Below, one piece after another: positions 1 to 64,000 of a DNA stretch of 64,000 nucleotides. The DNA is taken from the IMG/VR virus record IMGVR_UViG_3300045988_062648, positions 26,514 through 90,513 of that record; one strand, given 5' to 3'. This stretch comes from a virus. The notes below the pieces were generated by a model. That model did not search any database. It was not told the origin of the DNA and saw only the letters and a program-made list of their open reading frames with translations. Positions within the stretch are counted from its first letter, which is position 1, and every line of letters starts with the position of its first letter. Made by a program: the position numbers and the translations under genes.

Positions 1-51
1 ACTGTAAGACAAACGGATGAAGTTCCGAATACAGTTAAATTTAATGGTTAA
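1..51 (+). CDS. 3' end of an upstream structural gene (partial)
   Basis: Open frame from position 1 to TAA at 49-51 (…TVRQTDEVPNTVKFNG*). The next gene starts 3 nt later. Confidence 0.3.
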   Translation, partial: TVRQTDEVPNTVKFNG

Positions 52-54
52 GAT

Positions 55-1020
55 ATGAATTTACAAAATGAAAAACCAAAGGCTGATAAGCCTACTACTA
101 TTAGTATCTATTTTCATAAAATGCACGATAGAGCAGTTTATAGAGTAGATAAACTTGAACGAGAGTTAGAAGAAAAGAGATTAAATTGTATTGCATTAAG
201 AGACGATGTTAAGTCTCAATACAATGTTTATAAAGATAAGTTTGGTATTAATCTTTTAAATTATAAAGAATTTGTAAATAATACTTATACAGATGGTAGT
301 TTTCGTAAAGCTGCAATGATGGCTTATCTTAATAGAAAGAATAATCATGAATTAACTATTGAGCTTTATAATCTAGTAAAACTAGCTAATCTTCAAAAAC
401 GAGTTAAAGAACTTGCTAAAGAGTATGAAGTTTATAAAAAACTTGCAGTAATTGGTTATAAAGAATATTGTAGAATAGTAAGTCTTTATTACGAAAAAGT
501 TCAAGAACTTATGATACTAGATGCAAAAGGTTATGCTTTTACTGGTAGAATGGGTTGGACTTGTATTAATAGATATAGGAAAAAATCAAACAATAATAAA
601 ATAGATTATGAAGCTACTAGAAAAGCTAAAGAAAAACTAATAGCAGAAGGTAAAAGACCTTATGATGCAGAAGAGGCTAAATGGTGTAAAGATAACGGTC
701 TTCCTTATGATGGTGTAAAATATATTGTTCTTAGAAATGTAGAATACGATTATGAACTTCCTTTAATAGAAAGTCATATACCAGGAGGAAAAAGTTTTAA
801 ACATATTACTTCTGCTGATTATATAAATAAAGAGCTTAGAGGCAAGTCTTATGATGATATGATAGAGCTTTGTCATCATAATATAGATGAAGTTCTAGAT
901 TTAGATATAGATATTAAAAAGAAACTTGCAATATGTCTTAGAATTAATCCTTTATTATATACTAAATATATTAGACATGAAAGTCAAAAATCATATAGAC
1001 GTATCAAGATTGATTGGTAA
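55..1020 (+). CDS. hypothetical virion/tail-module protein (321 aa)
   Basis: Long ORF in the co-oriented structural block. I recognise no catalytic motifs. Confidence 0.6.
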   Translation: MNLQNEKPKADKPTTISIYFHKMHDRAVYRVDKLERELEEKRLNCIALRDDVKSQYNVYKDKFGINLLNYKEFVNNTYTDGSFRKAAMMAYLNRKNNHELTIELYNLVKLANLQKRVKELAKEYEVYKKLAVIGYKEYCRIVSLYYEKVQELMILDAKGYAFTGRMGWTCINRYRKKSNNNKIDYEATRKAKEKLIAEGKRPYDAEEAKWCKDNGLPYDGVKYIVLRNVEYDYELPLIESHIPGGKSFKHITSADYINKELRGKSYDDMIELCHHNIDEVLDLDIDIKKKLAICLRINPLLYTKYIRHESQKSYRRIKIDW

Positions 1021-1738
1021 AATAGACAATGACTTTAATATTAGTGAAAGTGATTGGATACCTAGAGTTGCAGCATGGTGTATAGATGCGCTAGGACAAA
1101 TGAAATGTTTACCATATGAAAAGAAATGTAGAAAGTTAGAAGTTAAAGATAGAGAAGCGTATTATCCTTGTCCTATCAATATGAAAGAAATAAGAGTATT
1201 TGATAGTCGAGGATGTGAGATTGAACCTGCTAAAAATAGTGGTTGTTGTAAATGTAATTCAGGATTAGATGCTAGTAATAATCAAGTATCTAATTCTGAA
1301 ATTGCCGTTATAGATACTACTAATAAAAGTGGAGTGAATTTCATGCAAGTTGCTCAAGTTGTTCAAGGTAATTCAAATCGTAATTTTGTAATACAAGGTC
1401 AATGTATTGAATTAAATTTTGATACAGATTGTATAACTGTAGAAGCTCTTGAAGTAGCTACATACTATGATGAATATTATGATTGTGAAGTTCCTTATAT
1501 TTATGATAATGCTCTTCTTCTTGAAGCTCTAGCTTGGTATGTGTTATTTAAATATCTTAGTAGAGGAAGTAAACATCCTGTATATAGTTTAACTAGTCCT
1601 AGTCCAGTAACTAATCCTTATATACAATGGAATACTCTTAGAGTTCGCGCAGCTGTTGCTGTTCGTAATGAAATGTTTAAAGCAGAAGGTTGGAGAAACT
1701 TCTTTTATAATAGTACGTTTGATCCTAGAAATAGTTAA
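977..1738 (+). CDS. hypothetical structural protein, Cys-rich N-terminal half
   Basis: The track ORF runs 926-1738 in the +1 frame relative to the previous gene. First plausible ATG is at 977 (MKVKNH…); the first 17 codons of the track ORF overlap the upstream gene. Confidence 0.5.
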   Translation: MKVKNHIDVSRLIGKIDNDFNISESDWIPRVAAWCIDALGQMKCLPYEKKCRKLEVKDREAYYPCPINMKEIRVFDSRGCEIEPAKNSGCCKCNSGLDASNNQVSNSEIAVIDTTNKSGVNFMQVAQVVQGNSNRNFVIQGQCIELNFDTDCITVEALEVATYYDEYYDCEVPYIYDNALLLEALAWYVLFKYLSRGSKHPVYSLTSPSPVTNPYIQWNTLRVRAAVAVRNEMFKAEGWRNFFYNSTFDPRNS

Positions 1739-1741
1739 GCT

Positions 1742-4700
1742 ATGAATATTATACCAGAACTTAATCTAAATAAAACTCCTAATACTGTTAAAAATGGTAG
1801 TATTATTGGAGCTAAAAATATAGCTATAGATGATTCTGCTAGTTATATAACTAACGAGTATGGTTTTAAAGAAGAAATAGCTTTGATTCATGCTAATGAA
1901 AAGATAGTTGGTTGTATTCCTTGTAATGAAGAAATAGTTATATTTACTTACGATGGAACTACTAGTAGAATATATAGAAAACCTGATAATGGAAATATTG
2001 CAGAAATACCTACTAAATGGGAATGGAGTGGTGGTTTAATTGTTGGTGATTATACTTATAATTATAAACATCAACTTGTTATAACTGTTGGAGAATATGA
2101 TGTTTCGGATAACATTAAAGTTCCTCTTAAAAGTTGGATACTTCCTGAAATAGGAGATGTAGAAGATACATATAAAGATTATAAAATTTGTCCAGATATT
2201 CCTGCATATAATTGTAATTATAATATAAATAATTTTGGAGGTAATCTTGTATGTGGTCGTTATGTATATTTTATAAGGTTTAAAATATATGATGAAACAT
2301 ATACTAATTGGTTTAATTTAACGGATGATATTTATATTGTAAATCTTATAGAAAAACAAAAACCTATAATAAATTATTTTGCTGGTAGTGCTGGAAGTTA
2401 TGCTATAGAACAAGCCACAATGGATAACGGTAATACTACTATGGCTAACTTTTATGTACATGATGATGAAAATTTTAGCAACAAAAGTATATCTCTTAAA
2501 ATAAACATAAAAGATAGTGTTTATGATGAATTTCAATTAGGTTATATATTTAAACGTGAAAGTGAAACTGTCGGACGTATTATAGGAAATTATGATATAA
2601 ATACCAAAGAAATAGTTATTTCTACTAACTCATATATAGACGAAATATCCATAGATGATATACTTAAAAGACCTAATCAATTTTATAATGTGCATAATGT
2701 AAAAACATATAATAATAGAATTTATATTGGTAATTATGAAGAAGAAGATATAGAAGATTTACAATCTTATGCTAATAATGTTCAACTTGGATATAATACA
2801 ATTAATGCTAATAACATTTATCCTAACGGTATTATAAATGAAGGTGGAGATGATCCTGATCCAGATCCTGATCCAGATCCTGAACCTGAACCTGGAACTA
2901 ATAAATATAATATTACTTTTAATATTGGTTTTGATAGTCTTACAACAATTTTAGCTAATAATGTTTCTTATTATGAAGATGGAGGTAATATTTATATAAG
3001 TAATCCAGGCGAGTTTATAAGAGATTATTTTCTTAAAAATATATCTGTTCATAATACTGTTATTGACGCTAATCAAATTATTAATCAATCTTATGATGTA
3101 AATCAAGATGGACGTAATTATCATTTTAGTTACGGTATTCAAGTAGGAACAGGTACAGCACATAATGTGTGGTTATATGATACAGATTATGCCGATAATT
3201 ATTTAACAGGTGGAAGTAGTACATATAAAATTCGTATTAATTCAGATAATAGTATAACTTTTATAAAAGACAATGAAGAATATACTATTGATAAAACTCA
3301 AGAAAATGTAGGCATATTTATTTTATGTACATATAGAATAGATGAAGGTGAATTTCAATATGCTTATATTGTAAGTAATAAAGATTTTCATACTGTTGTT
3401 GCTTATCCTAATGCCAAATATGATATTAAATTTTGGGCTACAGTTGAAGTTGTAACTCCTCCAGCTTCTAGAAATATAGAAGTTTATGCAGATAATGTTA
3501 CAGATTCTACTCCTAATTATTTTAATAAAACTCTTGTACCAAGACAAGTATATAATTTTTTTATTCATTTTATAAGAAAGAATGGAACTTATACAAATGG
3601 ATATAAAATAAATAGTGAAATAAATAATATAGCCGATAATGATTTTATAGCTTATAAAGATGATAACAATAATATAGTAGGATATTATGCTTATGCTGTT
3701 AGAAACACAAGTATGCCTACTGAAGAAACTATTAGTGCTTATTATTATAAAAAGATAATTGCTCCTAAGTTTTATCTTGATAGTCTTCCTAATAATTTTA
3801 TTGGTTATTTTATAACTTATGAAGCTGTAGAAAATGAAGTATTTACAGCATATTGTATGAAACACAATTCCGATTATAATAATAAACGTTGGAATAGTAG
3901 TGCTTATCTTTATAATCTTAAAAGCATTAGAGGAGCTAATTTTAATTATATAAGTGATATAAATATAGCAAATAATCAAATAGAAGATTTAGAAAATGTA
4001 AATAGAAACGATATTGAAAAACATTTTCTACTAGAAAATAGTACGTGGAATGGTATATTTAATACAGATGAACCTTATATATTTACAATAGATAATAAGT
4101 ATATTTATCAAAAGAAGTTTAAAACTTTATATAGACTAACTCAAAATATATATAAAAACTTTAATGAAGATAGTTATAATCAAACAATGTATCTTCCAGC
4201 TTTTTATAATAGAGAAATAATACTTTATTATAGTCAAAAAGTTATTGGAAATATAACTGGAGATAAATATGTTAATGAACAAGGTTCTGCTGTAGCATTT
4301 AAAATATATCTTAATAATTTATATAATTATAGTGTTTATCCATATTTTGCTTTATCTATTAAACAAGATTATGAGCAAGCTATGGTTAATTTTGTTGATT
4401 ATGAAGCTGAAAATGTCAACGACCAAGAAAAAGGTTTATATTATAATGATGGTATAATGCCAGGTAAAATAAAAGATTTTCTTGAACTTAAGGCTTGTTA
4501 TACAGCAGTACCTATAGAAATATATACAAATTACAGTACCACAAATATTGATACGTTTCCTAAAACTATATATCGTAGTGATACTTATAGCGATGAAAAT
4601 TTAAATAATGCTTTTAGAGAATATCAAACAGATAATTATAAAAATATTACAGAAAATAAAGGAAGCGTTACAAATATAGTTCCAATTAGCCTTAATCTTC

Positions 4701-5695
4701 TTATTCATACAGAATACAGTTTATTTGTATTTGATAGAAGTCCTAGACTTACAAGTCTTACTAAAACTGATATTCCTGATACGTTTGATGTACAATATCA
4801 AGAATTACTTAATAAAAGTTATGGTGGACTTAAAGATAGACGTCAATCTATAATAACTAATTTTGGTTATATATGGTATGATATTGTAAATGATATTATA
4901 TTTAGATTTGATGAAGGTAAAATTAATATTCTTAGTGCTCCAATTAATACTTTCCTAAAACAATTACAAGTAAATGATGTTAGATTTGCATTTGATAGTT
5001 TTAGAAATAGACTTATAATAAGTTTATTTACTGATACTTATGGTGTTGTTACTTTAAGTTATAATTTTAATACTGAAACTTTTATAAGTGTTCATGATTA
5101 TTATTTAACTGAATGTTTTAGAACAGCTACCAAGGATTATATATTTAATGATATAAAATCAAATAATAAATTATATATTTATGATAGTGATGAATTTGAT
5201 TATAAAGAATTAACTGATAAAAGTAATACTTTATTTGATAACTATACTACTAATAATAAACAAGATAGATATATAGATTTAATATATAATAGTAATTATG
5301 AACTTCCCAAAGTTGTAGAAAGTATAAGTTATAATTTGTCTAATATACTAAATAATTTTGATTTAAATATAATTAGAAATACAGTAGAAGAAAATCTTAA
5401 TCGAAGATTTAGTGGAGATAGATTATATGTTTATACTGATGAAACTTGTACAGGAGAACTTAATATAAATTGTGATGATGGGCATAATAAATTAAATAAT
5501 TATAAATATCCTTATTGGGATAAAGGTAAATGGAATTTCAATTATTTCCGTAATACTGTTGCAACTACTACTAAGCCAACTAATAGTGATAATCAATCGG
5601 TAATATACGGAAAATATTTTGTAATTCGATTTATATTTAATAATGATAGAAGATTTAAACTTGAAAATGTAGAACCTAAAATAAATATATATTAA
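1742..5695 (+). CDS. large tail/structural protein (1317 aa) with an internal (DP)n/(EP)n linker
   Basis: A 1317-aa ORF. The nucleotide repeat gatcctgatccagatcctgatccagatcctgaacctgaacct at about 2848-2890 encodes GGDDPDPDPDPDPEPEPG. N/Y/T-rich composition typical of phage tail proteins. Confidence 0.6.
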   Translation: MNIIPELNLNKTPNTVKNGSIIGAKNIAIDDSASYITNEYGFKEEIALIHANEKIVGCIPCNEEIVIFTYDGTTSRIYRKPDNGNIAEIPTKWEWSGGLIVGDYTYNYKHQLVITVGEYDVSDNIKVPLKSWILPEIGDVEDTYKDYKICPDIPAYNCNYNINNFGGNLVCGRYVYFIRFKIYDETYTNWFNLTDDIYIVNLIEKQKPIINYFAGSAGSYAIEQATMDNGNTTMANFYVHDDENFSNKSISLKINIKDSVYDEFQLGYIFKRESETVGRIIGNYDINTKEIVISTNSYIDEISIDDILKRPNQFYNVHNVKTYNNRIYIGNYEEEDIEDLQSYANNVQLGYNTINANNIYPNGIINEGGDDPDPDPDPDPEPEPGTNKYNITFNIGFDSLTTILANNVSYYEDGGNIYISNPGEFIRDYFLKNISVHNTVIDANQIINQSYDVNQDGRNYHFSYGIQVGTGTAHNVWLYDTDYADNYLTGGSSTYKIRINSDNSITFIKDNEEYTIDKTQENVGIFILCTYRIDEGEFQYAYIVSNKDFHTVVAYPNAKYDIKFWATVEVVTPPASRNIEVYADNVTDSTPNYFNKTLVPRQVYNFFIHFIRKNGTYTNGYKINSEINNIADNDFIAYKDDNNNIVGYYAYAVRNTSMPTEETISAYYYKKIIAPKFYLDSLPNNFIGYFITYEAVENEVFTAYCMKHNSDYNNKRWNSSAYLYNLKSIRGANFNYISDINIANNQIEDLENVNRNDIEKHFLLENSTWNGIFNTDEPYIFTIDNKYIYQKKFKTLYRLTQNIYKNFNEDSYNQTMYLPAFYNREIILYYSQKVIGNITGDKYVNEQGSAVAFKIYLNNLYNYSVYPYFALSIKQDYEQAMVNFVDYEAENVNDQEKGLYYNDGIMPGKIKDFLELKACYTAVPIEIYTNYSTTNIDTFPKTIYRSDTYSDENLNNAFREYQTDNYKNITENKGSVTNIVPISLNLLIHTEYSLFVFDRSPRLTSLTKTDIPDTFDVQYQELLNKSYGGLKDRRQSIITNFGYIWYDIVNDIIFRFDEGKINILSAPINTFLKQLQVNDVRFAFDSFRNRLIISLFTDTYGVVTLSYNFNTETFISVHDYYLTECFRTATKDYIFNDIKSNNKLYIYDSDEFDYKELTDKSNTLFDNYTTNNKQDRYIDLIYNSNYELPKVVESISYNLSNILNNFDLNIIRNTVEENLNRRFSGDRLYVYTDETCTGELNINCDDGHNKLNNYKYPYWDKGKWNFNYFRNTVATTTKPTNSDNQSVIYGKYFVIRFIFNNDRRFKLENVEPKINIY

Positions 5696-5696
5696 T

Positions 5697-8600
5697 ATGA
5701 GTAATCGTAGAAGTCTTAAATGTGGTGGTAGACAAAAACTTGCTTGTGGTGGTAGACGTAAAGCATCGACTGGACTAGCAATAGGATTGTCAGCTCTTAA
5801 TAGTTTAGGAAGTATGATTGGTGGAATAGTATCTGCTAATGCTCAACGCAAAGCTATACAAGAATATAATGACCAACAAAGAGTAAATAATCAAATAGCA
5901 AGTTCTAATAATTTAGCTGCTTCTGTAAATAGAAATATAGCTAGCAATAGAAATCTAAATAATTTTAATTTAGATGAATATATTGTTTATAAATACGGAG
6001 GCAAAACTCGTCCTAAGTGTAGTTTTGGAACTGTATTCGCTAATATAACTAAAGGTATTAACACATTTGCTCCTTTAGCAACTTCTTTAGCTGCTGCTGG
6101 AAGTACTGCCCCTACAAGTATTGGTACGTCTCTTCAACAAGATCTTATAAATAATGCTACTGATGCTAATATATTACGTCAAGCTGCCACACAAACATTT
6201 AAATGTGGTGGTCGTAAGAAAGCTCGTAGCGGTATAGCTAGAAGACTTGAAAGTCCTTATATTACAGATGGAGGAGTAGCTATTCCTCTTGGCAACGGAT
6301 TATCTCTTCTACGGGGGGCGACACATGAGGACATCAATGAAACAGGTCAGACCGGTATTGGTATTAATACAGGTAAAGGAGAGATAGAAGCTGAAAATGG
6401 AGAAGTAATACAAAATACTGGTAAAGAACTTCGTATTTTTAGTGACCAACCAATATTTAATGGTATTAGCCCTGCTGATGCAGTTCAAGCTGGTTATAAT
6501 CCTAATCGAGTATTTAATGCTCAAGAAAGAGTTAAAAGCAGACTTGGTATTAAAAATCCTAGTAAGAAAGCTCCTTGGGGAGATAATGTAGATATACAAG
6601 AGTCAGATGCTACTAGAACTTATGCTACTCCATTTAATGAACGTGGACGTAGAACTTCTTATGCTGATAGTTATCAAGGATGGTTTGATCCAGTTAGTTA
6701 TCTTACTGGTAGTGCATTTACTATTGCAGATTATTATTCTACTAGACGTAGAGGTGAAACTCCTGAAGAATGGGCTGAGCGTCAAGCAGTAGAAGCACAA
6801 TATCGTTCTACAGGTTATGCACCTAATGTTGGCTTTCGGGGAGGAATGGGTAGAAATGCAGTACAACGTGCAGCTACTACTAGATATGCTAATCAAGTTA
6901 GAGGACAACAAATTAGACAAACAGGTAGATATAATAGAAATCAATTACTTTCTCAACAACTTGGAGAAGCAGCTCAAGCTAGAACTGCACAAGGTGCTAG
7001 ACAAATTTCTAATAAAATACGAGTTAAAAGAGCAGGACAAGAATGGACTAATGCTGCTGAAACTCCTTATGCTCCTTATGCTGGTGCTGCTGAGAGCCGT
7101 GGTGTTGCTTATCCGTATGAGAATGCAGTTGGTACATTAAATCTACCTAATGCTAGAGCTGAACGTATTAGAACTTCTATTAATAGAAGAATACAAAATG
7201 CTAAAAATAGAATAAATCAACGTAGACAAAATAATACAAATAACAATAATACTAATAACACAGAAACTAATAATTCTAATAATCAAAATGAAAGTTGGAT
7301 TAGAAGAACTAGTCGTAAAGCAGCAAATACAGCTAAGACTTATGGTAAATATGGAGCTATGGGAGTTGGAGTAGGTGGACTTATTACAGGTGCTATAGCT
7401 CTTGGAAATAGAGAAAGTATTAATACAGCAGGTACTAATAGAAATTCTAATAATCAACAAGCTGCTAGACGTAATACTTCTTCTCAGCAAAATAATAATC
7501 AACAAGCTGCTAAACCTACTAGAAGTCTTAAAGATATAGCTCGAGAAACAAATGCTGTTGTTAATCAAGACTTTTTATCTCTTAATCAACGTAATTTAAT
7601 ATATGGTGCTATTAATGTAGGAAATAAAAGAAATAATAATTCTAAAAAATCTCGTGGTAATAGAACTACTAGAGCTAACAGAAATACATCTAAACGAAAT
7701 ACAACTTCACGTAGAAGTCTTAAAGATATTGCTCGTTTTACTATTCCTAATTATATTCCTACTCCTACTAGAACTACTATAAGACGTGCTCAATCTGTTT
7801 ATGATTTAGGTTTAACTAATGAACAAATAGATAGACTTAAAGAAGAAATTACTCAAATTCCATCTAGACCTAGAAAACGTTTTAGTGGACGTAGCACTAC
7901 AACCCCCGTAGAAAGGATTGGTAGACCTAGATTTGTTATTGGAGGTTCTAATGCTTATGATTATACTAATCAATTTCTTAATAGTATAGCTCCTGCTAGA
8001 GTAGTGGATAATAGACCTATTTGGCAAAGAAGTAATTTTAGTCTTCCACAAGTAGCTAATCAAATTACAGGACAATCTGCAAACAATACATCAGTAACAT
8101 CTACAAATACAAATACTTCACCTACATTTAATGTTAGAAGTAATAATCTTGGAATGGATATAACTGGTAGAGATTGGATTGGTTTGGGTACTGATATACT
8201 TGGTAGTCTTGGTGTTGGTTTATTTAATGCTAATTCTTTAAAAGGGTTAGATGTTAATTATACTATTCCGCAATATGTAGATGAAACTCCTGTAGCATTT
8301 GATACTACTTGGCATAATGGAGCACAGCGTGCTAATGTAGAACGTAATCGTATTAATGCTCGTAATATAATTGGACGTAATACAGCTTCAGCTAATACAG
8401 CGGTTCAACGTATGCAACAAAGTGATACTGACGCTATGATGCAACAGAATGTTCTTTGGGACGAAAAAGCTAATAAAGAAGCTGAACTTAGAAATACTGC
8501 TGCTGCAAATGAACAACAAGTTCGTGCTAGAAATGCTGCTGCTAGAAATGCTTATTATCAGAATGTTGCACAAATACGAAATGCTGAACAAGATGCTAGA

Positions 8601-8936
8601 AATAATATTAGACTTGCACAAGCTAATGCGATAAGTGGAAGTCTTGCAGGTTTAGGTCAAGCTGCATCTAACTTCTTAACTTCTGCTGGTCAACGTTATG
8701 AAGATAATAATGCTCTTAGAGCTTATATAGCAAGTAGTGATGAAGGAACACTTGGAAGATTACTTTCTGCTGGAGTTCAAATAAATCCTGATATACTTGC
8801 CGGTTTGTATAATTATGAAGTACAAAGACCAAATGCTAATAGTAAAGAAAGCAAAGAACGTCGAAGTATAATGCTGAATAATTTAATTAGAAATAGAGGT
8901 TACAGACGACAAGCTAGAGGATTAGGTTTAATCTAA
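5697..8936 (+). CDS. low-complexity R/N/Q/A/T-rich virion protein (putative internal/ejected cargo protein, 1079 aa)
   Basis: Repeated K-C-G-G-R motifs (LKCGGRQKLACGGRRKA and, later, FKCGGRKKARSG). Duplicated (T/R)RSLKDIAR(E/F) segments. Long N/Q/R/T tracts and a coiled-coil-like C-terminal half. Locally higher GC than its neighbours. Confidence 0.55.
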   Translation: MSNRRSLKCGGRQKLACGGRRKASTGLAIGLSALNSLGSMIGGIVSANAQRKAIQEYNDQQRVNNQIASSNNLAASVNRNIASNRNLNNFNLDEYIVYKYGGKTRPKCSFGTVFANITKGINTFAPLATSLAAAGSTAPTSIGTSLQQDLINNATDANILRQAATQTFKCGGRKKARSGIARRLESPYITDGGVAIPLGNGLSLLRGATHEDINETGQTGIGINTGKGEIEAENGEVIQNTGKELRIFSDQPIFNGISPADAVQAGYNPNRVFNAQERVKSRLGIKNPSKKAPWGDNVDIQESDATRTYATPFNERGRRTSYADSYQGWFDPVSYLTGSAFTIADYYSTRRRGETPEEWAERQAVEAQYRSTGYAPNVGFRGGMGRNAVQRAATTRYANQVRGQQIRQTGRYNRNQLLSQQLGEAAQARTAQGARQISNKIRVKRAGQEWTNAAETPYAPYAGAAESRGVAYPYENAVGTLNLPNARAERIRTSINRRIQNAKNRINQRRQNNTNNNNTNNTETNNSNNQNESWIRRTSRKAANTAKTYGKYGAMGVGVGGLITGAIALGNRESINTAGTNRNSNNQQAARRNTSSQQNNNQQAAKPTRSLKDIARETNAVVNQDFLSLNQRNLIYGAINVGNKRNNNSKKSRGNRTTRANRNTSKRNTTSRRSLKDIARFTIPNYIPTPTRTTIRRAQSVYDLGLTNEQIDRLKEEITQIPSRPRKRFSGRSTTTPVERIGRPRFVIGGSNAYDYTNQFLNSIAPARVVDNRPIWQRSNFSLPQVANQITGQSANNTSVTSTNTNTSPTFNVRSNNLGMDITGRDWIGLGTDILGSLGVGLFNANSLKGLDVNYTIPQYVDETPVAFDTTWHNGAQRANVERNRINARNIIGRNTASANTAVQRMQQSDTDAMMQQNVLWDEKANKEAELRNTAAANEQQVRARNAAARNAYYQNVAQIRNAEQDARNNIRLAQANAISGSLAGLGQAASNFLTSAGQRYEDNNALRAYIASSDEGTLGRLLSAGVQINPDILAGLYNYEVQRPNANSKESKERRSIMLNNLIRNRGYRRQARGLGLI
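6304..6327 (-). repeat. dispersed GC-rich motif, copy 1 (reverse orientation, CTTCTACGGGGGGCGACA; intragenic)
   Basis: ctcttctacggggggcgacacatg; core 6306-6317. Confidence 0.9.
7894..7916 (+). repeat. dispersed motif, copy 2 (forward, gcactacaaCCCCCGTAGAAAG variant; intragenic)
   Basis: Core 7904-7916; encodes TTPVER in frame. Confidence 0.85.
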
Positions 8937-8951
8937 TGTTAGTAAAATAAA

Positions 8952-8987
8952 AATTCCTTTGATAATAACGATGTTATCAAAGGAATT
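8952..8987 (+). terminator. rho-independent terminator candidate after the 1079-aa gene
   Basis: Perfect 13-bp inverted repeat aattcctttgata…tatcaaaggaatt with a 10-nt loop, followed by acttatatttg (T-rich). It lies directly after the TAA at 8934-8936. Confidence 0.5.
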
Positions 8988-9017
8988 ACTTATATTTGTA
9001 AATAAATAAGTATAGTT

Positions 9018-10205
9018 ATGCCAATTAAAAATAATTATAATAGTGTCAATTTAGGTTTTTATAATGTTCCTCAAAGAGAACCTATAAGAATGAACCTAGA
9101 TGCTTTTAGTAAATCTATTGATAAGATAGATGAAAAGAATCAAAAAGCACTTCAACAACGTACTGCTATAGATGTAGCATTAAGTCAAGTAGAACTTGAT
9201 TCTAGTGAAGATGAATGGAAATTTAATTATGCTCAACGTATTCGTGACCAAATAGATGCACAAGCCGAATTTGGAGATTATAGTAGAGCACTTAATACAG
9301 CTACTATGTTAGCTGGTACAGCTGTATCTAGTCCTGAACTTATTGGCAGACAACGTGCTCATAAAGATAGAGAAGAAGCATGGAGTAAAGTACAAAGTAG
9401 AAACGATATTGACGAAGATACTAAACGTGCTTGGAATCTTACAAATAAATATTATTATAAAGATAATTATAATGATAAAGGAGATATAATAGGAGGAACG
9501 AAATGGCAATCTAGTTGGACACCTGTTGCTCACGTAGATGTTGTTCCAGAATTAGCTAAAGCTGTTTCTCTTATTGCTGCTGAAAAAGCTGGGAGTTCTA
9601 GTACTACTGGTGGTACTACAGTGAAAGAAGATGGTACTAGTACTGGAGGACAACAATCTAGTTCAAGCAGTTATCAAAGACTTACAGCTGATAGAATAAA
9701 TAAACAACTTAAAGATTATATAGAAAGTAATCCTCAGCTTAAAGCAAGTATTCTTCAAGAGTATAATGTAAATAAAATACTTCTTAAAGATGCAAAACAA
9801 AAACTTACTAATTCTACTGATCCTGAAGAAGCACAAGCATTAAGAGATGAAATTGCCATGCGAGAAGGTAATATTACTAATCATAATGGTATTAACACAG
9901 GAGATTATATGACTCTTATTTATAAAAAATATGGTAATATAATTAATAATTTTGCTTATAATTGGACTGAAAGTAGTTCTACAAATATAAGTAATACTGA
10001 TAAGTACGTAAAAGGAGCAGGTAATGGAGTTGCTCTTTCCTATAATCCTAATACTCGTGAATATACTGTTCAAGCTACAAGTATGGGACAAGGTGTTGAA
10101 CAAATTGGGCAACAACTACTTCCTATAGCTCAATCATTAAATAATACTAATCAAGGTTTAGATGCACTTTTAAATGATATTCCTTGGGCTGCACCTATTA
10201 ATTAA
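9018..10205 (+). CDS. hypothetical virion protein (395 aa)
   Basis: ORF in the structural operon. S/T/G-rich linker (SSSTTGGTTVKEDGTSTGGQQSSSSS). Confidence 0.55.
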   Translation: MPIKNNYNSVNLGFYNVPQREPIRMNLDAFSKSIDKIDEKNQKALQQRTAIDVALSQVELDSSEDEWKFNYAQRIRDQIDAQAEFGDYSRALNTATMLAGTAVSSPELIGRQRAHKDREEAWSKVQSRNDIDEDTKRAWNLTNKYYYKDNYNDKGDIIGGTKWQSSWTPVAHVDVVPELAKAVSLIAAEKAGSSSTTGGTTVKEDGTSTGGQQSSSSSYQRLTADRINKQLKDYIESNPQLKASILQEYNVNKILLKDAKQKLTNSTDPEEAQALRDEIAMREGNITNHNGINTGDYMTLIYKKYGNIINNFAYNWTESSSTNISNTDKYVKGAGNGVALSYNPNTREYTVQATSMGQGVEQIGQQLLPIAQSLNNTNQGLDALLNDIPWAAPIN

Positions 10206-10226
10206 TAATAACTAAACAATAATATT

Positions 10227-12164
10227 ATGTTACCATTTAACCAAATAGATAGAAGTAAAATTGAACAATATAGAGATAATTTTGATTATAATGGTCTAGC
10301 AGATTATCTCTCACAATTTTATGTAGAAGATGCACAAAGACAAAAAGAATATTTAGATTATATTCGTCAATATAGAAGTCAAGGTAATAAATTCAAAGGA
10401 ATAATGGATAGAGCTAATGATGACCAAAAGCAAGCTATTCAATTTCAAATGGGTTTACAAAATAATAGACTACCTAAAACTTTTATTAATAGTCTAGGTC
10501 AAGAACAAGAGAATAGATTTACTAAAGATTATGTTAGTAAACTAAATAATATGGGAGGTGAAGATAGTACTACTCTTGAGTTTATGCTTGAGGGTAAGAC
10601 TGTTGAAACTAAAGGTTTATTTGGTATTAATTGGTGGAAAGGTAATGACATTCAATATAAAGATAGTGGATTTGATTTATTTAGTAAAGGTACAGGATAT
10701 ACAGAACAAGACCTTATGAATATGGGAGTACAAGTTACTCACAAAGATGGTCAAACTATTCTTACTGTGGCTAAAGATAATCCTAATATTGCTAATATTT
10801 TTATGGGTATGCAATACGTTAATACTAATAGAAGTACAGACGATATTAGAAATCCTATGGATGCTAATCAAGAAGGAGAAGCTAGATATAAAGTTCGTGG
10901 TCTTGATGCAGATGGTAACCCAGTTCAAGTTGGAGCTTCAATAGATTTTACTCCAGATAATACTATAGCAGCTACAAGAAATTCTGATAGTATTCCAGGT
11001 TTTCTTTATAATACTGTAGTTGGTACAGGTGAAGCAATTGGTAGAACACTACGACAAGTAGCTGGTGGTATTGGAGACATATTTAGTTCTAATCAAAGAG
11101 ATTGGGAAGAAGATCAATTTAATAATCCAAAGAATATTTACACATACGATACTAATACTAATCCATATACTACACTTCGTGAAGCTCAAAGTATTTATAA
11201 TAATTTTATGAATTCTGATGTTGATAATACTCAAGTATCTTATGAAATAACTGGTTTAGCTGTTAATGGAGCTGCTAGAGCACAATTAGAACAACGAAGA
11301 CAAGCTGGTCTTATTAGTAATGAAGATTATCAAAAAGCTCTTAATAACCTTAATGATAGTTATAAATTAGCTCTTAATCAGTCTCTTCATAATTATAGAG
11401 TATGGTCTAATATAGATAATGACGATAGTGATGACCAAGCACTTTATGAACTCAATACAGAACAAAGAGTAGATGCAGCAGAACAATTACATCTTGATAT
11501 TAATCGTGATGATGCTGTATTTATGCACGCAATGATGGGCAATAAAGTAGGTACAATGATTGTTATTCCTGGTCAAAAGAATAAAGATGGAACAGTTAAA
11601 GAAAATACTGAACGTCGTTATTTTATTGAAGACTTTATGAAAGATGAAGCAGAAGCTGCATTTAGACGAGATACTAAAACTCGTGCTCAAATGGAACTTT
11701 CAGATATGCAAACATATAAATACAATTATGATATACCTGAAGTTGGAACTATTAAAAATGTAAATGGAGCTAGTGCAGTTCTTGAACATCAAGATGGAAG
11801 TGAACAACTTATAGATAGACAAACAGCTCTTGATTATCTTAATAGAGCTATGATATATCAAGACGCAATAGACATGGCTAATCAAAACTATTGGTACGAT
11901 AATGGTGTTAGCAGAGATTATACTAATCTTAAAAATGATGTTAATACTTGGTCGCAACTTAGTATGGCTGAAATATATCCTACAGCATGGCAAAGATATA
12001 TAGAAGCATTACAAAGAGCTGGAGTTAGAACACCAAATCTTGATGATAATACTCCACTTGATGAACAAGGAGAAAATGATAGACTTTATCTTAGAACTCT
12101 TAAAAATCAAATGGCAGCTTATATTCTTCGTTCTGTAGGTTATAACTTTAATAATGTTGAATAA
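10227..12164 (+). CDS. hypothetical virion protein (645 aa)
   Basis: Long ORF. Its stop overlaps the start of the next gene (ATAATGA, translational coupling). Confidence 0.55.
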   Translation: MLPFNQIDRSKIEQYRDNFDYNGLADYLSQFYVEDAQRQKEYLDYIRQYRSQGNKFKGIMDRANDDQKQAIQFQMGLQNNRLPKTFINSLGQEQENRFTKDYVSKLNNMGGEDSTTLEFMLEGKTVETKGLFGINWWKGNDIQYKDSGFDLFSKGTGYTEQDLMNMGVQVTHKDGQTILTVAKDNPNIANIFMGMQYVNTNRSTDDIRNPMDANQEGEARYKVRGLDADGNPVQVGASIDFTPDNTIAATRNSDSIPGFLYNTVVGTGEAIGRTLRQVAGGIGDIFSSNQRDWEEDQFNNPKNIYTYDTNTNPYTTLREAQSIYNNFMNSDVDNTQVSYEITGLAVNGAARAQLEQRRQAGLISNEDYQKALNNLNDSYKLALNQSLHNYRVWSNIDNDDSDDQALYELNTEQRVDAAEQLHLDINRDDAVFMHAMMGNKVGTMIVIPGQKNKDGTVKENTERRYFIEDFMKDEAEAAFRRDTKTRAQMELSDMQTYKYNYDIPEVGTIKNVNGASAVLEHQDGSEQLIDRQTALDYLNRAMIYQDAIDMANQNYWYDNGVSRDYTNLKNDVNTWSQLSMAEIYPTAWQRYIEALQRAGVRTPNLDDNTPLDEQGENDRLYLRTLKNQMAAYILRSVGYNFNNVE

Positions 12165-15100
12165 TGAATACTGAACTTATATTTTCACAAGGTGGTGTAG
12201 AAGTTCCTAATCCAGCTTATAATTCTCGTAGTAAAAAACGAGGAGTTTCTCCTACTATAATAGTTCCTGATGCTTCTCAAGCAAGTTCTATGGCAGATAT
12301 TGCTTATAGAACTAATCCTGCTCTTTATGGTCAGTATGATTATGCTGATGTAAAAAAGTATTATGGTGAAGGTTTAATGCCTAATAAAATATCGCCAAAT
12401 CTAGATGTAGAGCTTGCAGAAGCACAAAGTGGTATAAAAAAGTTTGGTAATGCTTTAGCACAAACACTTGTATCAGAAATAGCTTTAGGCACTGTAATAG
12501 GTATAACAGATTTACTTGATGTAGTAGGAAATGCTATAAGTATGAATACTAATAATGATTATCAAAATCCTATTAGTAGAACTCTTACTGAATGGCAAGA
12601 AAAATTTAGAAATGAAGTTGCTCCTATTTATACAGACCCAACTAAAAATATAGCTAACGGTGGTTTACTTGATATGGGTTGGTGGGCTAGTAATATTCCA
12701 AGTATTGCTAGTTCACTTACTTTGCTTATTCCATCAACAGGTGTAACAAAAGGACTTTCAGCACTTTCTAAATCTACTAATATAGGTGCTTATACTAGAA
12801 CTGCCGTTAGAGCTGCAACTAAAAAACTTGGTAATAAAAGTTTATATAGAGCGGCTAATCGTCCATCTACTATTACAGCTTGGAATAGAGGAATAGAATT
12901 AGGTATTAATGCTGGACTTCAACGTACAATGGAAAACTATCAAGAAGCTAGACAAGTTTATAATGATAGTTTAGAAGATAGTATTAATACTCTTCAAAAT
13001 ATGTCTCCCGAAGATTATCAGAATATGCTTCAACGTAATGCTGATATGTTTGAAGGAGTCGATACAAGTAATATACAAGAAGTAGCTAAAGCTATTGCTC
13101 GTAGAGCTTCTGATAGAACATTTGCTATGGACTTTGCTAATATTGGTTTTGACGTTATGCAACTTTATGCTCTTAGAAATGTTTTTGGCAATAACAGATT
13201 AGCTAATGTTGGTAGAGCTTCTGCTCGTAGAGCAAATAGACTTAGTATTAAATATGCAGGTAAAAGTCAAGCTGAAATAGATAAACTTGAAGCAGCAAGA
13301 CCTTGGAGAGAAAGAACTTTAGATAATATAAAAGATTATGCTATAGGTAGCGGTTATGCTATTAAAGCTCAACTTAGTGAAGGTGTTGAAGAAGCTGTTA
13401 ACTATATTGCTCAAGAAGAAGGTATGAGTCTAGGTCGAACTATTCTTGGTAAAGAGAATCCAAGTAGTTTTGATTATAGACTTAAACAATACATGTTTGC
13501 TCCTCAACTTTGGGAAAGTGCATTTTGGGGTACACTTGGTGGAGTAACATTTCAAGCTGCTGGTAGTGGTTTAATGCGAGTAGCAAATACTATTAAAAAA
13601 GGAACAGAGGTTGACCCTATTACAGGAGAACGTAGACAGAATGTTGCTTGGGCTGGTCTTAGTATGCTTCCTGAAGTAGAAAGACGAGTTAAAGATATTG
13701 AATCTCGTAATATTAAAATGGGACAACTTGCAGAACTTATTAAGACTATTGATAAAGACCATAAAAATCCTTTTCAAAGAAATGCTGATGGAAGTTTTGT
13801 TGATATACCTAATAAGATTGATCAAGATGCAGCTAAAGAACTAGCTATTAATGAATTTGTTACTGATATTGCTTTACAAGCTAATAACAATGGTAATTAT
13901 GAAGCTACAAGAGAATATCTTGCTGACGATAACGTTAGACAAGCTATGGTTCAAGCTGGTATAGTAGATGAAGCTAGTTCTAAAGAATGGCAACAAAGTG
14001 TTCTTAGAAAGTATGACCAAGTTAAAGAACAATATGAAAATGAGTTGTTTAAACTAGATGATTTAGCAGCTACTAGTAACGTTAAAGGAAGAGTTCCTAT
14101 TGAATTTCTACAGAATGCTGCAACATTTAATGTTCAAACTAAACTTAATATTGCTAATTTAAGGTCTCAACAAAGTGCTTATACAGAGCAATACAATAAA
14201 GCTAAAGCTGATGCTATAGAAAATGGTAAACTAGATGCTACTTATGATTATGATTCTATTATAAAGCTGTCCACTATTGTTAGTGGACTTAATGCTTTAT
14301 ATCAACAAAGAAAAGAAATACAAGATGATATAAAACAAAATGGTGCTACTGTTGCTAAACAAATAAGTCTTGATGAAATTAATAAACGTATAACTAAACT
14401 TCAAAAAGACTTTTATATAGATAATAGTACTAATCAACTTGTATCTCTTCTTGCTGGTCTTAGTTCTATTTATAATAGTAGAGCTAGAAACGAAGAAATA
14501 GATAAAAATCTAGAAAAAGCTCTTAATGATGCTTTACAAAATAATAAGTTTGGTGGTATAGAAACTTTGCTAGGTCTTGAGCCTGATACTATAACAGTAT
14601 CAGAAGAAGAACATAAAAATATAGTTAATGCTTATAATAAATTTAATAAAGAATTTATTAATAGAACAGAGGGCAAACAAGGTATTAATCAAATTGGTAA
14701 ACAAAATGTAGAAGCACTTTCTAATGCTATTGCTCTTGGTTATACTATAGCTAATCAACAATCTCAAGTTATAGATACTCAATCTGATTTAGATTATTAT
14801 CTTAATATGATGAACAATAGTATGGATGAAGCTAGAAGAAATGCTATTGAAGAATCATATAATACTATAAGAGAACTTAATAAGAAATATGGTCGTAGAA
14901 GTATTGAAGAAGCTCTAGCTCTTGCTTATCAAGGAAAATCTTCTTTAGAAGCTCTTGATGATTATGAAGAAGGAGATAGAAATAATCTTAATAGAGCTAT
15001 TAAAATTCTTAATCTTACTAGTGCGCCTAACCGAATACTTTATGATGATATTCAAGCACTACTTGATATAGAGGATAAACTTAGTGCTGATAGACGTGCT

Positions 15101-18100
15101 AATACAGAAGTATTATCTACCACAAATCAAAATCCCGTACAATCGACTGAAACCTCGCAGACGAACAATCCATCAGCTGTCACGTCCGAAACGCCCACAG
15201 CGCAAGCAAATAGGCAAAACGGCAATGTTCCGCCAACTCAAACACCATCTCAAACGGCTACATCAGAGCCAATAAATGTTCGTGTTGGTACTCGCAGTGG
15301 TAATCCTTTTATTACTGCAATAAGTGATACAGGAGCACAAAATCAAAATGGTACACTTGTTCCTACAACAGTAGCTGGTCGTTATAGACTGCAAACACAA
15401 GAAGAACAAATACTTAATAATGATAATTTCTATGATAAAGAGAATGGTGTTTCTGTTATAGATGGTGATTATAAAATTACTCAAGAACCAATAGTCATAC
15501 TTGATAATGATGGAAAATATGTTATAGAAGAGAAAGGATTATTGAGTAAAGTAAATGACGAGAAGCCCCCCGTAGAAGATAACGGTGGAACTCAACAAGG
15601 TGGAAACTCTTTTCAAGATGCTATTAGAGATAAAGAAACTCAACAAGGTGTAGTACAACAAAGTCAAGACGATGCAACCTCTTCTACGGGGGGCGAGAGT
15701 CAAGTAGATAGTTTTATCCCAGTAGAAGATTTAAGTCAAGCTGTAGCTGCTAGAATGACTGATATCAATGTTCTTGACTCAAATCTTGATTTAGACGCTA
15801 AAGCTCAACAATATAAAGAACAACTTAATCCTGAAGAATTTGGTGTTACAAGAGAAGAACTTGATAGAGTTATAGATGAACGTATAGCTGGTTTTAAACA
15901 ACTTAAAGAACATCTTGCTACACTTCAAAATCCTCAAGCTCAAGCTGCTACTGGAATAGCTTTTGCAGCTAGACTTATGGAACCTACTAGTAATGTATTT
16001 TCATTAATGTTTGCTAGTAGTATGTCTAGTTTTGTTCAAGAATATGCTAAGTCAATGATTATACCAAAGACTACAGATGGTCGTTATGTAATTAATCTTA
16101 GGTCTTTTCTTAGACAGCTTAGAGACGCTCTTGGCTCAAATAATAAAGATGTTATTCTTCCTATATATCGTCAAATTAAAACTTATTTCCTTAGTGCTGA
16201 CGGTAAAGCAAATTATGTACTTGATAATTATGAAACGTTACTTGATGATAGTGTATTAGATAATCTTGATAAGTCTGTAGAACAAATCAGACAAGAACAA
16301 AATAATAATGTAACGACATTAAGAGTAAATATTAATGACTTTATAGAAGCAGCCAATAACGTTTACGATGATGCTAGACGTCAAGAATACTTTAATGTTC
16401 TTGATAATCTTAAAGTTGGAGATAAACTTACTCTTAGAACTCTCGATGGTTACATAGAAGTATCTAAAGGAAATGTAGTAGTAGGTAATATGTCTATTGC
16501 TAAAGTTACTCCTGATGGTAGATATTATGTATATAATGAAGGTTGGAGAGAAGATGTTAATATTGGTTCTAATGGACAAATTATAAGTGATGCTAAACAA
16601 ATAATAGAAGATATATTTACAGGACAGTCTGTAAATCATACTAGTCTTCGTAAAATTATTACTGATGCCATTACTGCTAGAGATATTTCAAAAAATCTAG
16701 TTAATCGTTTTGCAGCTAATCCTATTATAAATGATTTAGCTAATCGTTCTAGAGGAGAACAAGCTGGAGAAAGAATATTCTTTGTAGATGATAAGACAGG
16801 TCTTATTGACTATGATAGAATACTTCGTCATCTTGTAAAACTTTGGAATTATTCTTTTGTTAGTAATAAATCAATAGTAACAAATGATGATATAAAAGCT
16901 AGTCTTAATAATTGGTATGAAAAACTTTATCATACTTATAATAATATTAATTATCTAGCTCAACAACAAGATGTTACTGTTAGTTACATGAATGAAGGAG
17001 CTATTAATAGAAAAGTAGAAAATGATACAGCTAATGCTTATGAACAATTTGAATATGCTTCAAATGGTATTGCTGATTTATCTCAAGCTGCTCTTGGAAT
17101 AACTGCTCCCATAACTAATACAATGGTAATATCAGGACATAATGGAGAATCTTCTACATGGAGTGCTGGTAGTACAGTTGTAGCTATTTATAGTAGAAAT
17201 ACTAAACCTGATTTTGTTAAAGCTTATGGTCTTAGACTTACAACAGATGAAATGAAGCAAAATGCTACATTTAAAGCTATGAATGATGCTATGCAGAATA
17301 GACTTATTTCTATTATAAATAGTTTAATAAGTAATAATTCTGATGAAAACTTTAGTAAACTTGTAGATACTATAACGTCCATTCTAGCTTGTAGAAATTT
17401 TACTGATTACGTAAATCCTAAGACTAAAGTTCCAATATATAGAGCTATGTCTGGAAGATTCCAAATTAGACCTGTTACTTATAGAAATACTCCTAATATT
17501 AAAGGTATTGATATAATATATACAAGTCCTGATGGTCGAATGAGTAACTTCCATATTTATAATCATGGTGCTAATAGACCTCAAATAGGTTATAAACCGG
17601 CTAATACAAACAGATTTGTATTTACTGATACTGATAGTACTATTACTGGTTCTAGGATAGCTACTGATTTTATGAACTTTATAGCTCCTTATGTAAACTT
17701 TAATATAGCTCAGGCTGGTATAGCTCTTGATAATAATCCTAATGCTGATTATGCTGGTTTTATAACTCATAAAAACGGAAAAGTAGTTGTTAATATTCCA
17801 ACAGAAGATAATACAATTGGATTTAATGAAGAATATGATAGTTATAGTCAATTTGTTCTTAGTAATAATCTAGTCAAAGTTAATACTTTTGTTGGTCAAA
17901 ATGGTAAGAACTTTAGTTATCAAAATGGAAATCAACGTGCTAATCAAGTTCTTTATGTAGATAGTGAGTTGGGAACTACAACCCCCGTAGAAGAAACGAG
18001 ATATATTAATTCTAACTCTGATGCAGCTCTTAATCAACAAGTTTATGATATACTTAACTCTAATGAGCCAACTAGTAATACAGGAGAACGTATATTCCAA

Positions 18101-19225
18101 GCTATTAAAGGTAATAAACAACAAATAGAAATTCCTCATATAACAGATGATGAAGGAAATGTTATAAGTTTATTCCCAGCTGATATTAGGTTTGAACCTA
18201 AGATGAATGATAGACAAGATAGTCGAGGAGTAATAGCTTATACTACAAGTGATAAAAACCATAGGCATATTTATGTTTATAATAGTCCTACTGATAAAAA
18301 TTCTGCTCGTGTTGGAAGAGCTGTTGGTAAAGTTTATGTAGGAACTAAATGGCTTAATATGATAAGTAGTAATAATGAAGCTGTTAGAAATGTAGCTATT
18401 TCTAAACTTATTCATGAACGTTTACATTTACTTATACATGATGCAAAATATGCTGCAAAAGCTCCTAAACTTTATTCTGATATTGCTCCTATATATGAAG
18501 AATTTTGGAAACAAGTAAATAATATTCGACAAGATGCTAATGCAGATGCTACTCTTAAAGAACTTGCTAATCATGCTGTAACTACTTTCCAACCTTATTT
18601 CAATACAGAAGCAAGTACTAGAAATGATGAAGCTGCTCATAATAGAGCAACACAAGTATTATATGAAGAGTTTATAGTTGAAAGTCTTACTAATAGTGCT
18701 TTCCTTAATCTTCTTAATGCTATGGAGGCTACAGAAGAAATAAGTAGAGGCAAACAAAATCTGCTTAGTAGAATTATTGATGCTATACTTAATTTCCTTG
18801 GTATTACTGATAAAATAAATAAAGGTAGTCTTCTTGAACAACAAATTAATACTTTAGCTAATTCATTTAATAATGATGATGTATTACCGCCAAATGTCAA
18901 TAAAGATATTGAACAAAGTGTTTCTCAGGAAATTGAAAATGATGTTAACGAAGTACAAGAAACACAAGAAGTAAGTAATAAGGAAGAAGATACTTTAACT
19001 TCTGATGAACAAGATGATGCCGATGTATTTGACGAAGAAGGAGATGATTATGAAGATGTAGATGACAATGCTAATGCTGCTAATATAGCTGAACCAATTC
19101 TTCCAGTAAGTGAAGAAATAAGTATTTCGTCAATCGACTACTTTAGCCGCCAGCTCCCTGGGATAAGCCAACGCCAATTTAGGGCAATGATTGACCGTGG
19201 TGACGTTAATTTCCGATGCAGGTAG
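12164..19225 (+). CDS. giant virion protein (2353 aa), likely a tail-associated/ejected cargo protein of the crAss-like RNAP module
   Basis: Uninterrupted 7-kb ORF. P/T/S/Q-rich linker at about 15080-15300. Acidic C-terminal tail (DEQDDADVFDEEGDDYEDVDD). Sits directly upstream of the giant RNAP gene. Confidence 0.6.
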   Translation: MNTELIFSQGGVEVPNPAYNSRSKKRGVSPTIIVPDASQASSMADIAYRTNPALYGQYDYADVKKYYGEGLMPNKISPNLDVELAEAQSGIKKFGNALAQTLVSEIALGTVIGITDLLDVVGNAISMNTNNDYQNPISRTLTEWQEKFRNEVAPIYTDPTKNIANGGLLDMGWWASNIPSIASSLTLLIPSTGVTKGLSALSKSTNIGAYTRTAVRAATKKLGNKSLYRAANRPSTITAWNRGIELGINAGLQRTMENYQEARQVYNDSLEDSINTLQNMSPEDYQNMLQRNADMFEGVDTSNIQEVAKAIARRASDRTFAMDFANIGFDVMQLYALRNVFGNNRLANVGRASARRANRLSIKYAGKSQAEIDKLEAARPWRERTLDNIKDYAIGSGYAIKAQLSEGVEEAVNYIAQEEGMSLGRTILGKENPSSFDYRLKQYMFAPQLWESAFWGTLGGVTFQAAGSGLMRVANTIKKGTEVDPITGERRQNVAWAGLSMLPEVERRVKDIESRNIKMGQLAELIKTIDKDHKNPFQRNADGSFVDIPNKIDQDAAKELAINEFVTDIALQANNNGNYEATREYLADDNVRQAMVQAGIVDEASSKEWQQSVLRKYDQVKEQYENELFKLDDLAATSNVKGRVPIEFLQNAATFNVQTKLNIANLRSQQSAYTEQYNKAKADAIENGKLDATYDYDSIIKLSTIVSGLNALYQQRKEIQDDIKQNGATVAKQISLDEINKRITKLQKDFYIDNSTNQLVSLLAGLSSIYNSRARNEEIDKNLEKALNDALQNNKFGGIETLLGLEPDTITVSEEEHKNIVNAYNKFNKEFINRTEGKQGINQIGKQNVEALSNAIALGYTIANQQSQVIDTQSDLDYYLNMMNNSMDEARRNAIEESYNTIRELNKKYGRRSIEEALALAYQGKSSLEALDDYEEGDRNNLNRAIKILNLTSAPNRILYDDIQALLDIEDKLSADRRANTEVLSTTNQNPVQSTETSQTNNPSAVTSETPTAQANRQNGNVPPTQTPSQTATSEPINVRVGTRSGNPFITAISDTGAQNQNGTLVPTTVAGRYRLQTQEEQILNNDNFYDKENGVSVIDGDYKITQEPIVILDNDGKYVIEEKGLLSKVNDEKPPVEDNGGTQQGGNSFQDAIRDKETQQGVVQQSQDDATSSTGGESQVDSFIPVEDLSQAVAARMTDINVLDSNLDLDAKAQQYKEQLNPEEFGVTREELDRVIDERIAGFKQLKEHLATLQNPQAQAATGIAFAARLMEPTSNVFSLMFASSMSSFVQEYAKSMIIPKTTDGRYVINLRSFLRQLRDALGSNNKDVILPIYRQIKTYFLSADGKANYVLDNYETLLDDSVLDNLDKSVEQIRQEQNNNVTTLRVNINDFIEAANNVYDDARRQEYFNVLDNLKVGDKLTLRTLDGYIEVSKGNVVVGNMSIAKVTPDGRYYVYNEGWREDVNIGSNGQIISDAKQIIEDIFTGQSVNHTSLRKIITDAITARDISKNLVNRFAANPIINDLANRSRGEQAGERIFFVDDKTGLIDYDRILRHLVKLWNYSFVSNKSIVTNDDIKASLNNWYEKLYHTYNNINYLAQQQDVTVSYMNEGAINRKVENDTANAYEQFEYASNGIADLSQAALGITAPITNTMVISGHNGESSTWSAGSTVVAIYSRNTKPDFVKAYGLRLTTDEMKQNATFKAMNDAMQNRLISIINSLISNNSDENFSKLVDTITSILACRNFTDYVNPKTKVPIYRAMSGRFQIRPVTYRNTPNIKGIDIIYTSPDGRMSNFHIYNHGANRPQIGYKPANTNRFVFTDTDSTITGSRIATDFMNFIAPYVNFNIAQAGIALDNNPNADYAGFITHKNGKVVVNIPTEDNTIGFNEEYDSYSQFVLSNNLVKVNTFVGQNGKNFSYQNGNQRANQVLYVDSELGTTTPVEETRYINSNSDAALNQQVYDILNSNEPTSNTGERIFQAIKGNKQQIEIPHITDDEGNVISLFPADIRFEPKMNDRQDSRGVIAYTTSDKNHRHIYVYNSPTDKNSARVGRAVGKVYVGTKWLNMISSNNEAVRNVAISKLIHERLHLLIHDAKYAAKAPKLYSDIAPIYEEFWKQVNNIRQDANADATLKELANHAVTTFQPYFNTEASTRNDEAAHNRATQVLYEEFIVESLTNSAFLNLLNAMEATEEISRGKQNLLSRIIDAILNFLGITDKINKGSLLEQQINTLANSFNNDDVLPPNVNKDIEQSVSQEIENDVNEVQETQEVSNKEEDTLTSDEQDDADVFDEEGDDYEDVDDNANAANIAEPILPVSEEISISSIDYFSRQLPGISQRQFRAMIDRGDVNFRCR
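15562..15580 (+). repeat. dispersed motif, copy 3 (forward core-only variant CCCCCCGTAGAAGA; intragenic)
   Basis: gaagccccccgtagaagat; encodes KPPVED. Confidence 0.7.
15679..15702 (-). repeat. dispersed motif, copy 4 (reverse, CTTCTACGGGGGGCGAGAGTC; intragenic)
   Basis: Only about 115 bp from copy 3, in opposite orientation; encodes SSTGGES. Confidence 0.9.
17968..18000 (+). repeat. dispersed motif, copy 5 (forward extended GTTGGGAACTACAACCCCCGTAGAAGAAACGAG; intragenic)
   Basis: Core 17982-17993; encodes GTTTPVEE. Confidence 0.9.
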
Positions 19226-19283
19226 AATACGTCCACTTTTAATTTTGAACCGCTTAAAATCGAATTTAAAATATATAATAACT

Positions 19284-22200
19284 ATGAGTGATAAAAGTTG
19301 TATTATAAAGTTTAACGATAGTAGTCTTTCAAAAGAACTTACAAAAAGAACTGGTCATAATAGTATAAAGTTTGCTGCTTATGAAGCCGCAGTAATTGAA
19401 AATGGTCAGTTTAATCAAGCATTTACAGATTGGTATAAAGCTCGTTATAAAAGAACACCAAATCTAGAAGTAAAAGACGCTAAGACTTTAGCTGATAGAG
19501 TAATTGAATATTATAATACTGAAGTGTATACTACAGCTAGAGATATTACAAATCAAAGTGTAGATGCTAAACAAGTACTTGAAAATGGTTATAATAGTTT
19601 TCAAGATAGAGAACTTGGTAAACATTTTGTAGCTGTATCTATACTTAGAACTTATCGCGATGTTCATGACCTTGGCATAAATATTCGTGGTAGTAAACGA
19701 GATTATTATACTAATACTGCTAAAAGAGCATGGAATGATTATATATTTGAATCTATAGTTGCTAGACGCAAGAAAGATATTAATCAAGTTAAAGAAGAAT
19801 ATGATTCTGCTGAAGATAAATATGCTTATATTAATAAAGAACTTGGTAGAAATAAAACTGTAAGCGAAGTTAATCTTATTGCAGTTTGGAATGAGTTAAA
19901 TGGTAGTGCAGATAAAGCTCAAAGGTTTATAGATGAAGTTTTTGCTACTAATGAAATATCTAATATTAGAGCAGAAATAGATGATGTTGAAACAGATAAA
20001 AATATAAATGATGCTTCTGATGCTAATCGAGAAGAAAATGATTTAGATAACGGAGAGGATGTAGCAAAAGAAGAAGATGCAACTGATGATACTATTAGTA
20101 AATTTGATCATTCAGGTGTTTATAGTACTTGGCTTAAACATCTTAATCAAAGACTTGTAGTATATTTCAATACTCTTGAAGTTCTTAATAGTCCTACTCA
20201 AAATGATGGTGCTTGGGATGTAAATAGAAATAATAGTTTTGGTATAGCAAATACTATGGATGCAGCAGCTTGTTCTAAGCTGATATTTGCTAATAATGGT
20301 TTTGCTAATACTGATGAAATGATTTATACTATTAGACGTTTAAGTACTACTATACCTGGCTTTGAGTCTTTTGCTAAATTTGCAGATGACCTTGAACACG
20401 ATGCTGATTTACGTACAGAAGTATTTACTACGTTTAGTAAAGCTGTAGTTCCTAAACTTGAAACTGTAATCGAAAACGAAGAAGTTAATACACGTATTAG
20501 TAATCTACGGGCTAATCCGAGACTTGCCACAATGTTCTTGGCGTATGATGATATGCGAGCTTCTATAGGTATTGATAATACTTTTATGCAAAGTAGAGTT
20601 AATGCTTTTGAAAGAAGTCTTAAAAAGAAGAGTGGTGTAGTAGAAAATGCAAAAGAAAGACTTAATAAAGATATTGACGATATTATTGATATAGTTCGTC
20701 AATATATACCATCTATTCCAGCAAATGCTATAAAAACATTTATACAAAAGAATAATCACGCAGATAATGATATTAATGCTCAATATGATAATCTTAATAT
20801 TATAGTTGGTAATCTTAAAAACATTATTAAGAGTGCATCTGCTACCCAAACTAGATATAATAGTTTTATAACTAGAATAAATGAAGCTGTTGAACATAAT
20901 GACGCAATAAAACATGATGTTAGTGGACAACCACATAGTCATACAGAATATATAAATATAGCCGACTTATATAAAGAAGATTATCTTGATGCTAGTGTTA
21001 ATGGTGCTGTTGCAGCTATAGTTGATAATGTTCTTCAATATATTAATCCTGACGTATCTTTTAATTCTCGTAATCAAGATGGTAATCAAAACTCTGATGT
21101 AATTAATAATAGTTTAGTTACATATATGCGCCGACTTAATAGTCGTTGGTATATGTATAGAGATGAAGCTACAGGTAATGCTACTTGGCAAAATGATGAA
21201 CTTCTTGATTGGGGAAGAGAAAGACTTTTAAGTCAGCAATATACTTATAGTAATATACTTCTTGAACACAGAGATGAAGAAGGTAATATTCTTAATAAAG
21301 GGTTGTTCCGTAAAGGTGATAATGGAGAACTTTCTTTAACAGAATATGCTAAAGATCTTTTTGATATTTATTATTATAATGGAGCATCAGATTTAGATAA
21401 TGGTACTAGTGCAGGTTATTCCAAAATGAATATTGGAGTATATGCACCTACTACTTATATGAATTATTTTAAAGCTAATGTTAATGGTGTTTCAGATAGT
21501 AATTTTGCTAATTATTTCTTACGTATTCCATCAGATGCTCCTAAAACTTTTATACTACGTGCTCCAAGATATAGTACAAAAAATCTTTATAGCGTAGCTA
21601 ATAGAGATGAAATACGTCAAGCTGCAAGTGAAATAGTTGATAATTACGATAGAATTAGCATTAATGATTTTACTAGAGATTATTTTAATGAAGAAACAAT
21701 AAAAGTAAAAGGTAATAATATCAACTCTACAGAAGATATAATTGCTAATTATCTTACCGATAAAGGAGATATGTATGTTCCAACACTTAAAGCTGTTAAA
21801 CAAATTCCTGATAGTGATGAAGTTTATGTAGCTGTTGAAACAGTTGGAACATATAAAAATCCAGATGGAACATATAGTAATCACTTGTATATAATAAAAG
21901 GTACTCTAGTAAAGAGAGGTAAAGCTAATTTCCTTACTAATAGAGAATATATTGCTTCTGTATCTGATACTCATGATATGGATGAGAAGGTTAAAAACAT
22001 TATGAGAAATTACTATGAACGTAGGCTTGAAACTCATGATGTTACAGTTAAAGGAACTACATATAATAAAGCTAGACGAGAAATAAATAGAAATCATACT
22101 ATTGTTAAGATACTTCTTAATAACTTTAAACAAGAACTTCTTGACATGGCTACAACACTTAACCATTACTTTGAATTTAATGCTGATGGTAGTATTAAAT

Positions 22201-25200
22201 TTGAAGCTAAAACTTATCGTCCTGTATTTAAACCTGGAGTTAAAGATACAGATGGTTATAGATTTTATGACCTTGGAAAGAATGGAAGTGTAATTGAAGC
22301 ATCTAAAACTGGTAATATTTCACATTATAGACTTGGAGGTAATGTATTTAAAAGTAATAAATTTACTGTAAAAGAACTTGGAGATGATAATGTGCTACGT
22401 AAAGTCAATTATATGGAAGATATATTTGACGATAGTATTAATAGCACAGGAGCTGATGGTCGCATCAACCTTCTCTACGGGGGGCGAGAGTCCAAACTTA
22501 ATATTGTTCGTAGTGATACTGGCTTAGTCACAGATGTTCAACTTACAGAAGCACAACAAGAAAGAGCTATTAATAATATAGTTAATTTCCTTAATAGTTA
22601 CTTTACGCAAGCACAAGAAGAAGTTGCTAATTTTAATAATTTTGTTAAAGGTGTTCCAACTACTATAGATGCTGTTGTAGATTTTGCTGCTAATCAACTC
22701 ATTACTCATTATGCTTATGATGACATATTTGAAGGTGGAGTAAAGTTCTATGCTGATGCTCAAACTGTACTTAAACGTGCTAAAGAAGTACAAGGTAGTG
22801 GAGTATCTTATGGTATTGTTGATTTTAATGATTCAAATATAGCTGATTTATATGATATTCCAAATGCTTATCTTAATAATGGTAAGTATTCAGATTATAC
22901 TAAAGAACAATATATTGGTGAAGATGGTAAACGTCATACTAAAGAAGTTCCTAGAACTAGAACTATTCAAGAAGTATTTGCTGGTACTGAACTTGCTGGT
23001 ATAACACAACGTAATGGCTGGCGAGCAGTTACTATTGAAAATAGTAAAAACACAAACTTTGCAGCACTTAAAGAACTTACAGGCGTTCTTGTTAAAGCAG
23101 GAATGAGTGAAGAAAATGCTAAAAATCTTCTTTATGGTCCTGTTGTAACAGATAAAAATGGTAATCCTATTTATGATAAAAATGGACTAGAAAAACATAA
23201 AGGTGGTTATCAAGATACTAAAGTTAATGATGCACAGTCTTATATAACATTTAAAGAATGGGTTAGAAGAATAGCTGCAAGAGGTCAACTTAAACGTTAT
23301 ATGCCACTTATTGAGAAACTTCTTGATCCAAATGCTGTACTTACTGATAATGACCTTAATGAATTTGTACAAGTTCAAAAGAATTTCTATTATGATTTAC
23401 ATTATGATAGTAGTTTTAATCGTTTTGTTCCTCGTCAAATTAAAAATGCAGAGTTTGTATTAGTTCCTCGTTTTATTAAAGGAACTCAACTTGAACGAGT
23501 CGCTCAAATGATGGAAGAAGCTAATATAGACCAGCTTAATACAGTTGAAACTAGTAAGGCTTCTAATCGTCATGTACTTACTCTTTGGGATAATGATGGA
23601 GAAATAAGTGAAGAACGTTATCAAAACTTTGCTAAAGAAGCAAAAGGAGTGGCTGAGATTTATTATTATAAATATCTTTATACTCAACAAGAAACTCCGC
23701 AACATGTTAATACTACTAATAAAGCAGGTATTCAAATAGTCAAAAAGATGATTGATAATCTTGCTCAAGATGACCCTAATAAACTTCAATTCTTTGCTAA
23801 TTATGTAGCTAATATTGAAGAAAGTTGGAGAAATCTTCTTGATAAACTTGATGTACCTCGTGATGAAAATGGTAATATACTTACTAATCAAGATGGTCAA
23901 ATACTAGGTATTAATAAAAAAGTTCTTTATGAAAGATTTAAAGAAGAACTTTATCGTACTGGCATTAATAGTAATATACTCGATTTTGTAACTCTTGATG
24001 AAACTACAAATCAACCTATTGCTCCTGCTATTAGCAATCTAGTTCTTGATAAAATAGAAACTACTCATCAAGCTATTTATAATAGTAAGATTACAAGACA
24101 GAAACTTCCTGGTTTCCATGCAGCGCAAGTAACTAATATTGGTTGGAAGAGATTAGATAATGGTGAAAGTAAATATTGTCTGAAAACTAATGCTAATGTA
24201 ATTATAAGTAAAGAAGAGTTTAATAATCTTGATGAAACAGAGAAAAAGAAATACCGTAACACACAAGTACAATATGATGGTAGCTTACGTTATCATCCTA
24301 ATGGAGAAGGTTATATTGAAGTAAAACTTACTTATAGTGCTTTAGGTATCAATAAAAATGATCCTCACTATATAGGAATGACTAATGCTGAAATCATTAA
24401 AGAACTTGAAGAACAAGGACTTGATAAAATTATTGGTTATCGTATTCCTACAGAAGGTAAACAATCAGTAGCTGTAATGAAAGTTGTAGACTTTATAGAT
24501 GATGGTCTTGGTTCAACTATTGTAGTTCCTAATGATTGGGTTAGTCAAACTGGTTCTGACTTTGATATTGACTCTGTATATGGTATAACTTTCGATACTC
24601 ATAGAGGAAAAGGCGGCAAACTTATTAAAGCTAAATTTGTTGATGGAGATAATTATACTATTTCTGATTGGATTAATTATATAAAGAATTATGCTGATAG
24701 AAATGCCAAAGGTTATGTTCGTCCTAAAATAAAACAAATTATAGATGCTATTAATAGTTCTGAACAAGAAGAATTTGTTAGTCTTAGAGCACAAGAAGAT
24801 GAAGCATTTAAAAAATTTATTTCTGCTATACCTGAACAAAGTAGAGGTAAAATGGTAAATAGATTTAAGAATGAGGCTAAACGAATAAGAACTGCACTTG
24901 ATGGAGCTAGTAATAAAGAAATATGGTCAGCTCAACTTGAAAAATATATTCAAATAGCTAGTGATCTTAAAGCTAAACTTAAAAATGCAAATACTATTGC
25001 ATCTATAGATGAATTTATTTCTTCTTGTGATGATATACTTAATTTCCTTAATAATCAAGATGGAAGATTTGAACGAAAGAAAGATGCAGCTCTTGCTGAA
25101 GAAGAACAAAAACGTATAGATAAGTACAATGAAATAGCTAAAGAAGCTGGGCTTCTTACATTTGATGAATATTTTGATGCACTTGACGCAGCTAAAACTC

Positions 25201-28200
25201 CAGAAGATTTTGCTAAACTTAATACCCGTCATGCTAGAAATAATGCTATTGTTCAATCTATGCTTAATATACTTCAAGATGTAAAGAATCTTGAAGAAAA
25301 TCTTTCTCGTTCTAATTCAGATGATATAGAAGCTAGTATAGATAAATGTCTTGGGGATAATGCTAAAGCTGAACGAGAAAATCGTAGCCAGTATAATGTA
25401 TTTGACGAAATGCGTTATCAAGAAGAAGCTATGAGTGGTGCTGTCCTTAAAGGTGCTAGCGTATTTATGGATAGTGTATGTTCTATATGTAATGTTGTTA
25501 AACCTACACTTCGTGGTGGTGTTAAAGTTTCTTATGATACTAAATTTTATAATCAAGAAGAAATTACCAAACGTTACGGTTTAAATAAAAATGATATTAG
25601 TAAAGGACGTATTCGTGTAGTACATAATCAATATGGCTGGAGTTCAGATAATAGAAATGTTATTGGACGACTTATAACACCTTATAGTTCAGAAACTACA
25701 GCTTATATTCTTGATGCTATCAAGAAAGGTGCTATGCCAAATGTTAATCAATTTACTTTCCCAGTTCTTAAACATTTGGTTAATCTTGGTATAGATTATG
25801 ATACTGCTATATCATTTATGGCAAATCCTGCTATAAGTACAATAATACGTAATAATAATAGATTTAATTCTATTTATAGTAATGAGTTTGGAAATGCTAT
25901 TCATGAAAGTATTAACGAAATAGCTCGTCAACTTGGTATAAAAGTAGATGAAAAAACACCTGTAATAAGTGTTCTTGCTTCTGTTCAATCTAAGTTTGGC
26001 GATGTTATTAATAAGATATTTAAAGTAGATAAAGAAGACGTTAAATTTAGTCTTGAAGAAGAAGCTGCTGCTACTCTTGCTTTAATGCCTGATAAACTTA
26101 TAGCAAGACTTAAAGATAATGGTATCTTTGGCACTACAACCCCCGTAGAAGAGAAGTTGATATTTGACTTAGGTAATATACTTATCTTTAATAGACTTCG
26201 TAATCAAGCACAAGAAATAGGTGGAGTAGCAACTGCTCTTAATCCAGATAAGTTTGGTGCTAAAATGAGTCTTTTTGCTACTAATCAAATATTTGATAAA
26301 ATACTTGGACAAATATATACTGATAGTAGTTATGTAGAAGAAAGAACAGACCCTATTCTTAGTATTAATGGAGAACATATACTTAAAAGTATTTATCCAG
26401 GTATTACAGGAGACCCAGAAAATAGTATAGAACCTGGAGTTCCAGCAATGCTTAGAGCAGATATTAGTAAAAGTACTTATCCATCTCTTGCAGCATTTCT
26501 TAAATATGCTACAGCTACTTCTTCTGTAATTGCTAAACAAGTTCTTCTTACTCAACATCCAGCTTTTATTCGTTTTTGTAACGGACTTGCAACTAAGTTT
26601 AGTGATGTTGTACAAGAAATGGACGAAAAGCAATATAATGATTTTCAAAAGTATGCTATTAGTTATTTCTACAATAATGTAGAAAGTATTAGGCGTCCAA
26701 TTGTACCAGTCAAAAACGAAGATGGTACTTATAGTTATAATATAGATAATAGCGATACTCCAGACAATGCTACTATTTCAATAGAAGATGCAGAACGTGA
26801 ACGAGTATTTGGTTATAATAGAGTTCCAGCTTTATCTATAGTTGAAAAAGTACAAGTTACTAGAAATGGTAAAACTATTAATAAGACTGTTACTCGTCCA
26901 ATAGAAATAGAAAATCTTAATCATCCAACTCAAGAAGAACTCAATGATTTTGCTCAATTTAGTCCTGCACAAAAAGTTAAGTTTATTAAAACTCATTTTG
27001 ATGATGCAGGAGTGTTCGATTATATTGATGTTCAACTTTATAATCCTACAATAAGAGGTTGGAGAACTGGTATGCAAACTCTTGAATATCTTGAATCTAA
27101 CGTTGGTGACAATGTTATATTTAATATGTTCTATGAAGCATATAATAATCGTAATCCTCTTGTTGCTATGGCTGCTAGAGATGTAATTAAATATGCAATA
27201 CAAGTTGAAGGTTATCGTATGCGTCAAACTGCTGCTGGTAAAGTTATTAGTAATAAACCTCTTAATACTGGTTATGAAGAAGGTGGAATGAATTTCTTTG
27301 CAGAAGTTGCTGAAATGTTTTCTACTATTGGTACAACAGGTAGTGCTATATTTGAACAAACTAGTATGGATGAAATATATGAGAGATATTTTAGAAGTCA
27401 TATAGATAATCCTCATATTAAATCATTTAGACTTACTAATTCAAGTATGATTAAGTTTAATATTCATACTCGTAGTTACGATATGCTTGTAATGGAGAAA
27501 AAGTATGATGAAACTTCTGATGATGATAAAATAGCTAAAGAGTTTAATAATAATTGTGCTAAAGCAGGAATTAAAACTTATCATCCAGCTTCTAATACAT
27601 ATACTACAAATAATTATCTTAGAGTATATCGTGATAAAAAAGTTGTATTATATAAAATAAAAGATCTTGGTGATAAAGTTATACTTTATCCTCTTAATAA
27701 ACTTCAACCTAATGAAACTACTGAATGGTCAGCTAATGATAATAATAATGAATATCCTAATAAAATAACTTATGAAGGTATTATTCATGATTATCAAAAA
27801 CAACTTTTTAATGATGCTGCATTACAATTTACTAGTGGTTGGATAAAAGAAAGTAATAATGCTAGAAAACAAAATGGTGAAAATCCTGTAGTTTATTATA
27901 AGCATCGTAGAGATTATAGCAATCAAGCAGCTACAGTTGATTTCAATCTTGATAAACTTGCTAATGAACAAGGAGGTGCTTTAGCACAAGCTCGTGAACA
28001 AATTAGAAGTAATTTTGAACGACTTAATGCTAAACATCTTTATATGCGTAATGCTGCTCTTGGTAATTATATATTTGTTCCAGGTTTTGAAAATGCTAGT
28101 AAGCAAACTATTACAATGAGAAATGGAGCTAAAAGTACATTCCTTATTGCAAAAGTAGATACAGACAGAAGTAGAACAAATAAACGTTATTTAGGTAATA

Positions 28201-31200
28201 ATAAAAAAGAAAATGCTAAAGTTATTCAAACTATAGACAATCCTTCTCTTCGCCAAGTATATGAAAATGCTAATAATATAGGTCTAAAACAAGTAAGTGA
28301 CTTATTTGTAGTTAGTCCTTATATTACTGATAGTAGCGAAGATATAGCTATGGCTTCTAATATAGAAGAGAATTTCTATGGTATGATTGATAATATAGCT
28401 CGTGTTGCTCATACTACAGGAGAACAAGAAGCTGTATATGTTTATGATAAATTATCTAAAGCTGGAGTTAATTCTACTAAACAAGCTATTAGAAATAATA
28501 TAGAACTTGCTGTTCGTGAAAGTGCTAGATACTATTCTCATAAAGCTCAAGAACTTAAAAATCAAGTTAATTTCTTTATAGAAGACCCAACTCTTCCGGG
28601 ACAATATATTTCAATGAACTCTGATGAAGTTTATAATAGGCTTGTACAAGACCAAGATATGACTAAACGTTATCTTAGAGTTTCAAATGAAATTACTGCA
28701 CTTAGAAATATGCTTGCTCCATTTGAAGAACTTAATCTTGATTCAGAAGATGCTCAACTTCAAGGTTATATAGACGCTTTAAAGAAAGCATATAAAATTG
28801 TACGTGAACTTCCAGTTAATGAAATTAATACTAATTATGCTAGAAAAGTATTAGCTAAAACTTCTACTAATCCTGTTATTACTGCAAACATAATTGATGT
28901 ACTTGATAATTATCATCGTAATTATGGTGCTATGTGGAAGTTTCATGATATAGCTGAATCTGGTAATCCATTTGTTCAACTTCTTATGAGAGATATAGCT
29001 TCTCTTACAGAGGCTAAACGAATGCAAACTCAAAGATTTAAACGGAATTATCAAGCACGTATTAAAGAAATACAAGATGAAGCTACTCGTAATGGCTATA
29101 CTATTGACCTTAATAAAATGATAGATAAACATGGCTATTTTGTTAAGAGTTATACTCATCAATTTATAGAAGATTATGATAGACTTAGAGTAGCTAAAAA
29201 TAATGCAGCGGCTGAATATGGTATTGGTTCTATTGAATGGCTTAAAGCTAGAAATGAATATGAAGATTTTAAAGCTAAATATATAAATCAAGAAGTTAAA
29301 CAAGAATATTACGAAAAGCGTAATGCTAATGAAAAATATATGCTTGATAACTATCCTGAAATATATGAAGAATATATGAAACTTCATTATCAGAGAATAG
29401 AACTTATGTCTTATTCTAGTGACCACGGTACTACACAAGATATAATAGATAAAATTGCTAATGTTGAACGTCAAATGTTCAATCTTACAAGACCTAATTA
29501 TTATATTAATGCTGACGGTCAATTAGTAGAAAGACCTGTAAGAGATCCTGATATTCAATATAGTCCTGAAAATGAAAGAGTATTACGTCTTTATAGTAGA
29601 GATGCACAAACTACTCTTAATAATTATCTTGACGCTCAACGTAAACTTAATGAAGAATATTATGAATATGATTCTGCATTTGGTTTTGAAGAAAATCTTG
29701 AAAAGTATCTTAATATAATAAAAGATTTTGAGCAACGTGATGCTAATGGAGTTCCTACTGTTCCAATTACTGTACTTGAAAATAATCCTAAATATGTAGA
29801 AGCTCGTAATTGGGTTCGTGAAAATGCTCAATTCGTTATTACACCAACTGATGAAGCAATTAAATCAGAAAATAGTATAGCTTATAAACTTACTAATGCT
29901 CTTAACAGATTATTGATAGGTCGTAATGGTAAAAGTTATGCTGTTAATGATATAATGAATAACGCTAATGACGGAAAAGGTATTCGAGATGAACGTGGCA
30001 TTCCAGATGGAACAAAACTTACAGATAAGGAACGAGCTAATATTAAAAAGAATCAAGAAGATGCTTATCAAATAAATGAAAGTACAGCTGGTTCTGATAG
30101 AATTCTTATTAATAGTATTAGTAAGCGTGAGGGTGATACTTATAAAGGTGAGTTCTATCGCAGTATGACTAGTGACAAGAAGATAGATAATGCTCGTTAT
30201 CTTAAACTTGTTACTGAACTTAATAGAAAACTTGAAAAGTATTATTCTGATATAGACGGTATAATTCATTTTGAACAAATACCAGATACTGAAGAAGGAA
30301 TAGAAGAACTTAGTGAAATTGCAATGCTTTATCAGCAAATTCGTGCTGTTAAAAAGCAATATAAATCTTCTACTTCTACAGAAGCTACTGAGTTTATTAA
30401 AGAAAATGTTGTTTTTGTATATGATAAAAATATTTATCTTTCACAAGCCAATGCCGTTAATGATAGAAGTAGCGAATATACAGAAGCATGGATGAGAGTT
30501 AATCTTGAACGTAATGAAAATGGAGATTTTATACAGCGTCAAGACGGTTCTGTTATTCCTAATAATATGATTTATTCTTATGCTAAACCTAAAGGTAAAA
30601 AAGGAGAAACCAAATATGATAAATGGGTAGATAATCAGAAAGCAGAAGATTTAGCTATTGTAAATCAATATTATCGTAAAGTTAAGACACGTTATTATTA
30701 TCAAGCTATGCGAGAAGCTATGCGTCAAGAAGAAGAAAATCATGACGGTAGTTATCAGAAATGGTATCAAGATAATCATATTTATAATCCTTATACACGT
30801 AAATATGAGCCTCTTGCTTGCTGGCTTATGAATGAATATCGTGACGAACTTTTTAAAGATAATGAATTTGAAGGTCGTTGGATGCCTAAGAGAAAACAAC
30901 GTGAAAGAGTTGTTAGGGATGGTAATACTTCTATTATAGTAAATGGAGTAGAAAATACTATATATAATGAGTATAACGATAAACGTAATGCTAATTACAA
31001 TCCCAATCTTCCTCTTAGCGACAATTATATTCAAGGTTCAGGTTATGATAATAATGTAGCTCTTAATCCTTATGAAGTTCAAATGCGTGATTATATGCAA
31101 TCTGTTCTTCAATCTCTTGCTCATGTAGATAGTGCTAAGAAATATTTTAGTAGAGGTGCTTTACCGAGAAGACTTAAACCTGAAAGAGCAACTATTAAAA

Positions 31201-33533
31201 AGAATCTTAAAGAGATTAGTAAGATAATTGGTTTTAATGTATCTACAAATAATGGTAAGCAAGAATATTATGAGGAACTTAGTTATAAAACTGATAAAAC
31301 TCCTCTAATGCCTCTTACTAATACTCTTATGTCTAAAGATAGATTTAAAGCTAAGACTATTGATGAAGCAGAGCAACAACTAGAAGGAGAACGTTCTATT
31401 GATATGCGTGATGTTATAAGACCTCAACGTGACCAATTTGAAACTGTAGAAGAATATAATCAAGCAGTTAATAGATTTGATACTGTATCAGACCAAGTTA
31501 AAGCTCATAATAGAGAAATTCAAAAAAATCTTATGGATAGAGATTGGTATGATGTTATTGAAAACTTTATAGAACAAGCTGGTCATTATAATGCAGTTCA
31601 AGATATTAAAGAACAACTTTATTATGGTCTTAGTATGCTTGAAAATCAACAAGCATTTATTAGAAAGTATGGTGCTTTTGGAAATCTTAAACGAGATGAT
31701 AGAAGAACTACTGATAATAATCAACCTGTATATGAAACCACAGTTGACAAAGATATAGTATCACAATGGAAAACTTATATGCGTCGTGTACTATATGACC
31801 AGTGGAAAGAGCCTGAAAGTAAACTTACTGCTTTTGCTAATAATCTACAAGGTTTTACATCAGCTAACTATATGATGCTTAACATTCGTGGTGGTATAGC
31901 TAACGTAACACTTGGTGAAACAGGTATTCTTGCAGAAGCTGCTGCACATGAATATTTCCATGCTTCAGAATGGGCTGCTGGTACTGCTGAATGGTCACTT
32001 GGAGTTATGGGTTTTGTTCGTGGTATGTATAGTGAAAAAGCATATAACAAACAAGATGCTATAGCTAAGTTCTTTAAAGCTGTTGATTATGATGAACATA
32101 CTGGTGTTTCAAGACTTGTCGATTTAGCCAAATGGAGTGAGCGTATTCGTAATCTTGGATTTAGTCCTCAAACAATAGGTGAACACTTCATGCAAAATAG
32201 TGTTCTATTTGCTATGATGAAAAGTCATAAAGTAGTTCCTATGCCAAATGACCCAAAAGGTATTGGTTTTACTATTATGAACAAAGAAGAATACATACGT
32301 TATAGACAAGCTGATATACTTAATGAACTTCTTAATGATGAACAACGTGCAGAGTTTGTTCAATTTATGAAAGATATAAGTATGGATGCAGACCTTGCAA
32401 AAGATTATGCTTGGTTTAGAAAAGAGCCTTTTAGTCAATTCTTAGTTACTCATTGTAGTAATGAACAAAGAAAAGAATTTGGTAAACGTATAAAAGAACA
32501 ACGTAAACGACTCTCAGAAGAGTTTGATAATCATAATTCTTTATATGAACAAGTTGAACTTGGAGAAGATGGTTATATGAAATTTGTTGAGGGTTCTGAC
32601 TTAGCACAACTTGATGAAAAACCATATAACGATATTACACAAGCAATAGACCTTATGGGACGTTTTTCAGAACGAGTTAGAAGTGTTAATAAAAAGATAC
32701 ATGGTGTATATAATAGACTTGGTTCTGCTGATATAGAACGTAAATGGTATGGTAGTCTTATTATGCAATATCATAAACACTTACCTATGGGTATTCTTAA
32801 ACGTTATCGTATAAGAGGTCATTACAATGAAACTCGTGGCAGTGTTGAAAAAGGTATGATAAGTAGTGTTGCAGATTTTCTTTCACTCAATTTTGATGCA
32901 GTTAAACATGATATGGGTCTGAGTGATGATGAAGTATTTACTCTTAAAGGACTTCAAAATCTATTTACTAGTATTGGAGATTTTCTTATTAAGATACCTA
33001 CTACATGGGCTATTGTGCCAGAGTATGATAGAGCTAACATAAGACGTAATCTTGGTGACGCTGTAGGTGTACTTGCTTCTCTTTCTACTTCTGTTGCTCT
33101 ATTTGCTATTGGAGATGATGACGATGATGGTATTCTTTACAATCTCGCAATATATGAAGCTGACCGACTTGGTAGTGAAGCATTTATGTATAATCCTATT
33201 GGAGCAATTAATGAGGGTAAAAAACTTATGTCTACTCCTATTGCTGCTCAAAGTATTATAAATGATGCTTGGAAAACTATGCAAGAAATATGTGGGTTTA
33301 TACTTGAAGGAGATGAATATGACCCATATTATAAGAATGGTAGATTTGCAGGTGAAAGTAAACTTAGTGTATTTATTCAACGTCGTATTCCTATTTGGAA
33401 TGGTATTAGAAATATAATTGATGTTAGTGAAAATAATAAGTTCTATAAAGTTGGAACTACTGGGTCAATTCTTTTTAATACTCAAGCAATGGGTAATTGG
33501 ATAGCTGGAGAGGGCTATCAAGATAACGAATAA
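19284..33533 (+). CDS. giant virion-packaged RNA polymerase-like protein (about 4749 aa) with DFDID metal-binding motif
   Basis: A 14.3-kb uninterrupted ORF (track start 19191; the first ATG downstream of the preceding gene's stop is at 19284, MSDKSC…). The motif …QTGSDFDIDSVYG… at nt 24558-24572 matches the DxDxD catalytic aspartate triad of the double-psi beta-barrel RNAPs described for crAss-like phages. Size and position are typical of crAss-like phages. Confidence 0.65.
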   Translation: MSDKSCIIKFNDSSLSKELTKRTGHNSIKFAAYEAAVIENGQFNQAFTDWYKARYKRTPNLEVKDAKTLADRVIEYYNTEVYTTARDITNQSVDAKQVLENGYNSFQDRELGKHFVAVSILRTYRDVHDLGINIRGSKRDYYTNTAKRAWNDYIFESIVARRKKDINQVKEEYDSAEDKYAYINKELGRNKTVSEVNLIAVWNELNGSADKAQRFIDEVFATNEISNIRAEIDDVETDKNINDASDANREENDLDNGEDVAKEEDATDDTISKFDHSGVYSTWLKHLNQRLVVYFNTLEVLNSPTQNDGAWDVNRNNSFGIANTMDAAACSKLIFANNGFANTDEMIYTIRRLSTTIPGFESFAKFADDLEHDADLRTEVFTTFSKAVVPKLETVIENEEVNTRISNLRANPRLATMFLAYDDMRASIGIDNTFMQSRVNAFERSLKKKSGVVENAKERLNKDIDDIIDIVRQYIPSIPANAIKTFIQKNNHADNDINAQYDNLNIIVGNLKNIIKSASATQTRYNSFITRINEAVEHNDAIKHDVSGQPHSHTEYINIADLYKEDYLDASVNGAVAAIVDNVLQYINPDVSFNSRNQDGNQNSDVINNSLVTYMRRLNSRWYMYRDEATGNATWQNDELLDWGRERLLSQQYTYSNILLEHRDEEGNILNKGLFRKGDNGELSLTEYAKDLFDIYYYNGASDLDNGTSAGYSKMNIGVYAPTTYMNYFKANVNGVSDSNFANYFLRIPSDAPKTFILRAPRYSTKNLYSVANRDEIRQAASEIVDNYDRISINDFTRDYFNEETIKVKGNNINSTEDIIANYLTDKGDMYVPTLKAVKQIPDSDEVYVAVETVGTYKNPDGTYSNHLYIIKGTLVKRGKANFLTNREYIASVSDTHDMDEKVKNIMRNYYERRLETHDVTVKGTTYNKARREINRNHTIVKILLNNFKQELLDMATTLNHYFEFNADGSIKFEAKTYRPVFKPGVKDTDGYRFYDLGKNGSVIEASKTGNISHYRLGGNVFKSNKFTVKELGDDNVLRKVNYMEDIFDDSINSTGADGRINLLYGGRESKLNIVRSDTGLVTDVQLTEAQQERAINNIVNFLNSYFTQAQEEVANFNNFVKGVPTTIDAVVDFAANQLITHYAYDDIFEGGVKFYADAQTVLKRAKEVQGSGVSYGIVDFNDSNIADLYDIPNAYLNNGKYSDYTKEQYIGEDGKRHTKEVPRTRTIQEVFAGTELAGITQRNGWRAVTIENSKNTNFAALKELTGVLVKAGMSEENAKNLLYGPVVTDKNGNPIYDKNGLEKHKGGYQDTKVNDAQSYITFKEWVRRIAARGQLKRYMPLIEKLLDPNAVLTDNDLNEFVQVQKNFYYDLHYDSSFNRFVPRQIKNAEFVLVPRFIKGTQLERVAQMMEEANIDQLNTVETSKASNRHVLTLWDNDGEISEERYQNFAKEAKGVAEIYYYKYLYTQQETPQHVNTTNKAGIQIVKKMIDNLAQDDPNKLQFFANYVANIEESWRNLLDKLDVPRDENGNILTNQDGQILGINKKVLYERFKEELYRTGINSNILDFVTLDETTNQPIAPAISNLVLDKIETTHQAIYNSKITRQKLPGFHAAQVTNIGWKRLDNGESKYCLKTNANVIISKEEFNNLDETEKKKYRNTQVQYDGSLRYHPNGEGYIEVKLTYSALGINKNDPHYIGMTNAEIIKELEEQGLDKIIGYRIPTEGKQSVAVMKVVDFIDDGLGSTIVVPNDWVSQTGSDFDIDSVYGITFDTHRGKGGKLIKAKFVDGDNYTISDWINYIKNYADRNAKGYVRPKIKQIIDAINSSEQEEFVSLRAQEDEAFKKFISAIPEQSRGKMVNRFKNEAKRIRTALDGASNKEIWSAQLEKYIQIASDLKAKLKNANTIASIDEFISSCDDILNFLNNQDGRFERKKDAALAEEEQKRIDKYNEIAKEAGLLTFDEYFDALDAAKTPEDFAKLNTRHARNNAIVQSMLNILQDVKNLEENLSRSNSDDIEASIDKCLGDNAKAERENRSQYNVFDEMRYQEEAMSGAVLKGASVFMDSVCSICNVVKPTLRGGVKVSYDTKFYNQEEITKRYGLNKNDISKGRIRVVHNQYGWSSDNRNVIGRLITPYSSETTAYILDAIKKGAMPNVNQFTFPVLKHLVNLGIDYDTAISFMANPAISTIIRNNNRFNSIYSNEFGNAIHESINEIARQLGIKVDEKTPVISVLASVQSKFGDVINKIFKVDKEDVKFSLEEEAAATLALMPDKLIARLKDNGIFGTTTPVEEKLIFDLGNILIFNRLRNQAQEIGGVATALNPDKFGAKMSLFATNQIFDKILGQIYTDSSYVEERTDPILSINGEHILKSIYPGITGDPENSIEPGVPAMLRADISKSTYPSLAAFLKYATATSSVIAKQVLLTQHPAFIRFCNGLATKFSDVVQEMDEKQYNDFQKYAISYFYNNVESIRRPIVPVKNEDGTYSYNIDNSDTPDNATISIEDAERERVFGYNRVPALSIVEKVQVTRNGKTINKTVTRPIEIENLNHPTQEELNDFAQFSPAQKVKFIKTHFDDAGVFDYIDVQLYNPTIRGWRTGMQTLEYLESNVGDNVIFNMFYEAYNNRNPLVAMAARDVIKYAIQVEGYRMRQTAAGKVISNKPLNTGYEEGGMNFFAEVAEMFSTIGTTGSAIFEQTSMDEIYERYFRSHIDNPHIKSFRLTNSSMIKFNIHTRSYDMLVMEKKYDETSDDDKIAKEFNNNCAKAGIKTYHPASNTYTTNNYLRVYRDKKVVLYKIKDLGDKVILYPLNKLQPNETTEWSANDNNNEYPNKITYEGIIHDYQKQLFNDAALQFTSGWIKESNNARKQNGENPVVYYKHRRDYSNQAATVDFNLDKLANEQGGALAQAREQIRSNFERLNAKHLYMRNAALGNYIFVPGFENASKQTITMRNGAKSTFLIAKVDTDRSRTNKRYLGNNKKENAKVIQTIDNPSLRQVYENANNIGLKQVSDLFVVSPYITDSSEDIAMASNIEENFYGMIDNIARVAHTTGEQEAVYVYDKLSKAGVNSTKQAIRNNIELAVRESARYYSHKAQELKNQVNFFIEDPTLPGQYISMNSDEVYNRLVQDQDMTKRYLRVSNEITALRNMLAPFEELNLDSEDAQLQGYIDALKKAYKIVRELPVNEINTNYARKVLAKTSTNPVITANIIDVLDNYHRNYGAMWKFHDIAESGNPFVQLLMRDIASLTEAKRMQTQRFKRNYQARIKEIQDEATRNGYTIDLNKMIDKHGYFVKSYTHQFIEDYDRLRVAKNNAAAEYGIGSIEWLKARNEYEDFKAKYINQEVKQEYYEKRNANEKYMLDNYPEIYEEYMKLHYQRIELMSYSSDHGTTQDIIDKIANVERQMFNLTRPNYYINADGQLVERPVRDPDIQYSPENERVLRLYSRDAQTTLNNYLDAQRKLNEEYYEYDSAFGFEENLEKYLNIIKDFEQRDANGVPTVPITVLENNPKYVEARNWVRENAQFVITPTDEAIKSENSIAYKLTNALNRLLIGRNGKSYAVNDIMNNANDGKGIRDERGIPDGTKLTDKERANIKKNQEDAYQINESTAGSDRILINSISKREGDTYKGEFYRSMTSDKKIDNARYLKLVTELNRKLEKYYSDIDGIIHFEQIPDTEEGIEELSEIAMLYQQIRAVKKQYKSSTSTEATEFIKENVVFVYDKNIYLSQANAVNDRSSEYTEAWMRVNLERNENGDFIQRQDGSVIPNNMIYSYAKPKGKKGETKYDKWVDNQKAEDLAIVNQYYRKVKTRYYYQAMREAMRQEEENHDGSYQKWYQDNHIYNPYTRKYEPLACWLMNEYRDELFKDNEFEGRWMPKRKQRERVVRDGNTSIIVNGVENTIYNEYNDKRNANYNPNLPLSDNYIQGSGYDNNVALNPYEVQMRDYMQSVLQSLAHVDSAKKYFSRGALPRRLKPERATIKKNLKEISKIIGFNVSTNNGKQEYYEELSYKTDKTPLMPLTNTLMSKDRFKAKTIDEAEQQLEGERSIDMRDVIRPQRDQFETVEEYNQAVNRFDTVSDQVKAHNREIQKNLMDRDWYDVIENFIEQAGHYNAVQDIKEQLYYGLSMLENQQAFIRKYGAFGNLKRDDRRTTDNNQPVYETTVDKDIVSQWKTYMRRVLYDQWKEPESKLTAFANNLQGFTSANYMMLNIRGGIANVTLGETGILAEAAAHEYFHASEWAAGTAEWSLGVMGFVRGMYSEKAYNKQDAIAKFFKAVDYDEHTGVSRLVDLAKWSERIRNLGFSPQTIGEHFMQNSVLFAMMKSHKVVPMPNDPKGIGFTIMNKEEYIRYRQADILNELLNDEQRAEFVQFMKDISMDADLAKDYAWFRKEPFSQFLVTHCSNEQRKEFGKRIKEQRKRLSEEFDNHNSLYEQVELGEDGYMKFVEGSDLAQLDEKPYNDITQAIDLMGRFSERVRSVNKKIHGVYNRLGSADIERKWYGSLIMQYHKHLPMGILKRYRIRGHYNETRGSVEKGMISSVADFLSLNFDAVKHDMGLSDDEVFTLKGLQNLFTSIGDFLIKIPTTWAIVPEYDRANIRRNLGDAVGVLASLSTSVALFAIGDDDDDGILYNLAIYEADRLGSEAFMYNPIGAINEGKKLMSTPIAAQSIINDAWKTMQEICGFILEGDEYDPYYKNGRFAGESKLSVFIQRRIPIWNGIRNIIDVSENNKFYKVGTTGSILFNTQAMGNWIAGEGYQDNE
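22469..22493 (-). repeat. dispersed motif, copy 6 (reverse variant CTTCTCTACGGGGGGCGAGAGTCC; intragenic in RNAP gene)
   Basis: Variant with an extra CT in the CTTCT part. Confidence 0.75.
26130..26153 (+). repeat. dispersed motif, copy 7 (forward GGCACTACAACCCCCGTAGAAGAG; intragenic in RNAP gene)
   Basis: Core 26140-26151; encodes GTTTPVEE. Confidence 0.9.
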
Positions 33534-33561
33534 GTTGGGATATACAACCCCCGTAGAAGAG
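33534..33561 (+). repeat. dispersed motif, copy 8 (forward extended GTTGGGATATACAACCCCCGTAGAAGAG; intergenic, 1 nt after the RNAP stop)
   Basis: Core 33548-33559. The 3' part AAGAGGTGA pairs with TCACCTCTT at 33592-33600 (9-bp stem, 26-nt loop). Confidence 0.9.
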
Positions 33562-33778
33562 GTGATGGTAGAAGTTGTAATACTCTACTATTCACCTCTT
33601 TCTCTTTCTTAACATAATTTTGTAATTCTGTTTAATGCTGAAACAAGTAATATTACTATATTTGTAATACCGCTTATGCTACATATATAATATGACTTGC
33701 ATTTGTTCCTGATGCAGGTGGAGGACGAAAAGGAGCAGGAGTTCAAGCTAGCTCTCCTTCATCAAAAGTTAGCTACAA

Positions 33779-33849
33779 TGGAGCATGGTGTAATGGTAGC
33801 ACCACAGGTTTTGGTTCTGTTAGTAGAGGTTCGAGTCCTCTTGTTCCAA
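33779..33849 (+). tRNA. tRNA-Gln (anticodon UUG)
   Basis: Cloverleaf by hand: acceptor tggagca/tgttcca (7 bp, 1 G-U); D-stem gtgt/gcac; anticodon stem acagg/tctgt; loop ttTTGgt giving anticodon TTG; variable loop tagt; T-arm agagg-ttcgagt-cctct; discriminator A; CCA not encoded. Confidence 0.75.
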
Positions 33850-33952
33850 CAACGATTTTGTTTATTTGTTGATTGCTGTAAATGATAATGTTTAAAGGGT
33901 TACTTGAAACTTTCTTTTAAAAGTTGAATAAAGTGTTTTTGAAAGTAATTCG

Positions 33953-33985
33953 ATAGCTCGGCTAGTGATAGTCGAGCTATTTTTG
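33953..33985 (+). terminator. rho-independent terminator candidate downstream of the tRNA
   Basis: atagctcg (8 bp) / cgagctat stem with a 12-nt loop, followed by ttttt. Confidence 0.45.
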
Positions 33986-34114
33986 TATGTATTAAACAAG
34001 ATGAAATAAACTACCATATTTTAAATTCCTCTACAATCGTTTTAATTTTGCAAGCTGATTAATTTATCAGCTAAGATATTAGAACTCAACAGAGCCAAAG
34101 GAAAGTGGCAAATT

Positions 34115-34351
34115 TCAAATGTCCGTACCATACCAACCCGATGCGTTTGCCTGCACGGTGTCCGTTTCATAAACTCTATCATTATTAGCTTTACTTCGTG
34201 TATAATCATGTCTATTAACACTGCCAAGTAAAAATCCAATAACAATACCAATACATAAAAAGTACATATACTTCGTTATTTGTTTCTTTTGTTGCTTTTC
34301 CATATTATTTATATATAATAAAAATGCTAAGACTTTCACAAGCCCTAGCAT
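34115..34351 (-). CDS. small membrane protein (78 aa)
   Basis: Hydrophobic segment FLCIGIVIGFLLG. Last gene of the minus-strand block. Confidence 0.4.
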   Translation of the reverse strand: MLGLVKVLAFLLYINNMEKQQKKQITKYMYFLCIGIVIGFLLGSVNRHDYTRSKANNDRVYETDTVQANASGWYGTDI

Positions 34352-34384
34352 TACTCGATTTTTATTATGACTGAAAAGAAGAAA

Positions 34385-34681
34385 TTACTTCATATATAAA
34401 TCTATCCAACGTACAATAACTGGCGCAGGATAACTCCCAACACATTTAAATCTAATATCATCATTAATCATAAAAAGAGTTATAGGATAATCTTTAGCAT
34501 TAATTTTGCGAAGTAATGATCTATCAATTCTTCTATAATCTTCAAGTTCTTTGGTAATATTAAATTTAGATTTAACTGTCTTAATTGCTTCTCCAACATT
34601 TTTACTTTGAATAGTACAACCAAGACAACCAGGAGTAGTTATTATCAATATTTTTCTGTCAACACTCATGTTCTTGTTCAT
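34385..34681 (-). CDS. thioredoxin-fold redoxin (CxxC; NrdH/glutaredoxin-like)
   Basis: …ILIITTPGCLGCT… CxxC active site. Downstream …DYPITLFMINDD…G motif resembles the thioredoxin cis-Pro/βαβ region. The track ORF starts at 34765 with TTG and overlaps the upstream gene; an internal ATG (MNKNMSVDRK / MSVDRK) is the more likely start. Coordinates approximate. Confidence 0.5.
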   Translation of the reverse strand: MNKNMSVDRKILIITTPGCLGCTIQSKNVGEAIKTVKSKFNITKELEDYRRIDRSLLRKINAKDYPITLFMINDDIRFKCVGSYPAPVIVRWIDLYMK

Positions 34682-34970
34682 TTTGCAGTTGACCTTGAGG
34701 TTCATTATCATTAGCAGGCAACACAATTCTATCAACTGCTTCACGATAATAACCATCTTCGTCAATTGTTACTCCCATATTTTCAAGAATACACTCAAGA
34801 GCTTCTGCTGCTTTCTTATAAGAAGCAAGTAGAATAGCAAGATTGGCATAAGTTACATGACTACGAGTAGAATCTTTTGGATTCCAATTAGAAATAGTGT
34901 TTTCAAGTTTACTAATACGAATAACTATTTCTTTATGTTCAGTTATTCCAGCTTTAACAAATTTGTCCAT
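34659..34970 (-). CDS. hypothetical protein (103 aa)
   Basis: ORF in operon context. Confidence 0.45.
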   Translation of the reverse strand: MDKFVKAGITEHKEIVIRISKLENTISNWNPKDSTRSHVTYANLAILLASYKKAAEALECILENMGVTIDEDGYYREAVDRIVLPANDNEPQGQLQNEQEHEC

Positions 34971-34994
34971 ATATTTATTATTTAAATTATTAAT

Positions 34995-35276
34995 TTATTT
35001 ACCTGTTGATTGAAAACCTCCATCTCCACTTTCTGTTTCGCTAAGATCTTCTTTAAGAGTATTAGAATATAAAAGTTCTTTTTCATAATTAATGCGAGTA
35101 TTAAGAATAATAAGATAATTAATCATAGCTTTATGTTGTTTTATAAGAAGTTCTTTTTGATAACCATTAAGTGTAGTAAATTTTTCTCCAGTAATAAATT
35201 TAATACATTTATCTACTTTATCATAGAGTTCTTCTTTTTCTATAATCATTCTTTTTATATAATCAGGCATTTCCAT
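34995..35276 (-). CDS. small protein (93 aa) ending in a dUTPase motif-V-like tail (…SGDGGFQSTGK*)
   Basis: The C-terminus GDGGFQSTGK parallels the RGEGGFGSTEK terminus of the dUTPase encoded two genes downstream. Confidence 0.45.
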   Translation of the reverse strand: MEMPDYIKRMIIEKEELYDKVDKCIKFITGEKFTTLNGYQKELLIKQHKAMINYLIILNTRINYEKELLYSNTLKEDLSETESGDGGFQSTGK

Positions 35277-35327
35277 AGTTTAATCTTCTTTTTTTTATTT
35301 TAATTTCAATTCGTTATTTTATAGTTT

Positions 35328-35699
35328 TTAATCAATATTTGCACCTTTAGGATTAGGACATTTGGGGAAGTCATCATCATTATAATAAAAAGTTTTAAGA
35401 CCATAATTAGCAGCAGCTTCATGCTCTACATGACAACCACGAGCTTTTTCCCAACCTTTACAGAAATAAACTGCATCACAAGTAGACATTTTAGCAAGAG
35501 ACTGAGCAAGAAAATAAAGAGGAATATTTTGGACTCCAATATTTCTAAGACTCTCAGGCTTATCGAAATCATCACCAAAATAAGTATTAACTATTTCATA
35601 TCCTTTTTCTTTAAGGACTTTAACAGCTTTATCTTTTTCAGCTAAGATAGTAGCTTCACCTTTACCAGCCATAGGCTGACTAATCATTGCTTTCTTCAT
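35328..35699 (-). CDS. nucleoside 2-deoxyribosyltransferase-like protein (DUF4406-like)
   Basis: N-terminal MISQPMAGKG… and …CDAVYFCKGWEKARGCHVEHEAAANYGLK… match the characteristic DUF4406 pattern (P-M-x-G…, CDa-y-l-GWe-S-G-E-A-G). Confidence 0.45.
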   Translation of the reverse strand: MKKAMISQPMAGKGEATILAEKDKAVKVLKEKGYEIVNTYFGDDFDKPESLRNIGVQNIPLYFLAQSLAKMSTCDAVYFCKGWEKARGCHVEHEAAANYGLKTFYYNDDDFPKCPNPKGANID

Positions 35700-35702
35700 A
35701 AT

Positions 35703-35918
35703 TTAATCCTTTCTAAGTTTAAAATAATTCATAAAATCGTCAATAAGACGAACGAAACGAGTAACTTCATTGTCATTTTCAGAAACATAACAAATACAGT
35801 TTTTCCAATCGCCATTTATTTTAACTCTTGCAAAAGTGTCAGTAATAACATATTTACTATCTTTGTATGTAATATGCTCAACTTTAGCACCAATTTTAAT
35901 ATCTTCAAGTTTAATCAT
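35703..35918 (-). CDS. hypothetical protein (71 aa)
   Basis: ORF, operon context. Confidence 0.4.
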   Translation of the reverse strand: MIKLEDIKIGAKVEHITYKDSKYVITDTFARVKINGDWKNCICYVSENDNEVTRFVRLIDDFMNYFKLRKD

Positions 35919-35924
35919 AGTACA

Positions 35925-36476
35925 TTATTTTTCTGTCGAACCAAAACCGCCTTCTCCACGGTCAGTAGCTCCAAGTGTATCTTGTGTTTCAACTTCATCC
36001 CAAACAATACGTTCACGGCGACGAACAAGTATTTGAGCGACTCTGTCTCCAACACTATATTCAGCACAAGAACTTGTTGGGTCATCTATTTGACGATGAA
36101 CAAGCATAAGTTCTCCACGATAACCTCCATCAAGGGTCCCTGGGGCATTCTGCATAACAGCAAGAGTTTTAGTATTACTACTACGAGGACGAATTTCCAT
36201 TTCGTAATCTTTAGGAAGAGCAAAATGAAGTCCAGTATGATAAACTACTCGACCATCATCTTTATACTCTATTGAATGAACATAAACATCCATACAAGCA
36301 TCACCAGGTTTGGCATAAGTAGGAAGTTTAACTGTTTCATCTTCACGCCAAACTTTAACGTAACAGGTATCAAGTTGACTAAGTACATCTTTTACCATGT
36401 ACTCCAAATCATCTCCACGTCCATTTTGTACAGCTAGTGTTATAGCACTAGTTAAAACATCTACAATTTTACTCAT
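35925..36476 (-). CDS. dut: dUTP diphosphatase (trimeric dUTPase)
   Basis: dUTPase motifs: PGDACMDVY (motif 1-like), GTLDGGYRGEL (motif 3) and C-terminal RGEGGFGSTEK (motif 5). Confidence 0.85.
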   Translation of the reverse strand: MSKIVDVLTSAITLAVQNGRGDDLEYMVKDVLSQLDTCYVKVWREDETVKLPTYAKPGDACMDVYVHSIEYKDDGRVVYHTGLHFALPKDYEMEIRPRSSNTKTLAVMQNAPGTLDGGYRGELMLVHRQIDDPTSSCAEYSVGDRVAQILVRRRERIVWDEVETQDTLGATDRGEGGFGSTEK

Positions 36477-37089
36477 TTCTTTTAAGTTTTAATTTACGTA
36501 AATTATTTAAATATTCAATACGATTTTTATTTTCTTGTTCTAACTTATATTTACGTTCTTCTTCTTTTCTTTCTTTATCTTTTTTAATTATAGTATCTAT
36601 ATTACCTTTAAAAGATTGGTCAACAGGAACTTTATAAGTATCTTTATCTATTATTTGAATAAAGTTTTTTTCAACTAAACTTTTAATAGCTTTACTTATA
36701 GTTCCTTTATCAAGAGTAAGAACTTCCTCAAAAGTATTACGTTCTATTTTAACAACATTAGTATTTTTCTTTAGACAATCAAGTATGTAAAAATATACAA
36801 GTTGTGTAGATCTATTACAATAAGCAATATCGTAAAGTCTATCTATTTTGACTCGTACACTTTCATTTAAATACTTACAAGGTCTATTAATTACTTCACC
36901 TTTGTTATTATATTCAGGAACTGTCATTTCATCTATATTAAGAAGTTCTTGTTCATCAATAATAATTTCATTCATAACTAGCTTTAGACCGTTGACTATA
37001 CGGCAAAAATACGGCAAAAAGTTGATAATTAGGCAATATTTATAAGATTTTGTTTCCTCTACGGCAACATTTTGTTGAAAAGTTGCCAA
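36469..37089 (-). CDS. putative winged-helix DNA-binding protein / transcription regulator (206 aa)
   Basis: Helix-turn-helix-like segment …LDKGTISKAIKSLVEKNFIQ…. First gene after a 345-bp intergenic region that carries paired motif copies. Confidence 0.35.
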   Translation of the reverse strand: MATFQQNVAVEETKSYKYCLIINFLPYFCRIVNGLKLVMNEIIIDEQELLNIDEMTVPEYNNKGEVINRPCKYLNESVRVKIDRLYDIAYCNRSTQLVYFYILDCLKKNTNVVKIERNTFEEVLTLDKGTISKAIKSLVEKNFIQIIDKDTYKVPVDQSFKGNIDTIIKKDKERKEEERKYKLEQENKNRIEYLNNLRKLKLKRNE

Positions 37090-37232
37090 AGTGTCAACAA
37101 AAAAATCTCCTAACTAATTGATAGTCAGGAGATTACAACGGTCTAAGTAGTTCCTTATATAATATATATAAGTACAATACAAATATACTTATCTTTATTT
37201 ACATCACCATGCGCATTAACTCTTTTAACACT

Positions 37233-37260
37233 CTTGGGATATTAAACCCCCGTAGAAGAG
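37233..37260 (+). repeat. dispersed motif, copy 9 (forward CTTGGGATATTAAACCCCCGTAGAAGAG; intergenic)
   Basis: Core 37247-37258. Confidence 0.9.
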
Positions 37261-37386
37261 TGTACATCGTAGCCTTACTTTGGTAAAAAGTTCAATCATC
37301 ATTTGTTTCAAAAGCATATTCACTCTATCTAACTCTATTTTGTCTAGTACCAATATCACTACTATCTAGACTAAGACTACAACATC

Positions 37387-37417
37387 TCATTTCTTCTACG
37401 GGGGTTGTGTATCCCGA
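37387..37417 (-). repeat. dispersed motif, copy 10 (reverse; revcomp GTCGGGATACACAACCCCCGTAGAAGAAATGAG; intergenic)
   Basis: Core 37392-37403. With copy 9 it forms an inverted pair bracketing about 130 bp. Confidence 0.9.
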
Positions 37418-37434
37418 CTTACAGCTTCACCAAG

Positions 37435-38505
37435 TTACACCGCAACTCCGTAACCTGCTGCACTAATAAGAGCATGGTTCATTACTTTATTAGCACCTCC
37501 ATAGCAAAGAGTATCCATACGTTTTTCTCCTTCACTATTATCTACATTAGAATAATAACCTGTTATAGCATTATATGCTCCCCAAGCTGTACCCATTATT
37601 CTATCTTGTCCTGCACCAGTATGATAATAATCCCACATAGCTACTATTTTATTAGCTTTACGCATACTTATTTTAGTAGTTTCAAGAGTATAATAGTCAC
37701 GTCTAAAGAGTTTATTTAAACCGAACACACTATCATAATCTTGTAAAGCCATTCTTTCAGCTTCTGTAAGATTAAGATTAGCAATATACTCCATTACTTG
37801 TTTGTCACTCATTTTAATCTTTGTTAGACTTTCATAAAGTTCTTTTGAATCATGAGCATATTTACAAGCTATTCTAAGAATTTCACTACCACGTTCAAGT
37901 TTTTCTTTTGCTGTACGAGTATGTCTTATACGAATATAACTATCAGCATTATCAAAAGCACTATTAAGCATATTAGTACAGAATACTCTTACAGGAGCAA
38001 ATAGAATACTAATTGAACCACTGCCATCATGAGTATTACTAAATATAAGATAAGATTTAACTGGGTCACCACTTACATCAAAATCAGCAGGTATCTTTGC
38101 ACTAATAAATATTTTATGTCCAAGACCATAATATCCAGCTGTTTGATATTGAGCTTTATCGATACCTATTGCATCATCAAAGAATTTAAAAGCATCAATA
38201 TTTTGTACAACTTCATATTTAGATTTAACCATTCCAAGAGGAATATTTTTATCAGTACGATAAGTTGCATAAGCTCCAGCACATTCACGATAAATATGAC
38301 CTTTGTGAGCAAAGTCATTACTTTGTTTATCTATCTCATTATTACCTTTAATACTGAATGGCATTTTAGCTACAAGAGGACATTTTTCAACAGTAAAATC
38401 AAGTCCTGCTTTATGCATTACTTCTTCGGCTGTACGACAATCAGTAACATCTTTACCAATACCAACAGACCAGGGAAGTCCTTTAACACTTCTATAATTA
38501 TTCAT
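37435..38505 (-). CDS. DUF932-family protein (phage/plasmid-associated)
   Basis: …LIFSNTHDGSGSISILFAPVRVFCTNML… matches the NSHDGS…R-x-C-x-N signature of DUF932. Confidence 0.5.
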   Translation of the reverse strand: MNNYRSVKGLPWSVGIGKDVTDCRTAEEVMHKAGLDFTVEKCPLVAKMPFSIKGNNEIDKQSNDFAHKGHIYRECAGAYATYRTDKNIPLGMVKSKYEVVQNIDAFKFFDDAIGIDKAQYQTAGYYGLGHKIFISAKIPADFDVSGDPVKSYLIFSNTHDGSGSISILFAPVRVFCTNMLNSAFDNADSYIRIRHTRTAKEKLERGSEILRIACKYAHDSKELYESLTKIKMSDKQVMEYIANLNLTEAERMALQDYDSVFGLNKLFRRDYYTLETTKISMRKANKIVAMWDYYHTGAGQDRIMGTAWGAYNAITGYYSNVDNSEGEKRMDTLCYGGANKVMNHALISAAGYGVAV

Positions 38506-38507
38506 AG

Positions 38508-39281
38508 TTATTTTATTATTACATTAGTTTTCTGTATAAGTTTACTAAGTTTACAATTCCCATCAGACTTTTGAGTATTCTTTAGATATTGTTTATCAAC
38601 ATCTACTTCTACTTTAAGTCTATCATTAGCAAGACGAGCTATTGTTTGAATAAGCTCACTCATTTTATCATCTTGAAGATTACGAACAGCTATAGGTATA
38701 ATAAATTTAGCTGTAGCTGCTTGAAGGTCATCTTCTGTAGCTTCTATAGGTTCTTTAAATTCATAATCTCCAGCACCATCTACACATTCTCTAGTATCAA
38801 TTTCTAAATTAGTAAGAAGATTATCGATACTTAAATCGACAGTTTCAGGTTGATTAATAAATCCAGCCCAACATATTATATGCTTAATGTCATTAGCTAA
38901 TTCTTTATAAGCATTTTCATCTACTTCAAGATTTTCAGATTTACGAGTAGAAACTTTACCTGTACCAAAATCTATAAATTTAGTTTCAGATTTAGCTGTT
39001 TCACCAAACATATCAATAGCATAAAGAATAAGTTTCTTAACTGATTCAATAGTTGCTTCTTTGCGTTTCTTTAAATCAGCAAGACGTTTAGATTCAACCT
39101 TTATTGCTTCAATATCAGACTCAAGTTGATGAACTACTTGTGTATATGCTTCAACTTTATGCTTAACACCTTCTTGATTAATATAAAGTTGTTCTTCGAT
39201 TTCAGGAGTTATTTCTCCGCCATTTTCTTCAAGTTGATTAATAATATCTTGAAGTTCATAAGCTAACTGAAAAATATTCAT
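38508..39281 (-). CDS. Gp157-like protein (siphovirus Gp157 family; recombination/host-interaction associated)
   Basis: N-terminal …ELQDIINQLEENGGEITPEIEEQL… matches the Gp157 coiled-coil signature. Confidence 0.5.
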   Translation of the reverse strand: MNIFQLAYELQDIINQLEENGGEITPEIEEQLYINQEGVKHKVEAYTQVVHQLESDIEAIKVESKRLADLKKRKEATIESVKKLILYAIDMFGETAKSETKFIDFGTGKVSTRKSENLEVDENAYKELANDIKHIICWAGFINQPETVDLSIDNLLTNLEIDTRECVDGAGDYEFKEPIEATEDDLQAATAKFIIPIAVRNLQDDKMSELIQTIARLANDRLKVEVDVDKQYLKNTQKSDGNCKLSKLIQKTNVIIK

Positions 39282-39550
39282 ATTCTATATACTTTAATTA
39301 TTTTCATATTACAAGCTATACTATTACAAGAATAATCTGCAATAGGACATTTTAAACAATTTTCTGCTCTATCTGTTATTTCTCCTTCAATAAGTAAAGA
39401 AGTTTTATTATTAACTTTATGTGTTACATAAAATACTTTAGTACCTACTGCAAGATGTTCTGTTTCATAGCTTCCATTGTATTTATTAACGTTGATGAGA
39501 ATATCATTCTCACCAACGTGTTCGGATATAAGTTTTTCTAACTTAGTCAT
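39278..39550 (-). CDS. hypothetical protein (90 aa)
   Basis: ORF overlapping neighbours by 4 nt (operon). Confidence 0.4.
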   Translation of the reverse strand: MTKLEKLISEHVGENDILINVNKYNGSYETEHLAVGTKVFYVTHKVNNKTSLLIEGEITDRAENCLKCPIADYSCNSIACNMKIIKVYRI

Positions 39551-39737
39551 TAGTTACTTCTTCTATTTCAAGTTCACTATCACTAAACATCCAAGAGCAT
39601 TCATCAGAATTAAGTCCTCTATCTCTTAGAATTTTATCTGCATCTTCATTATAAACTTCTTCTTCAGTACCAGTAAGTTTAATTACTTGAAGTTGACAAG
39701 TATTATAATTAAGAACATATAAATATTGTGTGTACAT
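39543..39737 (-). CDS. hypothetical small acidic protein (64 aa)
   Basis: ORF, operon context. Confidence 0.35.
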   Translation of the reverse strand: MYTQYLYVLNYNTCQLQVIKLTGTEEEVYNEDADKILRDRGLNSDECSWMFSDSELEIEEVTND

Positions 39738-40009
39738 TATCTTATTCTTTTACGAGGTTCTTGTGCATAACGATACATTCCACGAAGATACTCACAATTT
39801 TTCATATCTTTATTATTGGTAACACGATTACGATGAACTTTAACAATATAATTAAGCCTAAGTCCTACATATTGCATTGAACTATCACGTTTATGTTCTT
39901 GTTCTCTACGAGAAAGGTTAGGACGAGCATACCTAGCTTTTTCTAACATCAGCATCAGTTCTTCATTCATTTCAAATATCTTTTCCATAATCTTTTTTGT
40001 TTTATACAT
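39737..40009 (-). CDS. hypothetical protein (90 aa)
   Basis: ORF, operon context. Confidence 0.4.
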   Translation of the reverse strand: MYKTKKIMEKIFEMNEELMLMLEKARYARPNLSRREQEHKRDSSMQYVGLRLNYIVKVHRNRVTNNKDMKNCEYLRGMYRYAQEPRKRIR

Positions 40010-40877
40010 TATAACTAAATTTATTAAGTTCTTTTTTAATCATATTAGCAATAATTCTAGCATTAGGATGTGCTCGCTTATCAGCACGAAGTTTTATAAT
40101 ATGACGCCATTCATCTACAGAATAGGTATATACAACTTCTGTTGCAGTATCGAGAGGAAGTACACCACGAGCGTCTTGACGTTGTATACCAATATCTACA
40201 AGAAGTTTATATTTATTAAAAGAATCATTACAACTATCTCTAAAAATAGATGCTTTTTTATGAGAATCACACCATTCTTCAAAAATAGGTTTGTTATTTA
40301 GATAATCTACTTCTTCATCAGTCATCCAATGAGGACGACAAATAGTACCATCTTCATAAACATAACGAGTACTTTGTTCTGCTATATTATTAGGACTAAC
40401 TCTATTAAGTTCTCTACTTGTACTAATTTGAGTTGTAATCTTAAAAGTATATCGTATCATTTCAAATGCTCGTTCACTATAATTAGCAAACTCATTAGCA
40501 CTTATTTCGTAATTAGAAAGTTGATTAGCAAAATTTATATTATCAAGTTTCCAATTACCATTAAATACAACTATAAAAGATTTAGGATAATAATTAGCCA
40601 GTAAATCAATATCTATTCCTACTAATTTTTGATTCATTACTTTACTAACTTGATATAAACTATGAAGCCATACAGTAATCTCTTCATCAGTAGGAATTAC
40701 ACAATAATGAGTTTCATGTCTAAACATACTCCAATGATGATTTTTATATAGATTTTCTACTAGTTTTTCATCATTACCAGTTTCTTTCTTATAACAAACT
40801 CTTGCACAACGAGCAACGTGAGAAACTATGTTCTCACCTTGCTCTATCAATTCAATCTTCGGTTCTATTATTTTCAT
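40002..40877 (-). CDS. thyX: divergent ThyX-like flavin-dependent thymidylate synthase
   Basis: N-terminal NHHWSMFRHETHYCVI (HxS…H ThyX-like), …QSTRY… and C-terminal …ARGVLPLDTATEVVYTYSVDEWRHIIKLRADKRAHPNARIIA… resemble conserved ThyX blocks. The canonical RHR motif is not evident (SRELNR instead), and about 90 aa are inserted after the N-terminal His block. Confidence 0.45.
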   Translation of the reverse strand: MKIIEPKIELIEQGENIVSHVARCARVCYKKETGNDEKLVENLYKNHHWSMFRHETHYCVIPTDEEITVWLHSLYQVSKVMNQKLVGIDIDLLANYYPKSFIVVFNGNWKLDNINFANQLSNYEISANEFANYSERAFEMIRYTFKITTQISTSRELNRVSPNNIAEQSTRYVYEDGTICRPHWMTDEEVDYLNNKPIFEEWCDSHKKASIFRDSCNDSFNKYKLLVDIGIQRQDARGVLPLDTATEVVYTYSVDEWRHIIKLRADKRAHPNARIIANMIKKELNKFSYNV

Positions 40878-41017
40878 AAATACAATCTCCTATACATTTA
40901 ATATCTTTAATTACAGCAGTATATTCAAAAAATTCTTGTATAATATTTTCAACTTCTTGAAAACTACGTGCTACTACATATTTATCAGCAAGATTATTAC
41001 AACTTACTGTATAAAGT

Positions 41018-41422
41018 TTACTTTTTTGTATCACAAAATCTAAGTTTATGAGTTAATTCTTCGGTCATAAAACAATACTTTACTCCATTATCTGTTTCAA
41101 GTATAAATTCAGGATGTTCAACAAACAAAGGAAAATCTTTCTTTACACCCCAACACCTACCTGTATGATAAGGATTATTAGGTTCAGATTTTTCTTCATC
41201 TATTTCAATAATATAAATACAATCATCTTTGTGACTAGCACATTCATCACATGCTTTATTGCTAAAACCTACACATTTACCATTAAGTTCATTAACTTCT
41301 TTAGCAGCTTTTTTGGTAAGTTTTTGGTTCATTAGTATAGCAGTATCATCATCCATTTCTCTACCACATATAGGACAAGCATAGTGAACTAATGCCACAC
41401 CTATTACATCTTCTTTTGTCAT
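41018..41422 (-). CDS. zinc-ribbon / Cys-rich protein (134 aa)
   Basis: CPICG…C…C, CDEC…C cysteine pairs. Confidence 0.4.
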   Translation of the reverse strand: MTKEDVIGVALVHYACPICGREMDDDTAILMNQKLTKKAAKEVNELNGKCVGFSNKACDECASHKDDCIYIIEIDEEKSEPNNPYHTGRCWGVKKDFPLFVEHPEFILETDNGVKYCFMTEELTHKLRFCDTKK

Positions 41423-41436
41423 AATATTAAATTTTA

Positions 41437-41468
41437 GTTGGGATTTACAACCCCCGTAGAAGAAAATG
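41437..41468 (+). repeat. dispersed motif, copy 11 (forward GTTGGGATTTACAACCCCCGTAGAAGAAAATG; 51-bp intergenic gap)
   Basis: Core 41451-41462. Sits 15-46 nt upstream (on the minus strand) of the start of gene 41018-41422. Confidence 0.9.
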
Positions 41469-41473
41469 TGATA

Positions 41474-41869
41474 TTATATTTCACTATCACCTAAACATAT
41501 TTTACGAGGTCTTATATCTCCTTCATTACCATTTTCAAAAATAGGTTTCTTACTATTTGCTGCAATAGTTTCTTTATTAATCCAAGATCTAAGCATTACA
41601 CTATAATTAGCAAGGTCTTCGAGAGTATCTATAAATTTCTCGTCATCAACTACAAATGTAGTATTAAGGAAATTTACTAAACGATTAACTTTGTCATATA
41701 TACGACCAATACCATAAGCAAGACCAATCTTATTCATGCCCTCATCAAAACTATTACCATAGTCATGATTTTTCTTGGCATAAAGTTGAATCATGTCTGT
41801 CACTACATTTACAAACTCGTCTACATCTTCATTAAACAGTTTGTCGTCAATTTCAATCTCTACTTTCAT
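41474..41869 (-). CDS. putative all-alpha NTP pyrophosphohydrolase-like protein (MazG-like), tentative
   Basis: …KKNHDYGNSF…IGRIYDKVNRL… resembles MazG-like phage pyrophosphatase families. Low certainty. Confidence 0.25.
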   Translation of the reverse strand: MKVEIEIDDKLFNEDVDEFVNVVTDMIQLYAKKNHDYGNSFDEGMNKIGLAYGIGRIYDKVNRLVNFLNTTFVVDDEKFIDTLEDLANYSVMLRSWINKETIAANSKKPIFENGNEGDIRPRKICLGDSEI

Positions 41870-42090
41870 AATTACTTAATAATTTAGTTTGTACACAAAT
41901 ATACAAAAATATTTGGCACACCACTATCGGAAATTGTATTTTTTATTTTCCTTTCTAAGCGTGCCAAATTCAAGAGTGGATAAGTTGTAAGGCCGAATAA
42001 TTTTAAAGCCACAGAGGCAAAATAAAGTGGCAAATTCGACCTATATCAGACTGGAGTACCGGTCTGCCAACCCATAAGCACCAAAACAAG

Positions 42091-42525
42091 TTAGCTGTTA
42101 TTATCAGTATGATTACCAAAAATAACGGCAAAAGCATCAGCTTCTTTATTAGCAGGAACTTCAATTTCTTTACATGTTGTAGGAAATGTTTTAACATAAT
42201 TATAAAACTTAAACATAGTCATATAATCACTATCAGTTTTACTAAATAGTTCTTGAATAGTAACAGCCATTATACGACTATAAGTTTTAAACGCTTCAAA
42301 CTTATCTTTTCCAAGACTTGAATAATCACTTGTTAGAATAGCAATATTTTTATTAAGTTGAGCAAGTTGAAATTTCTCCCAACTAGTTATCTCAATATTG
42401 TTCTTCTTACAATATTCAATCATATCAGCAATCATAAAATGAAGAGCTTTTGCAACAGTCATTACAAAAGCTCTTTGAATATTAGCTGTATGAAGTATTT
42501 GTTTTTGTTCTTCTGTCATAATCAT
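42091..42525 (-). CDS. hypothetical protein (144 aa)
   Basis: ORF preceded by a terminator and a motif copy. Confidence 0.45.
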   Translation of the reverse strand: MIMTEEQKQILHTANIQRAFVMTVAKALHFMIADMIEYCKKNNIEITSWEKFQLAQLNKNIAILTSDYSSLGKDKFEAFKTYSRIMAVTIQELFSKTDSDYMTMFKFYNYVKTFPTTCKEIEVPANKEADAFAVIFGNHTDNNS

Positions 42526-42624
42526 TTCTTTAGTTCACTATCTTTTACTACAGCTAGCCATATTACTAGCAAATATAATATCGCTGCTACTGCTTCCATA
42601 GTTAAGTTAATTAAAGAGTTCAAC

Positions 42625-42654
42625 ACCACCATCTCTTCTACGGGGGCGGCTCAA
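42625..42654 (-). repeat. dispersed motif, copy 12 (reverse CTCTTCTACGGGGGCGGCTCAAG; intergenic, between a terminator and the next gene start)
   Basis: Core 42635-42646. Confidence 0.85.
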
Positions 42655-42691
42655 GAAAAATCCCAGTAACACCATGAGTATTACTGGGATT
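42652..42691 (-). terminator. rho-independent terminator (minus strand)
   Basis: Perfect 11-bp stem aatcccagtaa / ttactgggatt with an 11-nt loop. On the minus strand it is followed by TTTTTCT. It sits 4 nt after the stop of gene 42695-43045. Confidence 0.65.
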
Positions 42692-42694
42692 AAC

Positions 42695-43045
42695 TTATAT
42701 ATCTAAATAATAAACAACACTTTCTTTATCTTCATCTTCTTTACGAATATAAACATCTGTTACTTCATTTAGATATTTAAGACTTGAATCATTCCATATA
42801 GGAGATAAACTAAAATTAAATAAGTTCTTTCTTTGAGTAACGGAATGCCAATTTCTATCATCAGTTGTATCATTACTTAATATAAGATAATAATCATCTT
42901 TATGAAGTTTAGCATTATATCTCTTACCAAAAGAATAAAACTTACGATAACTTATTTCATTGCTATAAAGTTTTTTATAACGAGGGTCTATATAACTTCT
43001 CGTATATTTTTGTTCTACTGCATCATAAGCACTAAGAATAGTCAT
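42695..43045 (-). CDS. hypothetical protein (116 aa)
   Basis: ORF. Confidence 0.45.
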   Translation of the reverse strand: MTILSAYDAVEQKYTRSYIDPRYKKLYSNEISYRKFYSFGKRYNAKLHKDDYYLILSNDTTDDRNWHSVTQRKNLFNFSLSPIWNDSSLKYLNEVTDVYIRKEDEDKESVVYYLDI

Positions 43046-43054
43046 ATTAAGTTA

Positions 43055-43651
43055 TTAAATATCAATTACAAGATAATCTTGTTTACTAGTATTAAGACGT
43101 ATTATTTCATCTTGATTAGCATATCTCCAATAACAATTAGAAGATTTACGTGTCATATTACTTTTAATAGCTTTTATAATATTCGCTCTAAAACTATTTG
43201 TATATTTTTCTGCGTCATGAGCATTTTTATATACTATTCGTTTTCCATTATCAAATATTTGAGTAATAGGAATACTTCTAGAACTTTGGGCTTTTTTAGC
43301 TTTATCATTATATAACTGATTATATATATTACTACACCATTCAAGATTAGTAACTATATTATTTTCTTTATTCTCATCTTTATGATTTATTTGCGGTAAA
43401 TTATTAGGATTAGGAATAAAATGTTCAGCTACAAGTCTATGAACGTAATATCTTTTTTGTTTATTATCTTTCCAAAGATACACAAATAAATATCCAGTAC
43501 CGTTATTACCAGGTTTTAAATATTTTTCATGTATATCTGTAAAAGAACCATCTCTTCTAATAATACGTCTAGAACATGATTTAACACGCCCAAAAGAATT
43601 AATTTTATATAGTCCTTCAAAATCTTTTATATCTTTCCATTCTTCATTCAT
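43055..43651 (-). CDS. HNH homing endonuclease (NUMOD4 + HNH_3 type)
   Basis: N-terminal …WKDIKDFEGLYKINSFGRVKS… (NUMOD4-like) and …VHRLVAEHFIPNP…INHKDENKENNIVTNLEW… (HNH_3-like). Free-standing between the ligase gene and downstream genes. Confidence 0.7.
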   Translation of the reverse strand: MNEEWKDIKDFEGLYKINSFGRVKSCSRRIIRRDGSFTDIHEKYLKPGNNGTGYLFVYLWKDNKQKRYYVHRLVAEHFIPNPNNLPQINHKDENKENNIVTNLEWCSNIYNQLYNDKAKKAQSSRSIPITQIFDNGKRIVYKNAHDAEKYTNSFRANIIKAIKSNMTRKSSNCYWRYANQDEIIRLNTSKQDYLVIDI

Positions 43652-43663
43652 ATTTTTATATAT

Positions 43664-44842
43664 TTAAATAATTCTTATACCACGAGCGTGGAACGGCAAG
43701 TTATTAACACCAGAACGTTCTCTATATTCAACGAACATAAGTCGTTTAATATATTGTTCTTTATGCTTTAAAATATTCTCCTGTTCATACTGTGGTTTAT
43801 TTAAAGTAACTTCAAACAAAGCATCATTTACATCATTACGAAGTACAAATTTAGGAAGATTAGTTCTAACACCTTCAGGAATAATATCAACTATAATAAA
43901 TCTACCATCTTTAATACGTTTATATTTAAGCATGGCATTATTACGTTTATCAAATTGATATTCACTATCAGCATTACGAATAATCAATCCTTCAAAACCA
44001 AGATTTATAAACTTATCACGATACTTTGTAGCATCAGACAAATCAAATACTTTATAATCAGGTAAACAAACTATTCTATCTTTATTATTAAGATGTTCTT
44101 CGAGAGTTTTAAACTCATGTCTTTTAATACAATTATCATATCTAATATATTCTCTTATACCATAAGACATATTAGGAGTTACAATATCATACCACCAAAA
44201 CTGTAGTTGATTATGTTGAGGAAGAGTATCGTTTTTAACAAATGAATTAATAAGATTAACACTAAAGCCAGGTAAATAAAGTTCTCCATCAAGTCCAATT
44301 CCTTCTTCTATCATCATATCAACAAGTTGTTTATTAATAAACTTGTCTATTATTTCATCCATAAAAGGTAAGTCAAATACTCCTCCCTCTCTTGAATGAT
44401 AAATATAACGATGATGAGTAAACATATCATTACCTTTTTCAGCAGTAATAATGCATCTAACTCCATTTATTTTATATTGACCATGATAGTTTTTACCTTT
44501 AAATACTTTATCATCTTTAAGAACTTTAGCAAGCATTGGAAGAACAAATCCTTCTTCTGTTGTATTATTCTTAGGTAAATAAGTATTAAGATAAACTATT
44601 AAATCATGTCCAACAAGTGTTTCTGGAGCATCATCATGAAGTTCTTTTAATTCTTTATATCCTTCTTTACGTTTAAGTTTAATACGACTATTAACTTCAT
44701 TAGCTTTAACTCTCTTTTTAGCAAGAACTTCGCCATGACCTCGCGTACCAACTAAACCATATAGAATATGAATATTAATTCCATCATCTAAGATACTCCA
44801 AAATATAGGATTACCTTTAGCATCTCTTTTATACAGTATCAT
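43664..44842 (-). CDS. ATP-dependent DNA ligase (T7-like), unusual motif I KINGVR
   Basis: Nucleotidyltransferase motifs: YKINGVR (motif I; KxNG instead of KxDG), GLDGELYLPG (motif III), EGLIIRN (motif V), KYKRIKD (lysine-rich motif-VI-like). Confidence 0.55.
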   Translation of the reverse strand: MILYKRDAKGNPIFWSILDDGINIHILYGLVGTRGHGEVLAKKRVKANEVNSRIKLKRKEGYKELKELHDDAPETLVGHDLIVYLNTYLPKNNTTEEGFVLPMLAKVLKDDKVFKGKNYHGQYKINGVRCIITAEKGNDMFTHHRYIYHSREGGVFDLPFMDEIIDKFINKQLVDMMIEEGIGLDGELYLPGFSVNLINSFVKNDTLPQHNQLQFWWYDIVTPNMSYGIREYIRYDNCIKRHEFKTLEEHLNNKDRIVCLPDYKVFDLSDATKYRDKFINLGFEGLIIRNADSEYQFDKRNNAMLKYKRIKDGRFIIVDIIPEGVRTNLPKFVLRNDVNDALFEVTLNKPQYEQENILKHKEQYIKRLMFVEYRERSGVNNLPFHARGIRII

Positions 44843-45290
44843 TTTGTTTAACTATATTAAGTTTAAGTTTAAGTCCTTTAATATTAGTAAGTTTAGAACT
44901 AGCTTTATTTTGTTTTTCAAAACCAGGAAGAGTTTGTTCTTTAACTTTACGACGAGTAGTCTTAGTTTTATGAGTTTTAGTATCATAAACTATTGGAGGA
45001 TTAGCTTCTTCATAAGCAAGATTAACTTCATGAAGTTTACTTAGTTTATCTATCCATTTATCAGTATCTTCTTTTATATACTTTGTTACAACATAAAGAT
45101 AAGTACTAATATCATAACGATAAACAAAACTAATTGTTTGTTCTGGTCTAAGACCATCTGAAAGTTTGCGACTAGCATCTAAATAAAGAAGTTTCTGATT
45201 TAGATATTCTTCAATACCTTTAGCAGAAACTTCTCTTTCAACAATGCCTTTAGCAACTTCATCAAGTTTAATAATATAATCTTTTAGCAT
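44829..45290 (-). CDS. hypothetical protein (153 aa)
   Basis: ORF. Confidence 0.45.
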   Translation of the reverse strand: MLKDYIIKLDEVAKGIVEREVSAKGIEEYLNQKLLYLDASRKLSDGLRPEQTISFVYRYDISTYLYVVTKYIKEDTDKWIDKLSKLHEVNLAYEEANPPIVYDTKTHKTKTTRRKVKEQTLPGFEKQNKASSKLTNIKGLKLKLNIVKQNDTV

Positions 45291-45754
45291 ACATCCCTAA
45301 ATATAAGACATCTTTCAGGTTTTCCTAAACAAGCATGAACATATTTAGCATAAATTTCACATCTAGTAGTATCATACCACATTGGACGTTTATTTATACT
45401 AATACATTCATGTTTATTATAATCATAATTAGAAGGAACACAAACTCCACGAGTAATTAAATGGTCTAGCCAATTAAAAGTAGAAATGACATCCATATCT
45501 TCAGAATCATTATTAAAGTCTATCTCACCATAACAATAAATGTTACTAGGTTGTATAGTAAACTTTAAATTACCTCGTTTAAGTGTAATTGTTTTACCTT
45601 TATCAATAGCTTTTTCTTCTGCTTCTGTAATATATGTCATTACAACACTTTCGTTTTGTTTGCTAACAGTCTTTTTACTAACTAAAGAATAATAATCTTC
45701 TCTAACAGGTAGCTTAATAACATATTGCTTTGTGTTTAAATCGTAACTCGACAT
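45284..45754 (-). CDS. hypothetical protein (156 aa)
   Basis: ORF. Confidence 0.45.
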   Translation of the reverse strand: MSSYDLNTKQYVIKLPVREDYYSLVSKKTVSKQNESVVMTYITEAEEKAIDKGKTITLKRGNLKFTIQPSNIYCYGEIDFNNDSEDMDVISTFNWLDHLITRGVCVPSNYDYNKHECISINKRPMWYDTTRCEIYAKYVHACLGKPERCLIFRDVC

Positions 45755-46904
45755 ATTTAAGTGTATCTTTTATAAAATTATTTATTTCATCTATTGTGAA
45801 TTTATCATGTAAATCACTAAAATCTTTACATTCAAAATTCTCTAAACCAAATTCACCACGAGTAATAAAAAGATATGGTATTCCATAAGTTTCTTCTAGA
45901 TATTTAGCACCAGCTCTACCAGTAGTATCAAAATCTAGAAAACTTAAAATCATACCACCATCTGAAAGTTTACGTTGAAGATATTGATATTCATTCTCTT
46001 TAAGTTTATAATTTTCACTCGGAAGATTTATAATACCAATATTGAGTTTGACACTACCACCCCCGTAGAAGAGCGGATGATTATCAAGATGACTTCCTAG
46101 ACTCAATCTATCTTTACTACTTTTAGTTATGATAATATAATCATAATTATTAAGTTCAAGATTAGGTAGACCTTCAAGCACATTACAATTAGTTATAAAT
46201 TTAAGTTGAGTTTTTCTATTACGAAGAGGAAAATAAAGTTTAATAAGTGAAATACCTTTACGATTTTGTCCTATAAAGTAAGCATAACAAGGATCTTTAC
46301 TTTTATAATAATATTTAGGTTCAGTATCTCTTGTTCTGTTAATATAATATTGGTCTACAGGATAAACAAAATGAGTATTAAGATAACTTAAACTTACACC
46401 CCATCTACCCCATATATCTTTATCATATTTATTCCAACTTCTAGTAGCAACTTCTATAATAGGTCTTTTCTTTTTGCCTTGTTGAATAGCATTTTTTATA
46501 CTATCGTCAATGAAAGGGTCAACTTCTTTTCCATCTATAATATCAGAGAATGTATAAGCTATATGTTTAAGAACAAAATAAAAATCTTCTTTATTATTAG
46601 TTTCTATTTGTCTATTATACACAATACTTAATACATAAGCTACAACTCCATATACATCTTCAAAGAAACCAAAACCTCCAAAATCTCTTACTTTAAGTCT
46701 ACCTTTGGCATTATATTGAATACCCATACTTTTATTAACATCATCGTCACGAAATACACTCTCGATTAGATGATTATGTTCTATACAGTCTTTTACTGTT
46801 TCAAGTGGTATATCAAGATACTTACTAACAATAAGTTCTTGACTAACTTTACTTTCGATATAACTCTTAGTAAGTTTAGAAGTATTAGGTGTTCTTTTAA
46901 GCAT
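45714..46904 (-). CDS. Toprim-domain protein (primase-like)
   Basis: …NVLEGLPN… (conserved Glu) followed about 80 aa later by …ILSFLDFDTTGRAGAKYL… (DxD), as in DnaG-type Toprim domains. No clear zinc-binding N-terminal domain. Confidence 0.35.
   Translation of the reverse strand: MLKRTPNTSKLTKSYIESKVSQELIVSKYLDIPLETVKDCIEHNHLIESVFRDDDVNKSMGIQYNAKGRLKVRDFGGFGFFEDVYGVVAYVLSIVYNRQIETNNKEDFYFVLKHIAYTFSDIIDGKEVDPFIDDSIKNAIQQGKKKRPIIEVATRSWNKYDKDIWGRWGVSLSYLNTHFVYPVDQYYINRTRDTEPKYYYKSKDPCYAYFIGQNRKGISLIKLYFPLRNRKTQLKFITNCNVLEGLPNLELNNYDYIIITKSSKDRLSLGSHLDNHPLFYGGGSVKLNIGIINLPSENYKLKENEYQYLQRKLSDGGMILSFLDFDTTGRAGAKYLEETYGIPYLFITRGEFGLENFECKDFSDLHDKFTIDEINNFIKDTLKYVELRFKHKAICY
46050..46076 (+). repeat. 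dispersed motif, copy 13 (forward GACACTACCACCCCCGTAGAAGAGCGG; inside the minus-strand primase-like gene)
   Basis: Core 46060-46071; antisense encodes PLFYGGGSV. Confidence 0.9.
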
Positions 46905-47035
46905 AATTCAAATAGATAATGCTACAAATATAGCAAATAATGCTGTAAATGATGAAGATAATAGTGTTAAATATAAAAATAAAAAAGGCTACTCCATAAG
47001 GAGCAGCCTTACTAACACTAACTTAATTACCACTA

Positions 47036-47980
47036 TTAAAATGGCATTTCATCTTGTGCAGCATTAAATGCTTCACTTCCTTGAGCACCCATAGGAGGTA
47101 TTGCTCCACCAGCTACAACTCCACCTCCCATCATAGGATTCATAGGAGCTACGCCAAGATTAGGTGTTTTCTTTACTTCTTTAGGTGTTATACTCTCTTT
47201 AGCAAGGTCAAGACGAAGTATTGCAGGAGCAGTTTGTCCTTTCATTATTTCGATACAACCATTACCAATAAAAGTATCAAAACCAAGTTCACCATTTTGA
47301 GCAACATTAACCCATTCTCCTTTACGTTTCTTATGACGAAGAAGTTTCATCCAAATGTTAATTGGCTTACCATCAGCTGTTTTATAAACAGGTTTAGCAG
47401 TTTCTCCATCTTTAAGGTTCCATGTACCATTAAGCATAGCAGTTGCATTTTCAAACAATTGACGATAACCATCAAGTACTTCTTCAGGTTCAATAGCTAC
47501 ATAATTACCTTCATCGTCATAATCTATAAAGGGAAGACTTAAAGCATCTTCTTCTACTTCTGTAAGTTCGCGACCTTTCAGATAGAATACATCAAGAATA
47601 TGCTTAATCCAATTCATAACATTATTTACTTGCCATTCATCTTTACCTCCAGGAATAGTATCAATATTACTTTCTACTGGGAATAAAGTTTGATAAACAT
47701 GACGACGTTCATTAATGTTAGGATGATTACTTGCAAAATGGAAAGTAAGACGAGGAACTTTCATATTAGGAAAACTCTTACTATTCTCACTCTGAGACCA
47801 ATCAACAGTTACACTATCAAGATGACCAATAAATAGACCATTTTGAGCTGCATCTTTCTCATGAAAACGAAGTTGACTAACAGCTTGTGTTTTGTTACTT
47901 ACACCTCTACGAAGTTTCTTTGTTTCTCCTTTTGCAGCATTACCTTGCGCTTCGGTTGCTGCGGCTTTCAAATCTGCCAT
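47036..47980 (-). CDS. putative ssDNA-binding protein (SSB-like Gly/Pro/Met-rich linker and acidic …DEMPF C-terminal tip)
   Basis: The C-terminus …MGGGVVAGGAIPPMGAQGSEAFNAAQDEMPF* mirrors the disordered linker plus acidic D-D-D-I-P-F tip architecture of bacterial SSBs. The OB fold cannot be confirmed by eye. Confidence 0.35.
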   Translation of the reverse strand: MADLKAAATEAQGNAAKGETKKLRRGVSNKTQAVSQLRFHEKDAAQNGLFIGHLDSVTVDWSQSENSKSFPNMKVPRLTFHFASNHPNINERRHVYQTLFPVESNIDTIPGGKDEWQVNNVMNWIKHILDVFYLKGRELTEVEEDALSLPFIDYDDEGNYVAIEPEEVLDGYRQLFENATAMLNGTWNLKDGETAKPVYKTADGKPINIWMKLLRHKKRKGEWVNVAQNGELGFDTFIGNGCIEIMKGQTAPAILRLDLAKESITPKEVKKTPNLGVAPMNPMMGGGVVAGGAIPPMGAQGSEAFNAAQDEMPF

Positions 47981-48094
47981 AACTTAATTAAGTTTTAAAC
48001 GATTAATAAAATGATTATAAAAATAAAGTGGAGGATAACTTGGTTTAAGTCATCCTCCACTTCGCATTCGATTATTATCTAAATGAATAAGCAA

Positions 48095-48910
48095 TTATTC
48101 AGCAGCTTTCTCCTCTTTCTCCTTACCACGGATAATTGGGTCTGTATCTTCTACAAACTGAATAGGATAAGCAGTTACATTAACAACTTCCTTACCATTG
48201 TTATAAGGAACAGTTGAAGGCTCATCAAGCAGCACCTCGAATATACGATTCTTCTTTGTCTTGTTCTCACCAAGGTCAGACTTCAACTGATTCCATATTG
48301 CAGTATCAGTAAAGTTAACTTGAAGACCAACACCTGTAGCATTAGAAGTAGTAGCTACCTTAGAACCCTCTGCAAGATGATACTTAGGAGATTCAACTTC
48401 CTCGGGCTTAATGCTAGCAAGAAGTTCTTCGTCAGTTGCATCGGGATTACCAATACGCTCTTTAAGAGCATCACGATTAGCCTCTACAAGTTCCATTCCA
48501 TGAGCCTGGAGATACTTAACTTTATCTTCCTTACTCATACGAACAGAAGCCATAATAGGATTACCTTTCCTATCATACTTCAACTCACCCTTAGCAATAA
48601 ACCAAACGGTAAACTCTTTTAGTATTGCTTGCTGACCCTCATGACTATCAAGATCAATATTGTTCTCTTTAGCATACTCAACAACAGCATCTGCACGGTT
48701 AGCAATAGCTTGCTCAACAGGTGCAATAGTATTGAAGAACATAACATTGTCGCCTACAGCAATACCAAGTACTTTAGTTACAGCAGGAGTAAGACTAAAC
48801 TTACCTGCGGTGCTATTAGCAACAAGCTGAGGAGTAGCTGCAACAGCTGAAAGTTTCTGACCTGCTTGAACACCTGCAATACCGAATTGAAGTTTGTTAC
48901 CTAATTTCAT
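48095..48910 (-). CDS. hypothetical protein (271 aa), markedly GC-richer codon usage
   Basis: ORF with about 40% GC against about 28% in its neighbours. Possibly highly expressed. Confidence 0.5.
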   Translation of the reverse strand: MKLGNKLQFGIAGVQAGQKLSAVAATPQLVANSTAGKFSLTPAVTKVLGIAVGDNVMFFNTIAPVEQAIANRADAVVEYAKENNIDLDSHEGQQAILKEFTVWFIAKGELKYDRKGNPIMASVRMSKEDKVKYLQAHGMELVEANRDALKERIGNPDATDEELLASIKPEEVESPKYHLAEGSKVATTSNATGVGLQVNFTDTAIWNQLKSDLGENKTKKNRIFEVLLDEPSTVPYNNGKEVVNVTAYPIQFVEDTDPIIRGKEKEEKAAE

Positions 48911-48967
48911 AATAGTAATTTTTAAAACAATTAATTAATTAATATGATTAACACTAAATTTAGCCTT

Positions 48968-49897
48968 TTATTCAGAAGTTATTTCATTTATTTCTTCTGC
49001 ATTTTCAAAGTCACTTGGAGATAGACCAACATCTTCAACTAACTTAATCTCGGTTGTTTCCATAACACCGAAGAGAATATCACTAGCTATATCTCTTGCA
49101 CCAAGAGTAAAAGCTCTGTGACCAATCATTACACGAGCATACTTTTTATAAGTATCTTTCTCGAAGAAACCAGCAGCTTGAGCTTCACTAAAACTGAAAT
49201 GACTAACAGCATGAATTTCATGTTCTTTACCATTAATCATTTTATATCTAGTAAACTCATATTCAGTAATATAATCTATAGGTTGAGCAGGGATTCTTAT
49301 AACGGGAAATTTACCCTCATTAGCAACTTTAACTGCTTGTGTTCTATTGATACATTTAACACATTTGTCACTAATTTGAAACTCATTATAGACATTACCT
49401 TTTAAATCAGTGTACCATTTAAGCGGATACACTCCAACTGTTTCATCATTTGTAGCTTTTGCAGCTTCATCGGCAGTACGACATAATTTAACATAACTAG
49501 GAAGTTGTGTTTCATTATAAATCGTATTACCGTCTGTATATTGATACAGAGGAGTATAATCTTTAGTACATTTCCAAACTACTCCTGCCCTCGATAATAA
49601 CGACTTTATAATATGAATATCAATACCTGTCTTACCATTTATTACATGGATATGTTCTATACAAGTTGAAAATGGTAGTTGCAAATCTTGTGCTCTCATA
49701 AGAACTGCAAGTCCTTCATTAACACTTTTAATACCACCTTTATCACTTGCAATAATCTTCTTTAGGAATACTTCTGCATTAGCAAGTTGTTTTTCATCAA
49801 GAAGATTTAGAACATTTAGACCAGTATTGTTTTCTTCATGTCGTACAGCAACTTGTCGAACTTCATTACTGTCTTTTTGTTCTGTTTGCTTATTCAT
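48968..49897 (-). CDS. hypothetical protein (309 aa); possible recombination (single-strand annealing) protein, unverified
   Basis: Lies among recombination/replication genes (Gp157-like, SSB-like). No decisive motif recognised. Confidence 0.3.
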   Translation of the reverse strand: MNKQTEQKDSNEVRQVAVRHEENNTGLNVLNLLDEKQLANAEVFLKKIIASDKGGIKSVNEGLAVLMRAQDLQLPFSTCIEHIHVINGKTGIDIHIIKSLLSRAGVVWKCTKDYTPLYQYTDGNTIYNETQLPSYVKLCRTADEAAKATNDETVGVYPLKWYTDLKGNVYNEFQISDKCVKCINRTQAVKVANEGKFPVIRIPAQPIDYITEYEFTRYKMINGKEHEIHAVSHFSFSEAQAAGFFEKDTYKKYARVMIGHRAFTLGARDIASDILFGVMETTEIKLVEDVGLSPSDFENAEEINEITSE

Positions 49898-49948
49898 TAT
49901 TTCAAAGAGCTTTTGTTGTTTTACATTGCAAATATACGAATTATCTTT

Positions 49949-51370
49949 TTAATCTACAACTATTACATCATTTATTTTATCATAAGCAGCAATATTTTTA
50001 ATGTTATTAAGTAAAATATGACTTACGGGCAATCTACGTTCCTGCAAATGCCTTTGTTCGAGAGTATTAGATATATATAAGGTAAATAATTTAATTGGAC
50101 TATTAAAATTTACCTTATCCAATCTATAAATATAACTTTCAATATCATTACATAACGGAGAAGTTATAATAACAATATCCACATCAATAGCAAGTTTTTT
50201 ATCTGGAGCATTACCTACACTAAGAACATTAATTCGATTATTATTAAACGAACTCATATTCATAGTACATTGAAGTTGTGCTCCAGCCATTTTAATCATG
50301 CCAGCTTTAGCTCCACTTTTATAAGTTACAAAATTACCATTTATATCTTTAAGTTCGATAGAATCAAGTTTATCATGAAAACACTCACAAACTTGTTTAT
50401 TAAAACTCTTATTAAGATAATCTCTAACTTGTGTAGCAAAATTAGCTTTCTTATTTATAATAAGAATTTTCTTATAGCTATGTTCTTTTACTATTTCATA
50501 TGTTGCTTGAAGTTTATTTTCATTACTAGCTAAAAGCTCTGTTCTAGCACGAATAATATCATAAGTAAGTTTAGCTCTATCTGATAAAGATATAGGATTA
50601 AATAGAAAATCTATTTGCCTATTATATTCTATATTCATATCAAGATTTTCAGACCAACCATTAGATATTGCAACTCTTCTACAAACTTCTTCTGCACTAA
50701 CATTATTATCTTTATCTCCAATTCTTGCTTTATCAAGCATTTTTAAATCACCAAAAATATTAACGCTAGTAGTAATATAATCATTATGTTGTTTAAGAGT
50801 TTTCTCGTCTTTAGAGTTAAGTTGAACGTCAACCAACAACTCTTCTACGGGGGTCGAGAGCCTAATACTTCTTACTTCATCTTCTTTAAATGTTTCTAAT
50901 AGAGGACAAATTTTATAAAGTTTACTTCTATCTTCATCAGCTATAAGTTTATTAACAATAACTAATTTGAACTTTCCTTTATTAAGAGCTTCACATATTA
51001 TATTAGTTATATCTTCAACATGATACAGAATAACAAGTGAAAAGATACCATTAAGAGTAAACAGATTATCTTCTACAAGATTTTTAGAAACTACTTTTAT
51101 AGTTTTTTTACTAATAAGGTCTTTAAACTCTTTATTATTCTCTTCTTCATTTTGATGTGTAAGAAAATCAACAAGTTGACTTCTTTCATTAAAATCAGAA
51201 GTAATAATAAAAGTACGTCCAAAATTTTTATTATTATAAACTCTTTGGAGTATTCCAAGCATTAAAACTTTATCATTTACACCAAAAGGTATAATAGCTG
51301 TTCCAATACCTTTTTTAATTCTCCATTCTTCTATAGCTTTTATAAATAATTCACCAAGTTTTTCATTCAT
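49949..51370 (-). CDS. hypothetical replication-module protein (473 aa)
   Basis: ORF immediately downstream of the DNA polymerase. No clear Walker A. Contains one motif copy. Confidence 0.45.
   Translation of the reverse strand: MNEKLGELFIKAIEEWRIKKGIGTAIIPFGVNDKVLMLGILQRVYNNKNFGRTFIITSDFNERSQLVDFLTHQNEEENNKEFKDLISKKTIKVVSKNLVEDNLFTLNGIFSLVILYHVEDITNIICEALNKGKFKLVIVNKLIADEDRSKLYKICPLLETFKEDEVRSIRLSTPVEELLVDVQLNSKDEKTLKQHNDYITTSVNIFGDLKMLDKARIGDKDNNVSAEEVCRRVAISNGWSENLDMNIEYNRQIDFLFNPISLSDRAKLTYDIIRARTELLASNENKLQATYEIVKEHSYKKILIINKKANFATQVRDYLNKSFNKQVCECFHDKLDSIELKDINGNFVTYKSGAKAGMIKMAGAQLQCTMNMSSFNNNRINVLSVGNAPDKKLAIDVDIVIITSPLCNDIESYIYRLDKVNFNSPIKLFTLYISNTLEQRHLQERRLPVSHILLNNIKNIAAYDKINDVIVVD
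50840..50862 (-). repeat. dispersed motif, copy 14 (reverse CTCTTCTACGGGGGTCGAGAGCC; inside minus-strand gene 49949-51370)
   Basis: Core 50842-50853. The coding strand reads …SIRLSTPVEELL…. Confidence 0.9.
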
Positions 51371-51373
51371 ATA

Positions 51374-53692
51374 TCAATTAAAATCATCATCATTAAAAAG
51401 TGTTTGATATTCATGAGAATATTTCTTTATAACTACTTTTCCGCTTTTAATACCACGATTAGTATCTGCTTTTTGATTAGAAGATATAGAAAGTAATATA
51501 GGATTAAGTATTTTATATGCTTCATCATAATAATATCTATAATCTATATCTCTAAGTTCAATAGGCACATCATCAAGAGAGTTAAGTATCTTAACAGGAA
51601 GACCACTAGCAAGTCTAGAACGTTTATGAGTTACATTATGTTCTTTTTGAAGTACAACTCCTTTAGTAGAAACATAAAATCTAACATGACGTTGACTATA
51701 TATACTAGTAATATTACCGTTAATTACAGCATCATATACTACATCAAATTGTTTTCCTACATTTTGGGTCTTACAAAAATCAAGTATATCTTTATGATTC
51801 TTAAGAGTTTCCATAATAGGAATATTATGAAGAAAATAATTACTAACAGCAATAGCCACAATAGGCATATCGTAACCTTTCTTCAAATCTTTAAGATATT
51901 GTTTAGGGTCAAGAGCACCTTTATATTCTATTTTACCATTAGTTTGTTCATCAAAATAATTATTTATATCTCGACTTACAAGAATATTATATTCTTCACT
52001 ATCTGCACTAAGTTTTGTTTCTTCACACCATTTATTTGTTATTTCTTTAAATTCTTCTCGTTTATCTTTTGGAAGTTTTACAATTATACCATCAGTATTA
52101 GCACTAATAACATGAATACCAGCAAGTTCAAGTCGTTCACATAACATAATAATCATTAATTGACCATTTATAGTAACTTTAAGTTGTGCAAGTCTATCAT
52201 ATAGCCAAAACTTGTCACTACCAAATTTACCATATATAGCATTAATAACAATTTTCAATGCTTCAGCAGCTAGTTTATTATGAACTCCTTTAACTACTTG
52301 TTCATCTTCGTCTTTAGTATGTTTAGCTTTTATACGAGTAGTTCTAAAATAATCTACCATTTGTACAAAAACTTTTTCATTTATATGTTTTGGTGCAATA
52401 TTATATGCAACCATTATACTAGGATAAAATGAACTAATATCATAATGAACATAAGTAAACTTATCATCACTACGATATACACCTGGTATATCTTTACTAT
52501 GAAGTCCACCTGTTGCTATTGTATAAGTAGTACCTTTAAATTTAATTTCTTTACTAAAAGCATCTTTACTTGTACGATATATAGCTACAGTCTTCATTTC
52601 AGCAAGCATATCTTGAAGTTCTTTAGTTTCAAAATGAATATTATCAAAGATAACTTTATTAAAACTTAAACGAGTTCTTTCTGTTCTAAGTTTTTCAAAA
52701 CGTTCTTTTCTAAGTCCACTTCTCTCACTATAAAACTTAACAAGAAGTCTATCTGCAATATTAGCACGAGATGCACAAAGAAGATTAAGTTTAAAAGCTG
52801 CTCCAAGACTATAACGAAGTTTTACTTCATCAGGCTTTTGTCTTACTATTTCACATACAAGAAATACATCATTCTTATTATAATGAAGCATATCTTTTAT
52901 ATATTTTGGTAAAACATATCTATCAAAATCATTTGTAATAAGAGAATTAAGTTCTTTTGTACTCATTCCTCTATAATGATTTTGTTTATGCCAATAAAGT
53001 TCAGCTTCTTCTTCATCTATATCAGGCAGCTTAAAATCAAGAAGTTCATGCCATTTAAGATTAATACTAGTTTGTTTAAGACTTTTACCAAACTTAACTC
53101 GTTCACCAGTATCTTTATCTATATTAACACCAGCTGCATTTAAAGCATAAACTCTTTGAATATCCACAGTAGCATAAGGCAATCTATATTGTCTTAGCAT
53201 TTCTATTTCATTATCCTTATAAAATGCTTCTTTGTCATCTTGAAGTTCAATTATTCGTTTACTAGTTTTATAAAGATATTTAATAAGTTCTTTACTATTG
53301 TCAAATTGATTAAATCGACACATAAAAGCTCTTATCATCATATCATCATAATTACTATTATTATAACCGAATAAATCATATCTTACAGGATATTGTTGAA
53401 TATTTCCATCATCATTAGTATAAGTTTCATAATGAGCAATCATACTATTGATATAACTCACTATTTCAAGCAATTGACTATCATCAGTATCAGATATATA
53501 AAATACATCTGATTTAACTTTATCAAGTCTTTCCTTTATCTCTTTTACACTTAACTTTTCAGTCAACGCTATAGGATTTCCTTTATCATCAATACAATCA
53601 CTAAATGTATTAAGATAATCTTGCATATCAACAAAAGTTATACTAAATAGATTTGGGAATATTTCAACATCAATAGCTTTACTAATAATCAT
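51374..53692 (-). CDS. family B DNA polymerase with 3'-5' exonuclease motifs
   Basis: Exo I DVEIF; Exo II …YNNSNYDDMM… (N-x-x-x-F/YD); Exo III HYNKND. Pol motif A YVHYDISSFYPSIM (DxxSLYPS), motif B KIVINAIYGKFG (KxxxNSxYG), motif C ISANTDGIIV (YxDTDS-like). Confidence 0.85.
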   Translation of the reverse strand: MIISKAIDVEIFPNLFSITFVDMQDYLNTFSDCIDDKGNPIALTEKLSVKEIKERLDKVKSDVFYISDTDDSQLLEIVSYINSMIAHYETYTNDDGNIQQYPVRYDLFGYNNSNYDDMMIRAFMCRFNQFDNSKELIKYLYKTSKRIIELQDDKEAFYKDNEIEMLRQYRLPYATVDIQRVYALNAAGVNIDKDTGERVKFGKSLKQTSINLKWHELLDFKLPDIDEEEAELYWHKQNHYRGMSTKELNSLITNDFDRYVLPKYIKDMLHYNKNDVFLVCEIVRQKPDEVKLRYSLGAAFKLNLLCASRANIADRLLVKFYSERSGLRKERFEKLRTERTRLSFNKVIFDNIHFETKELQDMLAEMKTVAIYRTSKDAFSKEIKFKGTTYTIATGGLHSKDIPGVYRSDDKFTYVHYDISSFYPSIMVAYNIAPKHINEKVFVQMVDYFRTTRIKAKHTKDEDEQVVKGVHNKLAAEALKIVINAIYGKFGSDKFWLYDRLAQLKVTINGQLMIIMLCERLELAGIHVISANTDGIIVKLPKDKREEFKEITNKWCEETKLSADSEEYNILVSRDINNYFDEQTNGKIEYKGALDPKQYLKDLKKGYDMPIVAIAVSNYFLHNIPIMETLKNHKDILDFCKTQNVGKQFDVVYDAVINGNITSIYSQRHVRFYVSTKGVVLQKEHNVTHKRSRLASGLPVKILNSLDDVPIELRDIDYRYYYDEAYKILNPILLSISSNQKADTNRGIKSGKVVIKKYSHEYQTLFNDDDFN

Positions 53693-54237
53693 AATATTTC
53701 ATAAGCACTATAATCATCATTTATTGCAGCATTATACCATTTAATTAGATCATTAGTGAATACTTCACCTTTATTTTCATCTATTAGTTTAACACGAGGA
53801 GAATAAGTAATACTAATTGTTTGTTTAGCATATTTAAATACTTTATCTTTCCATACATTAATATTGGTTACACTAAGTATTATATTGCTTGGTTCTAACC
53901 CACATAAAAGAATATGTTTTTTGGCTAGACTAAATTTACTCATAGTACGCTTTAAACAGTCATAATAATAACTTTGTGCAACTTCATATCCATTAAGACG
54001 AGTAGGACTACATTGAAGCATTGGTGCAATTATATAACTTTGCTCTAGCCCCCCCGTAGAAGAGATGGTTTGCACCACCTCTTTTACTCCTACATCATCT
54101 TCAATATTCTCTGTATCAATATATGGAACAACAATAGCTAAATTACTAAAAGGATTACCGAAAACTTGTGGTTCACGATAACCCTTTAGATTTAGTTTAA
54201 GAGGACAATTATCACAAGTCATCATAAGCATCTTCAT
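53689..54237 (-). CDS. possible uracil-DNA glycosylase-like protein (family 4-like), tentative
   Basis: N-terminal C-D-N-C-P-L followed by …VFGNPFSNLAIVVPYID…, reminiscent of the UDG family 4 CxxCxL…GxxP motif. Adjacent to the polymerase gene. Confidence 0.25.
   Translation of the reverse strand: MKMLMMTCDNCPLKLNLKGYREPQVFGNPFSNLAIVVPYIDTENIEDDVGVKEVVQTISSTGGLEQSYIIAPMLQCSPTRLNGYEVAQSYYYDCLKRTMSKFSLAKKHILLCGLEPSNIILSVTNINVWKDKVFKYAKQTISITYSPRVKLIDENKGEVFTNDLIKWYNAAINDDYSAYEIL
54046..54066 (+). repeat. dispersed motif, copy 15 (forward CTAGCCCCCCCGTAGAAGAGATGG; inside minus-strand gene 53689-54237)
   Basis: Core 54049-54062. Confidence 0.85.
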
Positions 54238-54586
54238 CTGAAGAATCTACAATATCATATTGTATTATTTCATCTACATGATGAAATTCACACATAGCAA
54301 GTCTACTATGTTTAAGAATAACTTCGTCGCTTATTTTATCAACAAACTGAGCATATCTAGAATACATTGCAGCTTTAGCTCGTCCTTCACTTATACGTTT
54401 ACCTATTACTGAATTATATTCATCAATAGGACATTTAGCTACTCCTTTACTTTTTTGAACATGATGTGTGATAGGATTAATATATTTGATAGTACAAATA
54501 GTTTTAACACTAACAAAATCATTATCTACTTCATATTTTATATTCTTTATACGAAGCCTAAATATATTACTTGGTTTATTATTCAT
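54212..54586 (-). CDS. hypothetical protein (124 aa)
   Basis: ORF. Confidence 0.4.
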   Translation of the reverse strand: MNNKPSNIFRLRIKNIKYEVDNDFVSVKTICTIKYINPITHHVQKSKGVAKCPIDEYNSVIGKRISEGRAKAAMYSRYAQFVDKISDEVILKHSRLAMCEFHHVDEIIQYDIVDSSDEDAYDDL

Positions 54587-54701
54587 AGTTATTTAATATT
54601 TTAAAATCGTTTTTGAGGGCTTTAAATGTGTTGGCTTATCAGTTATCCACGAGGACACTTCAAAGCCAACACAAGCAAAACAAAGTAGGTCTACGTTGAT
54701 T

Positions 54702-55013
54702 TTAGAGTTTAACTTCTGTCACTTCGACATATGTCAGCTTGCCTTTATATCCTCTACGTCTAAGTTCTTCAATAAGTTCACGACTAGTAAAATCAATAAA
54801 CTTTTCACTTGGATTTTTAATATCATGTTGACAAGCCTTACATATATGACGAACACCTATGCCATACTTTTCAAAATAATTTATTGGAAGCCATTGTTTA
54901 CACTTTCTACAATAACGTTTCTGTTCAACTTTAATGTTATCGTTATTATCTTGCTTTTGTTGTTCCTGAAGTTCATTTTCTTCAAATGGAACATTTGCTA
55001 TTTCATCATTCAT
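54702..55013 (-). CDS. zinc-finger protein (103 aa)
   Basis: CRKCKQW…HICKACQH (C4-type). The antisense + ORF 54696-55019 is considered spurious. Confidence 0.45.
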   Translation of the reverse strand: MNDEIANVPFEENELQEQQKQDNNDNIKVEQKRYCRKCKQWLPINYFEKYGIGVRHICKACQHDIKNPSEKFIDFTSRELIEELRRRGYKGKLTYVEVTEVKL

Positions 55014-55015
55014 GA

Positions 55016-56479
55016 TTAACCGAATTTAATATAAAGTTTATTACGACATCTACTACAAGCTGTATATATTAAACGTTTAATCTCTTCAGATTTAGTATAA
55101 GGTCTTCCATTTTTATCATAAAGAATATCTATTAAATCGACAAATACAGTATCATACGTACTACCTTGTGCTTTATGGCCAGTAAGCGCAAAACCATAAT
55201 CTAAATCTCTACTATATAAAATAGTACCATCACGTTTAATAATATTAGTTAGAAGTAGACAACTTTCTTTAAAAATATAATAATCTTTCCATCGTTGAGC
55301 ACGAGTTCTAATAGGACTTTTCTTGGCTGCATCAATTAAGTCATTGCTTATTTGAATATACTTTTGAATAGTATAATTATCACTATGGTCAATAATAAAC
55401 AAAGGAGTTGTTTCTTGTCCACCATGAATAGCAATAAACTTAACCATATATCCTTTTAGTTCATACTTTGGATGAGTATAATTTACAATATCCTTGACGA
55501 TATATTCCTCACTATTTTGGATTATTGGTGCCAACCATTGGTCAACTATTGTCGTATAACTAAGAATAAGGTCATTCTTATTTATAATAGTTTTATCGGC
55601 GTCTTTAATTATAGCATTACGAACAAATTTATTCCATGCAGAAACACAATTATTAGTATAAGCTATAATCTTACAAAAATCTACATTAATAGTAAGTTGT
55701 TCATCATTAAAGTTATTATAAATAATATCAGAGAACTCTTTTACATTACATATTTGCCAACCTTTGATATAACTTTCATCATATTGTTGTCTATTACGTG
55801 CAATATAACTTATAAAATTAAATGTATTATTAGTAATATCTTCACGTAATACTTTTAATAAGTTTCGGACAGGATTATCTTCATCTTGTCTTACAATCTG
55901 ATTAAGTTTAAAGATTTTAATATGTTCAAAAGCACTACTTGTACGTTCATTTACCGGTGGAATTTGATGACCATCGCCAATATAAAGAATTTTACATCGT
56001 TTATTCTTACAAATCTTTTCAAGAAAAGTCTTTAGACCTTTGTTAATCATTGATGCTTCATCAACTATAAATAGTTTTAAGTCTGTTATTTTAATCTTTC
56101 CTTTAGGGTCAAAAGGAGGATTATTAATATCAAACTTTTCAACATCAAAATTAAGTCGAAGTCCAAGAGCTGATTGAAGTGTAATAACTTTACAATTACT
56201 ATTCTTTATACTTTCGCCAAGTACACGACAAGCCTTATGAGTTGGAGCACTTAAACCAATAACACTATAAGATAGATTACAATTAGTTATAAGAGCATTT
56301 ACAAGATATGTTTTACCAGTACCTGCTGCACCAACTAAAGCTCGTCTATAATCATTTTGGTCAAAATCACCATTAATGAACTCAATTATATCATCATAAG
56401 CGACTCTTTGGTCTTTAGTTAAATTGAGAATACTAACAGGATTTCTACCATTTGCTAAACTAGCTTTTGTTATTTCCAT
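55016..56479 (-). CDS. SF1 helicase, PIF1/RecD-like (AAA_30 + UvrD_C_2)
   Basis: Walker A GAAGTGKTY; Walker B-like LFIVDEASMI; C-terminal …GFALTGHKAQGSTYDTVFV… (the conserved HKxQGS motif of RecD/PIF1 helicases). Confidence 0.8.
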   Translation of the reverse strand: MEITKASLANGRNPVSILNLTKDQRVAYDDIIEFINGDFDQNDYRRALVGAAGTGKTYLVNALITNCNLSYSVIGLSAPTHKACRVLGESIKNSNCKVITLQSALGLRLNFDVEKFDINNPPFDPKGKIKITDLKLFIVDEASMINKGLKTFLEKICKNKRCKILYIGDGHQIPPVNERTSSAFEHIKIFKLNQIVRQDEDNPVRNLLKVLREDITNNTFNFISYIARNRQQYDESYIKGWQICNVKEFSDIIYNNFNDEQLTINVDFCKIIAYTNNCVSAWNKFVRNAIIKDADKTIINKNDLILSYTTIVDQWLAPIIQNSEEYIVKDIVNYTHPKYELKGYMVKFIAIHGGQETTPLFIIDHSDNYTIQKYIQISNDLIDAAKKSPIRTRAQRWKDYYIFKESCLLLTNIIKRDGTILYSRDLDYGFALTGHKAQGSTYDTVFVDLIDILYDKNGRPYTKSEEIKRLIYTACSRCRNKLYIKFG

Positions 56480-56938
56480 TTATTTCCCATCTTCTTTATG
56501 TATTACACCATATTCATAACCATCTATTGTAAGAGTTTCTTTAAGCTCGAACATAAGATGTTTATCTACTTTTACAACATAACCTGCACAAAGCCATTTA
56601 GGAGCAAAAGGAACATAATTTCTTTTATCTCCTGGAAATATAGTTGCATGATCTTTTGTTCTACAATAACAAATCCATTTATCTTCATTAGTATTACACT
56701 TATTGAAAACTTTTTCATGACCTTTTAGTTCATAGCTTTCATCAGTAAATTCTAATAAAAGTTTAGCAGGATAGTTATTAATAGTATCTTTAGGTTCAAA
56801 TTCAACATGAACTTTATAAATACTATTTTCAATAAAACATTTACCAACAACTAATTTACTAACTCTAACAGGTTTTATATTACTTACTTTACGAGGTTTG
56901 GCTAACTTTAAACCAAATGTCTGTATTATTTTGGTCAT
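56480..56938 (-). CDS. hypothetical protein (152 aa)
   Basis: ORF. Confidence 0.45.
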   Translation of the reverse strand: MTKIIQTFGLKLAKPRKVSNIKPVRVSKLVVGKCFIENSIYKVHVEFEPKDTINNYPAKLLLEFTDESYELKGHEKVFNKCNTNEDKWICYCRTKDHATIFPGDKRNYVPFAPKWLCAGYVVKVDKHLMFELKETLTIDGYEYGVIHKEDGK

Positions 56939-57252
56939 ACTCTAGCTCGTTTACTATTTCCATTTCTCTTAGTCTTATCAGTAAGTTTATGTTCTTTAGC
57001 AGAACGCTTACTATCACGAGCATAAGTCTTATTATTAGTAGAATTAGAATTTCCACCAATATAACCACCAGTACCAGCACCTCTTAAATGAATAAGATGC
57101 CAGCCACAATAATGCACAAGATAATCAATTTTACCCCAACGTCTAATACCAATTAGAGTATTAGGGTCATAACTAATACTCCTATCAGAATAATTAACTC
57201 GACATACTTGTGCTACACTTCTTAAATCTTTGTTTTCATCATGTTTTGCCAT
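56935..57252 (-). CDS. hypothetical basic protein (105 aa)
   Basis: ORF, K/R-rich C-terminus. Confidence 0.4.
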   Translation of the reverse strand: MAKHDENKDLRSVAQVCRVNYSDRSISYDPNTLIGIRRWGKIDYLVHYCGWHLIHLRGAGTGGYIGGNSNSTNNKTYARDSKRSAKEHKLTDKTKRNGNSKRARV

Positions 57253-57366
57253 TTTACAACAAATTTTAATTAAATAATTAAGTTAACTAACACTAAGTTT
57301 AATAGTTCCTCGAATTGGTTTCGCACCTACGCCAATATTACTATTACGTATTCGAGGATGATGAAT

Positions 57367-58221
57367 TTAATCTTTTAATTCATCTTCTGTAAATGCACTA
57401 AGAACGAAATTTCTAACAGCTTTTTCGGCATTACGATATAATCGTTTAGCTGTTTTAATATCTATATTCATAGTACATTTTCTTACGTCTTCAAGTTCAG
57501 CAGGAGTAAATGCTCTAACTGCTAAATCTTTAAGAATAGGATTCATACTATAATACCAACTACGAGCTTCATCAAGAGTTAATATAACATCTATATGACG
57601 CTTTATATTAGTATTTGGCTCTTTTGGTGCATTATCTGTATTGGGATTTACAACCCCCGTAGAAGAATGTGCATCAAGCTCATTTGCTTTTATAAGCTTA
57701 TATACAGCTGTACTTTCTCTTTCACAATTAACAATCAATTCATTTGCTTTATATTTAAGAATATTATCTTCATCTTTAAGACAACAATGACCCTCAAGTG
57801 CTCCAAATATACATTGATTACATTTAGTTTCATTATCTGGATGCGGAATACACTCTTCAAGTTTATATTTACAACCATTAAGGTTAATAGTATCACCAAT
57901 ATTCATTACAGGAATAGAACCAACACTTAAATCATGAATTTCAGTTTCTTCTTCAACTTTTTCCCAGTGCATTCGTTTATTAGCGTTGCATATCTTAAAC
58001 ATTTCGTCTTCATCATTAGCAGATAAAGTTGTAGCATGAGTTGCAAGTAAACACTCTCCTTTATTACCAAATATACATGAGCGGCAATCTGTTTTACCAT
58101 GTTCAGTATTTACAAGACTATAATTATCTCTATTTTGTTTTCTTTTTATTTCCTTTTTCATATTATTTCCTCCAATACTATCTGTTTTTGTATATTTTAA
58201 ATTCGCATATAAAAGGCTCAA
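57367..58221 (-). CDS. Cys-rich hypothetical protein (284 aa) with a duplicated C-terminal motif
   Basis: Several CxxC-like pairs. Repeated …LAVRAFTPAELEDVRK… / …FVLSAFTEDELKD…. Contains one extended motif copy. Confidence 0.45.
   Translation of the reverse strand: MSLLYANLKYTKTDSIGGNNMKKEIKRKQNRDNYSLVNTEHGKTDCRSCIFGNKGECLLATHATTLSANDEDEMFKICNANKRMHWEKVEEETEIHDLSVGSIPVMNIGDTINLNGCKYKLEECIPHPDNETKCNQCIFGALEGHCCLKDEDNILKYKANELIVNCERESTAVYKLIKANELDAHSSTGVVNPNTDNAPKEPNTNIKRHIDVILTLDEARSWYYSMNPILKDLAVRAFTPAELEDVRKCTMNIDIKTAKRLYRNAEKAVRNFVLSAFTEDELKD
57640..57671 (+). repeat. dispersed motif, copy 16 (forward extended ATTGGGATTTACAACCCCCGTAGAAGAATGTG; inside minus-strand gene 57367-58221)
   Basis: Core 57654-57665. 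The full intergenic-type extended form sits inside a coding region. Confidence 0.9.
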
Positions 58222-58300
58222 ATTAGCACGGTGGTATAATTATCCAGCCGAACCAATTCAAGCCAACACACAAAAGATATGATATGTCTACGAGCATATA

Positions 58301-58495
58301 TCAATCCAAACTATCTTGCAACATGAGAGCATAATCAGCCTCCATATCTTCTACATACTCTCTTTGTTCTTCAATACTAAGTTTATCAAACCAAGCATTA
58401 AAATCATCATTATCAGTTTTATCCATAACTATAAGAATAATATTATTAAACTCTCTATTATGACAACCGCTCCGAGAATACTTATAAGAAGACAT
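58301..58495 (-). CDS. small acidic protein (64 aa)
   Basis: ORF. Confidence 0.3.
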   Translation of the reverse strand: MSSYKYSRSGCHNREFNNIILIVMDKTDNDDFNAWFDKLSIEEQREYVEDMEADYALMLQDSLD

Positions 58496-58785
58496 AGAAC
58501 AGTATTTTGTTTTCTACAACCATCAACAATTATTTGAAGATCCTTTCGCTCAATAAGAAGATTATTAAAATCATCCTTTATCTTACATATTTCATCTCGA
58601 AGATTATCAACATTGTTTATAAGTTCAGAAGTATCATTTTTAAACTCATGTATTTTACGTTCAAGATTACTTATAAATTTATTCTTTTCACGTTCTTTAT
58701 CATCTTTACGAAGTATAATCTCTATAAGCTCATCAACAGTTTTTTGACTAAGGCTATCTTTATATTTTTTACTAACTTTATTCAT
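58429..58785 (-). CDS. coiled-coil protein with C-terminal transmembrane segment (118 aa)
   Basis: C-terminal LCLLISILGAVVIIESLIILFL. Confidence 0.4.
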   Translation of the reverse strand: MNKVSKKYKDSLSQKTVDELIEIILRKDDKEREKNKFISNLERKIHEFKNDTSELINNVDNLRDEICKIKDDFNNLLIERKDLQIIVDGCRKQNTVLCLLISILGAVVIIESLIILFL

Positions 58786-59141
58786 ACCACACTATATTTT
58801 CTATTATCATCAAGATTTTCTGCATTAAAATTAAAGTTTTCAATAGGAACAATATATTTAAAACGATATAGCATTCGTGTTCCATCAGAATAATATCCAG
58901 CATTGATAGTATTATTATCTACATACTCTCCAAGTCTCCAACCATTATAAGAATCAGAGCACATTACTCTATGTCCTTTTTCAATTATAGAAAATTTATT
59001 CCAATCTCTATTTTCTTTAGAAGGAAATAGAACACATTCACCGGCATCACTATATTTACCGTCAGCAGAAAAAACAAATCTACGTGGAGCAGTTTCACTT
59101 TTAAGTATAACAGAAATACGATTGTCTATTATTTTTTTCAA
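58782..59141 (-). CDS. hypothetical protein (119 aa)
   Basis: ORF. Confidence 0.4.
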   Translation of the reverse strand: MKKIIDNRISVILKSETAPRRFVFSADGKYSDAGECVLFPSKENRDWNKFSIIEKGHRVMCSDSYNGWRLGEYVDNNTINAGYYSDGTRMLYRFKYIVPIENFNFNAENLDDNRKYSVV

Positions 59142-59241
59142 ATTTTACTTCTCCAAATATAGAAGTATATAATTTAGTGCCTTTTGGAGCATTTTTAAGT
59201 TTTTCTATCAAATTCATATTAGGTCCTCCTTAATTAATTAT

Positions 59242-59376
59242 TTAATAATCAAAATCAATGTCAAGTTCTTCTTGACTATCTTCTACTTTACGTTCACCAT
59301 ATAAGTCAACGTCATCAAAATCCTGACTAAGACATTCTCCGTCCATAGTCACACCAGCAGCTTCAAACCAATTCAT
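59242..59376 (-). CDS. small acidic protein (about 44 aa, MNWFEAAGVTMDGECLSQDFDDVDLYGERKVEDSQEELDIDFDY)
   Basis: Hand-translated; not in the track (below 60 aa). Coordinates approximate. Confidence 0.3.
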   Translation of the reverse strand: MNWFEAAGVTMDGECLSQDFDDVDLYGERKVEDSQEELDIDFDY

Positions 59377-59444
59377 AATATTTATACCATTATTAAGTTA
59401 AACATTTAGTTATATAATAGTACAAATATAATGGATTAGTTCAA

Positions 59445-59475
59445 CATTTCTTCTACGGGGGTTGTATATCCCAAC
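59445..59475 (-). repeat. dispersed motif, copy 17 (reverse; revcomp GTTGGGATATACAACCCCCGTAGAAGAAATG; intergenic)
   Basis: Core 59450-59461. Confidence 0.9.
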
Positions 59476-59500
59476 TCCTATAACAACATTTAACTTAGTC

Positions 59501-59650
59501 CTAAAGAGCAAGTCTTACAGGACTACCTTTATAGCCGTTCTTAGTAAAGTTAATAACAGCAAGCATAAGTGCTCGTGTATAACTACTTGTAAATACAGTT
59601 ACATGAACTTGTTTTTCACTTTTACGTGAACTTTCAAATACGTACATCAT
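59501..59650 (-). CDS. small protein (about 47 aa, MMYVFESSRKSEKQVHV…)
   Basis: Hand-translated; coordinates approximate. Confidence 0.25.
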   Translation of the reverse strand: MMYVFESSRKSEKQVHVTVFTSSYTRALMLAVINFTKNGYKGSPVRLAL

Positions 59651-59690
59651 AATCTTTTGTGTTATTAAGTTAAATATTTAATGCGTTATG

Positions 59691-59849
59691 TCAATTATCT
59701 TTTGTATTAGCACAAAGCACAATATTACCAAGACATAGAAATACAAATGCTATTGCACAACCTATATTAAGATTAGCTGCACATAATACGCTTATTATTG
59801 CTATTATTAAGCACAATATGAGTATTGTATATTTGATTATTACTTTCAT
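59691..59849 (-). CDS. small hydrophobic/membrane protein (about 52 aa, MKVIIKYTILILCLIIAIISVLCAANLNIGCAIAFVFLCLGNIVLCANTKDN)
   Basis: Hand-translated; strongly hydrophobic; coordinates approximate. Confidence 0.3.
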   Translation of the reverse strand: MKVIIKYTILILCLIIAIISVLCAANLNIGCAIAFVFLCLGNIVLCANTKDN

Positions 59850-59940
59850 GTTTATATTCTCCTTTACTTTTATTATTATTTACTTCATTTTCAGTATTAC
59901 TCGTCAAACGTTATACGTTTATCTCGTGTCAAGCATTTAT

Positions 59941-60035
59941 GCGCGCACACGCATACGTACATTAGAGCCAATACCTTTAGGTATTGGCGGTTAAGCCATA
60001 TTAGAGGGCGTTCGCCTGGACGTGTGCGTACATTA
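59941..60035. other. GC-rich structured island (nested inverted repeats); candidate origin, operator or small RNA
   Basis: Local GC above 50% in a 28% GC genome. Outer inverted repeat cgcacacg (59944-59951) / cgtgtgcg (60021-60028). Inner perfect 9-bp hairpin gccaatacc-ttta-ggtattggc (59967-59988). Direct repeat cgtacat ×2. Confidence 0.4.
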
Positions 60036-60254
60036 TTATATAAGCAAATCGTTTCTCTTGCTAATATCTCTTCGTTCTTTATTAACTTTATTATATAAAC
60101 GAAGAATGGTATTATAAGCATCACGAAGTTTATCTTCATCTTTTTCATCAAGAGTAATATCATCACCAAATAGCTTGTTTATTCTCTCGCTGTGATACAT
60201 TATCGAATTTAACATTGTCTTGACGTTTATTTGCTTTATCATTTTCTTTTCCAT
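60036..60254 (-). CDS. hypothetical protein (72 aa)
   Basis: ORF. The overlapping 90-aa ORF 59897-60169 covering the GC island is considered spurious. Confidence 0.4.
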   Translation of the reverse strand: MEKKMIKQINVKTMLNSIMYHSERINKLFGDDITLDEKDEDKLRDAYNTILRLYNKVNKERRDISKRNDLLI

Positions 60255-60510
60255 GACAGTAAATTTAGTTGTTGAGTATTAATTTTAGTATTTCCAGCTT
60301 TATCAGTTAAATAAAGAACAAAGTGACGAATAACATAGTCAAGTTAGTTATTTAGATGATAAATTAGAGTAGGTTTGAGAGTAAAATGAGTGAAAAGAGT
60401 AATGTTAGCAGTATGATAAAGAGGAGTAGGAAGAGAAAGTGGAAGAGGTGGAGAATTATTAAGTTCTCTATTAGCTTCTCCACCTCTTTCTCCACTATCA
60501 ACTTCATGCC

Positions 60511-60747
60511 TTACTCTATTACCTTCACTTTGTTAACTATCAAATAACATGCCTCACAATTCAAACACTTAAACTTCCAATATCCACTAGACCAAGTGCT
60601 TGCAAGAGCTTCAAACTCAAGACCTTGTTCTTCATTCAGCTTATAAGCTATTTTATCAACAACATCAATATTCTTGATAACAGCTATTAGTTTATCAACA
60701 TCATTATCTCGGTCAATAAGTCTTACTACATAAACTTCTTCATTCAT
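60511..60747 (-). CDS. hypothetical protein (78 aa)
   Basis: ORF. Confidence 0.4.
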   Translation of the reverse strand: MNEEVYVVRLIDRDNDVDKLIAVIKNIDVVDKIAYKLNEEQGLEFEALASTWSSGYWKFKCLNCEACYLIVNKVKVIE

Positions 60748-60765
60748 ATCAAATCCTCCTGTTCA

Positions 60766-60975
60766 TTAGTCAACTTCATCCTCTGTAAGTCCTACTACAC
60801 CTCCTATTGCTTTCCAAGGTAAATACACAACGTCATTATCTCCAATAGTCACAGCAATTCCATCTTTATGAATATTTGGTTGATCTACAACTATAGTCAT
60901 TCCGACATATTTAACACCTACATTAAACTTACCTTTTAGAGCTTTAATTCTCTTTTTAGTTGTTCTAACTTTCAT
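60766..60975 (-). CDS. small protein (69 aa), possible AbrB/SpoVT-like swapped-hairpin DNA-binding fold
   Basis: Short basic N-terminus followed by beta-rich VGMTIVVD…IAVTIGDNDVVYLPWK. Tentative. Confidence 0.3.
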   Translation of the reverse strand: MKVRTTKKRIKALKGKFNVGVKYVGMTIVVDQPNIHKDGIAVTIGDNDVVYLPWKAIGGVVGLTEDEVD

Positions 60976-61096
60976 ACCAAGTCCTCCTTGATTAAATTAA
61001 ACATGATTATTAACTCTTGCGCCATTATAATTTTGTTCTATGCTTATACGAGACATGAAAGCAAGTTTTAAATAGTTATACGAAACATGACGCAGG

Positions 61097-61162
61097 TTTT
61101 GACTAAGTAGTGGATTGAGGTGGATTTTGACTATGTAGTGGAGTGAGGTTTGTAATATTTCG
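61097..61162 (+). repeat. left 66-bp direct repeat (two tandem 24-bp units TTTTGACTAaGTAGTGGAtTGAGG) flanking the GC-rich cassette
   Basis: ttttgactaagtagtggattgagg at 61097-61120 and ttttgactatgtagtggagtgagg at 61125-61148, then …tttgtaatatttcg. About 85% identical to 61977-62042. Confidence 0.7.
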
Positions 61163-61195
61163 TTGGCTATTTCGTTTGTGTTGGTTTGCTTGTAT

Positions 61196-61240
61196 TACTT
61201 TGTAAAATCTTGCAAGTGCTAAATAAATAGCACTTGCAAG
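61196..61240 (-). terminator. rho-independent terminator of the GC-rich gene
   Basis: Perfect 13-bp stem cttgcaagtgcta / tagcacttgcaag with loop aataaa (61209-61240). On the minus strand it is followed by ATTTTACAAAG. It lies 16 nt after the gene's stop. Confidence 0.6.
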
Positions 61241-61255
61241 ACTGATTAAATAAGT

Positions 61256-61840
61256 TTAGCGGACATTGAATGGGTTTGCTGTAACTGGCTGCATTGATTG
61301 CTGCACACTTTGCATTAACAATTGCTGCAAGAGTGCCTGCGCCATTTGGTTTATGTGTGTCGTGACTTTCTTAATCTTTGTCACGAAACAATTTGCCGAG
61401 TAAACGTCATTCGTCGCTTCTCTTTGCTCGCCCTTCTCCTTATAAACTCGCTCTATTTGCATCTCTGCGCCCTGAAATATGAACGCTACGACTTGCGGAT
61501 TAATGCGCTTGCCCATTGCGGCCGTCTCGAACATTGCAAGTTCGGGTACTTGCTGCCTTACTTGGTTGCAAAGTTCGTTCACGTTCAAGCCAAAAGTTGT
61601 GACGGCTGCTTCTTCGTTACTTTCATTAAAGCCTGCGAGCGGTGTTCCCTCAGTCACGAACGCCACACGATTGTCATAACTGCCCGCTATAACCTTTGCA
61701 ATCTTTACGCTTGCGGTGTAATCTTCGCCAAATGCACCTATCATTTCGGGCTGCTTTGCCTCCTGCTTTGCTTCCTGCTTTGTTGTGTTGTTCACTTGGT
61801 TTACACTCTCTTCCGCTGTTTTCTTTGCTCTTGTTGTCAT
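61256..61840 (-). CDS. hypothetical protein (194 aa) encoded by a compositionally distinct (about 45% GC) cassette
   Basis: ORF with a K/Q/E/A-rich low-complexity N-terminus (KQEAKQEAKQ). Strongly different GC and codon usage from the rest of the window. Own terminator. Flanked by direct repeats. The overlapping + ORF 61322-61990 (Cys-rich) is judged an antisense artefact. Confidence 0.5.
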   Translation of the reverse strand: MTTRAKKTAEESVNQVNNTTKQEAKQEAKQPEMIGAFGEDYTASVKIAKVIAGSYDNRVAFVTEGTPLAGFNESNEEAAVTTFGLNVNELCNQVRQQVPELAMFETAAMGKRINPQVVAFIFQGAEMQIERVYKEKGEQREATNDVYSANCFVTKIKKVTTHINQMAQALLQQLLMQSVQQSMQPVTANPFNVR

Positions 61841-61976
61841 AATTGTAATGTTTTAAAGATTAATAATAAAATGAGTAATAGCATGAGTAACAAAAGAAAT
61901 AACGCCTGCGTGTCTGCAACATCTTTCACCACGGCTTTCGTCCGCTTGCGCTTCTTCTTTTTGTTTTTCGTGCAGA

Positions 61977-62042
61977 GTTTGATTAAGTAGTGGAATGATG
62001 TATAGTTTGATAATGTAGTGGAGTGAGGTGGGAAATATTTCC
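61977..62042 (+). repeat. right 66-bp direct repeat (two tandem 24-bp units) flanking the GC-rich cassette
   Basis: agtttgattaagtagtggaatgatg and tagtttgataatgtagtggagtgagg, then …tgggaaatatttcc. Direct repeat of 61097-61162, 880 bp away. Confidence 0.7.
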
Positions 62043-62094
62043 AAAATCAATTGAATCTTCATTTTGTGAATGAGATTAAGCATGCTTATTTAAA

Positions 62095-62143
62095 AGAGTT
62101 GACGGGGGTGGTCGAAGAGCACTTATTTGACCCGGGGGTTTAG
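62095..62143. repeat. degenerate motif-related fragments (…TTGACGGGGGTGGTCGAAGAGC… and …CCCGGGGGTTTAG…GGCTCTCG…)
   Basis: The revcomp cgaccacccccgtcaa resembles the CTACCACCCCCGTAGAAG form. ggctctcg resembles the GCGAGAGTC/TCGAGAGCC flank of the reverse-class copies. Confidence 0.4.
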
Positions 62144-62190
62144 CTACAATGGCTCTCGTTCTCACAACTATACATTATATATTTTATTTT

Positions 62191-62235
62191 CATCTTCTTC
62201 ATCTTCTTCATTTTCTTCATTTTCTTCATCTTTTT
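62191..62235. repeat. tandem 9-bp repeat (CATCTTCTT ×2, CATTTTCTT ×2, CATCTTTTT)
   Basis: Five tandem 9-mers immediately 3' of gene 62226-62825 (minus strand). Confidence 0.6.
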
Positions 62236-62825
62236 TCCTTTTCTTTATTTTTATCATTCTCTTGATAAATAATAAAAGGAATATCTAATGTATTTTTAGT
62301 TTTAGGACAAACTATAACTGATTCATCATTTATATTTGCTGTAATTGGAAAATCATATTCTAAATTTGATTTATCTTTAAGTTCTTCTTTATTAGCTTCA
62401 ATATTATTATTATTAAGATTACCAACTAGCCAAGATAGTTTATTATAAGTTTTATTATTTGAAATACGATTCTTTGCTTTTTTTACTTCTTCTTTTCTAT
62501 TTACTTTAGCTTCTTTATTTATTCCTATTTCTTCTTTATATATTTCATAAGTATCAAAAGCATAATCTATAAAATCGTTTATTAATTCTTTAATTCTATC
62601 TCTTTTTTCCTTATCTGTTATGTTATCCTTTAATATTACTTTTGTGGCTACAATAACTTTATTATTTATATCTATTGTATTACAACCTGTTATAGGACTA
62701 AATTCTTCAGATGTTCCACATACGAATGGAAGATAAATACGAGGAATATCAGTATTATTTCTAACACTATTTATAAATTCTAGATATTTTTTACGTTCCT
62801 CTTCATTATAAAAATTTTGTTTCAT
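62226..62825 (-). CDS. hypothetical protein (199 aa), K/E-rich
   Basis: ORF. Confidence 0.45.
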   Translation of the reverse strand: MKQNFYNEEERKKYLEFINSVRNNTDIPRIYLPFVCGTSEEFSPITGCNTIDINNKVIVATKVILKDNITDKEKRDRIKELINDFIDYAFDTYEIYKEEIGINKEAKVNRKEEVKKAKNRISNNKTYNKLSWLVGNLNNNNIEANKEELKDKSNLEYDFPITANINDESVIVCPKTKNTLDIPFIIYQENDKNKEKEKR

Positions 62826-63231
62826 AAAGACTTAAATAATTAATTATACTACCTTTAAAAATATATTTTATATTAATAATATATTTATTTTTAACTCCAC
62901 TTTCATATATAATGTTGTTACTAATAAGTTCTTTAACTGCATTATAATATGTAGATTTCTTTAATTTACTATATTTAGTAAAATCATCGCTTTTAATATA
63001 AACAGTATTAGTATCAGATATTAGAATTAGTTTTATATATTCTATAAGAAGTAATGCTGGTCGAGTTAGTTTTGGAGCTATCATTGCAAGACTAATATCT
63101 TGCATTATAAAGTTTCTATCTTTAATATAAGGAGTTCTTATTATAATACCTTTATTAGTTCTTTCTTCTTTATAATCTAGAATAATATTTTGATTATAAG
63201 GAACTTTACTTATATAATCTCTTTTATCCAT
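62806..63231 (-). CDS. putative DNA-binding (winged-helix-like) protein (141 aa)
   Basis: …KSTYYNAVKELISNNIIYESG… HTH-like segment. Similar in style to the 36469-37089 protein. Confidence 0.35.
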   Translation of the reverse strand: MDKRDYISKVPYNQNIILDYKEERTNKGIIIRTPYIKDRNFIMQDISLAMIAPKLTRPALLLIEYIKLILISDTNTVYIKSDDFTKYSKLKKSTYYNAVKELISNNIIYESGVKNKYIINIKYIFKGSIINYLSLYETKFL

Positions 63232-63381
63232 TCGTTTACTATTAAAATCTTCTACAAATATACCACTAAAATTCCAAAATAATGGAATAATTACGTTAAA
63301 TTAACTTAAAAACTCCAATATAGTGGAAATTTTAGACTTGTAACTTATTGATTATCAGGCAGTTACAATGAGCAGTAATAT

Positions 63382-63636
63382 CTATATAGATATAATATAA
63401 TAGTCTTTATTATTACTATTATTAGTATTAGCATTAACTTGGGCACTACAACCCCCGTAGAAGAAATGAGAACTACATTCTCTTATTTTATTATTTTGTT
63501 CTTTATTATCTGTACTACCATAAACAAAAATAGCCCTACTACTTTCACAAGCAATAGGACTATCCCTTTCATTAACATCATTTATATGCAGTTTTAGCTC
63601 GACATCAAAGATAGTGAATTTATGATAATGAACCAA
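63382..63636 (-). CDS. doubtful ORF (84 aa) overlapping a motif copy
   Basis: Contains FFYGGCSAQ, encoded by the antisense of the dispersed motif. The same peptide appears in clearly spurious antisense ORFs at 7812-8075 and 17870-18139. Confidence 0.2.
   Translation of the reverse strand: MVHYHKFTIFDVELKLHINDVNERDSPIACESSRAIFVYGSTDNKEQNNKIRECSSHFFYGGCSAQVNANTNNSNNKDYYIISI
63438..63470 (+). repeat. dispersed motif, copy 18 (forward CTTGGGCACTACAACCCCCGTAGAAGAAATGAG)
   Basis: Core 63452-63463. Shares the trailing GTAGAAGAAATGAG with copy 10. Confidence 0.9.
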
Positions 63637-64000
63637 ATCATTAACAGTTATTAACTTAAAGAGTTAAAATGACTATTTTTATTACTGTTATTACTATCAG
63701 TTTAAGTTATTTATACTATCTTTGCCATGTATAGTTAGAATATTACTTGCATGAGTATAATTAATATGTACCCGTACATTATATAAAATAAAATATTATA
63801 TGAAACATAGTTATGAGATAAGTAATAAAACAGATAATGTTTATATTATTGGTTATGTTAAACCAGTAAACTGGTATGCTAATACTACTAGAAGTAATGT
63901 AAACAAATTAATTTATAGTGTTATATAAAGTGTTTTACAAATTAAAACTTAATGTATTATGTTAAATCTTAAAGTTAATGGTAAAGCAGGTAAATTTACT

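Follow-up and report, generated by a model that had tools for sequence, protein, structure and literature searches.

An asymmetric GC-rich word dispersed through a gut phage genome is one lineage's version of a signal common to Intestiviridae

Why should an asymmetric, GC-rich word recur about every 3.5 kb, in genes and spacers alike, in the genome of a gut phage? The window, by which we mean the whole 64-kb stretch of DNA analyzed, contains 16 exact copies of CCCCCGTAGAAG on its two strands, against a chance expectation of 0.00 in 100 dinucleotide-preserving shuffles. Allowing up to 2 mismatches added two true copies, 7903+ (GTAGAAAG) and 22472- (GTAGAGAA), and a profile HMM trained on all 18 recovered the same set in the window and no further significant match. 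The dispersed motif described in an earlier note on this DNA is therefore real. The search with up to 2 mismatches also returned position 15717, probably a chance match. Each copy (Table 1) is embedded in an element of ~35 nt, TTGG-N8-9-CCCCCGTAGAAGA-G-R-TG. Several details of the earlier description had to be revised. Only two copies, not five, carry changes in the core, both substitutions; the supposed insertions are a 6th or 7th C that leaves the exact 12-mer intact. The decayed copy proposed at 62.1 kb amounts only to CCCCCGTCAACT, with 3 to 4 differences, and is missed by the profile HMM. The GC content, given as 28%, was measured at ~30%, and the flank subfamilies are not separate families: for the most part they differ by coding frame and belong to a single element with a common upstream TTGG box.

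Table 1. The 18 motif copies, in window coordinates
Copy	Element	Core	Strand	Context	Peptide read
1	6299..6325	6306-6317	-	antisense in ORF 5697-8936	LLRGA
2	7884..7923	7903-7914, variant GTAGAAAG	+	sense in ORF 5697-8936	TTTPVER
3	15558..15585	15567-15578	+	sense in 2353-aa ORF; left arm of convergent inverted pair	
4	15672..15704	15681-15692	-	antisense; right arm, 114 nt from copy 3	SSTGG
5	17963..17999	17982-17993	+	sense in 2353-aa ORF	TTTPVEE
6	22464..22502	22472-22483, variant GTAGAGAA	-	antisense in giant virion RNAP ORF 19191-33533	LLYGG
7	26123..26161	26140-26151	+	sense in RNAP ORF	TTTPVEE
8	33531..33568	33548-33559	+	intergenic, 14 nt past RNAP stop codon	
9	37233..37266	37247-37258	+	intergenic; convergent-pair arm, 157 nt upstream of RepL-like ORF 36469-37089(-)	
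10	37383..37422	37393-37404	-	intergenic; partner arm of copy 9; 30 nt after stop of DUF932 gene 37435-38505(-)	
11	41434..41471	41451-41462	+	51-nt spacer between two minus-strand genes; antisense; orthologue L005:4087	
12	42626..42653	42635-42646	-	intergenic, sense; directly past a hairpin and then a T-run; orthologue L024:1249	
13	46041..46081	46060-46071	+	antisense in primase gene 45714-46904(-)	LFYGG
14	50833..50871	50842-50853	-	sense in SNF2-like ATPase gene 49949-51370(-)	STPVEE
15	54032..54071	54051-54062	+	antisense in UDG-like gene 53689-54237(-)	SSTGG
16	57637..57673	57654-57665	+	antisense in doubtful ORF 57367-58221(-)	
17	59442..59477	59450-59461	-	spacer between two small ORFs; sense; orthologue L025:3566	
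18	63434..63471	63452-63463	+	~200 nt upstream of crAssphage RepL homologue 62806-63231(-); orthologue L025:7887	

With respect to coding, the frames and peptides reported earlier for the window copies were correct on re-reading. All five intragenic sense copies read ..P-V-E.. (TTPVEE, STPVEE, PPVED), and one of the two other sense frames would hold a TAG stop; in antisense, every one of the three frames occurs (LLRGA, SSTGG, L[FL]YGG). Since the motif occupies every allowed frame, both strands and spacers, the constraint lies on nucleotides and not on protein, as had been argued. Relative to transcription, nine window copies are sense and nine antisense. Across six genomes, 63 are sense and 73 antisense (24 and 23, respectively, in spacers), which bears out the view that the motif is not a one-directional promoter. 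Although 89 of these 136 copies are intragenic, the 47 in spacers represent a roughly 4-fold enrichment, as only ~9% of the sequence is non-coding. Neither a conserved hairpin (local structure mean z -0.13 versus -0.45 at random positions) nor a clean insertion footprint or flank duplication was found at the copies. Together with an orientation independent of transcription, this points to selection on the DNA itself, and we conclude that the motif is almost certainly a real, selected, DNA-level signal.

The same observations make a promoter, terminator or other RNA-level signal improbable: orientation ignores gene direction even in spacers, most copies are intragenic, local structure is not conserved, and no Rfam match was found for the motif. 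As a promoter, for instance, the motif could serve the giant virion RNA polymerase and might also prime replication at the AT-rich pairs. The length of the motif and its lineage-specific co-variation do resemble T7-type promoters, AT-rich spacers with convergent pairs recall promoter-primed origins, and copy 8 (33548) and its cr8_1 orthologue sit in sense orientation upstream of a tRNA-Gln gene. However, copy 8 leads straight into a terminator-like hairpin, whose 5' arm is the 3' half of the copy itself. A promoter also fits poorly with the crAss-like phage phi14:2, in which no upstream motif is common to the early transcripts, and the middle promoters, of a sigma-70-like type, are oriented in the sense direction.

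The functional case made in the earlier note holds up in relatives, where the motif is present and its positions are kept. At 11 sites orthologous with the closest relative, OHWI01000045, the two phages agree at 143/143 positions of the 13-nt core, with 44% ungapped identity in the flanks and only ~40% identity between the RNAP proteins of the two phages. Matching positions in the virion RNA polymerase, primase and SNF2 ATPase hold across subfamilies. In the copy 6 column, the LYGG residues are invariant in 5/5 Intestiviridae RNAPs compared, four of them flagged as motif copies and cr8_1 counted by residues only. The copy 7 column is also occupied in the relative, Wotdevirus and cr8_1, as is the position of copy 8 (7 nt past the stop in Wotdevirus and 31 nt past it in cr8_1). 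The copy 9/10 pair is kept in relatives L083, L084 and L085 as well as in cr8_1 and Wotdevirus, and the copy 3/4 inverted pair is present in the relative (L007 267/375). Copy 13 encodes the LYGG loop of the primase, a low-confidence loop (residues 280-284) in the predicted structure, of which Y280 and G281 are invariant in 31 homologues including the crAssphage type; p-crAssphage carries a motif copy in its own primase gene (16625-). Wotdevirus and crAssphage gp17 also carry a copy at the aligned column of copy 14 (SNF2 ATPase, three genomes), copy 15 is common to Wotdevirus, L083 and L084 and not found in crAssphage, and graded relatives with 87-74% primase identity retain the SNF2 and primase sites. 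Near the position of copy 16, the relative instead has a divergent pair (L025 2443-/2533+). The copies occupy fixed, orthologous places, in genes and in spacers.

Such orthology across subfamilies, with an invariant core and diverging flanks, is the opposite of what decaying insertions would leave, and it makes it very improbable that the copies are a selfish mobile element of miniature size, namely a REP-, REPIN- or MITE-type GC cluster that has spread through an AT-rich genome. The copies do form GC-rich islands within ~30% GC DNA in both orientations, with inverted doublets as in REPINs, and ~7 crAssphage copies bear an extra GC-rich mini-hairpin. REPs conserve a GTAG tetranucleotide, which the motif also contains. 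A site at L042:6991, present in the relative and missing from the window, likewise recalls a mobile unit, but this, the only gain or loss seen, amounts to 9 nt within a variable loop, and there is no cleanly empty site that would delimit an inserted unit. Terminal inverted repeats and a conserved hairpin are lacking, consistent flanking direct repeats were not seen by eye, and no transposase or RAYT-type gene was found in family searches or in the relatives' annotations.

Every Intestiviridae genome examined holds its own version of C4-5-GTA-R-A-R-G, within a family consensus of C4-5-GTA-R-A-R-G-(R)..ATG. The prototype crAssphage has 32 copies of CCCCGTRGAGGATGGA, cr3_1 has 28 motif copies, cr8_1 26, cr271_1 17 and Wotdevirus 15, and versions are present within the first 50 kb examined of crAss002 and cr107_1; the motif is lacking in Steigviridae. 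Immediately before the C-run, 4-5 nt are the same at all copies within any one genome and differ from genome to genome even at orthologous sites (7/7 copies in L085 read TAGCT), so that the lineage versions change together, with one uniform version across all sites of a genome. The window motif is one lineage's version of an Intestiviridae-wide signal that includes the prototype crAssphage and not a peculiarity of this genome; we found no published description of this signal in the literature. Because the word is letter-perfect and its versions mark the same gene positions family-wide, it is probably a cis-acting DNA signal common to Intestiviridae and read by a phage factor.

How such a factor reads the motif is suggested by the arrangement of neighbors. 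In six genomes, close pairs (<500 nt) are inverted in 16/16 cases and distant neighbors alternate in orientation in 75/114, although sites inherited in common inflate these figures. In the tightest inverted pair, in crAssphage, the copies are 26 nt apart, and some pairs lie inside structural genes without an AT-rich spacer. The largest gap between copies is smaller than random (P=0.035 in the window, P=0.005 in crAssphage). We lean towards a motif that is read directionally.

A directional signal would suit a Chi-like self mark, whereby a phage helicase-nuclease or other DNA-tracking enzyme is switched or halted by the correctly oriented motif, and degradation falls on host DNA, phage DNA being left intact or repaired. 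With sites every ~3.5 kb, the two interspersed orientations each recur about every 7 kb, in genes and spacers, and the lineage-specific versions imply a phage-encoded reader. A host genome of 5-6 Mb would be expected to lack a core as long as 13-17 nt by chance alone; a RecD/Dda-like SF1 helicase is encoded in the window and a PD-(D/E)XK nuclease is annotated in relatives. Nevertheless, we regard this scenario as quite unlikely. Known Chi sites are shorter (5-8 nt) and read by host RecBCD or AddAB, and we know of no phage-encoded Chi system. The phage also encodes a Gam-like end-protection protein, which makes such a mark less necessary, and individual positions are kept over deep divergence, more than Chi logic needs.

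As our best explanation, we propose a strand-specific replication signal. In this scenario, a presumed phage-encoded factor would read the motif strand- or direction-specifically, and the most likely event at each site would involve a single DNA strand during replication or processing of the genome: the strand might be nicked site-specifically, or the replication machinery might enter or be primed there. Inverted pairs flanking AT-rich spacers beside repL genes may serve as two-directional start points. In crAssphage, convergent pairs with AT-rich spacers lie upstream of both repL genes, and an Ori-Finder origin coincides with one such pair (PMC10983915). In the window, the RepL-like ORF 36469-37089(-) (Pfam RepL, 20.9 bits) has a pair upstream, and the RepL homologue at 62806-63231(-) has one copy upstream (copy 18). 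Start points are harder to reconcile with Wotdevirus, in which no RepL is detectable and 15 copies and the pair are nonetheless kept, and with those pairs that lack an AT-rich spacer. As for priming, the primase has an ordinary DnaG / T7 gp4 / T4 gp61 (Toprim) fold. Primases of this type normally read trinucleotides, so the fold lends no support to long, sequence-specific priming sites.

Furthermore, the footprint spans ~35 nt and its TTGG box lies upstream of the core by roughly one turn of the helix, an arrangement that a protein binding duplex DNA would explain no less well than a single-strand reader. The motif might then be a double-stranded DNA binding site for a phage architectural or initiator protein that bends or compacts the genome and marks origins; candidates are a heterodimer of the two IHF/HU-like paralogues that crAss-like phages conserve, or a winged-helix protein of the RepL type. 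The asymmetric, two-part element, in which 8-9 nt separate the upstream TTGG box from the C-run, matches the IHF footprint in size and asymmetry, and IHF-like genes are annotated in these genomes. More even spacing than random, the enrichment in spacers and the inverted pairs around AT-rich spacers beside repL genes would also be explained. We consider this possible but unlikely: orientation would count only locally, so the excess of alternation among distant neighbors is not predicted, the motif-less Steigviridae have IHF-like genes too, and Wotdevirus has the motif without a detectable RepL.

Returning to the replication signal, we hold its mechanistic part as a whole only tentatively, and the event itself, a nick or a priming/loading step, is a best guess made with low confidence. 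If both members of a tight inverted pair were nicked, the result would be close to a double-strand break. To our knowledge, the nick motifs known from phages are each confined to one strand, whereas here both strands bear the motif, which counts against nicking. The likeness is nevertheless close in other respects, as the localized nick motifs of phage tf (14 per 46 kb), phiKMV-like phages and T5 are similar to the motif described here in length, density and indifference to genes (PMC3517423).

Our data show that the dispersed GC-rich motif of the window is a DNA-level, positionally conserved, and asymmetric signal, present family-wide in lineage-specific versions. The window, a piece of crAss-like phage DNA with a GC content of about 30%, carries virion genes on its plus strand up to 33.5 kb, among them a 4,780-aa RNA polymerase (RNAP) ORF, and replication genes on its minus strand past 34 kb. 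An exact search of the window for CCCCCGTAGAAG returned 16 copies on both strands, and as the expectation from shuffled sequence was 0.00, chance or base composition was rejected as the cause. Two additional copies differ by 1 to 2 bases, and a profile built from all 18 recovers those 18 and nothing further in the window; a decayed copy that the earlier note placed at 62.1 kb was not supported. The conserved element spans about 35 nt (t.a.tTTGG...tacaa-CCCCCGTAGAAGA-gaTG). The flank differences by which the same note had divided the copies into subfamilies do exist, but they largely track the coding frame.

Eleven or 12 of the window copies lie within ORFs and 6 or 7 in short spacers; 11 are on the plus strand and 7 on the minus strand, and relative to transcription 9 are sense and 9 antisense. 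Intragenic sense copies are read in the P-V-E frame every time (of the two remaining sense frames, one has a TAG stop), and antisense intragenic copies use all three frames. Since the motif thus occupies all open frames on both strands, as well as spacers, a conserved peptide was rejected as its cause. Around one copy, a stretch of the minus strand shows the top conservation against the OHWI01000045 phage, the closest relative used for site-by-site comparison (83 to 86% nucleotide identity); this stretch is seemingly noncoding, yet it contains three small ORFs, which led us to reject the idea of a noncoding RNA "master copy" at 59.1 to 59.9 kb. The features discussed here are collected in the following table.

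Coordinates of the features discussed, in the window and in related phages
Feature	Sequence	Position (strand)	Detail
Motif copy with 1 to 2 base differences	Window	7903 (+)	
Motif copy with 1 to 2 base differences	Window	22472 (-)	GTAGAGAA variant
Motif copy upstream of tRNA-Gln	Window	33548	
tRNA-Gln	Window	33779-33850 (+)	Anticodon TTG
RepL-like ORF	Window	36469-37089 (-)	Pfam RepL marginal, 20.9 versus threshold 20.3 bits
Motif pair upstream of this ORF	Window	37247 (+), 37393 (-)	
HNH endonuclease gene	Window	43055-43651 (-)	NUMOD4 + HNH_3, beside DNA ligase gene
Ligase to DNA polymerase	Window	43704-53671	10 kb, 80.7% nucleotide identity to relative
Primase gene	Window	45714-46904 (-)	LFYGG at residues 280-284
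Conserved stretch around motif copy	Window	59142-59896 (-)	Three small ORFs, about 45 to 52 aa
tblastn homologue of crAssphage RepL gp43 and gp88	Window	62806-63231 (-)	
Motif copy upstream of this homologue	Window	63452	
Motif site missing from window	Relative, L042	6991	Variable loop
HNH homologue	Relative, L062	11369-11555	End of DNA polymerase gene
Convergent motif pair	crAssphage, L067	28030-28230	
Convergent motif pair	crAssphage, L068	crAssphage 95700-95920	

A 15-mer scan of IMG/VR returned a single many-copy contig, IMGVR_UViG_3300045988_073497 (90.8 kb), and a metagenome scan gave the same phage as OHWI01000045.1, together with fragments of a third relative. The relative is distant, with an RNAP about 40% identical at the protein level and 65 to 80% nucleotide identity in alignable parts. 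Among the 11 site pairs matched between it and the window, the 13-nt core is identical at 143/143 positions, and the flanks of these pairs show 44% ungapped identity; the variant at 22472 is also present in the relative. The one motif site of the relative that is missing from the window is not a clean insertion, as the two phages differ there just by 9 nt in the length of a variable loop. As the earlier note had envisaged, the search was extended to related Crassvirales with a check of positions, and the motif proved to be present in Intestiviridae relatives with orthologous positions kept.

The idea that the motif is private to the window genome was rejected by k-mer analysis of related genomes, which found versions throughout the Intestiviridae, the family of the nearest complete genomes by DNA polymerase ranking. 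By k-mer overrepresentation, every Intestiviridae genome examined has a version of its own.

Versions of the motif in Intestiviridae genomes
Genome	Version	Copies
Wotdevirus murinus	AGCT-CCCCCGTAGAAGG	15
cr271_1	CT-CCCCCGTAGAAGAG	17
cr8_1	CCG/CCC-CCCCGTAAAAGGTATG	26
cr3_1	TCCCCCGTA(G/A)AGGAA	28
crAss002 and cr107_1	TTCCCCC(G/A)TAAAGGAG	8 and 9, first 50 kb only
Prototype crAssphage (Carjivirus communis)	AC(C/T)CCCCGT(A/G)GAGGATGGA	32

The versions share the core C4-5-GTA-R-A-R-G, and the invariant core is 13 nt long in the window and 12 to 17 nt long in relatives. The 4 to 5 nt upstream of the C-run are uniform inside a genome and different between genomes, even at orthologous sites: they read TAGCT at 7/7 copies in L085 (one of the graded relatives), ACAA or TCGC in the window, and AGAC or ATAC in crAssphage. 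Such a concerted change suggests either a coevolving reader or homogenization between copies, and the fact that the version differs between phages argues for a reader that is phage encoded. Variation within the motif is mostly purine to purine and located in the 3' half (143 transitions versus 43 transversions); this excess gave no evidence for RNA-guided recognition, as the same pattern could result from ordinary mutational bias together with constraints on synonymous sites.

The Intestiviridae motif is absent from the Steigviridae crAss001, cr106_1, phi14:2, cr111_1, and cr128_1, the first two having been scanned over their first 50 kb. The first 50 kb of crAss001 (L073) and cr106_1 (L077) instead have an overrepresented 9-mer, CTCC(A/T)GAAG, which may represent a second, shorter signal family; the two strands of crAss001 together carry 14 copies of CTCCAGAAG, a count about 100-fold that predicted from base composition, and cr106_1 carries 10 copies of CTCCTGAAG. 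No comparable overrepresented word was found in phi14:2, cr111_1, or cr128_1. A host-genome signal was set aside on a weak test, a scan of bacterial genomes with a lineage-specific 18-mer that had a mis-binned crAss-like contig as its sole match. This contig (JAZSIL010000043.1, 8.9 kb), assigned to a "Bacilli bacterium" metagenome-assembled genome, probably by mis-binning, is a crAss-like phage fragment that extends from the PD-(D/E)XK nuclease as far as the terminase, with two motif copies facing opposite ways.

In protein alignments, motif copies from different subfamilies fall at one shared column. In the SNF2 ATPase, the column reads StpveeL in the window, TtpveE in Wotdevirus, and LlpveE in crAssphage gp17. 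In the RNAP, an antisense LYGG occurs in 5/5 genomes compared, and the motif itself was called there in four (in cr8_1, this column was compared as protein only); a sense TPVE occurs in three genomes. Across 31 primase homologues of 45 to 95% identity, Y280 and G281 of the LYGG stretch never vary, and crAssphage has a motif copy within its own primase gene. The SNF2 and primase sites are kept in four graded relatives (primase identity, 87 to 74%), and an inverted pair near the DUF932 gene is kept in three of these four. In the structural model of the window primase, the motif-encoded residues form a loop with a pLDDT below 50, the rest of the DnaG/T7 gp4-like model being confident, which suggests that intragenic copies may be tolerated in flexible loops. 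That the same codons of RNAP, primase, and SNF2 ATPase are kept over deep divergence points to an essential, undescribed DNA transaction.

Across six genomes, 63 of 136 copies are sense and 73 antisense with respect to transcription (24 versus 23 among spacer copies); 89 lie inside genes, and spacers are about 4-fold enriched. With sense and antisense about equal and two-thirds of the copies intragenic, we rejected an RNA element as well as a promoter or terminator that follows gene direction, and we hold any promoter or RNA-level role to be very unlikely. T7/T3/SP6-class promoters do offer a likeness, being conserved, asymmetric, about 17 to 23 nt long, present in many copies, of which some lie within the preceding gene, and coevolving with their polymerase. 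They nevertheless follow gene direction and stand upstream of the genes that they drive, whereas the present motif ignores that direction and lies mostly deep in ORFs. An Rfam search of the window returned tRNA-Gln alone, with no RNA family matching the motif. This lone tRNA lies between the two convergent gene blocks, with a motif copy and a hairpin resembling a terminator (AGAGGTGA...TCACCTCT, followed by a run of T) ahead of it, and in cr8_1 and cr271_1 a tRNA-Gln is annotated just downstream of the giant RNAP gene. When 80-nt windows around the copies were folded as DNA, the mean z score was -0.13, versus -0.45 at random positions, with folding just at tight inverted pairs; as local folding does not exceed that at random positions, a hairpin or structural element was rejected.

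In the six genomes, all 16 pairs less than 500 nt apart are inverted and none is direct, and among distant neighbors orientation alternates in 75/114. Per-genome P values are 0.003 to 0.06 in 5/6 genomes, although they are optimistic, since some sites are common to the genomes by inheritance. The inverted close pairs, but not the distant alternation, could be due to instability of direct repeats that lie near each other. The widest gap between copies is narrower than expected at random, both for the window (P = 0.035) and for crAssphage (P = 0.005). A phage-encoded factor probably reads the motif strand- or direction-specifically, as interspersed, alternating orientations with fairly even coverage are most simply explained in this way.

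We tentatively prefer, as a possibility that we would not call probable, a strand-specific event on the DNA while it is replicated or processed, in which each copy would be a candidate nick, priming, or loading site and the inverted pairs would act as two-directional start points. A broader and rather doubtful proposal is that the motif serves as oriented genome "punctuation," a fixed, alternating signal that predates the split of the Intestiviridae subfamilies and sets the points at which a phage-encoded tracking machine starts, stops, or switches. Candidates for this machine would be a helicase-nuclease, a loader, and an SMC-like motor, and the logic would be analogous to that of Chi or convergent CTCF sites. 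If so, the signal may allow self to be discriminated from host DNA or divide the genome into replication or processing domains.

The replication loci bear on a further reading, namely that the sites are occupied by an architectural or initiator protein that binds duplex DNA, for instance an IHF-like pair or RepL. In crAssphage, two convergent motif pairs surround very AT-rich spacers of about 80 to 105 nt just upstream of both repL genes, with GC-rich mini-hairpins of covarying stems (e.g., GAGTGC-TAC-GCACTC and GAGC-TTC-GCTC) on their outer sides. These pairs look like origins, and one coincides with an Ori-Finder prediction for crAssphage (PMC10983915). The two-repL layout reported there is mirrored by the window (PMC10983915), where two distinct RepL-type ORFs each have a motif copy or pair upstream. 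The arrangement resembles that of DnaA boxes and of SV40 T-antigen or papillomavirus E1 sites, asymmetric boxes of which inverted pairs flank AT-rich DNA by an initiator gene; DnaA boxes, moreover, occur dispersed over the chromosome. Two loci of crAssphage show this layout, and one in the window shows it loosely. Iterons, however, cluster at origins, whereas here one or two boxes stand at each candidate origin and about 30 single boxes elsewhere, most copies being far from initiator genes; some other inverted pairs lie inside structural genes. RepL as the reader is weakened by Wotdevirus, in which no RepL was detectable, yet a motif pair and 15 copies are kept. A duplex-binding protein seems to us possible but somewhat doubtful.

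Two other candidate readers were rejected. "Relaxosome" notes in GenBank annotations had raised the idea of an RSF1010-like ssi site paired with a RepB'-type primase, but the AlphaFold model of the window primase (pLDDT, 78) matches the Toprim primases T7 gp4, T4 gp61, and DnaG, not the sequence-specific RepB' class. The HNH endonuclease was considered as a dedicated nickase; it is free-standing, and since its homologue in the relative lies at another locus, it is a mobile, homing-type gene. The two HNH genes lie at opposite ends of the ligase-to-DNA polymerase block, outside which identity to the relative is 65 to 72% or the sequences are unalignable; the block itself suggests mosaicism or recent exchange.

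A selfish GC-cluster element would explain why the motif, like REP, REPIN, and MITE sequences and yeast mitochondrial GC clusters, is GC rich, dispersed, and present in both orientations; such repeats can likewise form inverted doublets or sit inside genes (GC clusters and Rickettsia palindromic elements). REP, REPIN, and MITE sequences are, however, palindromic, mostly extragenic or clearly inserted, and polymorphic, whereas the present motif is nonpalindromic, with orthologous positions and an invariant core. The copies have no terminal repeats or conserved hairpin, and no consistent flanking direct repeats were seen by eye. PHROG and Pfam scans of the minus-strand block and the annotations of relatives revealed no transposase, many small ORFs there being uncharacterized and a host enzyme being possible. 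The sole gain or loss seen, in the relative, has no clean element boundary. With no terminal repeats, hairpin, or transposase detected, and with copies at orthologous positions, the motif is not evidently a mobile element, and we regard a selfish origin as highly improbable.

The Intestiviridae include prototype crAssphage, which is described as being among the phages that are most abundant and persistent in the human gut. How the phages of this family replicate, and whether their lifestyle is that of a phage or a plasmid, is still argued. The roughly 30 defined sites per genome offer mapping targets in cultured members (crAss002 and Carjivirus communis), and the lineage versions form a natural set to be matched against protein changes in the hunt for the reader. 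If the sites turned out to be nicks on both strands, points of priming or loading, or a self-mark, any of these would add a new form of phage genome organization. The motif also provides a practical signature for recognizing and sorting Intestiviridae contigs.

No description of the motif was found in about 8 million open papers and preprints, a coverage that mostly leaves out subscription journals but takes in the 2024 crAssphage phage-plasmid preprint and the phi14:2 RNAP preprint. In form, it resembles the Neisseria DUS and Pasteurellaceae USS, which have a core of about 10 to 13 nt within a weaker, longer consensus and occur in both orientations, in genes (tolerant frames or loops) and in spacers, with inverted pairs at gene ends, spacing more even than random, and dialects that covary with the reader protein. 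The core with extended consensus, both orientations, placement in genes and in spacers, inverted pairs, even spacing, and dialects were all found here. DUS and USS are, however, bacterial chromosomal signals driven by biased uptake in natural transformation, and as a phage has no uptake step, the resemblance is only formal and a similar drive hypothetical.

A Chi-like self-mark for a phage helicase-nuclease would fit a motif that, like the Chi sites of RecBCD/AddAB, is directional, overrepresented, located in coding and noncoding DNA, and lineage variable; Chi occurs about once per 4 to 5 kb and is read on one strand by a tracking enzyme. Chi, however, has 5 to 8 nt, is read by a host enzyme, and is cooriented with replication, whereas the present core has 13 to 17 nt within a context of about 35 nt and alternates, and its version, unlike Chi, varies between phages of related hosts. 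We consider such a self-mark unlikely.

The nearest described systems are the localized single-strand interruption (nick) motifs of T5/BF23, phiKMV-like, and tf/LUZ24-like phages, which are nonpalindromic, indifferent to genes, and conserved within a phage group, their role still being unknown (PMC3517423). That of tf has 9 nt (TACTRTGMC) and occurs 14 times per 46 kb, or about once per 3.3 kb, always on the top strand, and the phiKMV-like motif has 19 nt (CGACxxxxxCCTACTCCGG) (PMC3517423). The present motif is similar in length, density, and indifference to genes, with a conserved consensus in 18 copies per 64 kb and 89/136 copies of the six genomes inside genes. The known nick motifs are all single strand, however, and this defining feature is lacking here, where both strands are used about equally (11 and 7 copies in the window; 18 plus and 14 minus in crAssphage), with an excess of alternation. 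To our knowledge, per-site conservation at family depth has not been described for the T5, phiKMV, or tf nick motifs. By these likenesses, the motif appears to belong among the dispersed genomic recognition signals.

Follow-up and report, generated by a model that had tools for sequence, protein, structure and literature searches.

A conserved asymmetric motif forms two evenly spaced series, one on each strand, in crAss-like phage genomes

In a crAss-like gut phage genome, a short conserved motif with the core TTCTACGGGGG is arranged as two separate evenly spaced series, evenness being a property of each strand. The motif most likely acts in cis, as a strand-specific site recognised by the replication machinery that the phage itself provides, with a DnaG/TOPRIM-type primase on single-stranded DNA as the suggested reader. 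We tentatively propose that each strand's series consists of fixed or preferred sites at which primase initiates, and give this reading a probability of roughly 0.3.

The window, a 64-kb stretch of viral DNA analysed as a whole, contains 17 exact copies of the core and one with a single mismatch at 22473. In the form TC-TTCTACGGGGG, these 18 copies compare with 0.09 expected from dinucleotide shuffles, and 18 were reached in 0 of 100 shuffles. All 18 core positions listed by the first-pass annotation were confirmed, and its gaps were correct on recomputation. The conserved DNA word measures about 13-25 bp, with 13 strictly conserved bases inside a conserved span of about 22-25 bp; its potential to form a hairpin is weak and limited to the G strand. 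The motif is all-or-none, and the long gaps of the window held no decayed copies beyond chance (4 extras with 2-3 mismatches, 3.2 expected). No description of the motif or its layout was found in the open literature searched. The copies in the window are as follows.

6305..6317, + strand: TCTTCTACGGGGG, sense in the 1079-aa ORF 5697..8936, encodes SLLRG; 3' flank GCGACAC
7903..7915, - strand: cTTTCTACGGGGG, antisense in the 1079-aa ORF 5697..8936, encodes TPVER; 3' flank TTGTAGTGC
15567..15579, - strand: antisense in the 2353-aa ORF 12164..19225, encodes PPVED; left member of a close inverted pair
15680..15692, + strand: sense in ORF 12164..19225, encodes SSTGG; right member of that pair, partner 114 bp away
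17982..17994, - strand: antisense in ORF 12164..19225, encodes TPVEE
22471..22483, + strand: ttCTCTACGGGGG, the sole variant core, sense in the 4780-aa ORF 19191..33533, encodes LLYGG
26140..26152, - strand: antisense in the 4780-aa ORF 19191..33533, encodes TPVEE
33548..33560, - strand: begins 15 nt past the stop codon of the 4780-aa ORF
37247..37259, - strand: intergenic, left member of an inverted pair; downstream of the DUF932 gene 37435..38505
37392..37404, + strand: intergenic, right member of that pair, partner 146 bp away
41451..41463, - strand: takes up most of the 51 bp that separate ORFs 41474..41869 and 41018..41422
42634..42646, + strand: intergenic, adjoins a terminator-like hairpin on the gene strand
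46060..46072, - strand: sense in the TOPRIM/primase-like gene, encodes LFYGG
50841..50853, + strand: antisense in the SNF2-like helicase gene, encodes TPVEE
54051..54063, - strand: sense in ORF 53689..54237 (homologous to relatives' genes annotated uracil-DNA glycosylase), encodes SSTGG
57654..57666, - strand: sense in ORF 57367..58161, encodes SSTGV
59449..59461, + strand: intergenic, upstream of a host-type TATATTTG box on the gene strand
63452..63464, - strand: intergenic; nucleotide homology to the relative contig 073497 ends exactly at its end

The spacing had been described as quasi-regular, with gaps clustering at 3.2-4.8 kb. With orientation ignored, the gap CV of all 18 copies in the window was 0.63 against 0.95 for uniform placement (P=0.026); merging the two close pairs lowered it to 0.49 (P about 0.002, or P=0.014 with merging imposed on the null too). 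The copies are more even than random by this simulation null but not periodic, a Rayleigh scan of the window from 1.5 to 8 kb giving P=0.64. The 3.2-4.8 kb bin was picked post hoc; this cluster, and the apparent mode at 3.5-4 kb with gaps of double length, are the product of two interleaved 5-9 kb series, one per strand.

We then widened the analysis to the source contig, of which 83.2 kb was covered (24 copies); the window is 100% identical over a 22 kb overlap to a circular crAss-like contig of about 90.5 kb. Adding more genome had been named as able to overturn the regularity: pooled evenness weakened (CV 0.71, P=0.048), and same-strand evenness stood. Over the 83.2 kb, same-strand gap CVs were 0.45 on the + strand (P=0.007) and 0.38 on the - strand (P=0.0008), and permuting strand labels with positions fixed gave P=0.0007. 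Minimum same-strand gaps were 3350 bp for one strand and 2415 bp for the other (P about 0.003 in each case), and four opposite-strand pairs lay 114-149 bp apart. Each strand carries about one site per 5-9 kb, irrespective of gene direction. The first-pass annotation had set aside the two inverted pairs, which was the right instinct, because close pairs are on opposite strands and each strand has its own even series. It was also correct that positions 1-6304 of the window hold no copy, yet a pair at window coordinates -854/-727 lies immediately before the window, so the empty stretch is an ordinary 7-9 kb same-strand gap.

This strand dependence bears on the suggestion that an architectural or condensation protein, such as the phage's IHF/HU-like proteins, binds at the motif and loops DNA for packaging or ejection. 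The motif is dispersed, conserved and gene-independent, and IHF-like genes are annotated in relatives, all as such a role would have it. A role on double-stranded DNA, however, predicts orientation-blind evenness without near-adjacent sites, whereas pooled spacing over 83 kb is weakly even (P=0.048), orientation carries most of the signal (P=0.0007) and pairs 114-149 bp apart exist; we regard this explanation as very unlikely. The earlier idea of loop anchors or capsid organisation, which predicts evenness of all copies and none of these pairs, is thereby left unsupported. Among the structural or topological roles proposed with it, nick or priming sites fit best because the regularity is per strand.

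The layout appears common to the whole family: it was also present in five other Intestiviridae, including p-crAssphage, the prototype, and the cultured crAss002, with 17-31 motif copies per genome. Each genome has its own variant of a YYYY-A-Y-GGGG core, and within a lineage all copies change together. Comparison of spacing in related genomes, as had been recommended, showed that per-strand regularity holds in all six. Same-strand CVs were 0.32-0.47 in the window, cr8_1, p-crAssphage and crAss002 (null about 0.93-0.94). Over six genomes, Fisher-combined same-strand P values were 7e-13 (+) and 2e-9 (-), strand-label permutation gave a combined P of 2e-11, and orientation alternated along the genome (combined P 2e-7). 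The (-,+) orientation was the commoner one among close opposite-strand pairs. Phage crAss001 has another replication module and another motif, CTTCTGGAG, in a similar two-strand layout; both crAss001 and crAss002 grow on Bacteroides and carry different motifs.

Such a distribution resembles that of uptake sequences, and the motif could be a recognition tag for packaging or uptake (DUS-like, or multiple pac sites) marking phage DNA for the terminase; headful packaging from a pac site is predicted for crAss002. USS/DUS are found in either orientation with a spread more even than chance would give; genes tolerate them, intergenic DNA is enriched in them, and they form inverted pairs and have lineage 'dialects' (PMC2817400, PMC1939737). 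Those of Pasteurellaceae and Neisseriaceae share with the motif a non-palindromic form, both orientations and frequent location in genes, where they shape peptides. However, USS work regardless of orientation, so regularity should not depend on strand, whereas the motif is regular per strand. One-mismatch copies are abundant in USS populations as a mutational decay series, unlike the all-or-none motif; motif positions are also fixed across long evolutionary distances, and USS serve a competent bacterium rather than a virulent phage. A tag is therefore a decidedly unlikely explanation.

Among 144 copies, 57 were sense, 40 antisense and 47 intergenic. About two-thirds thus lie in genes, with no significant sense/antisense bias, and intergenic DNA is enriched 3-4 fold (47/144 copies, about 9% expected). 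This enrichment would suit a transcription signal (promoter, pause or terminator) on both strands for the virion or modified host RNA polymerase, as would the position of some copies directly before a gene or a host-type TAnnTTTG box, and the crAss virion polymerase uses a single-stranded DNA template in vitro. Against it, two-thirds of the copies are intragenic, about 40% of the genic ones antisense; sense copies sit mid-gene in the 2353-aa and 4780-aa genes; and the host-type promoter boxes are distinct from the motif. In phi14:2, early transcripts have no common motif and middle and late promoters are sigma-70-like. A transcription signal appears very unlikely, and the earlier judgement that the spacing does not suit promoters was upheld by the intragenic share and the 57 to 40 sense-antisense split.

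Stoperators of cluster A mycobacteriophages (e.g. L5) are also short asymmetric sites repeated across a phage genome: 13-14 bp, 20-35 per genome, recognised by a phage protein. They are almost wholly intergenic and oriented with transcription, whereas the motif is two-thirds intragenic with no significant orientation bias; no repressor is known in these virulent crAss-like phages.

Sites inside genes are kept even at the cost of fixed amino acids in conserved proteins. The helicase copy falls on the same codon positions when six genera are aligned, and the residues encoded there track each genus's DNA variant (TTTTAC gives K, TAT gives I); selection therefore acts on the DNA, and a co-evolving trans factor probably lies behind it. 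At 46060..46072 the encoded Y-G residues are invariant across 24 homologues, and the same site is used in cr271_1 (78005-) and ctcc615 (25799-), as is that of 54051..54063 (86389- and 33880-, respectively). The copy at 33548..33560 retains place and orientation in cr271_1 (66209-), and the inverted pair 15567/15680 is kept in contig 073497, which is about 80% identical.

Positions stable across genera bear out the earlier view that these are not homing sites. They also speak against an origin in a small selfish mobile element, with the copies as its remnants or its terminal inverted repeats, which we consider extremely unlikely. Close inverted pairs with 25-nt arms, e.g. 37234-37417, do look miniature-element-like, and comparison with contig 073497 reveals a rearranged gene cassette between copies of the motif. 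However, in-frame copies occur within essential genes at positions conserved over six genera, most copies are solitary, and homology breakpoints among close relatives generally fall off-motif.

Per-strand even spacing in both orientations would be selected if the motif served a translocating enzyme as a 'self' signal that depends on direction, either Chi-like, to protect against or modulate a helicase-nuclease, or polar, for another motor, since travel in either direction would bring the enzyme to a site in the right orientation within a few kb. The density, about one per 3-5 kb, and the recombination module (RecT, Gam-like protein, SF1 helicase) are consistent with this. Chi sites are 5-8 nt and host-specific, whereas the motif has at least 13 fixed bases and variants that track phage lineage; crAss001 and crAss002 share the host genus Bacteroides with differing motifs, and a Gam-like nuclease inhibitor is already among the phages' own proteins. 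We consider such a signal unlikely.

The preferred priming reading has a candidate trans-acting factor in the window, common to all six motif-bearing genomes:

45714..46904, - strand: putative TOPRIM/DnaG-like protein, 396 aa, annotated in relatives as a DnaG-family primase

Its assignment as a primase is based on a low-confidence model (pLDDT 59) and others' annotations, and TOPRIM domains occur in nucleases too. With the G-rich strand as template, synthesis would begin opposite the T of the junction trinucleotide, the A or G after it being an uncopied 'cryptic' base. The pyrimidine tract of about 10 nt 5' of the junction would template a purine-rich primer of the length usual for DnaG, and the G-run plus genus-specific 3' flank may form the docking element. 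Two interleaved series would limit the single-stranded gap on either strand, whichever direction the fork or displacement front takes, and close opposite-strand pairs would be tolerated or serve as two-way start points. This scheme would suit a circularly permuted genome with RecT; no recognisable DnaB-type helicase is encoded in the genome.

The junction trinucleotide is CTA in the window, TTA or CTG in other genera, and CCA in half of the p-crAssphage copies. CTA, TTA and CTG are bacterial DnaG initiation trinucleotides, in which synthesis starts from the middle base while the 3' base stays cryptic (PMC2978363), a match of limited statistical weight, as the register was chosen by the analyst and a pyrimidine tract plus A/G favours such triplets. 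In T7, a 3' flank of about 10 nt picks 14-26 strong priming sites 1-6 kb apart (PMC12839067). DnaG and T7 primase sites thus resemble the motif, as we read it, in being read on one strand through a trinucleotide with copied middle and cryptic 3' base; a flank of about 10 nt defines a small site set in T7, and this genome encodes a TOPRIM/DnaG-like protein. The likeness has limits: the motif block is far longer and stricter (13 invariant bases in about 22-25 bp), per-strand spacing is wider (5-9 kb) than in T7, and both strands carry a deliberate series.

The main rival, possible but doubtful, is that a phage nickase cuts one strand per site, e.g. between pyrimidine tract and A, leaving site-specific single-strand interruptions on both DNA strands. 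They would be comparable to the localized nicks in phage tf, T5 and the phiKMV-like phages, and strand-displacement synthesis or recombination could start from their 3'-OH ends. The motif is asymmetric and strictly conserved, keeps its positions among relatives and has lineage-specific variants; these traits recur in the nick sites of phage tf and of the LUZ24 group, with nickase-site co-evolution proposed (PMC3517423). It is also all-or-none and behaves strand-specifically. The T5, phiKMV-like and tf sites are likewise dispersed and asymmetric, with conserved positions and lineage variants, a consensus of 9-19 nt and about 4-14 copies per genome (PMC3517423). The phages encode a DNA ligase and the TOPRIM protein, in principle a possible nuclease, and the commoner (-,+) close pairs would yield diverging 3' ends. 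However, every site in the known systems is on one strand, whereas the motif alternates in near-equal numbers on both. No known nick function requires even same-strand spacing, and opposite-strand sites 28-150 bp apart would be fragile points. A NUMOD4-HNH endonuclease beside the ligase is missing from motif-bearing p-crAssphage and ctcc615 and present in crAss001, which lacks the motif.

Priming at the motif faces objections of its own. With one site per 5-9 kb on each strand, Okazaki fragments would be unusually long if no other starts were used, and (-,+) close pairs would imply convergent, not divergent, synthesis if the G strand is the template. The study of phi14:2, a distant phage, gave no sign of such sites. 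Known primase recognition involves 3-5 nt with loose flanks, against 13 strictly conserved bases here. Long specific sites bound directly on single-stranded DNA by a dedicated primase do exist, in ssiA/ssiB of RSF1010, a pair on opposite strands, and in the complementary-strand origin of phage G4. Such signals are found at an origin, in one or two copies, and depend on a hairpin, whereas the motif has a weak G-strand hairpin and is repeated in 17-31 copies genome-wide.

The repeated motif of the window is an asymmetric word with 13 strictly conserved bases, TC-TTCTACGGGGG, present in 18 copies (17 exact and one with a single mismatch) against 0.09 in shuffles, with 7 copies on the + strand and 11 on the - strand. 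All 18 positions reported in the first-pass annotation, a look at the sequence alone, were confirmed. Together with its flanks the conserved block covers ~22-25 bp and reads catcTC-TTCTACGGGGG with either TTGTAnnnCCCAA or GCGAGAG after it. The copies are all-or-none, because allowing up to three mismatches in the window added matches at chance level only, none of them inside the two gaps of double length.

The window is a crAss-like phage with ~30% G+C. Its genes lie on the + strand up to ~34 kb and on the - strand beyond; ORFs of 2353 and 4780 aa belong to the + block. Its top nucleotide match among deposited phages was cr271_1, at only ~77% over 2 kb, and its helicase showed 45% identity to the helicases of Obtuvirinae genomes. 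ENA contig ERZ1690078 NODE_87 (90,513 bp) was 100% identical to the window across a 22 kb overlap, and from a 55-nt coordinate offset we infer that this contig is circular, with a length of about 90,458 bp. The window was extended to 83.2 kb of this identical source genome, with 24 motif copies, and ~7.3 kb of the genome lies outside. The Pfam families CrAss_Ring_2 and CrAss_Ring_1 at its start indicate that the window opens within the tail/ring module. A search of the window for known RNA families and tRNAs returned the tRNA-Gln at 33779 alone, and the motif had no RNA-family match. Comparison contig 073497 below is an ~80%-identical relative (IMGVR_UViG_3300045988_073497).

Features of the window
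1-1738 (+): first ORFs; precomputed Pfam matches here and in the preceding gene (L129 9287-11684) are CrAss_Ring_2 and CrAss_Ring_1 (weak)
33779-33850 (+): tRNA-Gln (anticodon TTG), where the two opposed gene blocks meet; cr271_1 and cr8_1 have a tRNA-Gln at the equivalent place
37100-37200 (-): host-type TATATTTG box, then within about 40-80 nt a hairpin and T-run (37105-37140) before the next ORF, which may represent a short transcript or an attenuator
41018-42700: two small gene segments in swapped order relative to 073497, the stretch being flanked by motif copies
42650-42690 (-): clean hairpin and T-run after ORF 42695..43045
43055-43651 (-): NUMOD4 + HNH_3 endonuclease gene adjoining the DNA ligase gene; ~150 nt of it have 77% nucleotide identity to Staphylococcus phage HNH genes
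45714-46904 (-): primase-like (TOPRIM) protein, with gp57 as its crAss002 homologue; residues about 49-92 resemble by eye the DnaG zinc-binding motif, without Cys/His ligands, in an N-terminal pattern …F-R-x-D…S-M-G-I…R-D-F-G-G-F-G…D-V-Y…
47036..47980, 48095..48910 and DUF932: conserved proteins of unassigned role, for which annotation attempts gave nothing informative
63464: motif copy at which homology to 073497 stops precisely

The copies had been described as quasi-regular, with gaps of 3.2-4.8 kb and two of nearly double that length. Results showed that the gap CV of all window copies was 0.63 versus 0.95 under random placement (P = 0.026), and 0.49 after the two close, oppositely oriented pairs were merged (P about 0.002; P = 0.014 with identical trimming of the null). 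A Rayleigh scan from 1.5 to 8 kb gave no period in the window (P = 0.64); the evenness thus holds beyond random, but the periodicity does not. Motif regularity belongs to each strand separately. Same-orientation CV in the window was 0.37 for the + strand and 0.38 for the - strand (null about 0.9), and permutation of strand labels on fixed positions gave P = 0.0004. The 3.2-4.8 kb mode and its 'doubles' are the product of two interleaved series, each spaced 5-9 kb. With more of the genome included, pooled evenness over the 83.2-kb extension was marginal (P = 0.048), whereas same-strand evenness was kept (P = 0.007 and 0.0008). The shortest same-strand gap in this extension was 3350 bp on one strand and 2415 bp on the other (P about 0.003 for either), and four opposite-strand pairs lay 114-149 bp apart. 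Orientation-blind anchors do not fit, and with them the loop anchors in the capsid that were among the roles first suggested, since the spacing signal resides mostly in orientation and some sites of the extension are almost adjacent.

In a scan of viral contigs the motif was found many times in related ~90-kb contigs. For comparison with the window, five complete genomes were added, drawn from three subfamilies of Intestiviridae; each has its own form of a YYYY-A-Y-GGGG core.

Motif copies and variants in the five compared genomes (genome: copies; variant)
cr271_1: 17; cacatYTC-TTCTACGGGGG-AGCT
ctcc615: 19-21; aaCCT-TTCTACGGGGG-AGGTC or AGCTA
cr8_1: 28; CATACC-TTTTACGGGG(C/G)GGCT
p-crAssphage (prototype): 31; TCCATC-CTC(T/C)ACGGGG(A/G)GT
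crAss002 (cultured): 30; CTCCTTTA(C/T)GGGGGAA, motif string CTCCTTTAYGGGGGAA

Copies numbered 17-31 per genome and occurred on both strands in all six. Pooled gap CV was 0.57-0.72 (Fisher-combined P = 2e-6), and the combined P for same-strand evenness was 7e-13 (+) and 2e-9 (-). Strand-label permutation (combined P = 2e-11) and orientation alternation (combined P = 2e-7) were likewise significant across the six genomes. The ACGGGG-type motif was absent from crAss001 (Steigviridae, MH675552), in which CTTCTGGAG occurs 27 times on both strands without sense bias, alternates in orientation (P = 0.005) and shows even spacing among its - strand copies (CV 0.48). This word may be an analogue of the motif in a second Crassvirales family; CTTCTGGA, with 38 occurrences, ranked second among crAss001 8-mers by frequency.

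Among 144 copies, 47 (33%) were intergenic, compared with about 9% of sequence (P = 2e-15). The other 67% lie within genes, 57 sense versus 40 antisense (P = 0.10), in agreement with the first view that the copies are not gene promoters. A set of gene promoters or terminators was rejected by the positions and orientations of the copies, and phage RNA-polymerase (T7-type) promoters were rejected because the copies do not stand sense-oriented upstream of genes. A host sigma promoter was also rejected: host-type TAnnTTTG boxes lie near some copies, yet they are separate, as are the TATATTTG boxes. The promoters of phi14:2 differ from the motif. Cluster A mycobacteriophage stoperators are mostly intergenic and oriented with transcription, unlike the motif with its genic share and mixed sense.

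Genic copies in the window fall in several reading frames, and the antisense ones encode (T/P)PVE(E/D/R) in 5/5 cases. Several positions were orthologous between genera, at the giant-gene end, in the helicase, and in the primase-like and glycosylase-like genes. In the helicase, the copy occupies identical aligned codons in 6/6 genera, with proteins merely about 30% identical, and the encoded residues track the local DNA variant (TPVE, RPVK, LPVE, SPIK). These results indicate that selection acts on the DNA. Copies of one lineage change jointly, which implies a trans-acting reader with drifting specificity. A convincing hairpin was rejected, because folding of the G strand was just 1.5-3.5 kcal/mol better than shuffles; by eye, the flanks showed no consistent upstream-downstream covariation. 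By-eye tallies of sub-variant against strand or sense disagreed between the window and cr8_1.

We propose, at a probability of roughly 0.35, that Crassvirales genomes carry an undescribed genome-wide 'strand punctuation', in which two interleaved even series of a lineage-specific asymmetric word, one per strand and read by a co-evolving phage factor, would dictate where strand synthesis or breaks begin. An even, gene-independent series on each strand is the layout that selection would favour for a process working on a single strand at any moment.

Priming (primase initiation) sites are the most likely mechanism for the motif copies, but a tentative and rather doubtful one, because the motif greatly exceeds known primase sites in length and its spacing is wide. 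Strand-wise spacing independent of gene direction is as expected for priming sites, which act strand-specifically. The conserved 5' tract of the motif is about 10 nt, and about 10 nt is a primer length. Where the pyrimidine tract meets the purine, the junction trinucleotide reads CTA in the window, cr271_1 and ctcc615, TTA in cr8_1 and crAss002, CTG in crAss001, and CTA or CCA in p-crAssphage, half of whose copies have CCA. The trinucleotides d(CTA), d(TTA) and d(CTG) are those at which DnaG primases initiate, starting at the middle base with the 3' base uncopied and cryptic (PMC2978363); in a register that we picked, which makes the match a weak one, the motif might contain such a trinucleotide with a copied middle base. 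In T7, a 10-nt 3' flank picks 14-26 strong sites, 1-6 kb apart (PMC12839067), and the conserved 3' flank of the motif is reminiscent of this rule. In contrast, known primase sites are a short element of 3-5 nt with a loose flank, against 13 invariant bases in ~22-25 bp here. No DnaB-type helicase was recognised in the window, so dedicated start sites could be useful. The helicases identified there were SF1 (Pfam) and one whose relatives are annotated SNF2-like; the PolB signal was sub-threshold and RecT was assigned via the annotation of relatives. The structure model of the primase-like protein (396 aa) was of low confidence because the homologues listed were all at least 73% identical.

The main rival, which we regard as unlikely, is that the copies mark places where one particular strand is nicked, on the model of T5, phiKMV-like phages and tf. 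The nick sites of these phages have a strict asymmetric consensus, conserved positions and lineage variants (PMC3517423), and the motif likewise is a dispersed asymmetric consensus with positions kept among relatives and lineage-specific variants. However, known nick systems use one strand only (PMC3517423), whereas the motif lies on both. An HNH nickase beside the ligase was rejected as the partner, because its presence does not follow the motif: NUMOD4-HNH homologues occur in cr271_1, cr8_1, crAss002 and crAss001 and are absent from p-crAssphage and ctcc615.

Chi sites are short (5-8 nt), host-specific and common to phages of one host. They are an improbable match, as the motif has 13 or more fixed bases and crAss001 and crAss002 differ though both are Bacteroides phages. 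Uptake sequences (USS/DUS) occur in both orientations, more evenly than random, within genes, with intergenic enrichment and inverted pairs (PMC2817400), and the motif is like them in all these respects (PMC2817400, PMC1939737). Unlike the motif, whose regularity is strand-dependent and which has no decayed copies, USS/DUS are orientation-independent and have a one-mismatch halo. A miniature inverted-repeat mobile element was rejected, since the same codons are occupied in six genera and breakpoints among close relatives lie mostly away from the motif. Mosaic or recombination boundaries were also rejected: two cases against 073497 are suggestive, yet the breaks of closer relatives miss the motif.

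The motif strings were found in none of the open-access papers searched, and such a repeat is mentioned neither in the paper on crAss002 nor in the Crassvirales review of 2023, according to which the crAss-like replication mode is unknown. We place the finding among dispersed strand-specific cis-sites, and it may prove to be a genome architecture of a new kind. crAss-like phages are the most abundant human gut viruses. If true, strand punctuation would be an architecture of replication or genome maintenance without a described phage counterpart, found in the human gut's most abundant virus and strong enough to fix amino acids in conserved proteins. A conserved cis-element at 17-31 copies offers a concrete handle on crAss-like replication: it predicts locations for primer starts or nicks and suggests a co-evolving factor, which covariation analysis could reveal. 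Experiments are feasible, as crAss002 (with B. xylanisolvens), which carries the motif, and crAss001 (with B. intestinalis), which carries it in a different form, are both in culture. The genus-specific variant could aid in classifying crAss-like contigs, and engineering or recoding of these phages must keep the motif sites.

Some motif copies have, 13-26 nt away on the same strand, short GC-rich pentamers in tandem, of GCGAA/GCGGA type (GCG[ATG]AGC); none were found in the clade of the window. Such sequences lay beside the motif in 9/10 cases in p-crAssphage (for example 28055-28200, 44930-44945 and 95889) and 6/10 in crAss002 (4225, 47861 and 86188-86198).

Follow-up and report, generated by a model that had tools for sequence, protein, structure and literature searches.

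An inverted pair of dispersed-motif copies heads the conserved upstream region of a RepL-like phage gene

The intergenic region between the DUF932 and RepL-like genes

No viruses of the human gut are more abundant than the crAss-like phages, yet little is known about where they start replication, which promoters they use or how they are regulated. The DNA analyzed here is a stretch of 64,000 nucleotides, hereafter the window, which by its sequence is from a crAss-like phage of the family Intestiviridae; its nearest annotated relatives, cr271_1 (65% DNA-polymerase identity), cr8_1 and p-crAssphage (48%), all belong to that family. The ENA contig ERZ1690078 NODE_87 matches window DNA at 100% identity over 6 kb. 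Genes lie on the plus strand up to ~33.5 kb, including ORFs of 2353 and 4749 amino acids, and this block is followed by a tRNA-Gln and then by a minus-strand replication module with PolB, primase, helicases, ligase, ThyX, dUTPase and a Gam-like gene. The tRNA alone was returned by Rfam over the window at the gathering threshold, and only chance-level matches were returned over positions 36900-37600. RepL-like genes flank the replication block at both ends, in the window phage as in p-crAssphage. The first of these, a winged-helix gene (36469-36975, minus strand, 168 aa), matches Pfam RepL at 6.7e-5 and p-crAssphage gp43 RepL at 3e-6 by BLASTP. The second (62806-63231, minus strand, 141 aa) matches p-crAssphage gp88 at 2e-9 by BLASTP, and the two genes have homologous upstream regions (63232-63480 in the window).

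The first RepL-like gene is preceded by a DUF932 gene (37435-38505, 356 aa; Pfam 1.9e-44), and both are on the minus strand. The region between them covers 36976-37434, or 459 bp, rather than the 345 bp of an earlier, sequence-only reading, because the RepL-like gene starts at ATG 36975, as placed by independent gene calls, and the DUF932 gene ends at 37435. A repeat search of this region bears out the two inverted motif copies ~130 bp apart described in that reading: arms of 24 nt at 37236-37259 (plus) and 37392-37415 (minus) are 88% complementary and have 132 nt between them. The coordinates given there for the minus-strand partner, 37387-37413, were off by a few bases. Copy A (GGGATACACAACCCCCGTAGAAGA, 37392-37415, minus) is sense to the minus-strand genes and begins 20 nt past the DUF932 stop. 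Copy B (GGGATATTAAACCCCCGTAGAAGA, 37236-37259, plus), its inverted partner, is antisense to them. Both arms fit the 24-nt consensus of the window lineage. The enclosed segment is non-coding; the largest ORF in the spacer encodes 44 aa from a GTG start and has nothing supporting it. The segment is not unusually AT-rich, with 31.8% GC versus 30.1% for the window.

Inspection of the sequence downstream of the pair reveals a series of putative control elements, all on the minus strand. A Bacteroidetes-type -7 box, TATATTTG (37180-37187), stands ~50 nt downstream of copy B and is conserved in an alignment of four lineages; we take its form, TAnnTTTG, to be the established -7 consensus of Bacteroides promoters. 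The box is followed by a leader of ~75 nt that ends at a terminator-like hairpin with a T-run (37097-37134; 13-bp stem, 5-nt loop). The lower stem of this hairpin covaries in relatives, and its upper part, CTGACTATCAATTAGTTAG, is invariant. The GTTGACA and T-run elements at 37095-37140, once read as promoter parts, are better described as this minus-strand hairpin (37134..37104 with its T-run, as expected of an intrinsic terminator) and a sigma-70-like hexamer pair after it. An IHF-consensus match, TATCAATTAGTTA (37111-37123; consensus WATCAANNNNTTR), lies inside the terminator hairpin, and the same box is found upstream of 4/4 RepL-like genes examined, the window and p-crAssphage contributing two each. 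A second match lies at 37015-37027, and of 20 IHF-consensus matches in the window, 4 are located in the regions upstream of its two RepL-like genes.

Closer to the RepL-like gene, a probable -7 box of its own promoter, TATTTTTG (37004-37011), can be read from the sequence. Three TTGCCGTA repeats (36999-37006, 37010-37017 and 37060-37067; minus strand) have the look of iterons or operators; the third, GCCGTAGAGGAAA, is similar to the motif core. These GCCGTA repeats overlap the probable RepL promoter and are not conserved in 073497, the closest IMG/VR relative, which is ~76% identical in this region. With IHF-consensus boxes, promoter-overlapping repeats and a short leader ending in a terminator, the control region of the RepL-like gene looks origin-like. 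Among features expected of an origin, adjacency to a Rep gene and IHF-type sites are present, and the GC content of the spacer equals the genome average. The pair thus heads a conserved region that contains the -7 box, the terminator hairpin and the RepL-like promoter, a layout that fits the earlier suggestion of a regulatory module with promoter parts nearby. In p-crAssphage, both RepL genes have a convergent motif pair ahead of them whose predicted fold is a long hairpin, and Ori-Finder predicts an origin directly upstream of the first repL (PMC10983915).

A motif dispersed across Intestiviridae genomes

Both arms are copies of a dispersed cis-motif with a CCCCCGTAGARGA-like core that is conserved across Intestiviridae. 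The core (CCCCCGTAGAAGA / ACCCCCGTAGAAGA) occurs 18 times in the window at <=2 mismatches versus 0.05 expected from shuffles, and the inverted pair is therefore far beyond chance. The core is extended on its 5' side in a lineage-specific manner and is weakly followed by rATG on its 3' side, and the extended consensus of the window lineage is TTGGGAyWyACAACCCCCGTAGAAGAr. Variants recur in relatives, with 14 copies of AGCTCCCCCGTAGAAGArATGTGA in cr271_1 (Obtuvirinae), 31 of (G/T)AC(C/T)CCCCGT(A/G)GAGGATGGA in p-crAssphage (Crudevirinae) and 27 of TTCCCCC(G/A)TA(A/G)AGGAG in the cultured crAss002 (Churivirinae), where the simulated expectation for such variants is <=0.1. The motif is present ~15-35 times per genome in four Intestiviridae subfamilies, including those of the prototypical crAssphage and of crAss002. 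The motif is absent from crAss001 (Steigviridae; 0 copies). Another 9-mer, CTCCAGAAG, occurs 27 times in crAss001. Motif copies had been recognized in the sequence-only reading, which missed their phage-family-wide and positionally conserved nature. Literature searches with the motif strings gave unrelated primer matches or none, and crAss papers searched for repeats or motifs were also negative; no description of the motif was thus found in the searchable literature, which does not prove that there is none.

Coding sequence holds 10/17 window copies, and the remaining 7/17 fall in the 7% of the window that is non-coding (P ~1e-4). Coding copies in sense orientation lie at 7902-7915 (plus; frame TPVE), 15566-15579 (plus; PPVED), 17981-17994 and 26139-26152 (both plus, full-length; TTPVEE), and 50841-50854 (minus; STPVEE, in an SNF2-like gene). 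Such copies are always read in the frame (T/P)PVE(E/D); one other frame has a stop, and the third would give PRRR. Antisense copies within genes lie at 6305-6318 (minus; core only), 15680-15693 (minus; SSTGG), 46059-46072 (plus; within the primase gene), 54050-54063 (plus; SSTGG) and 57653-57666 (plus; full-length). The copies at 15566-15579 and 15680-15693 form the left and right arms of a second close inverted pair in the 2353-aa ORF, 15566(+)/15693(-), which had been pointed out before and is real; a degenerate third copy is found nearby at 15716-15729 (plus). Apart from the pair under study, intergenic copies include one at 33547-33560 (plus), 14 nt beyond the 4749-aa ORF's stop codon and before the tRNA-Gln, one at 41450-41463 (plus, antisense) that fills a 51-nt gap, and two sense copies at 42634-42647 and 59449-59462 (both minus). 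The copy at 63451-63464 (plus) heads the upstream region of the second RepL-like gene.

Strand bias relative to transcription is absent, with ~28 sense versus ~34 antisense copies in three genomes by annotation. Spacing is more even than chance, with gap coefficients of variation of 0.53, 0.41 and 0.47 versus ~0.85 for random placement (P = 0.024, 0.001 and 0.00015, respectively). All five motif sites in the 33-43 kb interval keep their position and orientation in 073497, whose DNA is ~68-76% identical. The site at 50841-50854 is orthologous in four Intestiviridae subfamilies: the motif occupies one alignment column of the SNF2-like helicase, and the encoded residues (TPVEE, TPVEE, LPVEE and SPIKE) track the local DNA variant. 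Because these residues follow the local motif variant at a fixed site, selection acts on the nucleic acid; the same pattern indicates that all motif copies changed in concert with a trans-acting reader. Even conserved genes, in which the motif determines the encoded amino acids, contain it at orthologous positions. Inverted pairs are enriched and direct pairs absent, as in p-crAssphage with 6 inverted and 0 direct. Single copies have no consistent intrinsic fold, the units are not palindromic, and most copies lack even a degenerate inverted partner within 300 nt. Since most copies are single and without a consistent fold, hairpin formation is not the general function of the motif.

Taken together, orthologous positions, lack of strand bias, even spacing and concerted change imply a co-evolving reader with a genome-wide job. 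Every motif copy would have co-evolved with this trans-acting reader, and candidate jobs for it are replication, packaging, protection and global regulation. Orientation domains tied to replication showed no consistent pattern in the window or in p-crAssphage. RepL itself is weakened as a candidate reader, given that cr271_1 carries the motif but no detectable RepL. With growth of crAss002 and p-crAssphage now feasible, the inverted pairs before RepL-like genes provide a concrete entry point for tests.

Hairpin potential of the inverted pair

The pair is a fixed, conserved structural element made from two dispersed-motif copies at the entrance of the origin-like RepL control region. Its position is conserved and its stem pairs are compensated. 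On the gene-sense strand, one sense and one antisense copy would form the base of a ~36-bp interrupted hairpin with a structured loop (37236-37415, minus; 6+15+2+13 bp), for which a minus-strand RNA is predicted to have a dG of -63 kcal/mol (z = -6.9). The predicted stem reaches 13 bp past the motif through an extension whose 5' arm is AUGUUGUAGUCUU (37373-37385, minus) and whose 3' arm is AAGGCUACGAUGU (37264-37276, minus), both arms being backed by covariation. Comparison of the extension with 073497 reveals double compensation in 5/12 pairs and G-U/G-C changes in two more. Among strains, one extension pair appears as U-A, then U.G, then C-G. These compensatory changes, drawn from few independent sequences (one distant relative and closely related strains), argue for selection on a single-stranded hairpin, and the G.U intermediates favor the gene-sense (minus) strand. 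The difference between sense and antisense folding energies was set aside as evidence for RNA; it is confounded by GC skew, and coding pairs are equally asymmetric.

We propose, with moderate confidence, that the hairpin ends, processes or insulates upstream transcription, acting in a transcript or in single-stranded DNA. It would most probably fold in the transcript running out of the DUF932 gene or, alternatively, in single-stranded DNA during replication. Lying between the end of the upstream operon and the conserved host-type promoter, it would most likely be a 3'-end, processing or insulator structure for the transcript, comparable to RNase III or stabilizer hairpins, at the entrance to the RepL-like control region. 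Both its formation in RNA and its function are what we infer from these patterns. The long hairpin (37236-37415) is followed by AAGAGUGUUAAAAG, which lacks a U-run, and it is thus not a canonical intrinsic terminator. As a predicted structure, the covariation-supported 36-bp stem between cistrons does exhibit the >=20 bp of interrupted double-stranded RNA that characterize RNase III substrates. It is in this respect akin to the intercistronic RNase III hairpins of T7 and to lambda sib, which are likewise long interrupted sense-strand stems between cistrons. Those elements, in contrast, are not built from a dispersed motif, and cleavage is putative here.

A second likeness is to the REP/BIME elements of enterobacteria, dispersed short repeats that often occur as inverted pairs just past stop codons and whose hairpins in mRNA stabilize upstream messages; the position and folding of the pair are what it shares with them. 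REP units are, however, palindromic, strictly extragenic and RAYT-linked, whereas the units of this motif are non-palindromic and over half of them are genic, occupying orthologous codons, and the motif is accordingly no REP family.

Hairpin potential downstream of DUF932 recurs among lineages by sequence comparison and is not universal. At the equivalent site, cr271_1 and L121 have a compact antisense-then-sense hairpin, 074430 has a looser arrangement in the same order, its antisense copy falling within the 3' end of the DUF932 gene, and L117 and L123 have a single motif copy. Why these particular sequences build the stem is left unexplained by the hairpin reading.

Alternative readings and related systems

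In a first alternative, the arms act as duplex DNA. They would be symmetric binding sites for a phage-encoded protein (a RepL-like initiator, an IHF/HU-like protein or another) that flank a melting segment of an origin or operator, and the dispersed single copies would be secondary binding sites. Lack of strand bias, even spacing and the joint change of all copies between lineages are what a duplex site for a co-evolving protein would be expected to show. The genomic setting is also suggestive, as the pair adjoins a RepL-like gene here and both RepL genes in p-crAssphage, where the published origin prediction lies directly upstream of one repL, and IHF-consensus boxes and repeats are nearby. 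A protein-site pair would not, however, need compensatory stem changes beyond the motif; the spacer is no richer in A and T than the genome, 073497 lacks the GCCGTA repeats, and in cr271_1, where the motif occurs and a compact hairpin follows DUF932, no RepL gene is detectable. Binding to the duplex pair is the chief rival to the hairpin reading, and we regard it as less likely. A comparison with iteron-type origins (pSC101, R6K, P1 repL/oriL) runs along the same lines: an initiator-like gene is accompanied by upstream inverted repeats, IHF-consensus sites and promoter-overlapping direct repeats, whereas in the present case the origin is putative, A+T content is not elevated in the spacer and the nearest relative has not kept the repeats.

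Among known dispersed sites, the behavior of the motif most resembles that of DNA uptake sequences or of stoperators, and it qualifies as neither. Like the DUS/USS of Neisseria and Haemophilus, it has a short non-palindromic core with an extended consensus, occurs on both strands, in coding sequence (in tolerated frames) and between genes, is evenly spaced, and forms hairpin-forming inverted pairs just past genes. These DUS/USS-like features are all found in the sequence of the motif, and its recognition is putative. Uptake sequences differ in being bacterial, in serving competence and in occurring at ~1/kb; the motif belongs to a phage (lytic or plasmid-like), occurs at ~1 per 3-6 kb, varies in sequence from one phage lineage to the next and involves no uptake machinery. 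The stoperators of Cluster A mycobacteriophages are likewise ~13-bp asymmetric sites, present 20-35 times per genome and partly genic, with a phage-encoded, co-evolving reader. Unlike the motif, they are oriented with transcription, belong to temperate phages and have a known repressor; the motif has no known reader and is without orientation bias, as the counts from three genomes show (~28 sense, ~34 antisense). Chi sites, too, are asymmetric and dispersed, with an orientation-dependent mechanism that could protect permuted linear DNA if both orientations are present. In contrast to the motif, with a core of >=13 nt that differs between phages of closely related hosts, Chi sites are 5-8 nt long and set by the host nuclease. 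A host Chi-like site was considered unlikely because phages whose Bacteroides/Phocaeicola hosts are related carry different versions of the sequence.

A second alternative, which we consider improbable, assigns the pair to a trans-acting RNA. The RepL-adjacent hairpins would then be a precursor or master copy, and processed arms would pair with the dispersed copies, or guide a phage factor to them, in either orientation; pairing could be on RNA or DNA and could guide priming or regulation. Such an RNA would explain why orientation does not matter and why all copies change together. Each genome examined has >=1 long or perfect motif-on-motif hairpin, and the dispersed full-length copies have ~26-30 nt in common with the arms, although coding copies have only the 13-14-nt core in common. 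The virion RNA polymerases of crAss phages resemble RNA-interference polymerases (bioRxiv 10.1101/2020.03.07.982082), a likeness that would suit the idea. There is, however, no known effector protein, and a protein reader is the simpler explanation of these observations. If true, this would constitute RNA-guided genome-wide recognition, at 15-35 copies, in the most abundant phage family of the human gut.

That the copies are promoters, for a T7/SP6-like phage RNA polymerase or for the host polymerase, with the pair as a convergent or bidirectional module, is likewise improbable. In length and information content they are like promoters of single-subunit polymerases, and at its 3' end the motif has GTAGAAGAG, which resembles SP6 ATAGAAGAG. 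A TAnnTTTG box also lies 45-60 nt away at three copies each in the window and in cr271_1 (P ~0.01 and 0.004, respectively). Against this, antisense copies are as frequent as sense copies, many lie inside genes, the motif is without a -33/-7 architecture, and a -7 box at fixed distance is absent in p-crAssphage (0/31). In phage phi14:2, early transcripts of the virion polymerase have no common upstream motif and middle promoters are sigma-70-like, which argues likewise against promoter function. A T7/SP6-like promoter was rejected on the orientation statistics and the absence of a fixed downstream element. Association with host-type promoters was rejected as a general property, the enrichment being weak in the window and cr271_1 and absent in p-crAssphage.

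Least tenable is the view of the pair as MITE-like or as the ends of a mobile or invertible element bounded by terminal inverted repeats, which is largely refuted: the pair is neither mobile nor inverted in the assemblies compared. Its 24-nt, 88% complementary arms around a short non-coding segment of 132 nt do have the appearance of MITE termini, but target-site duplication (flanks ...ACACTCTT| and |GACTTACA have no common direct repeat), whole-unit copies (the spacer matches itself only in a window search) and insertion polymorphism are all absent. Scanned ORFs of the window yielded no recombinase or transposase domain, and many of its small ORFs are without annotation. The order of sense and antisense copies is flipped at a comparable position in two other lineages, but these are too diverged to reveal inversion of the spacer itself. 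In 073497, both arms are at the orthologous place and the spacer is alignable; a metagenome scan for further orthologues turned up nothing beyond a twin of 073497. The RepL-like protein is encoded in identical form by 14 contigs, and 8 of these, from different samples and 94-95% identical in the region, were compared at the assembly level. Alternative orientation or excision, which the earlier reading proposed to look for in related genomes, was seen neither in these strains nor in 073497; 8/8 strain assemblies contain the segment in the same orientation, with no presence/absence polymorphism, and the motif cores are invariant among them.

Control regions of the RepL-like genes

Inspection of the control region of the first RepL-like gene (36469-36975, minus strand) reveals, within 37097-37187 (minus strand), a conserved -7 box followed about 75 nt further on by a conserved terminator hairpin whose lower stem covaries and whose upper part is invariant. 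Taken as a unit, the -7 box and hairpin could represent either a small RNA or a leader through which the RepL-like gene is attenuated. The hairpin box, CTGACTATCAATTAGTTAGGAG, is matched by 19-22 identical bases in three IMG/VR contigs (L131, L132 and L135) that otherwise lack similarity to this region of the window. At the size of the collection a 17-mer match to the box is near chance, which does not hold for the extended match of 22 nt in L131.

The region upstream of the second RepL-like gene (62806-63231, minus strand) spans 63232-63480 on the minus strand and contains a palindrome, TATATCTATATAGATA, together with two direct repeats, CCAnTATnTTGGA. This region is homologous to that upstream of gp88, the RepL-like counterpart in p-crAssphage, in which region an origin has been predicted.

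Paired motif copies and gene order

A second inverted pair of motif copies, accompanied by a degenerate third copy (15566-15729), lies within a low-complexity stretch of the 2353-aa ORF. The arrangement is kept in 073497, the closest IMG/VR relative (267/386 in its L032 sequence), and paired motif copies can therefore persist in coding DNA. In the cultured phage crAss002, a motif-on-motif hairpin with a perfect stem of 19 bp (64741-64786; 14741-14786 of L141) lies close to the 3' end of the replication block and provides a convenient experimental handle.

Between two motif copies at 41000-42700, the order of the small genes differs from that in 073497 (L126, 600-2450). The ORF of 134 aa (41018-41422) follows an antisense motif copy in the window, and in 073497 it directly follows a sense copy. 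Motif orientation is also opposite at a comparable gene junction in cr271_1 (motif at 74334). Together, the altered ORF order and opposite orientation suggest that cassettes have been reshuffled, or orientations flipped, at motif sites.

Genes with DNA similarity to other phages

Part of the ThyX gene (40097-40481) shares ~85% DNA identity with p-crAssphage, in contrast to the far greater divergence across the rest of the two genomes, where the DNA polymerases share 48% amino-acid identity. This disparity suggests either recent exchange or unusually strong conservation of the ThyX stretch. An HNH homing-endonuclease gene (43055-43651, minus strand) shows 77% DNA identity over ~150 nt to Staphylococcus phage HNH genes.

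A dispersed word in crAss001

The Intestiviridae motif is absent from Bacteroides phage crAss001 (MH675552; L142/L143), a member of the Steigviridae. This genome contains 27 copies of CTCCAGAAG, or 43 when the CTCAGGAAG and CTCAAGAAG variants are counted, where ~1 is expected. Copies occur on both strands without significant evenness of spacing (P = 0.08), and the coding ones often read TPE(E/G). The CTCCAGAAG-type word may be an analogous dispersed motif in Steigviridae.
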